A stretch of DNA of 41,641 nucleotides from Terriglobales bacterium (GCA_049589635.1 JBAWBE010000331.1:1-41641); one strand, 5' to 3'. Shown: positions 1-41,641, counted from the stretch's first letter. Translations and numbers: made by a program. Notes: generated by a model from the sequence alone, not told the origin.

Positions 1-75
1 GAGGAAGGCGAAGACGGCGAGCGCGTGGATCGTCAGCCAACGCGAGCCGTTGGTCGGTGGCGCGGAGCCGCTCAT
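1..75 (-). CDS. ABC transporter permease, N-terminal fragment (PotC-like second permease; continues past the window edge)
   Basis: ATG at 75-73 overlaps the TGA stop (74-72) of the upstream permease (ATGA overlap). The reverse-strand frame reads MSGSAPPTNGSRWLTIHALAVFAFL... and is open to position 1. It follows potA/potB-like genes. Confidence 0.6.
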   Translation of the reverse strand, partial: MSGSAPPTNGSRWLTIHALAVFAFL

Positions 76-920
76 GAGAAGCTCCATTTCCTTTCCAGCC
101 GCTCAGAAAAGAAAAGAAGGCCGACGACGATCAACAACATGCAGAACGAAATGGCCGCGCCCAGCGGCCAGTTGTAGGCCGCGCCGAACAGACTGACGAC
201 GATATTCGAAATCATGATGCCGCTGGGGCCGCCTAGGAGTAGGGGCGCGAGAAAATCTCCCAGGCTAAGCACGAAGGCGAAGGTCGCTCCTGCGAGCACT
301 CCTGGAATTGAAAGTGGAAATATTACCCGCCAGAAAGTTTGCGCAGGCGAGGCGCCGAGGTCGTGCGAGGCTTCGACTAGATTTCGTGGAACGTGCTCCA
401 GCGAGGCATAAATCGGCAGGAGGGTGAAGGGCGTGTAAATGTGAGTGAGCGTGAGCACAACCGCAAATGGACTGTAGAGCAGGAAATCAAGCGGGTGCTT
501 TGTGAGATGCGCATACTGCAAAAGTGTATTCAGGACGCCGTCGGTGCCGAGAATCGTCTTCCAGGCGTACGCGCGTACCAGATAGCTCACCCAAAGCGGA
601 ATGATGACGAGTTGGTAGAAGATATCTTTTCTTGCGCCTGCATGGAAGGAGAGGAAGTAGGCAAGCGGGTATCCGAGTAGGAGAGAAAAGAGCGTGACGC
701 GAGTCGCGATCCACATCGAGCGCAGCAGCGTTTGCCAGTAGACGGGTTTGATGAGGAGTTCGCGATAGTTGTCGAAGGTCCACGCGTGGATGATCGCCTG
801 CGACTCAGAGACCGACCAGAAGCTGTAGCAGAACATCAGCAGATACGGCACAAGCAAAAATACCGCAACCCACGTCAGCGGCGGCACGGTGATGGCGATG
901 CGGTAAGCGCGCGAGAACAT
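72..920 (-). CDS. potB: Spermidine/putrescine-type ABC transporter permease
   Basis: 282-aa polytopic membrane ORF with a BPD-transporter permease signature region (SLEHVPRNLVEASHDLGASPAQTFWRVIFPLSIPG). Its start overlaps the potA-like stop. Confidence 0.85.
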   Translation of the reverse strand: MFSRAYRIAITVPPLTWVAVFLLVPYLLMFCYSFWSVSESQAIIHAWTFDNYRELLIKPVYWQTLLRSMWIATRVTLFSLLLGYPLAYFLSFHAGARKDIFYQLVIIPLWVSYLVRAYAWKTILGTDGVLNTLLQYAHLTKHPLDFLLYSPFAVVLTLTHIYTPFTLLPIYASLEHVPRNLVEASHDLGASPAQTFWRVIFPLSIPGVLAGATFAFVLSLGDFLAPLLLGGPSGIMISNIVVSLFGAAYNWPLGAAISFCMLLIVVGLLFFSERLERKWSFS

Positions 921-2068
921 TAGACGCGATCCTCGGAGGGCCGGACGGGAATGGCATCTGCGGCGGAGAACTCAAACTCAAGATTTCTTGCGTCGTCGCT
1001 GGGTGGGCGAGATGAGATCCGCAACGTGAGGATCTGCCCGTCGGCGCACTCGACCCGCCAGAGTTCGTTTGCGCCGTGGAAGACCTGATCGCGCAGCTGC
1101 GCCTTGAAGCGGACGGTTGGACCGTGCGCTGTGGGAAGAGTCGTTGGAAGAGACCCCGATTTGCCGATTCCTACAAGACGAATGCACTCCGGACGTAAAG
1201 AGAAGAGCGCAGGGCCGTCGGGGAGAGAGGTGGGCCATTCGAGCGCGCCGGGATTTGTCTTAGTGACAGTTTTAGCAATGCCTGCGCGCACATCCGCTTT
1301 CAGAAGATTAGTGTGGCCGATAAACTGCGCGGTGTATGCAGTCGCGGGGCGGGAGTAGATTTCGCGCGGGCTGGCAACTTGCTCGAGCTCGCCGGAACGC
1401 AGTAGCGCGATGCGATCAGACATGACCATTGCCTCTTCTTGATCGTGCGTGACGAAGATGAAGGTGATGCCGACCTCGCGTTGCAAGGCCTTGAGCTCCA
1501 CCTGCATCTGCCGCCGCAGATTGGCGTCAAGCGCGGAGAGCGGTTCGTCGAGCAGCAACACGCGCGGACGATTTACGAGCGCGCGGGCGAGTGCAATGCG
1601 TTGCTGCTGGCCGCCACTGATCTTTGAGGGCTTCGCCTTCGCATAGGCAGACATCTTGACTTTGGCGAGTGCCTCCCTCACACGCGATTCGACTTCCGCC
1701 GCCGGGCGTTTTGCGATGCGCAGGCCGTAGCCAACGTTCTCCTCAACCGTCATGTGCGGAAAAAGAGCATAGCTCTGGAAAACAGTGTTTATAGGGCGCC
1801 GGTAAGGTGGCTGCACGTCGAGTTGCTCCCCCGCCATCCAGACTGCTCCGGATGTGGCCTGTTCGAACCCAGCAAGAATGCGAAGCAGCGTGGTTTTGCC
1901 CGAGCCGCTCTCGCCGAGAATGGTCAGGAATTCGCCTTCGGCAATTTCGAGGCTGATGTCGCGAAGGACGATATTCTTGCCGAAATGCTTGGCTACGGCG
2001 CGGAGCGAGAGAAGCGCAGTGCTTGGTGAACTGCCGATTGCGACCGCGGATTCCGTACTGGTTGCCAT
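920..2068 (-). CDS. potA: Spermidine/putrescine-type ABC transporter ATP-binding protein
   Basis: Walker A GESGSGKTT, ABC signature ISGGQQQRIALARAL, Walker B LLLDEPLSALD, H-loop FVTHDQ, and a C-terminal regulatory (TOBE-like) extension. 382 aa. Confidence 0.9.
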   Translation of the reverse strand: MATSTESAVAIGSSPSTALLSLRAVAKHFGKNIVLRDISLEIAEGEFLTILGESGSGKTTLLRILAGFEQATSGAVWMAGEQLDVQPPYRRPINTVFQSYALFPHMTVEENVGYGLRIAKRPAAEVESRVREALAKVKMSAYAKAKPSKISGGQQQRIALARALVNRPRVLLLDEPLSALDANLRRQMQVELKALQREVGITFIFVTHDQEEAMVMSDRIALLRSGELEQVASPREIYSRPATAYTAQFIGHTNLLKADVRAGIAKTVTKTNPGALEWPTSLPDGPALFSLRPECIRLVGIGKSGSLPTTLPTAHGPTVRFKAQLRDQVFHGANELWRVECADGQILTLRISSRPPSDDARNLEFEFSAADAIPVRPSEDRV

Positions 2069-2124
2069 GGCTATCGTTTTGTGGCGCCCGCATTTCGCGG
2101 GCGAGGGCGCCCGCGCTGCACAGG

Positions 2125-3192
2125 CTACTGCGCCGCTTTCACTTCATTCCAGACCTCGTTGTACTTGGCGCGACGCGGCACGTTCTGCCAGAAATAAAGA
2201 CGTTTCTGATAATTATCGACGTCGTCGAGGTGCAGACTTGTAACTTCTTCCGGCGTCATGTACTGCGCTGCATGTGGATTCGCCGGGGTGTAATGGGTGA
2301 TATCGGTGACGGACTTCTGCATCTTGGCCTCGATCATGTATTCCAGGAATTTGTACGCGAGTTCTTTGTTCTCGCTTCCGGCAGTGATCATCAAGTGGTC
2401 GATCCACCCGGTGGTGTTTTCCTTGGGAATGGTCTCGCCAACCGGAAAGTTTTTCTTCTTTAGCTCCACCGTGTTCAGTGGCCAGCCCATTGCGATCACG
2501 ATCTCGTGGTTCTGAAATAAATTCGTTAGCTCGCCGCCGGTTGACCAAATCTTGCGAATGTTAGGCTTCAACTCGATCAGCTTCTTCTTGACCGCGTCCA
2601 GTTCGTCGTCGCTCAGGTTATAAAGATGACCGGGATCGGGCTTGTCGTAGCCCAACACCTGAGCGGCCATGTAGACAGTCGAGAGATCGTCCCACACAGA
2701 AATTTTCTGTTGCAGCTTCGGATCCCACATCACATTCCAGCTATCGGGCGGCTGCGCGAACGCGGTTGTGTCGTAAATCATTGGGTCCGGGCCCCACATG
2801 AACGGCACGCCAAAAACATCGCCTTTTACGCGCACCAGCGGCAGGGAAGTGAGCTGCGGCGAAAGCTGGCTATAGCTCGGCAGTTTGCCAAGATCAAGCG
2901 GAGCGGCGAGGCCTGAAGTTGCGATCATGGTCGCAACGTCGCTCGAAGGAGAAATTACATCGTAAGTTCCCGCGCTCCCGCCGCGAAGCTTCGCGACCAG
3001 TTCGTCGCTCGATCCCATGTATGAAGCCGAAACTTTGCAGTGGTTCTGCTCCTCGAAAGCCTTGACGTAAGCAGGATCGGCGTAGCCTTCCCAGACGAGC
3101 AGGTTCAGGGTAGGCGTTTTTTTCGCGCACGATCCGCAGAACAACACGACCAAGGCCAGCAGCAGAACGAATGCGGTTCGTCGCAATGTCAT
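2125..3192 (-). CDS. potD: Polyamine (spermidine/putrescine) ABC transporter periplasmic substrate-binding protein, PotD/PotF family
   Basis: 355 aa. N-terminal signal peptide MTLRRTAFVLLLALVVLFCGSC. PotD/F-like motifs (LNLLVWEGYADP, YDVISPSSD). GGAGAA Shine-Dalgarno upstream. Sits directly upstream of potA/B. Confidence 0.85.
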   Translation of the reverse strand: MTLRRTAFVLLLALVVLFCGSCAKKTPTLNLLVWEGYADPAYVKAFEEQNHCKVSASYMGSSDELVAKLRGGSAGTYDVISPSSDVATMIATSGLAAPLDLGKLPSYSQLSPQLTSLPLVRVKGDVFGVPFMWGPDPMIYDTTAFAQPPDSWNVMWDPKLQQKISVWDDLSTVYMAAQVLGYDKPDPGHLYNLSDDELDAVKKKLIELKPNIRKIWSTGGELTNLFQNHEIVIAMGWPLNTVELKKKNFPVGETIPKENTTGWIDHLMITAGSENKELAYKFLEYMIEAKMQKSVTDITHYTPANPHAAQYMTPEEVTSLHLDDVDNYQKRLYFWQNVPRRAKYNEVWNEVKAAQ

Positions 3193-3250
3193 CTAGTTTC
3201 TCCAACTAGCGTTTTTTGAATCACGCAAATTCGTAACTCGGCCGCGTGCT

Positions 3251-4048
3251 TCAGAATGTAGGCGGCGTGTTCACCCACAACAGCCACGTCTCTCCGGGCC
3301 CTGGATTCGTCCAGCGATGCGGCGTGGCGCTTTCGAAATAAAAGCTGTCGCCGCGTTTTAAATCGTACTCTTCATCGGCGAGCGCGATCTTGAGTTCTCC
3401 CCGCAAAACAAAAAGAAACTCTTCGCCTTCATGCATGTAGGCTTCGCCGCTTCCCGCATGAGGCTTGATGCGAAAAAGATGTGGCTCCATCGCGGTATTT
3501 CCCCACGCGAGCAGTTCCATGCGCACTCCTGGTCCAGCCTCCAACACCTTGCGCCGCGCTGGACGCACCAGTCGCGGGTTGGCTTCGGCCGGATCGAAAA
3601 ACTCAAGAATGTTGGTGCGATAAAAGCGCGCGAGCCTGCGAAGCGTGCCGACCGAGGCGGTCATCTGCGAGCGTTCAATTGCACTCAGAAAGCCCACGGA
3701 AATTCCGGCGGCGATCGCAACGTCGGCAAGGTTTAAATCTCGCTTCCCGCGCATTTGGCGCAGGCGCGGCCCGATCCCGGCAGTCGGACCATTAGCGGAT
3801 GGTTTGATGGCACCTTCGCGCTTCAGCATTTCGACGATGGCCGCAGCGTTCAAGCCGCGCACCTTGCGCAGATAGCGCGCCTTCTTCAGCAAGCGCACAT
3901 CTTCATTTGTGTAGAGGCGATAGCGGCCCTGGCTGCGCTGCGGCCGCATGAGTCCTAGACTCTCCCAGCCGCGAATCGCCGAGGCCGAGATGCCGACGAG
4001 TCGCGCCACGTCGCCGATTTTGAGATAGTCTTGCGCTCCGCTCGACAT
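3251..4048 (-). CDS. Transcriptional regulator with three fused domains: MerR-type HTH, XRE-type HTH and C-terminal cupin (PuuR-like core with an extra MerR domain)
   Basis: N-terminus IGDVARLVGISASAIRGWESLGLMRPQRSQGRYRLYTNEDVRLL matches the MerR HTH pattern. Middle LRQMRGKRDLNLADVAIAAGISVGFLSAIERSQ matches XRE/HTH_3. C-terminus HEGEEFLFVLRGELKI...GDSFYFESATPHRWTN matches cupin_2. Confidence 0.85.
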   Translation of the reverse strand: MSSGAQDYLKIGDVARLVGISASAIRGWESLGLMRPQRSQGRYRLYTNEDVRLLKKARYLRKVRGLNAAAIVEMLKREGAIKPSANGPTAGIGPRLRQMRGKRDLNLADVAIAAGISVGFLSAIERSQMTASVGTLRRLARFYRTNILEFFDPAEANPRLVRPARRKVLEAGPGVRMELLAWGNTAMEPHLFRIKPHAGSGEAYMHEGEEFLFVLRGELKIALADEEYDLKRGDSFYFESATPHRWTNPGPGETWLLWVNTPPTF

Positions 4049-4092
4049 GAGTTCGAATGTGCCTGTTGACTGCGGTCCGGGAGCCGAGCTTT

Positions 4093-4128
4093 TTCGGAAA
4101 CTGCTTCCGAACTTTTTTCCGAACTTTT
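4093..4128. promoter_or_regulatory. Candidate operator repeats: TTCGGAA (4093-4099) inverted to TTCCGAA, followed by two perfect tandem 12-mers TTCCGAACTTTT (4105-4116, 4117-4128)
   Basis: Read directly from the divergent intergenic region between the regulator and the TonB receptor gene. Confidence 0.5.
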
Positions 4129-4132
4129 CCGC

Positions 4133-4161
4133 TTGACAGATGGCCGGAGAGTCTCTAACCT
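4133..4161 (+). promoter_or_regulatory. Candidate sigma70 promoter for the TonB-receptor operon: TTGACA (4133-4138), 17-nt spacer, TAACCT (4156-4161)
   Basis: Perfect -35 hexamer. The -10 keeps T1, A2 and T6. About 90 nt upstream of the ATG at 4254. Confidence 0.4.
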
Positions 4162-4181
4162 TGCGCGATTATAGCAAGGTT
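4157..4181. promoter_or_regulatory. Perfect 8-bp inverted repeat AACCTTGC-N9-GCAAGGTT, a candidate operator; the spacer reads TATAAT on the minus strand
   Basis: Arms at 4157-4164 and 4174-4181. It overlaps the plus-strand -10 and encloses a consensus minus-strand -10 (4173-4168), with TTGTGA (4195-4190) 16 nt upstream. Confidence 0.55.
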
Positions 4182-4253
4182 TGCGTTTCTCACAAGCTCC
4201 AAAAACGAGCGTGAAAATTTCGGATCTGCCCCCGAGATCTGGAGGATTTGTTT

Positions 4254-7200
4254 ATGCCGCAGTCGCGAGCGTTCCGGTTGACCCGTTGCCTGGCTGTCGT
4301 GTTTCTGGCTATCGCCTGCCTTTGCTTGATGTGTTCCACGCTGCTTGCACAGGGTACGGGAGGCCGCATCATCGGCCGCGTGGCCGACTCCAGCGGCGCA
4401 GTCCTGGCGAATGTGAAAGTGACGCTCGCCAACGAATCGACCGGGATCACGCGCGAGTCGCAGACCAACGGTAGCGGCGACTACGGCTTTCCGGAAGTTC
4501 CAGTCGGCACCTACACGTTGACCTTCGATCTGCAAGGCTTCAAGACGAGTGTGGGGAAGGCAATTACCGTCGAGCTGAACCAGATTGTTACGTTCAACTC
4601 CACCCTTCAGATCGGCGAGACTAAAGAGGTAGTTGAAGTCAGTTCAGAGGCGCCGCTGGTCGATACCACCAGCACGCAGCTTGGCGCTGTCATGGACAAT
4701 CGTCAGGTCCAGAACTTGCCGCTGAATTCTCGCGACACCTATCAGCTTCTACAACTGCAGCCGGGTGTGATGTCCACCGTCGGATCAAGCAACAGTCTCG
4801 TTTACGGAAGCGATAGCCCGGGCGCAGTCTCAGTGAACGGTGGCCGCGGTCGTTCCAACAACTTCAGCGTCAATGGTGGGGACGCCAACGATCTCTTCGC
4901 AAATTTGCCCACAGTGCAGCCGTCGCCGGACAGCATTCAGGAATTTCGCGTTATCACCAACACTTTCGACGCCGAGTATGGGCGCAACTCCGGCTCTGTC
5001 GTCAACGTGGTTACGAAGTCTGGTACCAACGACCTGCACGGAAGTCTTTACGAGTTTTTCCGCAACAAGGTACTTAACGCGAACGATTACTGCCTCACTG
5101 CTGCCTCGCCGGAAGATCTTCCTTGCTCGAAGCCACAATTTAATCAGAACCAGTTTGGTGGCACGCTGGGTGGCCCCATCATCAAGAACCGAACTTTCTT
5201 CTTCGCCAGTTATGAGGGCCGGCGTATTCGGCAGGGCATCCTCTCGCCAGCCGTGACTGTTCCCTCTGCTTCCGAGCGACCGAGTGCCACACAACCTTAT
5301 GCGGACTTCAGCGATATTGGTGGCTTTGATACTCAGAATCCGACTATGCAAACGGGACTCCTCAACAACCCGCAGCTGTTGGATAACCGGCCAGGGTGTG
5401 ACCAGGCAGTGGGCTATCCCGGCGGTATTCCCGCTGGTATTAAATACACCTCTTTATTTGCGAACAGCCAGATTCCGTTGGCTTGCCTGGATCCTACGGC
5501 CGTCGATCTTCTCCAATTTGTTCCGACACCACCGAATGGCGGGAGTTTGATCAGCACTGTGCCGACCGAGGCGGTACGTGGCGACAACTTCACGGCTAAA
5601 ATTGATCACCGCTTGAATGACAAGCAAAACCTGAGCATTTATTACTATTTCAACGATGATCGTACGAACAACCCATTTGCCACCTTCGAACTGGCCGGCG
5701 CCGACCTCCCTGGTTTCGGAGGCATAACGGCGGAGCGTTTCCAGCAGTACAACATTGCGCATACCTGGACAATCAATAACACCACCGTCAACGAGTTCCG
5801 TTTTAACTACAATCGTGAAGGCCAGGAAACCTTCCTGCACCCCGCCAACACCGAACTCGTGCAGAATTCCTGCCCGCCGCCTCCTTCATGGCTTACGGCT
5901 ACCGTGCCCTGTTTTTATGGCGACGGATCCACGGATTCCAACGGTAGCCTTTATGGCATTCATCCGGGCCTGAACGCGAGCCGCGAAGGTTTGCCGTTCA
6001 TCGCGATTTCGGGAGGGTTTTCGATTGGCAACAACTGGGAAGGTGAGCTTCCACAGGCAGGGAACTCTTTCCAGTGGTCGGATAGTTTGTCTAAGATATC
6101 GGGAAACCACACCTTCAAATTTGGAGCGGACGTTCGCCGGCAGCAGTTTAATCAATTTTATTACTTCAACATAAACGGCGAGTTCACCTACTTCGGCGGT
6201 GGACCGAACGATACCAATGCGGCCAATCTTTTCCCAAATTACCTTTTGGGTCTTCCGGATACGTTCGGCGAAGGTTCGCCGCAAAATGAAGAGATTCGCA
6301 ACACCGGACTCTATTTGTACGCCCAAGACAGCTGGAAGATCAGGCCGAATCTTACCTTGAACTATGGTTTCCGATGGGAATTGAATACGCCGCTCGCGGA
6401 CAGGGCCCAGCATGTACAGACTTTCCGGCCTGGCCAATCGTCTACGATCTACCCTTGCGGAGGTCCCAATACCGATTGCACGTCACAGGATGCGATCGGG
6501 TTGGTCGTGCCCGGAGATTCCGGTGTGCCCGCCGGTCTGACCACAACCTATTACAAGGCCTTCGCTCCCCGCATCGGAATTGCCTGGAGTCCCGGCACCT
6601 CCGGCAAAACCAGCATTCGCGCGGGATGGGGACTTTTTTATAACCCGATCGAGCAGCTTGTGCTCGCGCAGTTTGGTGCCGAGCCGCCGTTTGGAGGAAG
6701 CAGCGTCGTCTCCGAGACGCAATTCAATCTTCCCTTTGCGGGTCAGGACTACAACACAGCCACGCAAATGGGTACCACCTACCTCAACCCGTTTAACGGA
6801 GTTCTGAACGCGCCGCGGGGTAACGCTCAGGATTGGGCGAGATTCGAGCCGATCATTCTCTACGGAGATTTTCAGCCGCATCTGCGGGCGCAGTATTCCG
6901 CGCAGTACAACCTTGGATTCGAGCGCCAGTTAACGCCAGACATGAAATTGTCGGTCGGTTACGTGGGATCGCAAGGGCATCGCTTGCTGGCGACGCATGA
7001 CGTCAATTACTCGAATCCGCAAACATGTCTCGATATCGGCAACATTGCGGCTGCAAATCCCGCATACGTCACCGACGGCTTCGGCGATCAGGTAACATGC
7101 GGGCAGTTTACCGAGGATGCTCCTTTCATCATCACCCCCGGAACAGTCCTGCCCGTGGATTTGCACCTTCCTTATGCCCAGAACAGCTCTGTGATTCCAG

Positions 7201-8069
7201 CGGGAACCACAGTCGGTGCAAACGGAATTACTCTCGTCGGTTTGCGGCCGTACTCCTCGCCGCAATGCGACCCGATGACCGGTTCCGGTTGTCCCACCGC
7301 CACCGGCGTTCCGGTCTTCACCAGCGTCTTCGCCCAGGACACGATCGCCAGCTCCGCCTACAATTCCCTACAAGCTTCGTTGGATAAGCGCTTCGCTCAC
7401 GGACTCCAATTCACTGCAGCTTATACTTACAGCAAATCCATCGACGAGGCCTCCAGCTTCGAAGGGATACTCAATCCTCTGCCGGGCGCAAATAACTTCG
7501 CTCGCTCGCTGTTTGACGCGCGCCACCGCTTCGTTATCAGTTATTTCTGGGATCTGCCCATCAGAAAATACAGCGGTTTTGCCGGGAAATTACTGAATGA
7601 TTGGGCCGTTTCTGGTATCACAACCTATCAGACGGGATTTCCGATTCGAATCACTTCGTCGTCGGACAACGAGTTGATGAACAGCTTCGACTTCGAATTG
7701 CCGGGTGAGCCGAACCAAGTTGCGCCATTTCACTGGCAAAGACCGCAAAGCAACGGGAACTACTACTTCAACAACCCTACCAATCAGGATGGGATTTTCA
7801 CGGAGTCAGGCGTGTTCGGTTACGTAGGAAGTGCTCCGCGCACGATTTGTTGCGGGCCCGGGATCAGCGATACCGATTTCGTTGTTATGAAGAACATTGC
7901 CGTCAACGAGCGCACCCATTTTGAATTTCGCGGAGAGGTGTTTAACATCTTTAACCATACGCAGTTCTTTAATCCGGACGGCAACAGCACCGACGGAGCG
8001 CAATTTGGCCAGGTGACGGAGGTCAAGGATCCGCGGCTGTTACAATTTGCTTTGAAGTTTTACTTCTGA
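4254..8069 (+). CDS. TonB-dependent outer-membrane receptor with N-terminal carboxypeptidase-regulatory-like domain (Oar-like)
   Basis: Signal peptide. GRIIGRVADSSGAVLANVKVTLANESTGITRESQTNGSGDYGFPEVPVGTYTLTF is CarboxypepD_reg-like. Plug-like region (LPLNSRDTYQLLQLQPGV). Long beta-rich barrel ending in an aromatic C-terminus ...LKFYF. GGAGGA lies 8 nt before the ATG at 4254 (the track starts at TTG 4248). Confidence 0.9.
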   Translation: MPQSRAFRLTRCLAVVFLAIACLCLMCSTLLAQGTGGRIIGRVADSSGAVLANVKVTLANESTGITRESQTNGSGDYGFPEVPVGTYTLTFDLQGFKTSVGKAITVELNQIVTFNSTLQIGETKEVVEVSSEAPLVDTTSTQLGAVMDNRQVQNLPLNSRDTYQLLQLQPGVMSTVGSSNSLVYGSDSPGAVSVNGGRGRSNNFSVNGGDANDLFANLPTVQPSPDSIQEFRVITNTFDAEYGRNSGSVVNVVTKSGTNDLHGSLYEFFRNKVLNANDYCLTAASPEDLPCSKPQFNQNQFGGTLGGPIIKNRTFFFASYEGRRIRQGILSPAVTVPSASERPSATQPYADFSDIGGFDTQNPTMQTGLLNNPQLLDNRPGCDQAVGYPGGIPAGIKYTSLFANSQIPLACLDPTAVDLLQFVPTPPNGGSLISTVPTEAVRGDNFTAKIDHRLNDKQNLSIYYYFNDDRTNNPFATFELAGADLPGFGGITAERFQQYNIAHTWTINNTTVNEFRFNYNREGQETFLHPANTELVQNSCPPPPSWLTATVPCFYGDGSTDSNGSLYGIHPGLNASREGLPFIAISGGFSIGNNWEGELPQAGNSFQWSDSLSKISGNHTFKFGADVRRQQFNQFYYFNINGEFTYFGGGPNDTNAANLFPNYLLGLPDTFGEGSPQNEEIRNTGLYLYAQDSWKIRPNLTLNYGFRWELNTPLADRAQHVQTFRPGQSSTIYPCGGPNTDCTSQDAIGLVVPGDSGVPAGLTTTYYKAFAPRIGIAWSPGTSGKTSIRAGWGLFYNPIEQLVLAQFGAEPPFGGSSVVSETQFNLPFAGQDYNTATQMGTTYLNPFNGVLNAPRGNAQDWARFEPIILYGDFQPHLRAQYSAQYNLGFERQLTPDMKLSVGYVGSQGHRLLATHDVNYSNPQTCLDIGNIAAANPAYVTDGFGDQVTCGQFTEDAPFIITPGTVLPVDLHLPYAQNSSVIPAGTTVGANGITLVGLRPYSSPQCDPMTGSGCPTATGVPVFTSVFAQDTIASSAYNSLQASLDKRFAHGLQFTAAYTYSKSIDEASSFEGILNPLPGANNFARSLFDARHRFVISYFWDLPIRKYSGFAGKLLNDWAVSGITTYQTGFPIRITSSSDNELMNSFDFELPGEPNQVAPFHWQRPQSNGNYYFNNPTNQDGIFTESGVFGYVGSAPRTICCGPGISDTDFVVMKNIAVNERTHFEFRGEVFNIFNHTQFFNPDGNSTDGAQFGQVTEVKDPRLLQFALKFYF

Positions 8070-8081
8070 TTTTGTCCGAAA

Positions 8082-8104
8082 CCGGGCGGTTACGGCCGCC
8101 CCGG
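8082..8104 (+). other. GC-rich hairpin downstream of the receptor gene, without a U-tract
   Basis: GGGCGG (8084-8089), loop TTACGG, CCGCCC (8096-8101), plus 2 more pairs after a bulge. No T-run follows, so it is not a canonical intrinsic terminator. Confidence 0.3.
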
Positions 8105-8161
8105 CCCAATCTAATGGCCCATCCTCTAGCGGATCCGGCCTGAGCATTTTTGGAGATCACG

Positions 8162-9541
8162 ATGTATCCCGCACTAGAGAAGGAGCTCGCGACGTTCGAG
8201 CGCCGCACGCCCAAGTCCGCCGAAGCTCACAAGAAGAATCTGAAACGCATTCCGCTCGGGGTCGCCAGCAACTATCGCGCCTATGATCCATATCCCATCT
8301 TTGTGCAGGAAGGCAAAGGTGGCCGATTCCGCGATCTGGATGGCAACGAATACATCGATCACAATCTATGTTTCGGAGCGCTGATGGCGGGGCACTGCCA
8401 TCCCGCAGTCATGAAGGCGGTCGAGAAGCGCCTCTCGACGGGCACAATGTTTGGCATGCCCCACAACATGGAGTGGGAGCTGGCGGAAGAAATCTGCACG
8501 CGCTTCCCAGTCGAGATGTGCCGCTTCGGCAACAGCGGCACGGAAGTGACCATGCACACCATTCGCCTCGCGCGCGCGGCGACTGGACGCGACAAGATCA
8601 TCAAATTCGAAGGCGGTTATCACGGCTTGCACGATGCCGCGCTGGTGAGCGTGAAGCCGCATCCGCCGGCCGACGACTTCGGGGACATCAAGAATCCCAA
8701 GCCCGTTTCCGGCGGCAAGGGCGTGCCCGCAGCAAGCATCGATAACGTGAAGATCGCAACCTTTAACGATCTCGAAACAGTCGAGCGCCGCTTCCGCGAG
8801 AATCCTGACCAGATCGCGGCCATCATTCTCGAACCGATCATGATGAATGTCGGCCTCTGCATGCCGCAGAAAGGATTTCTCGAAGGCCTGCGCGAGCTCT
8901 GCGACAAGCACGGCGCGCTGCTGATCTTCGACGAAGTGAAGACGGGAGCAAAACTTGGTTGGTCTGGCGCGTCGGAGTATTTCGGCGTGACGCCCGACAT
9001 GATCTGCCTGGCGAAATCGATCGGCGGCGGATTCCCGCTAGCCGCCTTCGGGGCGCACAAGCGCGTCATGCAACTTATCTCCGACCACAAAGTGTTTCAC
9101 GGCGGCACTTACAATACGAACCCCGTTTCGATGGCCGCAGGCCTCGCAGTATTCCGCGAAGTGTTGACGCGCGATAATTATGCGCACACCGACAAACTGA
9201 GCCACAAATTGACCGAAGGCTACCGGAGGATCGTCGCCAAATCCGGTCTGCAAGCTTACATCGCGAGCGCCGGCGTGAATGGCGCGCTGATGTTGTATCC
9301 GGCAGAGATCAAAAACTATCGCGACTGGCTGGCGATCGACATCGACCTGTGGCGCCATTACTGGTTTGCGATGGTCAATCGCGGAGTGATGCCGCAACCG
9401 TATTGGTGGGATGAGCAGTGGACGATTTCGGTGCAGCACACGGAAGCCGACATCGACCAGCACCTCGCAACATTCGCGGACATTGCCGATTCGCTGGCCG
9501 CGGCACAGCACGAGCGGATAGGAGCTGTCGCAACGCACTAG
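8162..9541 (+). CDS. Class-III (PLP) aminotransferase, glutamate-1-semialdehyde aminomutase-like subfamily
   Basis: Fold-type I class III motifs: GNSGTEVTMHTIRLAR, LIFDEVKTG, and the PLP-lysine context ICLAKSIGGGFPLAAFG. GGAG lies 6 nt upstream of the ATG at 8162 (the track starts at TTG 8150). Confidence 0.85.
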   Translation: MYPALEKELATFERRTPKSAEAHKKNLKRIPLGVASNYRAYDPYPIFVQEGKGGRFRDLDGNEYIDHNLCFGALMAGHCHPAVMKAVEKRLSTGTMFGMPHNMEWELAEEICTRFPVEMCRFGNSGTEVTMHTIRLARAATGRDKIIKFEGGYHGLHDAALVSVKPHPPADDFGDIKNPKPVSGGKGVPAASIDNVKIATFNDLETVERRFRENPDQIAAIILEPIMMNVGLCMPQKGFLEGLRELCDKHGALLIFDEVKTGAKLGWSGASEYFGVTPDMICLAKSIGGGFPLAAFGAHKRVMQLISDHKVFHGGTYNTNPVSMAAGLAVFREVLTRDNYAHTDKLSHKLTEGYRRIVAKSGLQAYIASAGVNGALMLYPAEIKNYRDWLAIDIDLWRHYWFAMVNRGVMPQPYWWDEQWTISVQHTEADIDQHLATFADIADSLAAAQHERIGAVATH

Positions 9542-9544
9542 AAC

Positions 9545-9650
9545 CGATCGGGTCTTCGTGCCATCTGGCCATCGGATCATCGGGTGATCGAACGACCCAA
9601 GTCCGATCGAATTAGATGGCACGATAACCCAATCACCCGATGACCCGATG
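9545..9650 (+). promoter_or_regulatory. Structured leader with interleaved perfect complementarities that sequester the permease start codon (candidate translational switch or pseudoknot)
   Basis: A 9556-9566 pairs with A' 9614-9624 (11 bp). B 9577-9588 pairs with B' 9632-9643 (12 bp), extended by 9570-9575 pairing with 9645-9650, which includes the ATG at 9648-9650. P0: 9545-9554 pairs with 9594-9598 plus 9605-9609. Confidence 0.55.
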
Positions 9651-11069
9651 ACTTCTGATCCCAACCAGCCGCACCTGAAGCGCGTTCTCGGACGCTTCGA
9701 CTTGGTGTTGCTGTTCGTAGTCGCAGTATTCAATCTGAACGTCATTCCCTCGATCGCAGCCAACGGCGGCGTAACAGTCTGGCTGTGGCTGATCGCCCTG
9801 TTGCTTTTTTTCTGGCCGCAGGGAATCGCAGTCATTGAGCTCGCGCACCGTTATCCGGGCGAAGGTGGCGTCTACCTCTGGGCGAAAGAAGTCTTTGGCG
9901 ACTTTCACGGCTTCCTTTCCGGATGGTGCTATTGGACCAACAACATGCTCTACGTGCCGACGGTGATGCTCTACTTCGTCGGCGTCTCGGTATTTGCGCT
10001 GGGACCTGGCCACGCTGCACTCGCTGACAACAAGGCCTTTGCGATGATCGCATCATTTGCGCTGCTCACTTTGCTCACAGCGCTGAACATCGTCGGCCTC
10101 GGAGTTGGCAAATGGCTCAACAATCTTGGAGCCATTGGAACCTTCGTAGCCGCCGCAGTTTTGATCGGCCTCGGAATCACCATCTGGTCGCGATTCGGCA
10201 CATCGGTAACGGCGGCCGACCTGCGAATCCCCGCCGATCCCAAGTTTGTTCTGAATTCCTTCGGCGTGATCTGCTTTGGCCTGGTTGGACTGGAATTGGC
10301 GTCGGTGATGGGCGACGAAATCCGCAATCCCCAGGAGACGCTGCCCGGCGCGGTCGCATGGGGAGGCGTGATTTCTGGCGCGCTCTATATCGGAGCGACA
10401 TTAACGCTCCTTATCGCCATCGGTAAAAACGACATCAGTGTCTTGCAAGGGATTGTGCAAGGCGTCAGCCAGATGGCCGGCAAAGTCGGGATGGCATGGA
10501 TCGTCGCTCCCTTTGCGGTCATGCTCAGTTTCTCAATCGCCGGAATTGGCTCGGCGTGGATAGGCGGTTCGGCTCGCATTCCATTTGTGGCCGGGCTCGA
10601 TTCCTACATGCCGGCGGCAATGGGAAAGGTTCATCCTAAGTACTCGACACCGCACGTTGCCTTGATTGTGCAGGGGATCGTCTCTCTGATCCTGATCGTG
10701 CTGAATTTCACTCTTTCAGGCGGCGTCCAGGAAGCGTTTCAGAAGATGCTGTCTGCCGCGGTGGTGCTGCAACTCATCCCCTTTCTGTATGTCTTTGCGG
10801 CGTTGCTGAGGTTTGCCTGGCGCGGATCAGTTGGTGGACGCTACAGCCGAACCACCTTGGCACTCTCCGGCGCGGCTGGCCTAATAACCACGATACTTGG
10901 CATCATCGTGGCGTTCTTCCCCGCCAAGCAAATCACTTCGATCTGGAAGTATGAAGCAACCATGTTTGGAATAACGCTCGGATTCATCGCGCTCGCGGTA
11001 TTTTTCTTTTATGGATACAGCCACCTGAAAACACCGGATGCGAAAATCGTAGGTGGCGAAGCACTTTAG
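9648..11069 (+). CDS. APC-superfamily amino acid/polyamine permease
   Basis: 473 aa, about 12 hydrophobic helices, with APC-type N-terminal motifs (LKRVLGRFDLVLLFVVAVFN..., GEGGVYLWAKEVFG). Confidence 0.85.
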   Translation: MTSDPNQPHLKRVLGRFDLVLLFVVAVFNLNVIPSIAANGGVTVWLWLIALLLFFWPQGIAVIELAHRYPGEGGVYLWAKEVFGDFHGFLSGWCYWTNNMLYVPTVMLYFVGVSVFALGPGHAALADNKAFAMIASFALLTLLTALNIVGLGVGKWLNNLGAIGTFVAAAVLIGLGITIWSRFGTSVTAADLRIPADPKFVLNSFGVICFGLVGLELASVMGDEIRNPQETLPGAVAWGGVISGALYIGATLTLLIAIGKNDISVLQGIVQGVSQMAGKVGMAWIVAPFAVMLSFSIAGIGSAWIGGSARIPFVAGLDSYMPAAMGKVHPKYSTPHVALIVQGIVSLILIVLNFTLSGGVQEAFQKMLSAAVVLQLIPFLYVFAALLRFAWRGSVGGRYSRTTLALSGAAGLITTILGIIVAFFPAKQITSIWKYEATMFGITLGFIALAVFFFYGYSHLKTPDAKIVGGEAL

Positions 11070-11088
11070 CTGACGCAGGAGATAGTCT

Positions 11089-12573
11089 ATGCCCGGTGGA
11101 GTACAGACCGACGTCAAGACATACCAGATGTTTATCGACGGCCAATGGGTCGCCAGCAAAACGAACAAGACTTTTCCAGTCTACGATCCGTCGACGGAAG
11201 AAGTAATTGCACAGGTTCCTGACGCCAATGCCGAAGATGTAGACCGCGCAGTAGCTGCAGCCCGCGCGGCATTTGACGAGGGTCCATGGGCTGCCTCGAC
11301 AGCGCAAGAGCGCGGCCGCGTTCTCTTCCGTCTAGCTGAAAAAGTTCGTCAGAATCTGCCCGCGCTCGCTGAACTGGAATGCCGCAACACCGGCAAGCCC
11401 ATCGTCGAAGCCGAGTTTGACATCAACGATGTGGCGACGTGCTTCGAATACTACGGCGGCCTCGCGACGAAGGTCGTCGGCTACGTAAATCCTGTGCCCG
11501 ACAATGCGATGAGCCTCACGCTCAAAGAGCCCGTCGGAGTGGCCGGACAAATCGTTCCCTGGAATTATCCGTTGCTCATGGCAGCGTGGAAGCTGGCTCC
11601 GGCATTGGCCGCCGGGTGCACCTGCATTTTGAAGCCAGCCGAGCAAACTCCGCTCACCGCGCTGGAGTTGGCAAAGTGGTTTGACGAAGTCGGATTGCCA
11701 AAGGGCGTAGTGAACGTGATCACTGGCTTTGGCGAGACCTGTGGCTCGCCGCTGGTGAAGCATCCCGACGTGAATAAGATTGCCTTCACCGGCTCAGCGA
11801 GTGTCGGCAAGATCATCGTGAAAGAAGCGGCAGACACGGTGAAACGCGTGACGCTTGAACTCGGTGGCAAGTCCCCGAACATTTTCTTTGCCGACGCCGA
11901 CTTCGAAGCCGCCATCGACGGTGCGCTCTTCGGTGTGTTCATTAATCAGGGTGAAGTTTGCTCGGCGGGCAGCCGCATTCTGGTACAGAAATCGATTTAT
12001 AAGAAGTTCGTCGACGCGATGGCTGAAAAGGCCAAGAAGATCAAACTCGGCCCGCCGCTCGATCGCGAAACGAAAATGGGCGCGCTGGTCAGCAAGGAGC
12101 AGTATGACCGCGTGCTTTCCTACGTCGATATCGGCAAGAAGGAAGCGAAAGTTGCATCCGGCGGTGGACGCGCCGAGAAATTCGCCAAGGGCTATTACGT
12201 GCAGCCGACTATCTTCTATGACGTCGATAACAGCGCCCGCATTGCGCGCGAAGAAGTCTTCGGCCCGGTGGCCGCGGTCATCCCATTCGACGACGAAAAA
12301 GACGCGATGAAGATTGCCAACGATTCCCCGTATGGCTTGGCCGCAGCCGTCTGGACGCGCGACATTTTCAAAGCCATGCGAACGGTGAAGTCTCTGCGAG
12401 CAGGCATAGTGTGGGTCAATCATATGCAACCGACCTACGTGGAAGCCCCGTGGGGAGGCTACAAGCAATCTGGCTTTGGACGCGAACTCGGGCCCTGGGG
12501 TATCGAGGAATATCTGGAAACAAAGCAGGTATACATCAATTTGAACGAAGCGCCGATCGGTTGGTACCGATAA
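11089..12573 (+). CDS. NAD(P)-dependent aldehyde dehydrogenase (aminobutyraldehyde/betaine-aldehyde dehydrogenase-like)
   Basis: ALDH motifs: catalytic Glu in LELGGKSP, catalytic Cys in GEVCSAGSR, and FTGSASVGK. AGGAG Shine-Dalgarno upstream. 494 aa. Confidence 0.9.
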   Translation: MPGGVQTDVKTYQMFIDGQWVASKTNKTFPVYDPSTEEVIAQVPDANAEDVDRAVAAARAAFDEGPWAASTAQERGRVLFRLAEKVRQNLPALAELECRNTGKPIVEAEFDINDVATCFEYYGGLATKVVGYVNPVPDNAMSLTLKEPVGVAGQIVPWNYPLLMAAWKLAPALAAGCTCILKPAEQTPLTALELAKWFDEVGLPKGVVNVITGFGETCGSPLVKHPDVNKIAFTGSASVGKIIVKEAADTVKRVTLELGGKSPNIFFADADFEAAIDGALFGVFINQGEVCSAGSRILVQKSIYKKFVDAMAEKAKKIKLGPPLDRETKMGALVSKEQYDRVLSYVDIGKKEAKVASGGGRAEKFAKGYYVQPTIFYDVDNSARIAREEVFGPVAAVIPFDDEKDAMKIANDSPYGLAAAVWTRDIFKAMRTVKSLRAGIVWVNHMQPTYVEAPWGGYKQSGFGRELGPWGIEEYLETKQVYINLNEAPIGWYR

Positions 12574-12594
12574 CTGAAAACTGAAGACTGAGAC
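12574..12594. repeat. Three tandem heptamers ACTGAAA-ACTGAAG-ACTGAGA in the ALDH-gabT spacer
   Basis: Read directly, immediately after the TAA stop at 12571-12573. Confidence 0.7.
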
Positions 12595-12599
12595 CTAGT

Positions 12600-13964
12600 A
12601 TGTCGACTATCCAACTCCGCACTCCGATTCCCGGGCCGCGCTCGCAAGCACTGATGAAACGTCGCGATGCCGCGGTTGTAAGGGCTGCTTATCATGCAAC
12701 GCCCGTCTTCGTCGCGAAGGCTGAGGGCGCGGTCATCGAAGATGTCGACGGCAATCGGATGATTGACTTCGCCGGCGGAATCGGCTGCGTTAACACAGGA
12801 CATCGCGCGCCAGCGGTCGTCGATGCTGTGCGCCGTCAACTGGATCGTTTTCTGCATACCAGCTTTAACGTGCTTCCTTATGAGAGCTACATAGCGGTCT
12901 GCGAAAAGCTGAATGCGATTGCGCCGGGGAAAGGTCCGAAGAAGACTCTGCTCGTCAGCACCGGCGCAGAGGCGACGGAAAACGCGGTCAAGATTGCGCG
13001 CGCCTATACACGCAGGCCCGCAATCATCGCCTTTGAAGACGCCTTCCACGGACGTACGTACATGGCGATGGCCATGACCAGCAAAACGCATCCCTACAAG
13101 GCCGGCTTCGAACCGTTTCCAAGTGATGTTTATCGCATTCCGTATGCCTATTGCTATCGCTGCTCGTATTCGCTGAAATATCCGTCGTGCGAGGTGTTTT
13201 GTGCGAAGCACATCGAAGATACGTTTAAACGCGTGGTCGCCGCTGAGAGCGTTGCTGCCGTGATCGTTGAGCCGATTCTTGGTGAAGGTGGATTTGTTAC
13301 GCCTCCATCAGAATTCTTTCCGACCCTAACGGAAATCTGCCGCAAGTACGGAATCCTGGTGATCGCCGATGAAGTCCAGACGGGATTCGCGCGCACGGGC
13401 GCAATGTTCGCGTGCGAGCGGTTGGGACTCGATCCGGATATTGTCACCATGGCGAAGTCACTCACCGGAGGCTTGCCAATGGCCGCAGTCACGGGCCGCG
13501 CCGACATCATGGATGTTTCCGCCGCCGGCCAATTAGGCGGAACATTCGGCGGCAATCCATTGGCCTGCGAAGCGGCGCTGGCCGTGCTTGAGACGATTGA
13601 GAAAGAGAATCTGTGCGCGCGGGCGAATGTACTGGGTGATCGCTTCCGCAAACGCGCCGCGAAATGGCAAGCCAAGTGGGAATTGATCGGCGATGTTCGT
13701 GGTCTCGGTGCGATGCAGGCTCTAGAACTGGTTCGTTCGAAAGCAACTCGCGAGCCTGCAGACGAGGAGACAAAACAGGTGTCGCAATATTGCTACGAGC
13801 ACGGTCTCGTGTTAATCACCGCTGGCTCGTACGGCAACGTGATACGTTTGCTCATGCCGCTCGTCGTGACCGACGCGCAAATGGAGGAAGCGATGGATGT
13901 GCTCGAATCTGCCTTGGCGGCTGTGACGGAAAAGAAGCCGACATTGAGCGTTCAGTCTGTTTAG
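12600..13964 (+). CDS. gabT: 4-aminobutyrate:2-oxoglutarate aminotransferase-like class-III aminotransferase
   Basis: 454 aa. GabT-like N-terminus (PIPGPRSQALMKRRDAAV) and IADEVQTGFARTG. The PLP-lysine context IVTMAKSLTGGLPMAAV resembles E. coli GabT. Confidence 0.8.
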   Translation: MSTIQLRTPIPGPRSQALMKRRDAAVVRAAYHATPVFVAKAEGAVIEDVDGNRMIDFAGGIGCVNTGHRAPAVVDAVRRQLDRFLHTSFNVLPYESYIAVCEKLNAIAPGKGPKKTLLVSTGAEATENAVKIARAYTRRPAIIAFEDAFHGRTYMAMAMTSKTHPYKAGFEPFPSDVYRIPYAYCYRCSYSLKYPSCEVFCAKHIEDTFKRVVAAESVAAVIVEPILGEGGFVTPPSEFFPTLTEICRKYGILVIADEVQTGFARTGAMFACERLGLDPDIVTMAKSLTGGLPMAAVTGRADIMDVSAAGQLGGTFGGNPLACEAALAVLETIEKENLCARANVLGDRFRKRAAKWQAKWELIGDVRGLGAMQALELVRSKATREPADEETKQVSQYCYEHGLVLITAGSYGNVIRLLMPLVVTDAQMEEAMDVLESALAAVTEKKPTLSVQSV

Positions 13965-14032
13965 ATTGCGATTCTTGCAGTTCTCTGTGACTCTGTGGTG
14001 AAACGATTTTCAAAAACGAAAACGAGGATTCG

Positions 14033-15370
14033 ATGACCACCGCGACCGAAACTCCCACGATGACCGGCAAAGAAATCATTGACCTGACTAAAAAGCACAC
14101 GCTCTACGAGTGGTCGGCGCAGTCGAAGGTCGATCCGATTCCTGTTGCGCGTGCAAAGGGAATTTATTTCTGGACGCCGGAAGGGAAGCGCTTTATCGAC
14201 TTCAACAGTCAGTTGATGTCCGTCAACATTGGACACGGCGATGAGCGCGTGATTCAGGCGATTGCCGACCAGGCTGCGACGCTTTGTTATGCGAATCCTT
14301 TCATGGCGACCGAAGTGCGCGCTCGGCTTGGCCAAAAGCTGGCGGAGATTACTCCCGGCGACATCGACACATTTTTCTTTACGAATGGTGGCGCTGAGGC
14401 AAATGAAAACGCCATCAAGCTTGCCCGATTCTTTACTGGGCGCCATAAAATCATTGCGCGCTATCGTTCGTACCACGGTGCAACGGCGGGCGCGATCTCG
14501 CTGACCGGCGATCCTCGGCGCTGGGCTGCTGAGCCCGGCATTCCGGGTGTCGTGCGCGTGCTCGACCCTTATCACGGCATCGAGCGCGGATGGGAATCGG
14601 CCGAATCGTCCCTGGCGATGATTGAAGAGACGATTCAGCTCGAAGGCCCGCAGACGATTGCCGCGTTCATTTTGGAGACCGTCACCGGAACGAACGGCAT
14701 TCTGATTCCGCCTGATGGGTATATGCAAGGCGTGCGCAAACTGTGCGACAAATACGGAATCCTGATGATTGCCGACGAAGTCATGGCCGGTTTTGGACGC
14801 ACGGGCGAATGGTTTGCAGTCGATCACTGGAAAGTTGTTCCCGATCTTATTTGCATGGCAAAGGGGCTGACGTCGAGTTACATTGCACTGGGCGCGGTCG
14901 GCATGCGTCATCACATCGCGCAACATTTTCAGGACAAGGTGTTTTATGGCGGACTGACTTATAACTCCCATCCGATGGGATGCGCGACCGCGCTCGCGAC
15001 CATTCGCGTGTACGAAGAAGACAACCTGATCGAGAATTCGCGAAACATGGGCGCGATCATGAAAGATCTTGGAGCCGACCTTCAGAAGAAACATCGCTCC
15101 GTCGGCGCGGTTCGATCGATCGGATTATTCGGAATCTTCGAGCTGGTCCGCAGCCAAAAGACGCGCCAGCCCATGGCTCTGTTCAATGGGACATCCGACG
15201 AGATGGTCGCGCTCGGAAAATTCTTCCGCGAGAACGGGCTCTATACACTGGTGCGATGGAATACGTTCTATACGAATCCTCCGCTGTGCATTAATGAGCA
15301 GCAGCTGCGCGAGGCGTTCGCAATCATCGATAAGGGGCTGGAGATCACTGATAAGGCTGTAGTGGACTAG
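14033..15370 (+). CDS. Class-III omega-amine:pyruvate-type aminotransferase (putrescine/beta-alanine/taurine-pyruvate aminotransferase-like)
   Basis: 445 aa. Motifs: FTNGGAEANENAIKLAR, IADEVMAGFGRTG, and the PLP-lysine context LICMAKGLTSSYIALGAV. Confidence 0.8.
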   Translation: MTTATETPTMTGKEIIDLTKKHTLYEWSAQSKVDPIPVARAKGIYFWTPEGKRFIDFNSQLMSVNIGHGDERVIQAIADQAATLCYANPFMATEVRARLGQKLAEITPGDIDTFFFTNGGAEANENAIKLARFFTGRHKIIARYRSYHGATAGAISLTGDPRRWAAEPGIPGVVRVLDPYHGIERGWESAESSLAMIEETIQLEGPQTIAAFILETVTGTNGILIPPDGYMQGVRKLCDKYGILMIADEVMAGFGRTGEWFAVDHWKVVPDLICMAKGLTSSYIALGAVGMRHHIAQHFQDKVFYGGLTYNSHPMGCATALATIRVYEEDNLIENSRNMGAIMKDLGADLQKKHRSVGAVRSIGLFGIFELVRSQKTRQPMALFNGTSDEMVALGKFFRENGLYTLVRWNTFYTNPPLCINEQQLREAFAIIDKGLEITDKAVVD

Positions 15371-15373
15371 TTG

Positions 15374-15395
15374 CTACCTCTTCGGTAGTTATTTT
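15374..15395 (+). terminator. Weak intrinsic terminator candidate after the last aminotransferase gene
   Basis: CTACC, loop TCTTC, GGTAG, followed by TTATTTT. The stem is only 5 bp. Confidence 0.3.
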
Positions 15396-15530
15396 CGGCC
15401 GCCGACCGCGGCTTCCGCGAGATCGCGCAGACTCATCAGCTTGCTCTTTGGTCTGTAGCCAAGACCGGAGTTAGCCCCTCTAACCCTATGGCCCGGGTCT
15501 ATTGGAATCATGACTTTACGGAGTTGTGCC

Positions 15531-15649
15531 GCAAAGTCTTGAACCAAAGTTACTTAGAAGCAAAGTATTGAGTACGTGGGAGTTAGCGGCCAAAATCACG
15601 CATTTCTTGCGGGTATTGATTCTGGATAGTGTAATTTGCAAAGTCTTGA
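15531..15649. repeat. Three copies of GCAAAGT(C/A)TTGA (15531-15542, 15560-15571, 15638-15649) in an AT-richer noncoding gap
   Basis: Two copies are identical 12-mers and the third matches 11 of 12. Read directly. Confidence 0.6.
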
Positions 15650-15823
15650 TAAAAAATCAGTTACGTTCTGTTCGGCGGGGTTGCTCTCGTGATCAAAGAT
15701 CAGTCGCGGCACCCCGGAAGACCTAACACGGATTAAGCCGAGCCGCTGCACTTACGTGCAGGCCTCAGTTGAGGTGGGTTCCCGGTCTAAGTCAAGGTAT
15801 TTTCTCTGAGGAGGAACTGTAGG

Positions 15824-15931
15824 ATGATAATGACGAGTGTAATCGCGATGTTATGCCAATCGTCGTTGGATGTAGCGTCCGATAACCATCAGTTCTTACG
15901 CTTAGGTAGAACTGGACATGGTCGCAACTAA
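15824..15931 (+). CDS. Possible 35-aa small ORF (MIMTSVIAMLCQSSLDVASDNHQFLRLGRTGHGRN)
   Basis: A strong Shine-Dalgarno GAGGAGGA (15808-15815) lies 8 nt before the ATG. Not in the ORF track because it is under 60 aa. No recognisable family. Confidence 0.25.
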   Translation: MIMTSVIAMLCQSSLDVASDNHQFLRLGRTGHGRN

Positions 15932-15970
15932 CCTGTTCGAGCGCGGGTCTCAATCCCCAGGAGAATTCCT

Positions 15971-16492
15971 ATGAAGCCAAGCCTCACCGCATTTGTTCTC
16001 TGTGTATTTCTTTCCTGTGCTGGACAGGTCTGGGCTAACACTTTGCCGGATTCGTGCGGCGACGACAATGTCAAATTCGACGTCAAAACAGGAGGCGGTC
16101 AGCCCGAACCTACCGGGCCAGAAGAGGGCAAGGCACAGATCGTCCTTATCGAAGACGAAAACGGACCGATCGGCACCTTCATGTATGCCACAGTCCGTTT
16201 CGGTATGGATGGAGCCTGGGTAGGCGCCGATTACAGCAACTCATATTTCACATTGACAGTCGACCCGGGAGTTCATCATCTGTGCGCAAGCTGGCAATCG
16301 TCTCTAAAACGCTTGAAGAAGAATGTCAATCTGACATCCTTTACGGCCGAGCCAGGCCGGATCTACTATTTTGCGGCCCACGTCACCATGACCTCCCGCG
16401 AGGTCGTGATCTTCGGTCTTTCGCAACTGAACGAGGATGAGGGCAAGTATCGCGTCAAGGAGTCGAAGCTCAGCACATCAAGACCAAAATAG
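15971..16492 (+). CDS. Secreted protein, DUF2846-like
   Basis: Signal peptide MKPSLTAFVLCVFLSCAGQVWA. AGGAGA Shine-Dalgarno upstream. A beta-rich body resembling DUF2846 (GKAQIVLIED..., DPGVHHL..., EPGRIYYFAAHV). Confidence 0.6.
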   Translation: MKPSLTAFVLCVFLSCAGQVWANTLPDSCGDDNVKFDVKTGGGQPEPTGPEEGKAQIVLIEDENGPIGTFMYATVRFGMDGAWVGADYSNSYFTLTVDPGVHHLCASWQSSLKRLKKNVNLTSFTAEPGRIYYFAAHVTMTSREVVIFGLSQLNEDEGKYRVKESKLSTSRPK

Positions 16493-16576
16493 GCAACGAG
16501 CCACCTTCTTACACTCCAGGAAATAGTGAAACGTTGTATCGCAGGGAACTCTCGCCACTGGGAGCTTTTTGTCTCC

Positions 16577-17026
16577 CTATTTTGACTGCGTCTGTCCTTC
16601 CGCGGTTAGCTCGACGAGACTTGTCCGCACTCGGTCTCCGACCTGCGCGCTCTTTAGCGTCGCCAGAAATTTCTTGGTGAAGTCCTGCTGCAGATGGAAA
16701 TCTTGTGCAGCTTGCGACTTGTAAACCTCATAGAAAACAAATGTATTGGGATCGTCTTTTCGTGCCGCGACGTAAAACGCTTCCACACCTGGCTCCGCCC
16801 GCACCAATGGCACGTATTGGCGTGCGGCCTCGACCAGCTCCCCGCGGCGCTGTGGCTGAAGTTTTGCTTCGATCAGCATGATCACTTTTTCGCTCGTCAT
16901 CCCGGACCGCTCCTCTTGATTTTCATTGGCCGGCATGTTCACTGCCGGCTGCGCCCAGAGCGCGCGCAGCGCCCACGTGCTTGCGACCATCACTACTGCC
17001 ACGGTCACGATTCGGATCGTTTTCAT
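16577..17026 (-). CDS. Secreted antibiotic-biosynthesis-monooxygenase (ABM) domain protein
   Basis: The internal ATG at 17026 has an AGGA about 7 nt upstream. Signal peptide MKTIRIVTVAVVMVASTWALRALWA. ABM-like core IMLIEAKLQP...FYVAARKDDPNTFVFYEVYKSQAAQDFH. Confidence 0.7.
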   Translation of the reverse strand: MKTIRIVTVAVVMVASTWALRALWAQPAVNMPANENQEERSGMTSEKVIMLIEAKLQPQRRGELVEAARQYVPLVRAEPGVEAFYVAARKDDPNTFVFYEVYKSQAAQDFHLQQDFTKKFLATLKSAQVGDRVRTSLVELTAEGQTQSK

Positions 17027-17076
17027 GTGAGAATCCTTTCGGCCTCCACGCCCTTGGCACGGCGGCGCTACAAATC

Positions 17077-18618
17077 TCACACCGCCTGCGGCACACGCTC
17101 AATAGTGGGAGGCTTTTCCTCTTCGGCGCCGGCCTCCCCGGCCTCGTGATACTCGGCGTCCTGATTTACCGCCCACACGTCATATTGGCGATGGCCCGCG
17201 AGAATATTTTTTGCGGTGAGCATGGCGGTCATCATGGCGTGGTCCTGGTTGTTATATTTATGCATGCCGTTGCGGCCAACGAGGTGCAGCGTGGGGAACT
17301 GCTTTTCCAGCGCCGCGCGAATCGTATCGACGTGCTGCTGGTAGGCGTCGTCGTAGACGGGATAGGCTTTCTTCTGGCGGATCACCACGCCGTCGACGAT
17401 GTTCGCGGCGTTCGCCAGGCCGATCTGCTGAATTTCTTTTTTCGCCAGCGCCAGCAGTTGCTCGTCGGGCGAGGTCCACAGGCCATCACCTTCGAAACAG
17501 AAATATTCGAGCCCATAGGAGCAGAAGGCGGGATCGGGCACCATCTCCGGCGACCACGATTTGTAGTTCTGCACGCGCCCGACTTGCACGGACGGATCGT
17601 GAATGTAAATCCAGTTATCGCTGAAGCGGCCTTCATCGTGGACGATGAGTCCGACGGTGAGGAAGTCGCGATAGCGCAGGGACTGCGCGGCGCGTTTGAC
17701 GTCCTCGGGAATTGCACTATCGGGAGCACCGTTACTCGGCGTGACTTGACCCTGAGCTCCGGGCTCGATCTGCGCAACCAATTCGCGAATAGGCATGGAT
17801 GAGATGACATGCTCGCCGTGGAATTCTTCCGTCCGGCCGCTTGCATCGCGCGCCGTAACGATCCAAACGTTGCTCGAAGCGTCGAAGCGGCAGCCAACGA
17901 CTCTGCGGCCGAGCAGAACTTGCCCGCCGAGGCGGCGAATTTTCGTGGTGCACGCTTCCCACATCATTCCAGGCCCCAGGCGCGGATAACGGAAGGTATC
18001 AATTAGCGTCTTGACTACTTGCGTGCGGTTTTTTGGTTTGCGCTGCGGCAGGACTGCGTGCTTGATGGCGGAGCCAAGCGACAGGCCTTTGATGCGCTGG
18101 GCGGCCCAGTCTGCGGAAATCTCCGTGCACTTCATGCCCCAGACTTTTTCGGTGTAGGTCTTGAAAAAAATCTGGAAGAGCCGCTCGCCGAATTGATTGA
18201 CCACCCAATCCTGAAAAGTTTTTGGATTGGGCGTGGGATTAAGCCGTGCCTTCGCGAACGAGGCCATGCAGCGCGCCGATTCGAAGAGGCCGAGTTTTGA
18301 CAGTGCCTCGAACGGCCTAAGCGGGTAAGTGTAGAACTGTCCGCGATAATAAATGCGAGAGGATCGCGGACGATTGAGCATGTCTGGGCCAGCGATCTCG
18401 GTCCAGAGGTCTTCGACCTCGCGCGATTTGGAAAAAAAACGATGGCCGCCGATATCGAAGCGGAACCCTTTGTAGTTGACTGTGCGTGAGATTCCGCCGA
18501 CGTATTCGGGATCGCCTTCGAGCACTACGACAGGTGCCTTTTGTTTAGAAAGTTCGTAGGCTGCAGTCAGCCCTGCGGGGCCAGCGCCCGCGATTACTGC
18601 TTTGAAGGTGGGTGGCAT
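17077..18618 (-). CDS. FAD/NAD(P)-binding oxidoreductase (amine-oxidase / UDP-galactopyranose-mutase-like fold)
   Basis: N-terminal Rossmann motif [17 protein letters not shown]...VVVLEG. 513 aa. Confidence 0.75.
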
Positions 18619-18729
18619 TCGGGTGAAGAATTAGTACTCATTGTCGCATATCGACGCCGCCAAAGAGCTTCAACCATGGGTTGCTTTGACTATGCTCAGG
18701 GCAAGCTACGGAGGGGCACGAGGGAAACT

Positions 18730-20688
18730 CTAGGGTTCCAGGCCTATTTGTTTTTCTAACGCGATGTAGCGCGAGTCTGACCGGATCGGATCGAAGAGCG
18801 GGTCGACTTTTATGTATGGGACTTGTGGCTCGCGGATGTCGGCCGATTTTAATAAGTAGGACATCGCAACTTCTTTGTCGCCCAGATAGGAATAACCAAG
18901 TGCGAGTTGGTAGGGCGAGACAAAGGCCTGGCCTTTGTATGAGGCGGCGTGCGCGAGATATTCGCGGGCTTTCGTTTGATCGCCGCTGCACGAACTGGCT
19001 AGCGAGAGCAGGAAATCGCCGAGCGGCGAAGGATATTTCTGGGATAACCACTGCGCATGTTTTTCGGCGTCGGGGCAATTGTGTTCGGTGGCCGCAAGCA
19101 GGGCCAGCAGGCCGTGGCCGGCGAACCAGTCGGGGCTCGAAGCCAACGTCTCTTCCAGCTTTTGCCGGGCCTCCGGATACTTGCGCTGGAAATAAAGTCC
19201 ATAGAACTGATTTACGCGCGGCGACTTGCCTAGAGGATCGAGTTCGAGTGCGGCCTGTAAATGCGCGGTACCTTCCGCGAAGCGGCCGCGGGTTATCAGC
19301 GAAGTGCCATAGCGCTGCTCGGTCGCGCCACGCGCGCCTTCGGCCAATGCCGCTTTGAACTCCTTTTCGGCACGCGGCCAATCCCAATCGCGATAGTAGG
19401 CGAGAGACGCCAGCAGGCCGTGCGCGTCCCCCAAGTGCGGGTTGATGGCGAGGGCTTTGGCCAAAGAGACTCTTTCGTTCTGGACGGCCTCGTCGGGAGG
19501 TGCGGCGGTGACTTGCGTGAGGGATGCCTCGGTCTGCGCAAAGCCGAGATAGGCCATTGCGAATGTCGGATCCTTGGCGACGGCGGCCTGATAGAGCGCC
19601 AAGCTTTGACGCAGCGAGTCGGGCGTCTGCTGCGCGAACTGGTAACTCGCCTTGAGATACAAGTCGTGGGCTTCGGGATCGACCGTGGGAACGGCCGCCA
19701 GGTGCGCCTTTTCATCGGGCGAAAGATCGAGGCTCACATCGTCGGCGATGGCGCGGGAAATTCGGCTTTGGATGTCGAGGATGTCGTTGATGGTCGATTC
19801 GTAAGTCTGCGCCCAGAGATGCGTGTCGGTTGGCGCATTGATGAGCTGTGCGGTCACTCGGACGCGATTGCCGTCGCGGATGACGGAACCTTCGAGGATG
19901 AGATCGACGTGCAGCTCGCGCGCAATTTCTGGCAGTGACTTGTGCGTGCCCTTATAACCCATGGTTGAGGTGCGCGAGATTACGCGCAGCGAACGAATTT
20001 GCGCGATGTCGGTGACGAGTTCTTCGGTGAAGCCGTCGACGAAGTAATCCTGGCCTGCGTCTTTGGAAAGATTCTGGAGAGGCAACACGGCCAGGGCGTG
20101 CAGTCCTGCATTCGTGGTTTGTCGCGACTTCAGCAACCGCAGAGCAAGCAGCGTTCCCACAACCGCTAGAGCCACGATCAGCACTGCCGGGACTGCTCGC
20201 TGCCAGGTTGCAGGATGCGGTGAGGTGGCGACCCGTGGAGAGTCGGACGCGAGAACTTCTACAGGCGCGGCGGAGGTCGCGGCGTCGAAACTTTCTTTCA
20301 CAGCAGCATCGGGTGCAGCGGCATTGACCGCAACGCGATGAGCGCCGGAAGCATCGCGCGCCGTTTCGCGTACGGGCGCCAGAAATCTATAACCGCGTTT
20401 TGGAACCGTCTCGATGTAACGATTTCCATTTTCGCCATCCTGCAAAACCCGCCGCAGTAGGTAGATGGCTTGAGTCAGGTTATTTTCTTCGACCGCCGAA
20501 TCCGGCCAGATCCGGTCCATCAGTTCGTCTTTGGCTAGCAGCCGGCCGTCGCTTTCGGCGAGCGCGACGAGCGTGTCAAACACCCGCGGCGGCAAGTCAA
20601 TCCGCTTCTGGCCCCGGCGCAGCACACGCTCGCCGGCATCGAGTTGGAAAGGACCGAACTCGTATAAATGTTTGACAGCGTTACCCAT
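18730..20688 (-). CDS. CadC-like membrane-anchored transcriptional regulator: winged-helix (OmpR/PhoB-type) DNA-binding domain, TM segment, TolB-N-like and TPR sensor
   Basis: N-terminus YEFGPFQLDAGERVLRRGQKRIDLPPRVFDTLVALAES...ETVPKRGYRF. TM segment AVPAVLIVALAVVGTLLALRLL. C-terminal TPR-like repeats. Confidence 0.85.
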   Translation of the reverse strand: MGNAVKHLYEFGPFQLDAGERVLRRGQKRIDLPPRVFDTLVALAESDGRLLAKDELMDRIWPDSAVEENNLTQAIYLLRRVLQDGENGNRYIETVPKRGYRFLAPVRETARDASGAHRVAVNAAAPDAAVKESFDAATSAAPVEVLASDSPRVATSPHPATWQRAVPAVLIVALAVVGTLLALRLLKSRQTTNAGLHALAVLPLQNLSKDAGQDYFVDGFTEELVTDIAQIRSLRVISRTSTMGYKGTHKSLPEIARELHVDLILEGSVIRDGNRVRVTAQLINAPTDTHLWAQTYESTINDILDIQSRISRAIADDVSLDLSPDEKAHLAAVPTVDPEAHDLYLKASYQFAQQTPDSLRQSLALYQAAVAKDPTFAMAYLGFAQTEASLTQVTAAPPDEAVQNERVSLAKALAINPHLGDAHGLLASLAYYRDWDWPRAEKEFKAALAEGARGATEQRYGTSLITRGRFAEGTAHLQAALELDPLGKSPRVNQFYGLYFQRKYPEARQKLEETLASSPDWFAGHGLLALLAATEHNCPDAEKHAQWLSQKYPSPLGDFLLSLASSCSGDQTKAREYLAHAASYKGQAFVSPYQLALGYSYLGDKEVAMSYLLKSADIREPQVPYIKVDPLFDPIRSDSRYIALEKQIGLEP

Positions 20689-20958
20689 AGAGCCGTGAGA
20701 AAAAAATCACAAAAAAATGAGGCGGGCTAACGACTTGCGATGGGAGCCAGCGGCAGAGTAGCGCAGCGTGCTTGCTCCTCGATCGTGGGGGAAAGGTCCT
20801 AGAGACCCGCTGGTTGAAAATTTTATCCCAACGGCTAGTCAGGGGGTAGTGGCACGAGTGTGCCGGTCCGCCCGCGTTCGGGGAGGAATGCGGGCTGGTC
20901 GGTTCACAAACTTCCCCGATAGCAAGTTCAACTACATACGACTAGGAGGAGAGGAGAA

Positions 20959-22452
20959 ATGAACCGTTATTTTGGCGAAGAGCGAAAAGATTCTACCCTA
21001 CTGTGCGCGATGGTGCGGCACACAATGCTGCGCCGCGTTTGTATCGCCGCTGTTTTTTGCGTTGCCTCGGCGCTCGTTGCGCAGGCCCAGTCTTTCTCAT
21101 TGCTATATGGATTCCCAGAGGACGGCACCCTCGGATACAACCCGTTCACGATGAATATGATCCAGGCGACAGACGGGAACCTCTACGGGACGACTGAGTC
21201 GGGCGGCGCGGGTAACGTGAACTGCAATAACTACGTCGACTGCGGAGGCACGATCTTCCGCATCACTCCCGCAGGCAGTTACACACTCCTTTATACCTTT
21301 TGCATATCCACTGGATGCCCTGACGGCAGAAGCCCCTATGGCGGCATCATTCAGGCCAGTGACGGCAACTTCTACGGCATGACCCCGGCTGGCGGGACCT
21401 ATAACGACGGAACGATTTTCCGCCTGACGCCCGAGGGCGCGTTTACAGTCCTCCACAGTTTCTGCGATCCCCCCAATACCTGCAATCCGAACGATGGTTC
21501 CGCTCCTGGCGGCCAACTGCTTCAGGCGAGCAACGCTGCACTGTATGGCATCACCTCGGGCAACACTCTTTTCAAGATCACGACCAAGGGCAAGTTCACG
21601 TTGCTCTACGCCTTCCCCAATGGAACTAGTCCGCAAGGCAACCTGGTGCAGATACCCAGCGGCACGATCTATGGTGTGACCAAAGCAGGAGGCGTCTACG
21701 CCCAGGGCTCGATTTACAAAGCAACGCTGGGCGGCAAGGTGACGACCCTGTACTCATTCTGCGCGCAGCAAGGCTGCCCGGACGGACAACATCCGTCGGC
21801 CGGATTGGCGCTGGGTAACGACGGCGATCTTTACGGAGAAACCTTCGCCGGCGGCCCTGATGGCTACGGCACGGTCTTCAAAATCACAACCAAGGGCAAG
21901 TTCAAATTCACGCTCCTGCACCAATTCACGGGCTTTCAGAATGGCGGCACGGACGGCGGGAATCCTATCGCTCCGATGGTTCTTGGTTCCGATGGAAACC
22001 TTTATGGCACGACCGAAAATTACGGTGGCGGCGGCTACGGTGGAACGGGTTCGGTCTACGAAGTGGCGGACGGCGCGTATGCGAGCGTGTACGGCCTCCC
22101 CACGGATCTCTGCACGCTGGCTCATCCCTATGGCGGCTTGGTTCAGGGCACCGACGGTAACTTCTATGGCTCTGACAACGGCACGTGCCTGATCGGATTC
22201 AGCGTGGGCCTCGGGCCATTCGTGCAGCCGATTCCAACCTTCGGCAAGGCGGGAAAGACCAAGGTCATTATTCAGGGAACGGATCTAACGGGCGCAACGA
22301 GCGTTGCGTTCAATGGAAAGTCCGCGACCTTTGAGGTCGTCTCCGCCACAGAAATCACAACAACAGTGCCCACGGGCGCGACCACCGGAGCCGTTAAGGT
22401 CGTCACTCCCGGCGGCACGCTCGAGGGCAATGTTGCCTTCACGGTCAAGTAA
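20959..22452 (+). CDS. Secreted GloVer tandem-repeat (beta-propeller-like) protein with C-terminal IPT/TIG domain
   Basis: About 7 repeats of the pattern DGNLYGTT..GG....GT[IV]F[KR]ITP.G..T.LY.F. C-terminus GTDLTGATSVAFNGKSATFEVVSATEITTTVPTGATTGAVKVVTPGG is IPT/TIG-like. AGGAGGAGAGGAG Shine-Dalgarno upstream. The true start could be a downstream Met. Confidence 0.8.
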   Translation: MNRYFGEERKDSTLLCAMVRHTMLRRVCIAAVFCVASALVAQAQSFSLLYGFPEDGTLGYNPFTMNMIQATDGNLYGTTESGGAGNVNCNNYVDCGGTIFRITPAGSYTLLYTFCISTGCPDGRSPYGGIIQASDGNFYGMTPAGGTYNDGTIFRLTPEGAFTVLHSFCDPPNTCNPNDGSAPGGQLLQASNAALYGITSGNTLFKITTKGKFTLLYAFPNGTSPQGNLVQIPSGTIYGVTKAGGVYAQGSIYKATLGGKVTTLYSFCAQQGCPDGQHPSAGLALGNDGDLYGETFAGGPDGYGTVFKITTKGKFKFTLLHQFTGFQNGGTDGGNPIAPMVLGSDGNLYGTTENYGGGGYGGTGSVYEVADGAYASVYGLPTDLCTLAHPYGGLVQGTDGNFYGSDNGTCLIGFSVGLGPFVQPIPTFGKAGKTKVIIQGTDLTGATSVAFNGKSATFEVVSATEITTTVPTGATTGAVKVVTPGGTLEGNVAFTVK

Positions 22453-22487
22453 GAAAGCAACCCCGAGCGGCGTCGTGCTGGCCGCCG

Positions 22488-22523
22488 AAAAAGCGCCCGC
22501 TAAAATTTGGGGGCGTCTTTTTT
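22488..22523. terminator. Bidirectional intrinsic terminator between convergent genes
   Basis: AAAAA, GCGCCC (22493-22498), 12-nt loop, GGGCGT (22511-22516), then CTTTTTT. An A-tract and a T-tract flank the stem. Confidence 0.65.
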
Positions 22524-22572
22524 GGGGACAGCGAGAACCGAGGTACTAGCGCCCATCCCTCCGTTTCGTAAG

Positions 22573-23772
22573 TTACTTCGCCAGGCGGTTGTATTTCTTC
22601 AGCACCTCGCGCAGTTTCTCGTGAGGAAGAGCAATCGCCGTATGTCCGTCGATACCGGTCATCGTGTCGGCCGCTACCATCGCGTTCACGACCGCTTCTT
22701 CAGTGGCGCGCACGGTCGCGAGGAAAATGGGATCGAGGTTGTCGTTGGGCAGCATCTTGAGGTCGTGAATCCCCTTGGGACTTGCCATGCCGGAATTGGC
22801 GGTTGAAAAAGCGACGAAAATATCGCCCGAGCCATCTCCCGAGTAACTGCCATTGCGGCCGAGGCCGAGCGCCGCGCGGCGTGCCACACGTTTTAGTTGC
22901 GTCGGAATCAGTGGCGCGTCGGTCGCAATCACGATGATGATCGAGCCCGTATCCAGCCCTCGCGTCGGGCGCAGCGAACTCGTCTCATCTTCGTACGCTG
23001 GATGCTCCGGAATTTCTTTGCCGACCGGCACGCCAGCGATGCGCAATTCGGGACGCCGTCCATAGTTGCACTGCACCAGCACGCCGATGGTGTAGCCGCC
23101 ATCTTTGACGTCGAGTACGCGCGAAGACGTTCCGATCCCTCCCTTGAATTCATTGCACACCATGCCGGTGCCGCCGCCCACGCTGCCCTCTTCGACCGGG
23201 CCGCCATGCGCGGAATCGAGCGCATGAAAAACGTGCTCCGGCTTGACGTGGAATCCATTGATGTCATTGAGAAAGCCGTCCCAAGTCTCGGCGACTACCG
23301 GGAGCGACCACCAATAGCCTTCCATGTCGGGCTCGCCACGTTTTACTTTCCAGGCAATCACGGCATCACGCACGACACCGACGCTGTGCGTATTCGTGAT
23401 CATTACCGGGCCATCGAGAAGCCCGGAATCTTCAAGCCAGGTCGTGCCGGTCATTTCTCCGTTGCCGTTGAGCGTGAACCAGGCTCCGAAGACGTCGTCC
23501 GTAGAATTCTTACCGCGCGGGAGAACCGCGGTGACGCCGGTGCGGACTGGTCCTTCTCCGACTTTGAGTTTGCCTTGACCTGATACAAGCGTGGTGTGGC
23601 CGACTTCTACGCCCTTAACATCGGTGATGGCGTTGTAAGGGCCCGGCGTGCCGTCGAAGGGCACTCCCAGATCCCGGGCGCGCGGCTTGCTTTGAGAACT
23701 CGCGCCTGTGGCCGCAAGCGTGATGATTAAGGATGTCAATAGGAATGAACCGCAGTGGATGAATCGCGTCAT
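22573..23772 (-). CDS. P1/S58 family peptidase (DmpA/BapA-type L-aminopeptidase / D-esterase) with signal peptide
   Basis: NAITDVKGVEVGHTTL...TGVTAVLP and GGGTGMVCNEFKGGIGTSS motifs typical of DmpA-like Ntn hydrolases. N-terminal signal-like MTRFIHCGSFLLTSLIITLAATGASS. Confidence 0.8.
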   Translation of the reverse strand: MTRFIHCGSFLLTSLIITLAATGASSQSKPRARDLGVPFDGTPGPYNAITDVKGVEVGHTTLVSGQGKLKVGEGPVRTGVTAVLPRGKNSTDDVFGAWFTLNGNGEMTGTTWLEDSGLLDGPVMITNTHSVGVVRDAVIAWKVKRGEPDMEGYWWSLPVVAETWDGFLNDINGFHVKPEHVFHALDSAHGGPVEEGSVGGGTGMVCNEFKGGIGTSSRVLDVKDGGYTIGVLVQCNYGRRPELRIAGVPVGKEIPEHPAYEDETSSLRPTRGLDTGSIIIVIATDAPLIPTQLKRVARRAALGLGRNGSYSGDGSGDIFVAFSTANSGMASPKGIHDLKMLPNDNLDPIFLATVRATEEAVVNAMVAADTMTGIDGHTAIALPHEKLREVLKKYNRLAK

Positions 23773-23957
23773 GGAGGGGCCCTCATTTCACGAAACAGGG
23801 ACAGCGCACGCGGCAGTATAAAGCATCAAAGGGCCAGTGATTTACAATCCGAGCGGAGTTCAGAGTAGAAACGGGGCCTGCCCGTCTCGGCATTCGGAAC
23901 GGGCGACAGCAGGCGGAAAGATTGATCGGCGGCATTCATCCACGGCAAGGAGACGAC

Positions 23958-24239
23958 ATGACGAATTGGAAACAGGCGGCGATTGCGGTATCGGCAGGCA
24001 CGGCAGTAATTTTGCTTCTGAAAGGAAGGCGTCCGGCGGCAGTGCTGGTGGGCGGAATCGGTATGGCGGTCCTGGCATCGGAATATCCCACCAGGTTCGA
24101 GCGCTTTCGCGAAGAACTACCATCGTACGTGCGCCAGGGAACCGGCATGTTGGATATGGCGATGCGAATCGGCAGCAAGATCGGTGAACTCTCGGAACGG
24201 CGTGCCAGCAGCGCGTATGAAGAGTTGGGGGAATACTGA
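23958..24239 (+). CDS. Small membrane protein (93 aa), unknown function
   Basis: AAGGAG Shine-Dalgarno 6-7 nt before the ATG at 23958. Two hydrophobic segments (AAIAVSAGTAVILLL, AVLVGGIGMAVLA). Confidence 0.55.
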   Translation: MTNWKQAAIAVSAGTAVILLLKGRRPAAVLVGGIGMAVLASEYPTRFERFREELPSYVRQGTGMLDMAMRIGSKIGELSERRASSAYEELGEY

Positions 24240-24347
24240 GAAGCGAGAAGCGCCGTTCGCTGATCGTCGTTCGCTTTCTCGGTTCGCCTAGCACGAATTT
24301 CATACAGCCAATGGCGAACGGCGATCAGCAAATAGCGATATGCGGCC

Positions 24348-24671
24348 TTACTCGATTCCGAGTTGTTTTCTGGCCTCCGGGCTCAGCCGTTCCGGCGTCC
24401 AGGGCGGGGTCCAGACCACATTCACATTCGCTGTGCGCACTCCCGGCAACTGCTCGACGCGCGCTTTAACCTGCGCGCTGATGTTGACATGTTCAGGGCA
24501 ACCTTGCGCCGTGAGCGTCATGTCGACCGTGACATCCTGCTGGTTTTCGGGCGTGTTATCGAAGCGGATGTTGTAGATCAGGCCGAGGTCGACGATGTTG
24601 ACCGGAATCTCGGGATCGTAGCATTGCCGCAAAGCACTTCGAACGTCATCTTCTGTTAATGGCATACTCAC
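24348..24671 (-). CDS. DUF59/MIP18-family Fe-S cluster assembly protein (SufT/PaaD-like)
   Basis: LRQCYDPEIPVNIVDLGLIY...LTAQGCPEH is the DUF59 signature. 107 aa. Confidence 0.85.
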   Translation of the reverse strand: MSMPLTEDDVRSALRQCYDPEIPVNIVDLGLIYNIRFDNTPENQQDVTVDMTLTAQGCPEHVNISAQVKARVEQLPGVRTANVNVVWTPPWTPERLSPEARKQLGIE

Positions 24672-24728
24672 TCTAGTTTAGCGGATTCGCCGCCGATTCG
24701 CGGCGGACGGAAGGGCAATCTTTCGAAT

Positions 24729-25487
24729 ATGGCAATGGCTCCGGAAACTCGGCAAAAACTCCAACTTATTCTGCTGCTCTGCATTGTGATCGCCGGCGCG
24801 CGCGCGGCGTACATCGTCTATAAGCGTCACGAGGCCTTGAAAGGGGAGTCCCAGCCCAAAGTGGACGCTCCGCTGAAGGCCGACTACTATGTAACGCCGA
24901 AAAAACTGCGTCCCTATGATTTGAAATCCGCGCGGCAGCTTACTCAGCAGCCAGCGTGGGTAAAACTCGGTTACTATCACACCTACTACCCCTACAACGC
25001 GTCCGCGCATAAAACGGATTTTGCCCACGAAGCGGGGACGCTCGGCCCACTTCAGAAGCTAGACATCAAAGACGTAGTCACCGAGGCCGCGCCGAAGGCA
25101 GCGGGCACAAAGCAGATTCTGGCTGTCTTTCGCTTGGTCGGGTCCTCGGATGGGCAGTCAGACGGAAACGAGAACGCAAAAACCTACGCGGTGCCGATCG
25201 GCGTGGAAAAGGGCGTCGACTTCCAATGCCATTCCGACGACATCTTTTTTATTGAAGATCCCCGCGTGCTCTACAAACACTGGCCCGACGATGTGTGGAA
25301 GGCGGTGGATGAACACCGCGTGCTCCCGGGCATGAACGAACTACAGACGAGCTTCTCGCTTGGTGTAGGAAGGTCGGAGGGCTCCGGCGATTACGGCTCG
25401 CGGACGTTGCACTACGCCAACGGCGGCCACCCGGTGACTGTTACGTTTGAGAACGATAAGGTGGTCGACATTAAAGTGGGCGCATAG
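24729..25487 (+). CDS. Membrane-anchored hypothetical protein
   Basis: Intact 252-aa ORF with one N-terminal TM segment (LQLILLLCIVIAGARAAYIVY). No family recognised. Confidence 0.6.
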   Translation: MAMAPETRQKLQLILLLCIVIAGARAAYIVYKRHEALKGESQPKVDAPLKADYYVTPKKLRPYDLKSARQLTQQPAWVKLGYYHTYYPYNASAHKTDFAHEAGTLGPLQKLDIKDVVTEAAPKAAGTKQILAVFRLVGSSDGQSDGNENAKTYAVPIGVEKGVDFQCHSDDIFFIEDPRVLYKHWPDDVWKAVDEHRVLPGMNELQTSFSLGVGRSEGSGDYGSRTLHYANGGHPVTVTFENDKVVDIKVGA

Positions 25488-25585
25488 ACAGGCGTCCCGG
25501 AAGGCAGGTTAGAAGAGGATTTTTGACTCGTCATACCGCAACTGTACAGTTCGATAGGACCTGGTCACTCTATACGCTTGCTACA

Positions 25586-26998
25586 ATGCACGGCATGAAA
25601 CGAAGCCTGCTTCTTCTGTTCTCTCTGGTCGTTCTTTGTCCTCTTCTTTTCGCCGCGCCGCGTACCATGCGCGTTGACTACTACCACGGCGGCAATTCCA
25701 AAGACGAATGGTTCACGCTCGATCGCACGGTGCTTGAGCCCCTCGAATGGCCCGGAAATCCGGCGAAGGCGATTGATGAGAGTCAGCTCGGAAATTTTCT
25801 GTTTGAAGTTCGCGAGCAGGGAAGCGGAAAACTTCTCTATTCACGCGGCTTCAACTCCGTCTTCGGCGAGTGGAAAGAAACGGAAGAGGCACAACACGCA
25901 AACCGCACATTTTCAGAGTCATTGCGTTTTCCCGCGCCGTCAGCGCCCGTCGAAGTGTCCCTGAAAGAGCGCAATGCAAAAGACCCGACCGTGGGCGGCT
26001 ATCACGAGGTATGGAAGACGGTCGTCGATCCTAAGGATAAATTCGTCGACCGCTCGCGCCCGCCATCGCCGGGCGCATTGATCGCTTTTCAGAAGATGGG
26101 CGATCCCGCGGGCAAGGTCGATCTGCTGGTCCTGGGCGACGGCTACACGGCGGCGGAGCGCGCGAAGTTTGAAGCCGACGCGCGCCGCTTTATGGAGAAG
26201 CTCTTCGGCACGTCGCCCTTCAAAGAACATAGAAACGACTTCAATGTCTGGGGATTATGTCCGGCGGCCGAGGAGTCTGGCGTGTCGCGTCCATCCAGCG
26301 GAACCTATCGCCGCTCGCCCCTCGGCGCGAGCTACGATTCTTTCGACAGCGAGCGTTACATCTTGACCATGGAAAACCGGACGCTGCGCGACGTAGCATC
26401 GTTTGCGCCCTATGAGTTCGTAGAGATTCTGGTGAATGGGAAGACTTACGGTGGCGGCGGAATTTTCAACACGTACGCGACGGTCGCGATCGACAATGCG
26501 TGGGCAGGCTACGTAGGCGTCCATGAATTCGGCCATCACTTCGCTGGTCTGGCCGACGAATATTACACATCGGATGTTTCGTATCTTTCGCAGGAAAGGC
26601 GAACCGAGCCCTGGGAGCCGAATGTGACGGCTCTGCTTGATCCGGCGCAATTGAAGTGGAAAGATTTGGTTGAGCCAGGAACGCCTCTGCCGACGCCATG
26701 GAACAAAGCGGAATTCGAAAGTTTCGAAGGTGAAATCCAGAAGCAGCGCAGACAACTACGCGCCGAAGGCAGGCCCGAAGCGGAAATGGAAGAACTCTTC
26801 CGCAGGGAGCGCGACAAGGAAGACGCTCTGTTTCGCGCGGAGAAATATTTAGGGAAGGTCGGCGCGTTCGAAGGCGCGAACTATGAGCCGAAGGGTTATT
26901 ACCGTCCGGAGGTGGACTGCATCATGTTCACGCGCCACGACAAGTTTTGCGCCGTGTGCCGGCGAGCGATTGAGCGGGTGATTGGAATGTACACGTAG
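25586..26998 (+). CDS. M64 family (IgA-peptidase-like) zinc metallopeptidase, secreted
   Basis: HEFGHHFAGLADEY zinc motif. Signal peptide MKRSLLLLFSLVVLCPLLFA. The start is ambiguous among 25523, 25586 and 25595. Confidence 0.8.
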   Translation: MHGMKRSLLLLFSLVVLCPLLFAAPRTMRVDYYHGGNSKDEWFTLDRTVLEPLEWPGNPAKAIDESQLGNFLFEVREQGSGKLLYSRGFNSVFGEWKETEEAQHANRTFSESLRFPAPSAPVEVSLKERNAKDPTVGGYHEVWKTVVDPKDKFVDRSRPPSPGALIAFQKMGDPAGKVDLLVLGDGYTAAERAKFEADARRFMEKLFGTSPFKEHRNDFNVWGLCPAAEESGVSRPSSGTYRRSPLGASYDSFDSERYILTMENRTLRDVASFAPYEFVEILVNGKTYGGGGIFNTYATVAIDNAWAGYVGVHEFGHHFAGLADEYYTSDVSYLSQERRTEPWEPNVTALLDPAQLKWKDLVEPGTPLPTPWNKAEFESFEGEIQKQRRQLRAEGRPEAEMEELFRRERDKEDALFRAEKYLGKVGAFEGANYEPKGYYRPEVDCIMFTRHDKFCAVCRRAIERVIGMYT

Positions 26999-27070
26999 TT
27001 TCAGCGCCGAGACGAAGATCAATTTCTCCCGCGACAGTACGGTAGAACTCCTCCGGCTCGGGAGAGAAGC

Positions 27071-27724
27071 TCACTTCGTGAACTCGTCGCTCCGCTTAGG
27101 ATGACAAAGGATAGAAGATTGACTAAGGCGATTGCGGACGAATTCCACGACCTCGGTCGGTACATATTTCGGTGGTTTAAGTGTAAAAGTCGGTCGGTTC
27201 GCGACCGATCTAAGGGACACTTGCTTCCACACTGGAGCGACTGACTCGGCATCTGTGTGTAGCAACACGGCATCGGCGCGATCCAGGAATTCCTGCGCTG
27301 ACGATTTGAAGTCGGCGGTCGCGGGATCGAGAACAGTTAGGTAGAGATCAGGCTTCAGAAAGCGCAAAACGCTGTTCGATTCGATAATCACATTTTCAGT
27401 GGAAGCAAGAATCTGCCGCACGCGCGGCATCGCTTCCGCGAGCCGTCCTTGCTCGGTGCGAACCCACCAGGAGTGATCGGCTCCCGCGACCAGAAAACGC
27501 GAAGTGTCAGATTCGCCGCTGCGGTCGCACTCTTCCGTCACTGCCCAGGAATGATCGCCCGTTGCGCAGTCGCAAGCCTCGCCGTTGGTGGAGCAGACGC
27601 CATGTCCATATTGCGTGATCTTGAGCGCGGTCCAGTGCAGATCGCATAGCGCGGCGATCAGGCCGGCAACTACGCCGGTTTTGCCGACGCTGCGCGTGTG
27701 TCCACCGATGACGAGGATGGGCAT
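27071..27724 (-). CDS. MobB/BioD-like P-loop protein with a Cys/His-rich insert
   Basis: MPILVIGGHTRSVGKTGVVAGLIAALC...ALKITQYGHG parallels the MobB N-terminus. The P-loop has BioD-type spacing (G-x5-GKT). Insert: HGVCSTNGEACDCATGDH. Lies 58 nt downstream of lpxD on the same strand. Confidence 0.6.
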   Translation of the reverse strand: MPILVIGGHTRSVGKTGVVAGLIAALCDLHWTALKITQYGHGVCSTNGEACDCATGDHSWAVTEECDRSGESDTSRFLVAGADHSWWVRTEQGRLAEAMPRVRQILASTENVIIESNSVLRFLKPDLYLTVLDPATADFKSSAQEFLDRADAVLLHTDAESVAPVWKQVSLRSVANRPTFTLKPPKYVPTEVVEFVRNRLSQSSILCHPKRSDEFTK

Positions 27725-27782
27725 AGATGCTGCTCTTGGCGTTTTCGTTTCGGGCGCTGCCGAGACGCGGCGGGCCGCGTCC

Positions 27783-28778
27783 CTACCGAGATTTCTTTGC
27801 TGACCGCGATAAGAACGCCAACTCCTTAAGATACTCCCGGATTGGCCGCGCCGGTGTTCCCCAGAAAACCACTCCTTTGCCGCGAATTATCTTGCTGGTT
27901 GGAATGCCGCTCTGCGCGCCGATGATCGCGCCTTCTTCGATACGCACGTGATCGGCAATGCCGACCTGGCCTCCAATGATGACATTGTCCTCGACGACCG
28001 CGCTACCAGAAAGCCCAGTTTGCGCGGCGATGACTACGTCGCTGCCGATCTGGACGTTGTGGCCGATGTGCACCAGGTTGTCGATTTTTGTGCCGCTGCG
28101 TATGCGAGTTTCGTCGAGCGCCCCGCGGTCGATGGTTGTGTTGGCGCCGATCTCCACGTCGTCTTCGATGACGAGCCTGCCGATTTGTGGGAACTGCTCG
28201 TAGCGACCAGTCTGTTCATCGCGAACATAACCGAAACCATCGCTGCCGAGTACAGCTCCCGCCTGAACGACGACGCGGTCGCCGAGCGTGGTGCCAGCGT
28301 AGATCGTCACATTGGCATCGATGCGGCAATGGGCGCCGATTTCGACGCCATCGCCGATCACGCAGCCCGTGCCAATCGTGGTCCCATCGCCGATCTTCGC
28401 CTGTTCGCCAACGACCGCACGAGGTCCTATGTCGACATTGCTGCCAATTACCGCCGCGGCGACGATAGCAGAGGGATGAATTCCGCGGCCCTGAGGGGCA
28501 GAATCGTGAAGAAGTTTGGCCGCGCGTGCGAAAGCCAAGCGCGGCTGCGCGGAGATCAGGATTGGCTTGCGGCTGGATTCGCTGGCGGAGAAGTCCCCCG
28601 CGATGATGGCAGCCGCATCGGACGCGATCGCTGCATCGAAATATCTGGCGTCATCTACGAAGACGACGCTTTCAGAATCTGCGGCCTTCATGCTGGAGAC
28701 TCGCGTCACGATAACGGAGCCGTCTCCAATCAGTCGACAGCCCAGTTTTTCCGCTAGAGCGGTTAGAGATTGTTTCAT
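27783..28778 (-). CDS. lpxD: UDP-3-O-(3-hydroxyacyl)glucosamine N-acyltransferase
   Basis: LpxD-type N-terminal domain ([36 protein letters not shown]), followed by a long left-handed beta-helix hexapeptide repeat region. 331 aa. Confidence 0.9.
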
Positions 28779-28976
28779 GGTGGCTTATATTGTCGCGTCA
28801 GAGCGCGAGAGGCGCAAATGGGGAAGATATTCGCTGTTCACTACCACGGTCGTCTTACAAGAGGAGTAGGGTGATTTCGTCGACTTGCGATGTCGCTTAA
28901 GAGACATCGGAAATAGTCATGCCAGCGTGACCGTTCCTACCTCGGAGGCTAAAGCCTGCTCTGAAACAAGACTTAT

Positions 28977-28996
28977 CGCAGCGGTTAACCGCTGCG
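28977..28996. promoter_or_regulatory. Perfect 20-nt palindrome CGCAGCGGTTAACCGCTGCG in the 318-nt LpxL-like/lpxD spacer
   Basis: Read directly. It could be a hairpin ending the LpxL-like transcript or a dimeric protein site upstream of lpxD. Confidence 0.4.
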
Positions 28997-29096
28997 CCAC
29001 CCAAAATCAAGCGCAACAACAATCCTTCCGCAGCCTGTGAAACGATACCAAATACGAACGATCCCTGGCAGCGCATGATGGCATGCACGCGAAACC

Positions 29097-29996
29097 TCAG
29101 TAGAGGGGCGGCTCGCCTTCAGGCCGCGTTTTCCAACGGCGATGCAGCCAGAGCCATTGGTCAGGATAGCGCCGGATGTAGCTTTCGATCACGCTGGTGA
29201 ACAGGGCGGTGTTGGCAACGATGTCGGCTTCGTTGTCGCCCGTGCGCACGAGTTCAAGCGCTGGATCGAAACGCAGGACATATTTCCGCAGGTCGCGGTC
29301 CCAGGTCGTGAAGGTCGGGACGACCGCTGCATCCGTGCGCAGGGCGATGCGCGCGAGTCCGCTGGCGGTGTAGGCGGGAACGCCGAAGAAGTTTACGAAC
29401 ACACCTTGCGGCGGCGTCATGTTGGTGTCCATCAGAATGCCGACGACTTCACCGGCACGCATAGCGGCGAGCAGTCCGCGGATGAAATCGTCTTTGCTGA
29501 CCGTCTTGTTGCCGTGCATTGTGCGGTAGCGTTGCACGAGCGCGTCGATATAGGGATTGTCGAGCGGGCGCATCACGATCCACATCGGATGGCCCTGCAA
29601 GGAGTGGGCGAAGGCGGAGAGTTCCCAACCTCCGAGATGGCCGGTTAGAAATAGAACCCCTTTGCCGCGGGCAAAGGCTTTCTCGTAGTTCTCAAGTCCG
29701 CTGTAGACGATTACCTTGGAGACATTCTCGCGCGTGTAGCGGGGAAACAGGCAGACCTCGGCGAGTTGACGGCCGAGCGAAATATATTCTCCTCGAACAA
29801 TACGGCGACGTTCGTCTGCCGGCATTTCCGGGAAGGCGAGCGCCAGGTTGCGCATTCCGACCTCGCGGAGGCGGCGATGGAGATGAAAGACTGTGAGTGC
29901 AAGAGCGATGCCGATGGCGCGCGCGACGGAGCGGGGAAGCACGCCCAGCAGTTTGATCGCGGGCGAGACAATCGCATACTCGAGTCGTTCACGCAC
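29097..29996 (-). CDS. Lysophospholipid/lipid A late acyltransferase (LpxL/HtrB family)
   Basis: 299 aa. N-terminal membrane anchor. LpxL-family blocks: GKGVLFLTGHLGGWE (HX4[D/E]-type acyltransferase motif region) and PPQGVFVNFFGVPAYTASGLARIA. Confidence 0.8.
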   Translation of the reverse strand: MRERLEYAIVSPAIKLLGVLPRSVARAIGIALALTVFHLHRRLREVGMRNLALAFPEMPADERRRIVRGEYISLGRQLAEVCLFPRYTRENVSKVIVYSGLENYEKAFARGKGVLFLTGHLGGWELSAFAHSLQGHPMWIVMRPLDNPYIDALVQRYRTMHGNKTVSKDDFIRGLLAAMRAGEVVGILMDTNMTPPQGVFVNFFGVPAYTASGLARIALRTDAAVVPTFTTWDRDLRKYVLRFDPALELVRTGDNEADIVANTALFTSVIESYIRRYPDQWLWLHRRWKTRPEGEPPLY

Positions 29997-30077
29997 TTGC
30001 CGGAGTGTAGGGGTTCCAATGGGGGCGATGCAAGGAGATTGGGCGGACAGGAGTGTCCGCCCTACACTGGATCGTGC

Positions 30078-30773
30078 CTACTTTGACGCGATTTGCGCCC
30101 ATTTTGCGAGTGTGCTCAGGAACGGATAGGCGGCTTTTGGCGCTTCCACGTCTCCCTTGAGCGAGGTCTTGAAGGGCACCATGTGGCCGTAGAATTCCCG
30201 GGTGCTGTCTTTGTCCTGCTTGATGACCGCGCCGTTCAGTTCGAGTCCGGCGAAGAGGCCGCGGGAGCGCGAATATGTGAGAACCTGCGCTCGCATCTTC
30301 CAATCGGTGTCGGCGGCGGCGTGGCGGCCCACGGGGCCAGCGGCGGCGCTGGCATCTCCTCCGAGTTTGAACTTGCTCGAAAGCAGATTATTCATTCCGC
30401 CTTTGTTCATGATTAGCATGACGACGTCGGTGGCCTGGCCGCCGATTTGGAGGCCGAAGCTGCCGCCGCCGATCATGAAGAATGCCGGCGCGCTCCAGCC
30501 TTTTTCAGTGCGGCAACTGGCGACGCCGCGGCCATAGCGGCCACCGAAGACGAATCCGCCATTCAGCAGCGACGGAACCACGGCTACACACTCCGCGGAA
30601 CCGAGAATTTCTTCGGGAATGCGGTTGTCGGGAGCAGCCTGGATCTCATCGAGCACCGTGCCAGCGGCTTCGACGCGCCCGGATGCCTTGCCAGTGGCTT
30701 CGGCGTCATCAGAGGCGGGGAGAATTTGGGTCAAAGAACAAACGAGTACGAGAACGACTAGGAGTTTGCGCAT
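30078..30773 (-). CDS. Secreted lipid-binding SYLF (DUF500/Ysc84-like) domain protein
   Basis: Signal peptide MRKLLVVLVLVCSL. SYLF blocks: GGSFGLQIGGQATDVVMLIMN and YSRSRGLFAGLELNGAVI. Confidence 0.8.
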   Translation of the reverse strand: MRKLLVVLVLVCSLTQILPASDDAEATGKASGRVEAAGTVLDEIQAAPDNRIPEEILGSAECVAVVPSLLNGGFVFGGRYGRGVASCRTEKGWSAPAFFMIGGGSFGLQIGGQATDVVMLIMNKGGMNNLLSSKFKLGGDASAAAGPVGRHAAADTDWKMRAQVLTYSRSRGLFAGLELNGAVIKQDKDSTREFYGHMVPFKTSLKGDVEAPKAAYPFLSTLAKWAQIASK

Positions 30774-30916
30774 GAATGCCTCACTTGGGAGATCAAACCC
30801 TGGATTCCGGCTTTTGTTCCGGGATTTTTGGGCAAGAATTCTATTGCTATGGATTCTAATTCATATAGATGCGGAGTGAACTGCGATGGCTAGTGATTGG
30901 GGTGAGTCGGATAGGC

Positions 30917-30967
30917 AAAAAAATGCGGGGTTGAAAGCGGCGACCCTAATCTCCGTTTCCAACCCCG
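30917..30967 (-). terminator. Intrinsic terminator candidate downstream of the response-regulator gene
   Basis: On the minus strand, CGGGGTTG pairs with CAACCCCG (30926-30933 with 30960-30967) with extra inner pairing, followed by a T7 run (the complement of A 30917-30923). Confidence 0.5.
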
Positions 30968-31061
30968 TCTCCCAGGTTCTGTGGTAGGTGAAGCGAGTAT
31001 GGGGCAGGTCGGAAAATGCCACAAGATTACCGAGGTCACTGGCCGGTGGTAACCGGAAGAA

Positions 31062-31154
31062 GTTCTCGGTTCTCAGTCCTCAGTCCTCAGTAAAGGCCTG
31101 CGTCGACGGGGTCTTGGCGGGAAGCGAAATGAGACTGGGAACTGAGAACGGGAA
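31062..31154. repeat. Inverted arrays of tandem heptamers: GTTCTCG-GTTCTCA-GTCCTCA-GTCCTCA (31062-31089) and ACTGGGA-ACTGAGA-ACGGGAA (31134-31154), about 44 nt apart
   Basis: Read directly. The perfect 9-bp core GTTCTCAGT (31069-31077) pairs with ACTGAGAAC (31141-31149), plus imperfect flanks. Confidence 0.7.
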
Positions 31155-31221
31155 GCTCTGGCGGTCTTCTGCGCCCAATCGGCGGCCTTGGTCCGGTGGA
31201 GATGCCGGCTGCCAACACGAG

Positions 31222-31887
31222 TTATTTTGCTGTCACCAGCGAATGCGTGATTGCATGCACCGACAGCGCGATGCGGTTCTGGACTCCCACTTTGCGCATC
31301 AGCTTGGCTACGTGGGCTTTTACCGTGCGCTCTTCGATTCCCAGGGCGGAGCCGATTTCTTTATTGGAGCGACCGGCAACCAGCATCTCCAGCACTTCTT
31401 TTTCGCGATCGGTAAATGTCACGCGGCCCGCCGGGAAGATTCTTCCGGGGGATGCACTTACGCGTTCAATGAAGGTCGAGAGTACGCGACGCGGCGCCCA
31501 CACTGAACCCTGATGTACGATCCGCAAAGCCTGAATGAATTCGGTTGGCGAGGCGGCCTCATCCACGTAGCCTTTGGCGCCGGCGGCGATGGCTTTGAGG
31601 ACGCTTTCATCATCCATGCCGGAACCGGTGACGATGATGCGCAGGTCGGGGCGGATAGCTTTGAGGCTGGCCATAATGTCATAGAGATTCTGGCCGTTTC
31701 GGTTGCCGAGCAGAACGAGATCAATGCCGGTGAGCTGGCCGACGTCGGCGAGCGAGGCGGAGACCAGTTCCAGATCAGTTTCGGAATCAAAGAGGGCCCG
31801 GAATCCTACAAAGCGCAGTGGATCGCTTTCCACCACGGCGACGCGGATGATCGGTTTTTTCGCAACAGCGACAGCAGCTTTCATCAA
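31222..31887 (-). CDS. LuxR/NarL-family response regulator with a degenerate (probably non-phosphorylatable) receiver domain
   Basis: C-terminal LuxR HTH: FTDREKEVLEMLVAGRSNKEIGSALGIEERTVKAHVAKLMRKVGVQNR. The N-terminus has a receiver-like fold but reads DLVLLG where DLxLLD is expected. Confidence 0.85.
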   Translation of the reverse strand: MMKAAVAVAKKPIIRVAVVESDPLRFVGFRALFDSETDLELVSASLADVGQLTGIDLVLLGNRNGQNLYDIMASLKAIRPDLRIIVTGSGMDDESVLKAIAAGAKGYVDEAASPTEFIQALRIVHQGSVWAPRRVLSTFIERVSASPGRIFPAGRVTFTDREKEVLEMLVAGRSNKEIGSALGIEERTVKAHVAKLMRKVGVQNRIALSVHAITHSLVTAK

Positions 31888-32014
31888 GGTTTCCCTGTTA
31901 GGATTGCTTCCTGTTTAAGATTGCCTGAACCAGCGGGGAATTGAAACGATTGCAGGCCCAGTCCAATTACGTGGGTAACCCCGAAAACTCGGGCTCGTGG
32001 AGGGTTTTCTCGCG

Positions 32015-32506
32015 ATGAAAAAATGCAAATATCGGCTGTTTTCGGGACTTATCGCAATGTTACTCGGCATAGGATTACTAAGGGCGCTAGCCCAGAGTGA
32101 GGCTCCAACGCCGCAGGCCGCGCCGGCTGCGGGCGCATATCAGCCGAAATTCGCAGGTGATCCTGCGCACTCGGAATCGGAGGCGCAGGCGCTCGGATAT
32201 ATGCGCGTGGTGCTACGCGCCGAGCGTGCGTACAAGAAAAAGCACAATAAGTATGCGAGATCGCTGGCGGAACTGGCGGGCACCGCATCATTCACGAAAC
32301 GCATGGCGCAGTCGACGGCTCGGGGCGATTACACGGTTGCGTTCCGGAATCACAAAGCGAAAAACAGTGACGAGGAAGGTTTTGTGCTGACGATGACGCC
32401 GAAGCAGATCGATGCCGAGCACCGGTCATTCTATTCCGATGAGGATGGCGTAATTCACGGCGACGATCAGAAAGCGGCGGATGCGGACTCGCCGAAGGTG
32501 AAGTAA
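32015..32506 (+). CDS. Secreted hypothetical protein with a pilin-like helical segment
   Basis: Signal peptide MKKCKYRLFSGLIAMLLGIGLLRALA. GGAGGG upstream. The segment GYMRVVLRAERAYKKKHNKYARSLAEL resembles the long helix region of pilin-like proteins, but there is no prepilin cleavage motif. Confidence 0.55.
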   Translation: MKKCKYRLFSGLIAMLLGIGLLRALAQSEAPTPQAAPAAGAYQPKFAGDPAHSESEAQALGYMRVVLRAERAYKKKHNKYARSLAELAGTASFTKRMAQSTARGDYTVAFRNHKAKNSDEEGFVLTMTPKQIDAEHRSFYSDEDGVIHGDDQKAADADSPKVK

Positions 32507-32567
32507 GGCCAGCGAAGATTCGAACTCCTCGGATATTGCTTCGTGAAATCTTGCCTTCGCACTCGTT

Positions 32568-34937
32568 CTACGACTCGTGCTCGGGGAATGAGCCGCCGCC
32601 CTCTTTTCGTACTAGCGGCGCGGGCGCTGGATTCGGGGCCCCGAGCGGAAGGCGAGTAGCACTTCCGGTTCGTTTCAACTCTTTCAGAATTTCATCGCGT
32701 TCGAGCGCCCCATATTCGCGGGCAAAACGGGTGAGCGCTTCCGTCAGAATCTCGTGGTGATGCACGTTCTCGAGTCCCGGCTCGCGCGTGATGCTCAGCC
32801 ACAAACGATGGAGCAGCAGGACGTCCTCATCTTTCATCGTCGGCGTGTGAGGGCCAATGCGGAAGGTTTCGAGATGTCCGTCGGGGTGCACCACCTGGAG
32901 AACGAATTGACGCTTTGGTTCGGGTAACGCCTCCCATGCCTGGCCGAGGGCGAAGGCTTGTTCCTCGGGTGCCATCTTGCTGGATTCGCCGATGACCACT
33001 GCCGACGACTCGAGGTTATTGGCGGTCTGCACGATGGCGGCCCATACGTCGCCGGCGGGCACGACCAGCAAAGACACCTTTTTGCCAAAACTTTCAGCTA
33101 CGGAGACAGCGCGAGTGAAGAGAGTCTGTTCGTAGTCGCTGAAAATCTGCTCGGGAGCGAGATCGTAGGCGGCTGAGCCAAACCGGCTGACGCGAGCGGA
33201 CATGACGACAACATCCTGATCCTGGATATTGAACTTTTCTAAAGCCCAGCGCAGATGCGTAAGCGTGTTGTAGTCGCGGACCGGAACCAGAATATTGCCG
33301 CGGCGGATGTTGAGACTCTCGCGCTCAACTGTATCGCGCTGAAGCAATTGGAACTGATCGTTCATGTGCTTCTGCGAGAGCGCGTGTTTTTTTCGATTGG
33401 CGAACTCTGAGGCCGTAAAAATCACGAAGAAAACGATGGAGAATGCAATGCCGCTGATAGTGGCGACGGATTTCGTGAACAAATTGATGACTGCTGTCGC
33501 CAGCAGCACCATGGTGATCGAAGCCATTCCGAACGGAATTTCGTACTTGCCGATTTTGAAATTGACCGGTACCTTCCAGCCGCGTTCGCCTCGGTACTTG
33601 ATGCGAAGCACCAGCATGGCCAAGCCTTTGAAGGCGAAACTCCAGATCACGCCGAAGGCGTACGCTTCGCCGAGCGCGTATACATTGCCGCGGCTGGCAA
33701 GAATCGTGAAGATCTGCAAAGCGACAATCAGGTTGATGATGCGATAGCTGGTGCCGTATTTGCGATGCGGAAAGCGGAACCAGTCGGAGAGAACCCCGTC
33801 CTCGGAAACGCGATTGAGCACGCCATTGGAGCCGATGATAGCCGTATTAACCGCGCCCGAAAGAATCAGAAACCCGACCACCACGACGAAGCCGCGGAAA
33901 ATCAGACGCAGCAGTTCGGGCCCATACATATACATCGCCAGGCCGGCGATGAGATTGTCCTTGTAGACGGGAACGCGAACCGCGTCCGGAATCAGCATGA
34001 CCGCGAGCAGTGCGGTGAGGCCGGTAAAGATGAAGCTGTAGAGCGCAATGACAATCGCGGCGCGCTTCAGGTTCATGAGTTTCGGATGGGCGAGTTCGCG
34101 ATTGACCTGGGCCAGCGATTCTTCGCCGCTCATGGCGAGAACCGAGTGGCCGAACGCGATCATGATGCCGAGAATGCCGAACTTCTGCGCCAGGCTCTGG
34201 TCGGGGAAGCTGTGATGCAGAAAGCCGAGCGACTCATTGCTGAAGTGGAGATTGCCGGGAGTGGGTAGCGGCACATGCTGATAGCCGACCTTGAAGAGGG
34301 TAAACGCCGACCAGCCCAGCAGGGCCACCACCATCACGGTCGTGATTTGCATGACCCACAGCGCTTTTTCGCTGGACTCGTGGATGCCCTTAATGTTCTC
34401 CCACCAGTAGTACATGGTGACGGCGAGCGCGAAAAGGACAGAGGTCCAGTTGACGTCGAACTGCGGCGTGCCATGAAAAATGTTGTGGATGGCGCGCGGA
34501 ATCCAGCCGTGGGCGTCAGCGGTGATCATCACCTCGTTGAGCAGACCGACGATGTATTGGCCAGCTGACACGCCGGAGATCGGACCGGTGAGGACGTAGT
34601 CGAACATCAGCGCGGAGACGCTGAGCTTGGCGAGCGTGCCGCCAAGCGCTTCCTTGACGACACGGTAGACGCCGCCCCGTACGAACATCGAACAGCTTTC
34701 GACGTAGACGGCGCGCACCGTAAAAGAGAACAGCATGACCCCGACGATGAACCAGGGCGCGGACTTTCCGACCGCCTGTTCGGCGATGCCGCAAGCGTAA
34801 AACGCCGAGGAAGCAAGGTCGTTGAGAACGATGGCGGCGGCGCGCCAATAAGAGATGAAGGTCAGCATCACCGAGGTCGCGACGACGATGCGAACACGGT
34901 TAGCGGGACTCGGAACGGGCTGGAGGGGAGTTGACAT
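32568..34937 (-). CDS. APC-superfamily permease fused to a large C-terminal cytoplasmic (USP-like) domain
   Basis: 789 aa. About 12-13 hydrophobic helices in the first ~500 aa, then a soluble ~280-aa tail (ILVPVRDYNTLTHLRWALE...VVMSARV...LLVVPAGDVWAAIVQTANNLESSAVVIGES) resembling tandem USP/adenine-nucleotide-alpha-hydrolase folds. Confidence 0.75.
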   Translation of the reverse strand: MSTPLQPVPSPANRVRIVVATSVMLTFISYWRAAAIVLNDLASSAFYACGIAEQAVGKSAPWFIVGVMLFSFTVRAVYVESCSMFVRGGVYRVVKEALGGTLAKLSVSALMFDYVLTGPISGVSAGQYIVGLLNEVMITADAHGWIPRAIHNIFHGTPQFDVNWTSVLFALAVTMYYWWENIKGIHESSEKALWVMQITTVMVVALLGWSAFTLFKVGYQHVPLPTPGNLHFSNESLGFLHHSFPDQSLAQKFGILGIMIAFGHSVLAMSGEESLAQVNRELAHPKLMNLKRAAIVIALYSFIFTGLTALLAVMLIPDAVRVPVYKDNLIAGLAMYMYGPELLRLIFRGFVVVVGFLILSGAVNTAIIGSNGVLNRVSEDGVLSDWFRFPHRKYGTSYRIINLIVALQIFTILASRGNVYALGEAYAFGVIWSFAFKGLAMLVLRIKYRGERGWKVPVNFKIGKYEIPFGMASITMVLLATAVINLFTKSVATISGIAFSIVFFVIFTASEFANRKKHALSQKHMNDQFQLLQRDTVERESLNIRRGNILVPVRDYNTLTHLRWALEKFNIQDQDVVVMSARVSRFGSAAYDLAPEQIFSDYEQTLFTRAVSVAESFGKKVSLLVVPAGDVWAAIVQTANNLESSAVVIGESSKMAPEEQAFALGQAWEALPEPKRQFVLQVVHPDGHLETFRIGPHTPTMKDEDVLLLHRLWLSITREPGLENVHHHEILTEALTRFAREYGALERDEILKELKRTGSATRLPLGAPNPAPAPLVRKEGGGSFPEHES

Positions 34938-34966
34938 GCGCGACGAACGGGCGACTCAAGGCGAAC

Positions 34967-35113
34967 CTACGAGTGGTTCGAATCCTCCCGCCCCAGCAGG
35001 GTTTCGGCGTCTTCGACAAAGGTGATCAGCAGAACCAGAGTCGAACCGAAAAGGCCCACCACAAACATTCCTTCGAGGATGCGTACCAGGAGCACGCCTA
35101 ACAAAGAGATCAT
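34967..35113 (-). CDS. Possible 48-aa hydrophobic small protein (MISLLGVLLVRILEGMFVVGLFGSTLVLLITFVEDAETLLGREDSNHS)
   Basis: ATG at 35113, TAG at 34969-34967, ending 29 nt upstream of the permease start on the same strand. Two hydrophobic stretches. No clear Shine-Dalgarno. Below the ORF-track cutoff. Confidence 0.3.
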   Translation of the reverse strand: MISLLGVLLVRILEGMFVVGLFGSTLVLLITFVEDAETLLGREDSNHS

Positions 35114-35164
35114 GAGGGACTATGGTATCTGATAGGAGCGACGGAGAACAATGTTTGGGAAATA

Positions 35165-35192
35165 GTTCTCGGTAGCCAGTTCTCAGTTGGCA
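35165..35192. repeat. Heptamer-phased array GTTCTCG-GTAGCCA-GTTCTCA-GTTGGCA
   Basis: Read directly in the divergent spacer upstream of lnt. Shares the GTTCTC[AG] unit with 31062-31089. Confidence 0.6.
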
Positions 35193-35286
35193 GTTAAACC
35201 ATAAAGCTAACCTTGGAGCTTGAGGCCTACGAGGATTGAGAAGCCGAATTTCAATCCAACCTGATCCAGTTTGTTATGCTTGCGCG

Positions 35287-36897
35287 GTGAGACGAATTCA
35301 TCCAAGCGCGTGGTTGCTCGCCCTCTTGTCGGCGGGACTGCAAGTCGTTATCTTTCCGCTGCCCGGCCTGTACTGGCTGGCATGGATCGCAGTTGCACCG
35401 TTGTTGATTGCGCTGCTGCGGGCGCGTCCGGCGGGCGCGTTGCAGGTGGATGCGGCGGTGAAATTGGCTCCGGCGTCGCTATGGCAAGGATTTTTGCTCG
35501 GCTATCTGTGCGGGGTCTTATGGTCGGCTGGGACGTGCTATTGGATCTTCGACACTATGCACCGCTACGGCGGGCTGCCCGTCCCGATGGCAGTTCTTGC
35601 CCTGGTTCTATTTTGCATGTACATCGGGCTCTATCACGGCTGCTTCGGATTTTTGCTGGCCTTGGTAGCGGGGCGCGAAATATTTCCAAGGCGGGCGCTG
35701 GTGGCGGCGCCGTTTGTTTGGGTCGCGGTCGAGCTTGCACGCACGCGGGTTACGGCTTTTCCATGGGAACTGCTGGGCTATGCACAAACAGCCAATGTCG
35801 CTCTCACGCGGATGGCCACGCTCACCGGCGTGTATGGGCTTTCATTTGAAATTGCGCTTGTGAACAGCGTCTTTGCAGCGGCGTTTCTGGTGGAGAAAAC
35901 TCGACGGAAGCGGCTGCTGTTGGCCGCGTTTGGGGCGGCTCTGGCATTACAGTCGGGGCAGTGGGTGAATTCGCCTCGGGTGGCCGCGGCCGATAGCACG
36001 GCGCTTCTGGTGCAACCCAATATTCCAATTACGGCTTCCTGGACCGAAGATTATTTTCAAGGTACGTTAAATGATTTGGCGAAATTAAGCTTGAATGTCC
36101 CGGGGATGAACCCCGGACAACAATATGCTCCCATCGTTTGGCCAGAGTCGCCAGCTCCCTTTTTTACAAACGATCCCCGGTTTCGCGACCCGGTCAGCGC
36201 ACTCGCGAAGCAGTCCGGCAGTTGGGTGATCACCGGCTCAATTGGGATTCAGCCGGCGATGCACAATGGGGGCAGAGGTTCGCAGATGTTTAATTCCGCG
36301 GCGCTCGTCAGCCCGCAGGGAGAGTGGACCGCGCGCTACGACAAAGTTCATCTCGTGCCCTTTGGCGAGTTCCTGCCCTTTCCGCAGTTGTTTGCTTTTG
36401 CCGGAGGATTAACGAAAGAGGTCGGTGAGTTTCAGCGCGGCGCGGCGCGCGATCCACTCGTAGCCGGCAGCGAGCAGTTGGGCACGTTTATCTGCTACGA
36501 ATCCATTTTTCCAAACGAAGTGCGGCAGTTTGTTGTGAATGGCGCGGAAGTACTGGTGAACATTTCTAATGACGGCTGGTATGGCGACAGCGGGGCATGG
36601 TCGCAGCATCTTCAGCAAACGCGCATGCGAGCGATCGAGAATAATCGCTGGCTGCTGAGCGCGACCAATACCGGGCTCACGGCGGTGATTGATCCGTGGG
36701 GAAGAATCGCAGCTGAGGTGCCGCGCAAAGAGCGGACCGCGCTGGTGGCGCCGTACGGGCTTATTTCGAGTACCACGTTCTACACGCGCCACGGCGATTG
36801 GTTCGCGTGGCTGTGTGCGATAATTTCTGTGGGCGCGATTTTTGCGCGCTTTCTGTTGCGCGCCGACAAAAAAGAGACTGAGCCGAAAAAGAAGTGA
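35287..36897 (+). CDS. lnt: Apolipoprotein N-acyltransferase
   Basis: N-terminal polytopic membrane domain plus a C-terminal CN-hydrolase domain (VWPESP..., KVHLVPFGEFLP, FICYESIFP, NISNDGWYG). The start is uncertain: GTG 35287 is proposed, and the ORF is open from TTG 35236. Confidence 0.85.
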   Translation: MRRIHPSAWLLALLSAGLQVVIFPLPGLYWLAWIAVAPLLIALLRARPAGALQVDAAVKLAPASLWQGFLLGYLCGVLWSAGTCYWIFDTMHRYGGLPVPMAVLALVLFCMYIGLYHGCFGFLLALVAGREIFPRRALVAAPFVWVAVELARTRVTAFPWELLGYAQTANVALTRMATLTGVYGLSFEIALVNSVFAAAFLVEKTRRKRLLLAAFGAALALQSGQWVNSPRVAAADSTALLVQPNIPITASWTEDYFQGTLNDLAKLSLNVPGMNPGQQYAPIVWPESPAPFFTNDPRFRDPVSALAKQSGSWVITGSIGIQPAMHNGGRGSQMFNSAALVSPQGEWTARYDKVHLVPFGEFLPFPQLFAFAGGLTKEVGEFQRGAARDPLVAGSEQLGTFICYESIFPNEVRQFVVNGAEVLVNISNDGWYGDSGAWSQHLQQTRMRAIENNRWLLSATNTGLTAVIDPWGRIAAEVPRKERTALVAPYGLISSTTFYTRHGDWFAWLCAIISVGAIFARFLLRADKKETEPKKK

Positions 36898-36908
36898 TTG
36901 ATCACGCA

Positions 36909-38010
36909 ATGTTGGATGAACTCGAACAGCAATATTCCTCTCTAAAGACCAAGGTGCACGACCTGCGGGAGTATCTTTGACGCGGGCAAGCTGCGCCAGC
37001 AATTAATCGAAATCGAAAAGCAAGCCTCCGATCCGAATCTGTGGTCGAACCCGGAAAAATCTCAGCAAGTAATGCGCGAGCGCAAACGGCTGGAGAACGT
37101 ACTCTCGCTCGAAGGCGATCTCGTCCGCCGGACGGATGACATCGGCGCGTACTTTGATCTGGGCAAAGAAGGCGAGGACGTTTCAGCGGACCTCCAGCGC
37201 GAACTCGATTCGCTGCGCGAACTGGTCGATCGCGTCGAGACTGAGACGCTGCTCTCCGGCGAGAATGACGCGCGCAATGCCATCGTCACCATTCATCCGG
37301 GCGCGGGCGGAACCGAATCGCAGGACTGGGCTGACATGCTGCTGCGCATGTATCTGCGCTGGGCTGAGCGCCAGGGATTCAAGACCGAGATGTATGACTA
37401 CCAGCCGGGCGAGGAAGCGGGCATCAAATCGGCGACGTTTTCCGTGATCGGTGAATACGCGTTTGGCTATCTGACGAGCGAGATTGGCGTGCATCGGTTG
37501 GTGCGCATCTCGCCGTTTGATCAGGCGAAGCGGCGGCACACTTCATTTGCAAGCGTTTTTGTTTCTCCGGAAATTGACGACAGCATCGAGGTCAACATCA
37601 AGCCGGACGACATTCGAATTGACACCTATCGCTCGAGCGGCAAAGGCGGGCAGCACGTCAACACTACTGATTCGGCAGTGCGCATTACACACATCCCCAC
37701 GGGCTTGGTCGCGAGTTGTCAGAATGAACGCTCGCAGCACAAGAACAAAGACAAGGCTATGTCCATGCTGCGCTCGAAAATCTATGAGTTCGAAATGGAG
37801 AAGAAGCGCGAGGTTACGAAGAAGATCGAAGACTCGAAACTCGACATCGATTTTGGATCGCAGATTCGTTCGTATGTTCTCCAGCCTTACCGGATGATCA
37901 AGGACCACCGGACGAAGTTCGAAGTTGGTGATGTGGATCGGGTGATCGATGGCGATCTGACGTCGTTTATGCGCGCGTACTTGCGGATGCGGCGCGGAGA
38001 GAAGAAGTGA
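36909..38010 (+). CDS. prfB: Peptide chain release factor 2, requiring a programmed +1 frameshift (36909-36977 joined to 36979-38010)
   Basis: Frame-0 ORF ATG 36909 ...CGG GAG TAT CTT TGA C. The +1 frame continues DAGKLRQQLIEIEKQASDPNLWSNPEKSQQVMRERKRLE..., then the SPF tripeptide in RISPFD and the GGQ motif in SSGKGGQHVN. Confidence 0.95.
36966..36981 (+). promoter_or_regulatory. prfB autoregulatory +1 frameshift site: SD-like GGGAG, TAT, slippery CTT, in-frame TGA, then C
   Basis: CGGGAGTATCTTTGAC has the same spacing as the E. coli site AGGGGGUAUCUUUGAC. Confidence 0.9.
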
Positions 38011-38720
38011 TGAAACGATCTTCTCCGCGGCCCGCAAAATCGCAGCCTGCCAGACCGCCGACGAAGTTGCGACTGACGAAGTTGCGACCGACCAAGCTAG
38101 GTCCAAAGCTGCAGCGAGCGTTCGCCTATGCGGCGAAAATGCACGCCGGACAAGCTCGCAAGGCAACTACTGTTCCGTATCTTTCTCATCTGATGGCGGT
38201 CGCGTCGCTCGTGCTCGAAGCAGGTGGCGACGAAGAGATGGCGATTGCCGCGCTGCTGCACGATGTGGTGGAAGACTGCGGCGGGATGCCTCGGCTGCGG
38301 GAGATTCGCAAAAAGTTTGGGACGCGCGTGGCCAGGATTGTTGAAGGCTGCACGGACTCATTCGTTGAGCCGAAGCCGGATTGGATCGAGCGCAAGAGAG
38401 GCTATCTCGAAGAAGTGAAGCACGCAGACGATGAGACGCGTCTCGTTTCGGCATCGGACAAACTGCATAATGTTCGCACGATTCTGGCCGATTACCGTAA
38501 AGATGGCGATGCAATCTGGGTTCGCTTCAACGGAAGAAAAGATGGAACGCTCTGGTACTATCGCGCGTTGAGCGACGAATATGCGCGCAAGCCGAATCGC
38601 ATCACGCGCGAGCTGGCGCTCGCGGTACGGGATTTGGAGAGCTTGTGCGGGGCCGGCTCAGGTTCGAGAAATTCGGTTTCGGAAAACTCGGTGTCAGAAA
38701 AAATGTCCGTTGGGAGATAA
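38010..38720 (+). CDS. HD-domain protein, RelA/SpoT-type (p)ppGpp hydrolase-like (small alarmone hydrolase candidate)
   Basis: AAKMHAGQARKATTVPYLSHLMAVASLVLEAGGDEEMAIAALLHDVVED matches the SpoT/Mesh1 HD hydrolase signature. The ATG overlaps the prfB stop (TGATG). Confidence 0.8.
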   Translation: MKRSSPRPAKSQPARPPTKLRLTKLRPTKLGPKLQRAFAYAAKMHAGQARKATTVPYLSHLMAVASLVLEAGGDEEMAIAALLHDVVEDCGGMPRLREIRKKFGTRVARIVEGCTDSFVEPKPDWIERKRGYLEEVKHADDETRLVSASDKLHNVRTILADYRKDGDAIWVRFNGRKDGTLWYYRALSDEYARKPNRITRELALAVRDLESLCGAGSGSRNSVSENSVSEKMSVGR

Positions 38721-38723
38721 ATC

Positions 38724-39944
38724 ATGCCTCGCATGCTTGATCTAATTCGGACTTCCCAGGTTCCATCCAATCTCATGCAGTCGGCGGCGCGTGGATCGCT
38801 CTCGGTGCCGTCCGGCGAGATGATCGAAATTCTCGTCTACCTTTCGCTCCACAGTAGAGTCTTCGGTCAGCAGGCGCGGCTCACGCTGGCTGGATGGGAC
38901 GAAAAGGCTTGCCTGGTTGCGGCGCAGGATCCGGCGACCAGCGCCGAAGTGCTCGGGTATTGGGTTTCGCCCGACAACCTTAGGATTCCGTTGCTGCGGC
39001 CGTTGGTTGGAAATCCCTCGGTCACGGATGAGTTGCTGCAGGAGCTCGCGAGGACGGGCGCTCGGCCGGTGGTCGACGTGCTGGTTGTCAGCCCCCGCGT
39101 TTTGAATTCTCCTGCAGTGTTGAAGACATTGTTATCGAATGCCCTCTTGCGTCCGAATGAAATTTCGGAGATTGAGGCGAAGATGGGTGTGTTCGGAGTG
39201 GACGCTGCGGTGGCCGCGGGGGCTTCGCCGGGTGAAGAAGAGGGTCCGCCTGACGAGGTTGTCGAGACCGCAATCAGCGAATACCTCAAGGAAAATGCCG
39301 CCGCGATCGAAGCCGAGAAAGACAAGCCGTTTCGTCCCGTTGGCGAAGGTGACCCTGTGGTCGCGGAGTCGGCCAACCATCCGGAGGCAGCCGATCAGAC
39401 GGCCAACAGTCAAACGCCGCCGAGGGCGGTTGAAGAAAAGAAGGCACCTGCTACCGCCGCGACGGCTGCCGCTGCTTCGGCCACTCTGGCCAAAAAGGTT
39501 GCTCCTGTAAATCCCGTTGAGAGGCGCGACAGCACGATGCAGAAGATCGCAAAGCTGGATATCAAGGGGCGCATCGCGCTTGCCATGCGGGGCAACAAGG
39601 AAGAGCGGTCCATTCTGATTCGGGACAGCACCAAGATTATTTCGCTGGCCGTGCTGGACTCGCCAAAGGTTTCGGAGTCGGAGGTGGAAGGCTTTGCTTC
39701 GCAGAGAAACGTGCTCGATGCCATATTGCGGGCGATTCCGATGAAGCGGCGTTTTCAGAAGAAATACAACATCCTGAGGAACCTGGTTTTCAATCCAAGG
39801 ACGCCGATCGATGCCTCGCTTTCGTTGATGAAGAACCTGATGGCCAAAGACCTGAAGGCTCTGATTGAAAATAAGGACGTTCCGGAGGCGGTTCGCAAGC
39901 TGGCGAAGCGGATGCACTCGCAGAAAATCGAGCGGAGCAAATAG
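38724..39944 (+). CDS. Hypothetical helical-repeat protein with a central acidic/Ala-Pro-rich linker
   Basis: Intact 406-aa ORF starting 3 nt after the HD gene. The N- and C-terminal parts show HEAT/LRV-like periodic helices (NPSVTDELLQELA..., NPRTPIDASLSLMKNL...). No family recognised. Confidence 0.6.
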   Translation: MPRMLDLIRTSQVPSNLMQSAARGSLSVPSGEMIEILVYLSLHSRVFGQQARLTLAGWDEKACLVAAQDPATSAEVLGYWVSPDNLRIPLLRPLVGNPSVTDELLQELARTGARPVVDVLVVSPRVLNSPAVLKTLLSNALLRPNEISEIEAKMGVFGVDAAVAAGASPGEEEGPPDEVVETAISEYLKENAAAIEAEKDKPFRPVGEGDPVVAESANHPEAADQTANSQTPPRAVEEKKAPATAATAAAASATLAKKVAPVNPVERRDSTMQKIAKLDIKGRIALAMRGNKEERSILIRDSTKIISLAVLDSPKVSESEVEGFASQRNVLDAILRAIPMKRRFQKKYNILRNLVFNPRTPIDASLSLMKNLMAKDLKALIENKDVPEAVRKLAKRMHSQKIERSK

Positions 39945-40000
39945 CAACCGCAAAATGCTGAACCCATGGGAGATACGCGCGCTGGGGAACGCCGCGCTGA

Positions 40001-40040
40001 TGAAAGTGCGTGCGGGTGAAAGTGCGCGCGGGTGAAACTG
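40001..40040. repeat. Tandem 16-mers TGAAAGTGCG(T/C)GCGGG x2 plus a partial third copy TGAAACTG, ending 1 nt before the start codon at 40042
   Basis: Read directly. Confidence 0.7.
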
Positions 40041-40041
40041 T

Positions 40042-40440
40042 ATGACGGACCCGATCTTTGAATTGCTGTCGCGCGTCAAGACTATTGCTGTCGTGGGCTT
40101 GTCTGATAGCCCGATGCGGCCGAGCTATGGCGTCTCCGCTTACATGCAGTTGCAGGGGTATCGGATTATTCCGGTTAATCCGGAGATTGGCGAGGCGCTG
40201 GGGGAGACGGCGTATCCGTCGTTACGGGAGGTGCCTGAGAAGTTTGACCTGGTGGATGTTTTCCGGCGGCCGGAGTTTGTGGATGAGATCGTGGAACAGG
40301 CGATTGAGGTGAAGGTTCCCGCTATCTGGCTGCAAGAAGAGGTGGTCAACGAACGGGCTGCGGCGCGGGCGCGGGCAGCTGGGATGTTCGTGGCCATGGA
40401 CCTTTGCATTCTGAAGGAACACCGGGCGCGATTCGGGTGA
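40042..40440 (+). CDS. CoA-binding domain protein (YccU/YneT family)
   Basis: IAVVGLSDSPMRPSYGVSAYMQLQGYRIIPVNP...DLVDVFRR is the CoA_binding_2 pattern. 132 aa. Confidence 0.85.
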   Translation: MTDPIFELLSRVKTIAVVGLSDSPMRPSYGVSAYMQLQGYRIIPVNPEIGEALGETAYPSLREVPEKFDLVDVFRRPEFVDEIVEQAIEVKVPAIWLQEEVVNERAAARARAAGMFVAMDLCILKEHRARFG

Positions 40441-40524
40441 TCTGGTGGCTTGCGGACGCGGAACTTCTGGCGAACACAATATGCTGATCTGAAGCTAGGA
40501 AGCTGTCGCGCGCTTCGCAGAAAC

Positions 40525-40914
40525 TTAAAAGTGTGAATCTAACTTTGGTTCATCCCATTGGCTTGCGTGGTGTGCACCAAACTCGATGAAGGCTTGGTAC
40601 TTGTCGGGGTAGCGTTCTTTCAGCCAGAGCAGAGTGTAGACCCTGTCCACCGCATTCTTCATGATGCGCTTCATCTCACGCTGTGTGATATGAGAATACT
40701 TCTCATCGCCCGAACACGTGGGACATTTAATTCCAGCATGTAAGTCTTCGATGGGACCATTTCTGAAGCATTGAGCAACGATGCTCTTCGCTTCTTTCGC
40801 GAGGCGTGGGTCAACACTCGAAGCCAGGCGTTTAGCCATTCCTAGATGATAGAGCATACGTTGAAGGGAGACGGCAGAATGTCTGAGTTCAAGGAGTAGT
40901 CCATGTCTTTTCAT
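40525..40914 (-). CDS. Hypothetical protein with a CPTC motif (129 aa from ATG 40914; the ORF is open up to GTG 41013)
   Basis: Intact ORF in a visibly lower-GC stretch. GIKCPTCSGDEKYSH. No family recognised. Confidence 0.45.
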   Translation of the reverse strand: MKRHGLLLELRHSAVSLQRMLYHLGMAKRLASSVDPRLAKEAKSIVAQCFRNGPIEDLHAGIKCPTCSGDEKYSHITQREMKRIMKNAVDRVYTLLWLKERYPDKYQAFIEFGAHHASQWDEPKLDSHF

Positions 40915-41091
40915 CTGTCGTTGGAAGAATGGAGATATTGTGAAGGCAGCGTCACGAGATGAAGCGATCGAACGACTCGAAGTCGGCAGTGCTGATGCAG
41001 CCGATCTGTTCACTTGTGCAGGTTTACTTCCCGCGGGGACTTCAAGCGGTCTTCCTTATTGAGCACGACTTCCGACGCAATATCTCTCCAC

Positions 41092-41120
41092 CCTAAATTT
41101 CGCAAAGAACGCGAAATTTA
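41092..41120. promoter_or_regulatory. Perfect 11-bp inverted repeat CTAAATTTCGC-N7-GCGAAATTTAG
   Basis: Read directly, between the two minus-strand small genes. No T-tract follows it on either strand. Confidence 0.45.
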
Positions 41121-41169
41121 GAATGGGGCACCCGTCCCTGGGAGCCGACACGGTTATCTAATCAGGCCT

Positions 41170-41340
41170 TCATTTCAATTTTACGAATAACAAAACAAAA
41201 ATCGCCCAGACGCCTACCGTCACCGGAAACTGAACCAATTGTGCCTCTCCCACCGCACTTCCTCTTGGAATCAGGTACGTGAGCCCCAACATGGCCAAAG
41301 CTGTAAGTACTCCGAGAACGAATTTCATTTTGGAGTTCAT
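41170..41340 (-). CDS. Possible 56-aa two-TM small membrane protein (MNSKMKFVLGVLTALAMLGLTYLIPRG...VWAIFVLLFVKLK)
   Basis: An internal ATG within the 127-aa track ORF. Two clear hydrophobic helices. The upstream part of the long ORF looks non-protein-like. Confidence 0.4.
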   Translation of the reverse strand: MNSKMKFVLGVLTALAMLGLTYLIPRGSAVGEAQLVQFPVTVGVWAIFVLLFVKLK

Positions 41341-41580
41341 GATTGATTTTATGTCCTTCTCCGCCTCCCCGATCTCCACGTCGCGCCGTCGGGCAGCGGT
41401 GTCCCTGTGATGAGCATCATGCTCGCAAATCGGGGCGAGTGCAATCTCTGGTAGTGGGCTACTTTGAGTCAAAGTAGTCGACCATCCAATCTTTTGGAGC
41501 GTGACCGAAGGCTTGAGTAGAGATTTGTCAAAGTAGGAACTTTTCCATCCCACTTTTGTTTTTACTGGTGGGGTGATTTA

Positions 41581-41641
41581 TGGCGAAGATCATTCAATTC
41601 TTTATCCCTGACAGCTTCAAGAGAAAGGCGCGGAAGTGGAT
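41581..41641 (+). CDS. Possible start of an ORF (MAKIIQFFIPDSFKRKARKW...), truncated by the window edge
   Basis: An ATG opens a frame that runs to the end of the window. Only 20 codons are visible. Confidence 0.2.

Follow-up and report, generated by a model that had tools for sequence, protein, structure and literature searches.

A conserved Terriglobales locus, probably for amine catabolism, with an Oar-type TonB-dependent receptor

The window analyzed here is a stretch of 41,641 nt from a Terriglobales bacterium (GCA_049589635.1 JBAWBE010000331.1:1-41641), and a preliminary description had placed an amine-catabolic cluster within positions 1-15370. All ten genes were found in place and in the proposed families when searched with Pfam and NCBIfam models (Table 1), and the putative amine-catabolism locus with its TonB-type receptor is real and conserved. 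Related records all come from MAGs of acidic, nutrient-poor peat-type habitats, and the carriers of the cluster are uncultured Terriglobales (Acidobacteria) of peat and soil.

Table 1. Genes and sequence features of the amine locus, with the basis of each assignment
Feature	Position	Strand	Basis
PotC-like second ABC permease, start only	1..87	-	29-codon open frame, cut by contig end
PotB-like ABC permease	72..920	-	BPD_transp_1; best NCBIfam match PotB
PotA-like ABC ATPase	920..2068	-	ABC_tran; TIGR01187 polyamine ATPase subfamily
Periplasmic binding protein, YdcS/PotF/PotD group	2125..3192	-	SBP_bac_8
Three-domain regulator (MerR-type HTH, XRE-type HTH, cupin)	3251..4048	-	Pfam MerR_1, HTH_3, Cupin_2
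Shared control region	4133..4195	.	sequence and promoter scan
Plus-strand promoter TTGACA-N17-TAACCT	4133-4161	+	promoter scan
Perfect dyad, 8-nt arms, 9-nt spacer	4157-4181	.	sequence
Minus-strand promoter TTGTGA-N16-TATAAT	4195-4168	-	promoter scan
Oar-type TonB-dependent outer-membrane transporter	4254..8069	+	CarboxypepD_reg and OMP_b-brl_4
Conserved spacer element	8082..8144	+	comparison of 73 orthologous spacers
GC-rich hairpin, no U tract	8082-8104	+	spacer element
Near-invariant 12-mer	8108-8119	+	spacer element
Second hairpin	8116-8140	+	spacer element
TGAG	8141-8144	+	spacer element
SD	8152-8155	+	5' of AT1
AT1, class III aminotransferase, GSA-aminomutase-like (HemL/GntE-like) clade	8162..9541	+	family models, synteny
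APC-family permease, distantly GadC-like	9648..11069	+	AA_permease_2, 165 bits
Aminoaldehyde/betaine-aldehyde-type NAD(P) ALDH	11089..12573	+	Aldedh, 612 bits
GabT, 4-aminobutyrate:2-oxoglutarate aminotransferase	12600..13964	+	TIGR00700
AT3, omega-amine aminotransferase, PRK06062 subfamily	14033..15370	+	NF004718
Terminator-like hairpin with T-rich tail, directly 3' of last gene	15373..15389	+	consensus scan

The receptor is encoded in an open reading frame (4248-8069) whose likely ATG at 4254 gives a protein of 1271 aa with a signal peptide, a CarboxypepD_reg N-terminal extension, a TonB-box-like motif (residues 126-132, conserved in 40 orthologues), a plug-like region, and a barrel. Judged from sequence, its extension (PF13620 at residues 41-121, 68 bits with a cut-off of 32.3) and its barrel (PF25183, 640 bits over model positions 1-838, i.e., the whole model) place it in the Oar subclass of TonB-dependent transporters, and its transport is presumably TonB-dependent. 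The plug scores 19.3 bits with PF07715, below the cut-off of 23.9 while covering 94 of 107 model positions, and its region is not resolved in the structure model (pLDDT around 23). This poor model has 22 strands of at least 7 residues with alternating long and short connections, the strand number of barrels in this family, and the best 50 of its 202 Foldseek matches (E <= 0.001) are all TonB-dependent transporters, with a best E of 6e-14 and TM values that the poor model keeps down to 0.33/0.44. Receptor alleles have been swapped down to 60% identity next to enzymes that are 94-97% identical, and this divergence falls in predicted surface loops.

A survey of receptor and class III aminotransferase neighborhoods, as had been suggested, revealed that the order regulator, receptor, AT1, APC permease, ALDH, and GabT is kept in all sufficiently long loci of around 100 related Terriglobales genomes. 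It was found in 19 of 20 loci of the same genus, in 5 of 5 from other genera and a second family, and in every sufficiently long locus of 80 species-level relatives. The regulator adjoins the receptor in 97 of 106 loci, and every related locus that extends far enough has an orthologue of the window receptor directly 5' of AT1. The genome itself (5.8 Mb) encodes around 45 Oar-type receptors, yet it is this orthologue that precedes AT1 in those loci, and the linkage of receptor and enzymes is therefore beyond chance. More distant Acidobacteriota combine the AT1-APC-ALDH core, in other arrangements, with an Oar-type receptor of another kind that flanks it and is shorter (923 aa). This protein is only around 29% identical to the window receptor, over the N-terminus, and is encoded downstream of the core in L047, L048, and L050. 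Loci L052 and L053 are without the APC-ALDH core and carry a receptor 36-37% identical to the 923-aa one, divergent from the AT1 homologue. Overall, a receptor is adjacent at 10 of 15 AT1 loci, and AT1, permease, and ALDH form a conserved core across the phylum. Both the conserved synteny and the repeated association of a second receptor subfamily with the same enzymes support the view, as first proposed, that the receptor genuinely belongs to the amine locus. A flavin amine oxidase is encoded near the cluster (17077-18618) and is matched in one other locus only, that of the closest relative (L039); most compared loci barely extend that far.

The regulator was said to sit between two units; more exactly, it is encoded on the strand of the ABC genes as the first gene of their operon, divergent from the receptor operon. 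Its core is PuuR-like (69 bits with the PuuR equivalog, below the cut-off of 211). In the shared control region, the -10 box of the minus-strand promoter forms the spacer of a perfect operator dyad, which thereby covers part of the plus-strand -10 box as well as that of the minus strand. Its arms match perfectly in 71 of the 73 orthologous spacers; the dyad occurs once in its own genome and is also found at L045, a locus of a distant genus. Promoter scan and dyad conservation together point to a single regulated promoter for the receptor and enzyme genes, the one upstream of the receptor.

Between receptor gene and AT1 lies a conserved element, present in 69 to 71 of the 73 orthologous spacers, that is locus-specific and unique in its own genome. 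Its hairpin core shows compensatory changes in 3 of 5 pairs, and no match was found in Rfam. The GC-rich hairpin at its start had been named as a possible terminator; it is indeed conserved, but a U tract is absent from all orthologues. Since it lacks this tract and is part of a larger conserved element, a classical intrinsic terminator is unlikely, and the element may instead act in processing, in stability, or in attenuation. The promoter scan detected no promoter-like site in this spacer.

All subunits of the ABC importer have their best matches in polyamine systems, with scores below the equivalog cut-offs: 205 bits for the PotB-like permease (cut-off 348), 349.5 for the PotA-like ATPase with TIGR01187 (355.6), and 131 and 104 for the binding protein with YdcS (725) and PotF (636), respectively. 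The best PDB matches of the binding protein are 6nlp, PotF, PotD, SpuD, and SpuE, and its motifs W-x-x-Y, W-D-D, and W-x-D align with a PotF variant W-x-x-Y, L-D-D, W-x-D at positions that we take to be the ligand pocket of PotF. Of the PotD-A-B-C-type importer described initially, genes resembling potD, potA, and potB are present, while the PotC-like gene is represented only by its first 29 codons before running off the contig. This frame (87..1) matches the N-terminus of the second permease after potB in L041, and a second permease 27-30% identical to PotB lies 3' of potB in many relatives.

Among the enzymes, cut-offs are reached only by GabT (576 bits with TIGR00700, cut-off 506.65), by AT3 at the subfamily level (525 bits with NF004718, cut-off 472), and by a dehydrogenase of relatives described below, and neither a putrescine aminotransferase nor a PatD equivalog was detected. 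With the PatA-type putrescine aminotransferase model NF008570 (cut-off 612), AT1 and AT3 score only 146 and 218 bits. The start of AT1 is likely at 8162, as its homologues have 459 aa. These homologues are labelled HemL in public records, but we reject a role of AT1 as HemL (glutamate-1-semialdehyde 2,1-aminomutase): it scores 372 bits with the hemL model, below the cut-off of 527, and a separate, true hemL lies on contig C613 (626 bits). Instead, we propose AT1 as the entry transaminase for the amine. The best solved relative of AT3 is 6jix, a taurine:2-oxoglutarate aminotransferase (E 3e-106), followed by amine, putrescine, and polyamine:pyruvate transaminases. The assignment of the ALDH is at family level only, with 581 bits for BADH (cut-off 669), 523 for the aminobutyraldehyde dehydrogenase subfamily NF010000 (615), 400 for TIGR03374 (909), and, nearly as high as BADH, 556 for phenylacetaldehyde dehydrogenase; in the PDB it matches bacterial BADH and plant aminoaldehyde dehydrogenases best, with KauB/PauC at 423 bits. 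The APC permease scores 152 and 133 bits with GadC models, far below their cut-offs, and is also distantly TyrP-like. No PuuA-like (GS-like ligase) or PuuD-like (amidase) open reading frame exists in 1-15370, where every long frame belongs to another family, and the enzymes fit the transaminase logic, rather than the Puu route, that had been read from them.

In 48 of 63 relatives (76%), a CoA-acylating (methyl)malonate-semialdehyde dehydrogenase (MMSDH) is encoded between GabT and AT3 (568 bits with TIGR01722 in L041, above the cut-off of 448), and the window copy represents the minority form without this gene (15 of 63 loci). MMSDH is also found next to an omega-aminotransferase on contig C35 of the same MAG. 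Its presence in relatives indicates a predicted beta-alanine (C3) branch; in Pseudomonas aeruginosa, beta-alanine is converted via malonate semialdehyde to acetyl-CoA by an MMSDH-type enzyme, according to a passage of PMC12006823 that cites Yao et al. 2011. The suggestion of a range broader than putrescine fits the data. The locus was also thought to lack a dedicated SSADH (GabD), and neither locus nor whole MAG (97% complete) holds a TIGR01780 match above the cut-off of 646, the best score being that of the cluster's own ALDH (425 bits). We reinterpret this absence through the MMSDH of relatives and the beta-alanine/C3 branch.

With somewhat better than even confidence, we favor the view that the locus forms one regulon for scavenging short di- and polyamines and omega-amino-acid products and degrading them by the transaminase route. 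The PuuR-like regulator would bind the single dyad over both -10 boxes, and the amine or a product would relieve repression of both divergent units. The Oar-type transporter would carry the amine over the outer membrane, the YdcS/Pot-type ABC system and the APC permease over the inner membrane. AT1 and/or AT3 would then convert the terminal amine to an amino-aldehyde, the ALDH would oxidize this to an omega-amino acid (GABA or beta-alanine), and GabT or AT3 would yield the semialdehyde, with MMSDH completing the C3 branch to acetyl-CoA in most relatives, though not with the window copy. The receptor is most likely co-transcribed with the enzymes from one regulated promoter, and small di- and polyamines are the most likely substrates. 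The PatA-PatD-GabT-GabD chemistry and PuuR are known (PMC9397018), as are the conversion of diaminopropane via 3-aminopropanal to beta-alanine (PMC9213253) and the oxidation of 3-aminopropanal and 4-aminobutanal by PauC (PMC12006823), so that each step of the proposed route is supported by known chemistry. This reading is strengthened by the lack of a U-tract terminator or promoter-like site between receptor gene and AT1 and by the terminator-like site after the last gene. It is weakened by the few equivalog cut-offs reached, the closeness of the ALDH to phenylacetaldehyde dehydrogenase and of AT3 to the taurine enzyme, the missing SSADH for a GABA branch, the weakly detected plug, and the poor structure model. 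Moreover, porins are the route generally assumed for small amines at the outer membrane, and the literature searched on polyamine and amine uptake yielded neither a published TonB-dependent transporter for free polyamines nor any outer-membrane step in polyamine use, which weakens it further. The full version of this proposal—TonB-energized uptake of free short di-/polyamines or omega-amino acids within one operator-controlled regulon with two inner-membrane importers, a combined C3/C4 transaminase route, and an undescribed spacer RNA element setting the receptor:enzyme expression ratio—is a tentative one that we hold with less than even confidence.

It seems unlikely that the receptor instead imports a larger amine-bearing molecule (a long-chain polyamine, a conjugate, or an amino-polymer fragment) whose released amines are degraded by the enzymes. 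TonB-dependent transport classically serves molecules whose size or scarcity makes porins unsuitable, and this idea would suit the very large receptor, the three uptake devices and three aminotransferases, and the presence among its best fold matches of FusA and YddB (PDB titles: ferredoxin receptor and outer-membrane transporter), which presumably carry large substrates. However, across around 100 loci the cluster has no conserved amidase, peptidase, hydrolase, or amine oxidase, leaving a conjugate or amino-polymer without support from gene content; the nearby flavin amine oxidase is shared with L039 only, in a region that most loci barely reach, and the Oar-type receptors of the same genome are all similarly large. 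We would also give little weight to a locus serving omega- or beta-amino acids (GABA, beta-alanine, 5-aminovalerate) or monoamines instead of di- and polyamines. Its appeal is that, apart from AT3, only GabT and MMSDH have equivalog- or subfamily-level calls, together with the GadC- and TyrP-like traits of the permease and the phenylacetaldehyde dehydrogenase score of the ALDH, yet an aminoaldehyde-type ALDH and a conserved entry aminotransferase are superfluous for amino acids alone, GabT, MMSDH, and AT3 are superfluous for monoamines, and the binding protein groups with PotF, PotD, SpuD, and YdcS under a PuuR-like regulator. That the receptor is an unrelated, separately transcribed neighbor or has an export function like Oar for PopC in Myxococcus is very improbable: random adjacency does occur with so many Oar-type receptors per genome, a conserved GC hairpin follows the gene, and Oar is required for protein secretion (PMC6434023), but the position is kept even with the 60% allele, a second receptor subfamily is linked to the same core, the sole regulated promoter lies upstream of the receptor, and no secreted-protein gene exists within the cluster.

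If the favored reading is true, a dedicated TonB-dependent step would extend the substrate range of TonB-dependent transporters to small organic cations, with free di- and polyamines as a new substrate class, and would help explain nitrogen scavenging by slow-growing Acidobacteria in acidic, nutrient-poor peat. Each acidobacterial genome has dozens of uncharacterized Oar-type receptors, and for one of them a function could now be tested. The locus further corrects a common misannotation, the HemL label of AT1 homologues, and its simple pairing of operator and regulator and its conserved spacer element lend themselves to study.

Among known systems, the putrescine transaminase system of E. coli (PatA/YgjG, PatD/YdcW, GabT, and GabD with ydcSTUV) shares the order of class III aminotransferase, aminoaldehyde-type dehydrogenase, and GabT (PMC9397018), and the window likewise encodes Pot-type ABC parts with a binding protein resembling YdcS, and no gamma-glutamylation enzymes. 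Unlike in E. coli, the entry aminotransferase is GSA-aminomutase-like and not a PatA orthologue, GabD is absent while relatives have MMSDH instead, and the genes lie in one proposed regulon that includes a TonB-type outer-membrane transporter and an APC permease. The review PMC9397018 nowhere uses the phrase "outer membrane" and thus names no outer-membrane component for polyamine use. With SpuC, PauC/KauB, and bauRABCD of P. aeruginosa, the locus shares an omega-amine aminotransferase and what is probably a broad aminoaldehyde dehydrogenase (PMC12006823). It differs in having no gamma-glutamylpolyamine synthetases or spermidine dehydrogenase, a PuuR-like fusion rather than a LysR regulator, and a TonB-dependent receptor. 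The adjacent MMSDH-AT3 pair of relatives resembles bauC-bauA, whose products we take to have an MMSDH-type role (BauC) and to be an omega-aminotransferase (BauA) in beta-alanine catabolism. At the level of architecture only, the receptor shares the CarboxypepD_reg extension, a TonB-box-like motif and plug-like region, and the large barrel with Oar of Myxococcus xanthus, without which the protease PopC is not secreted (PMC6434023). The window receptor, in contrast, stands in a putative catabolic regulon alongside importers. SusC-type polysaccharide loci of Bacteroidota and TonB-receptor carbohydrate loci of Xanthomonas and Caulobacter combine a receptor, importers, a regulator, and catabolic enzymes for one nutrient class. 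The window likewise joins receptor, inner-membrane transporters, regulator, and catabolic enzymes, although these are predicted to act on amines rather than glycans, the receptor is of the Oar subclass, and a SusD-like lipoprotein and a hydrolase are absent. The locus is a variant of receptor-linked nutrient-utilization loci that is new in this form.

The window is one entire contig of a metagenome-assembled genome (MAG) of 5.84 Mb in 784 contigs that is 97% complete and 5.9% contaminated, and all genomes compared with it are likewise MAGs. The 80 relatives with record titles are all entered as MAGs of uncultured Terriglobales, Acidobacteriaceae or "Candidatus Sulfotelmatobacter" (Verrucomicrobiia in one case), and many of them bear isolate names that indicate peat, bog, fen, palsa or soil. 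Every gene named in the preliminary description is borne out by an ORF listing together with Pfam and NCBIfam scans, and we list them below in the order of their two divergent units. The regulator has a PuuR-like core (69 bits, cut-off 211), and its fusion of three domains is conserved across related loci. The plus-strand unit has intergenic gaps of 92, 106, 19, 26 and 68 nt, in this order, and ends in a hairpin with a T-rich tail that resembles a terminator and directly follows the final stop codon; this operon is tight apart from the 106-nt spacer (9542-9647) that precedes the APC permease gene.

Genes of the two divergent units at the start of the window
Gene	Position	Strand	Remarks
Regulator	3251-4048	minus	first in unit; MerR-type HTH + XRE-type HTH + cupin
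Binding protein		minus	second in unit, after regulator; YdcS/PotF/PotD-like
ATPase		minus	third in unit; PotA-like, 349.5 against polyamine subfamily cut-off of 355.6 (just under)
Permease		minus	fourth in unit; PotB-like
Second permease		minus	last in unit; first 29 codons only, gene leaves contig
Oar-type TonB-dependent receptor	4254-8069	plus	likely ATG at 4254, GGAGG upstream of it
AT1	8162-9541	plus	class III aminotransferase, GSA-aminomutase-like clade
APC permease	9648-11069	plus	
ALDH	11089-12573	plus	aldehyde dehydrogenase, aminoaldehyde/betaine-aldehyde type
GabT	12600-13964	plus	over equivalog cut-off
AT3	14033-15370	plus	omega-amine aminotransferase; PRK06062 subfamily, over cut-off

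The genome encodes about 45 Oar-type receptors, so that one adjacency alone would mean little. However, an orthologue of the receptor (53-81% identity) is present in 24/24 sampled genomes of the same genus, and the full order of regulator, receptor, AT1, APC permease, ALDH, GabT and AT3 is conserved in 19 of the 20 loci fetched from this genus; gene order is identical in three more genera of the family and in another family within the class. When 185,579 species genomes were scanned, 232 relatives of the receptor emerged, and among the best 80 loci, which we inspected, AT1 lies directly 3' of the receptor gene in every one that is sufficiently long. In distant Acidobacteriota with an AT1 of 51-55% identity, the AT1-APC-ALDH core persists and is followed by a different, shorter Oar-type receptor of 923 aa that shares about 29% identity with that of the window over the N-terminus, some paralogues in the window's own genome being closer. 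Two further families have a receptor 36-37% identical to the 923-aa one and divergent from the AT1 homologue, at loci without the APC-ALDH core and with other enzymes. Of 15 AT1 loci sampled across the phylum, 10 are next to a receptor gene, and three arrangements occur among them. The strongest argument for a probable role of the receptor in the pathway is that the linkage recurs with receptors that are not orthologous.

Two loci differ in composition. At L052, from a distant member of the Acidobacteriota, an AT1 homologue (46%) is found with an M28/PA/TFR-type peptidase, another class III aminotransferase and a thiolase, and a receptor, an SSF symporter and an amidohydrolase are divergent from this group; it is a different receptor-linked amino-compound locus. 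At L036 (genome G017), a regulator (51% identical) is followed by two tandem Oar-type receptor genes, a GabT-like gene (61%) and a different ALDH gene (38%), without AT1 and without the APC permease.

The receptor itself matches the barrel family very strongly (640 bits) and has a clear N-terminal extension; a TonB-box-like motif at residues 126-132 is conserved, and the plug domain is detected weakly (19.3 bits, cut-off 23.9). AlphaFold2 modelling of residues 125-1273 with 40 orthologues gave a poor model (mean pLDDT 55.5, plug without resolved structure) that is suited only to judging fold class and strand count. The top 50 matches listed by Foldseek for this model are all TonB-dependent transporters, and the predicted barrel would have 22 strands when at least 7 residues are required per strand, with long and short connections alternating. 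Searched as a profile, the receptor had no match among PDB sequences. We also considered whole-protein charge as a clue to a cationic substrate by comparing pI, acidic and aromatic content with those of 26 paralogues from the same genome, but the receptor (pI 4.96; paralogues mostly 4.9-5.5) is not an outlier, so that charge says nothing on this point.

Compared with the related locus L039, AT1 is 97% and ALDH 94% identical, whereas the receptor is 60% identical. Within the receptor, the long predicted loops are 32-45%, the strands 66% and the extension plus plug region 78% identical, a pattern that suggests a surface-exposed protein under diversifying selection or allele exchange. The divergent long predicted surface loops include residues 327-443, 918-1026 and 1129-1205. 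Over L039 and two other loci, L029 and L038, the enzymes are 94-98% and the receptors 58-64% identical to those of the window. The mosaic shows that the receptor position is retained although the gene itself is exchanged.

The divergent spacer of 205 nt contains a perfect dyad (4157-4181; 8-nt arms, 9-nt spacer) of which the left arm overlaps with the -10 box of the predicted plus-strand promoter TTGACA-N17-TAACCT, while its spacer is the TATAAT of the predicted minus-strand promoter. The arms are perfect in 71 of 73 orthologous spacers, and the dyad occurs once in the window's own genome and again in a distant genus. Because it overlaps the -10 boxes of both divergent promoters, a single regulator site could control both units. 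Despite the two HTH types of the regulator, the control region shows only one conserved type of operator; the TTCGGAA/TTCCGAACTTTT repeats beside the dyad (4093-4128) were considered as a second operator and rejected, being found in 0/72 orthologous spacers.

Between the receptor gene and AT1, a hairpin (8082-8104) had been proposed as a possible terminator. We confirm this hairpin and its conservation (3 of 5 core pairs show compensatory changes), but a U tract follows it in none of the orthologues. On its 3' side come a 12-mer (8108-8119) that hardly varies, another hairpin, whose length differs between loci, then TGAG and a ribosome-binding site. About 70 orthologous loci share this spacer element (8082-8144), of which the window's own genome has a single occurrence; the most distant genera are without it and have other hairpins in its place. 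An Rfam search of 3900-16000 returned nothing relevant and no family matching the element, and no promoter-like site was found between the receptor gene and AT1. A sigma-54 reading of the TGGCC...GGCC motif was rejected because its spacing differs among orthologues. We read the element as a putative signal, specific to this locus, for processing, stability or attenuation within one transcript.

The three aminotransferases share about 31% pairwise identity. AT1 homologues widely carry the label "glutamate-1-semialdehyde 2,1-aminomutase" in public records, and the solved relatives of AT1 are GSA aminomutases, but its clade also holds true transaminases (beta-transaminases, ForI and D-phenylglycine aminotransferase). 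That AT1 is HemL is ruled out by its hemL model score of 372 bits, short of the cut-off of 527; the true hemL of the genome is another gene, on contig C613, scoring 626. The best solved relative of AT3 is taurine:2-oxoglutarate aminotransferase, followed by amine, putrescine and polyamine:pyruvate transaminases. ALDH clusters with bacterial BADH, plant aminoaldehyde dehydrogenases and KauB/PauC, and the binding protein with PotF, PotD, SpuD and SpuE, with aromatic and acidic residues at matching positions in an alignment to a PotF variant. From such family-level matches only, we infer the putative amine substrate. Aminophosphonate, taurine and betaine pathways were rejected, since their signature genes (PhnA/PhnX, Xsc and choline dehydrogenase, respectively) are missing from the ORF set. 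Just downstream of the cluster lie genes for a flavin amine-oxidoreductase family protein and an ABM monooxygenase (16577-18618, minus strand), which we rejected as the polyamine oxidase of the system; they are matched in only one other locus, that of the closest relative, in a comparison where most fetched loci scarcely extend that far.

The locus indeed lacks a visible succinate-semialdehyde dehydrogenase (SSADH), as the preliminary description had stated, and a search of the whole MAG gave no score above the cut-off. An extra gene separates GabT from the last aminotransferase in 48 of 63 related loci; it encodes not an SSADH but a CoA-acylating (methyl)malonate-semialdehyde dehydrogenase (MMSDH; TIGR01722, 568 bits, cut-off 448); the window has the minority form without it (15/63 loci). 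Such an MMSDH beside an omega-aminotransferase resembles the Pseudomonas beta-alanine module and implies a C3 branch, in which 1,3-diaminopropane or an aminopropyl moiety would be converted via 3-aminopropanal, beta-alanine and malonate semialdehyde to acetyl-CoA, every step being documented in other systems (PMC9213253, PMC12006823). A C4 branch would lead from putrescine via 4-aminobutanal and GABA to succinate semialdehyde, with no enzyme assigned to its last step. Elsewhere in this MAG, the 4-kb contig C35 (L136:1-3976) carries GabT-MMSDH-AT3 from a second cluster copy. This copy is 92-96% identical to the version of another genus, and either belongs to the same organism as an extra cluster or is a binning contaminant. 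In genome G023 the cluster is present in two full copies (L029 and L033).

In our literature searches, neither a TonB-dependent transporter of free polyamines nor an account of this cluster came up, and the phrase "outer membrane" is absent from a review of bacterial polyamine use (PMC9397018). The cluster is not an orthologous copy of the E. coli or Pseudomonas genes, as the PatA, PatD and GabD equivalog tests fail, but its enzyme logic matches both the E. coli PatA-PatD-GabT-GabD route with ydcSTUV and the SpuC/PauC/bau genes of Pseudomonas. It belongs to the known kind of receptor-linked nutrient-utilisation loci, of which it is a variant without a description in the literature searched.
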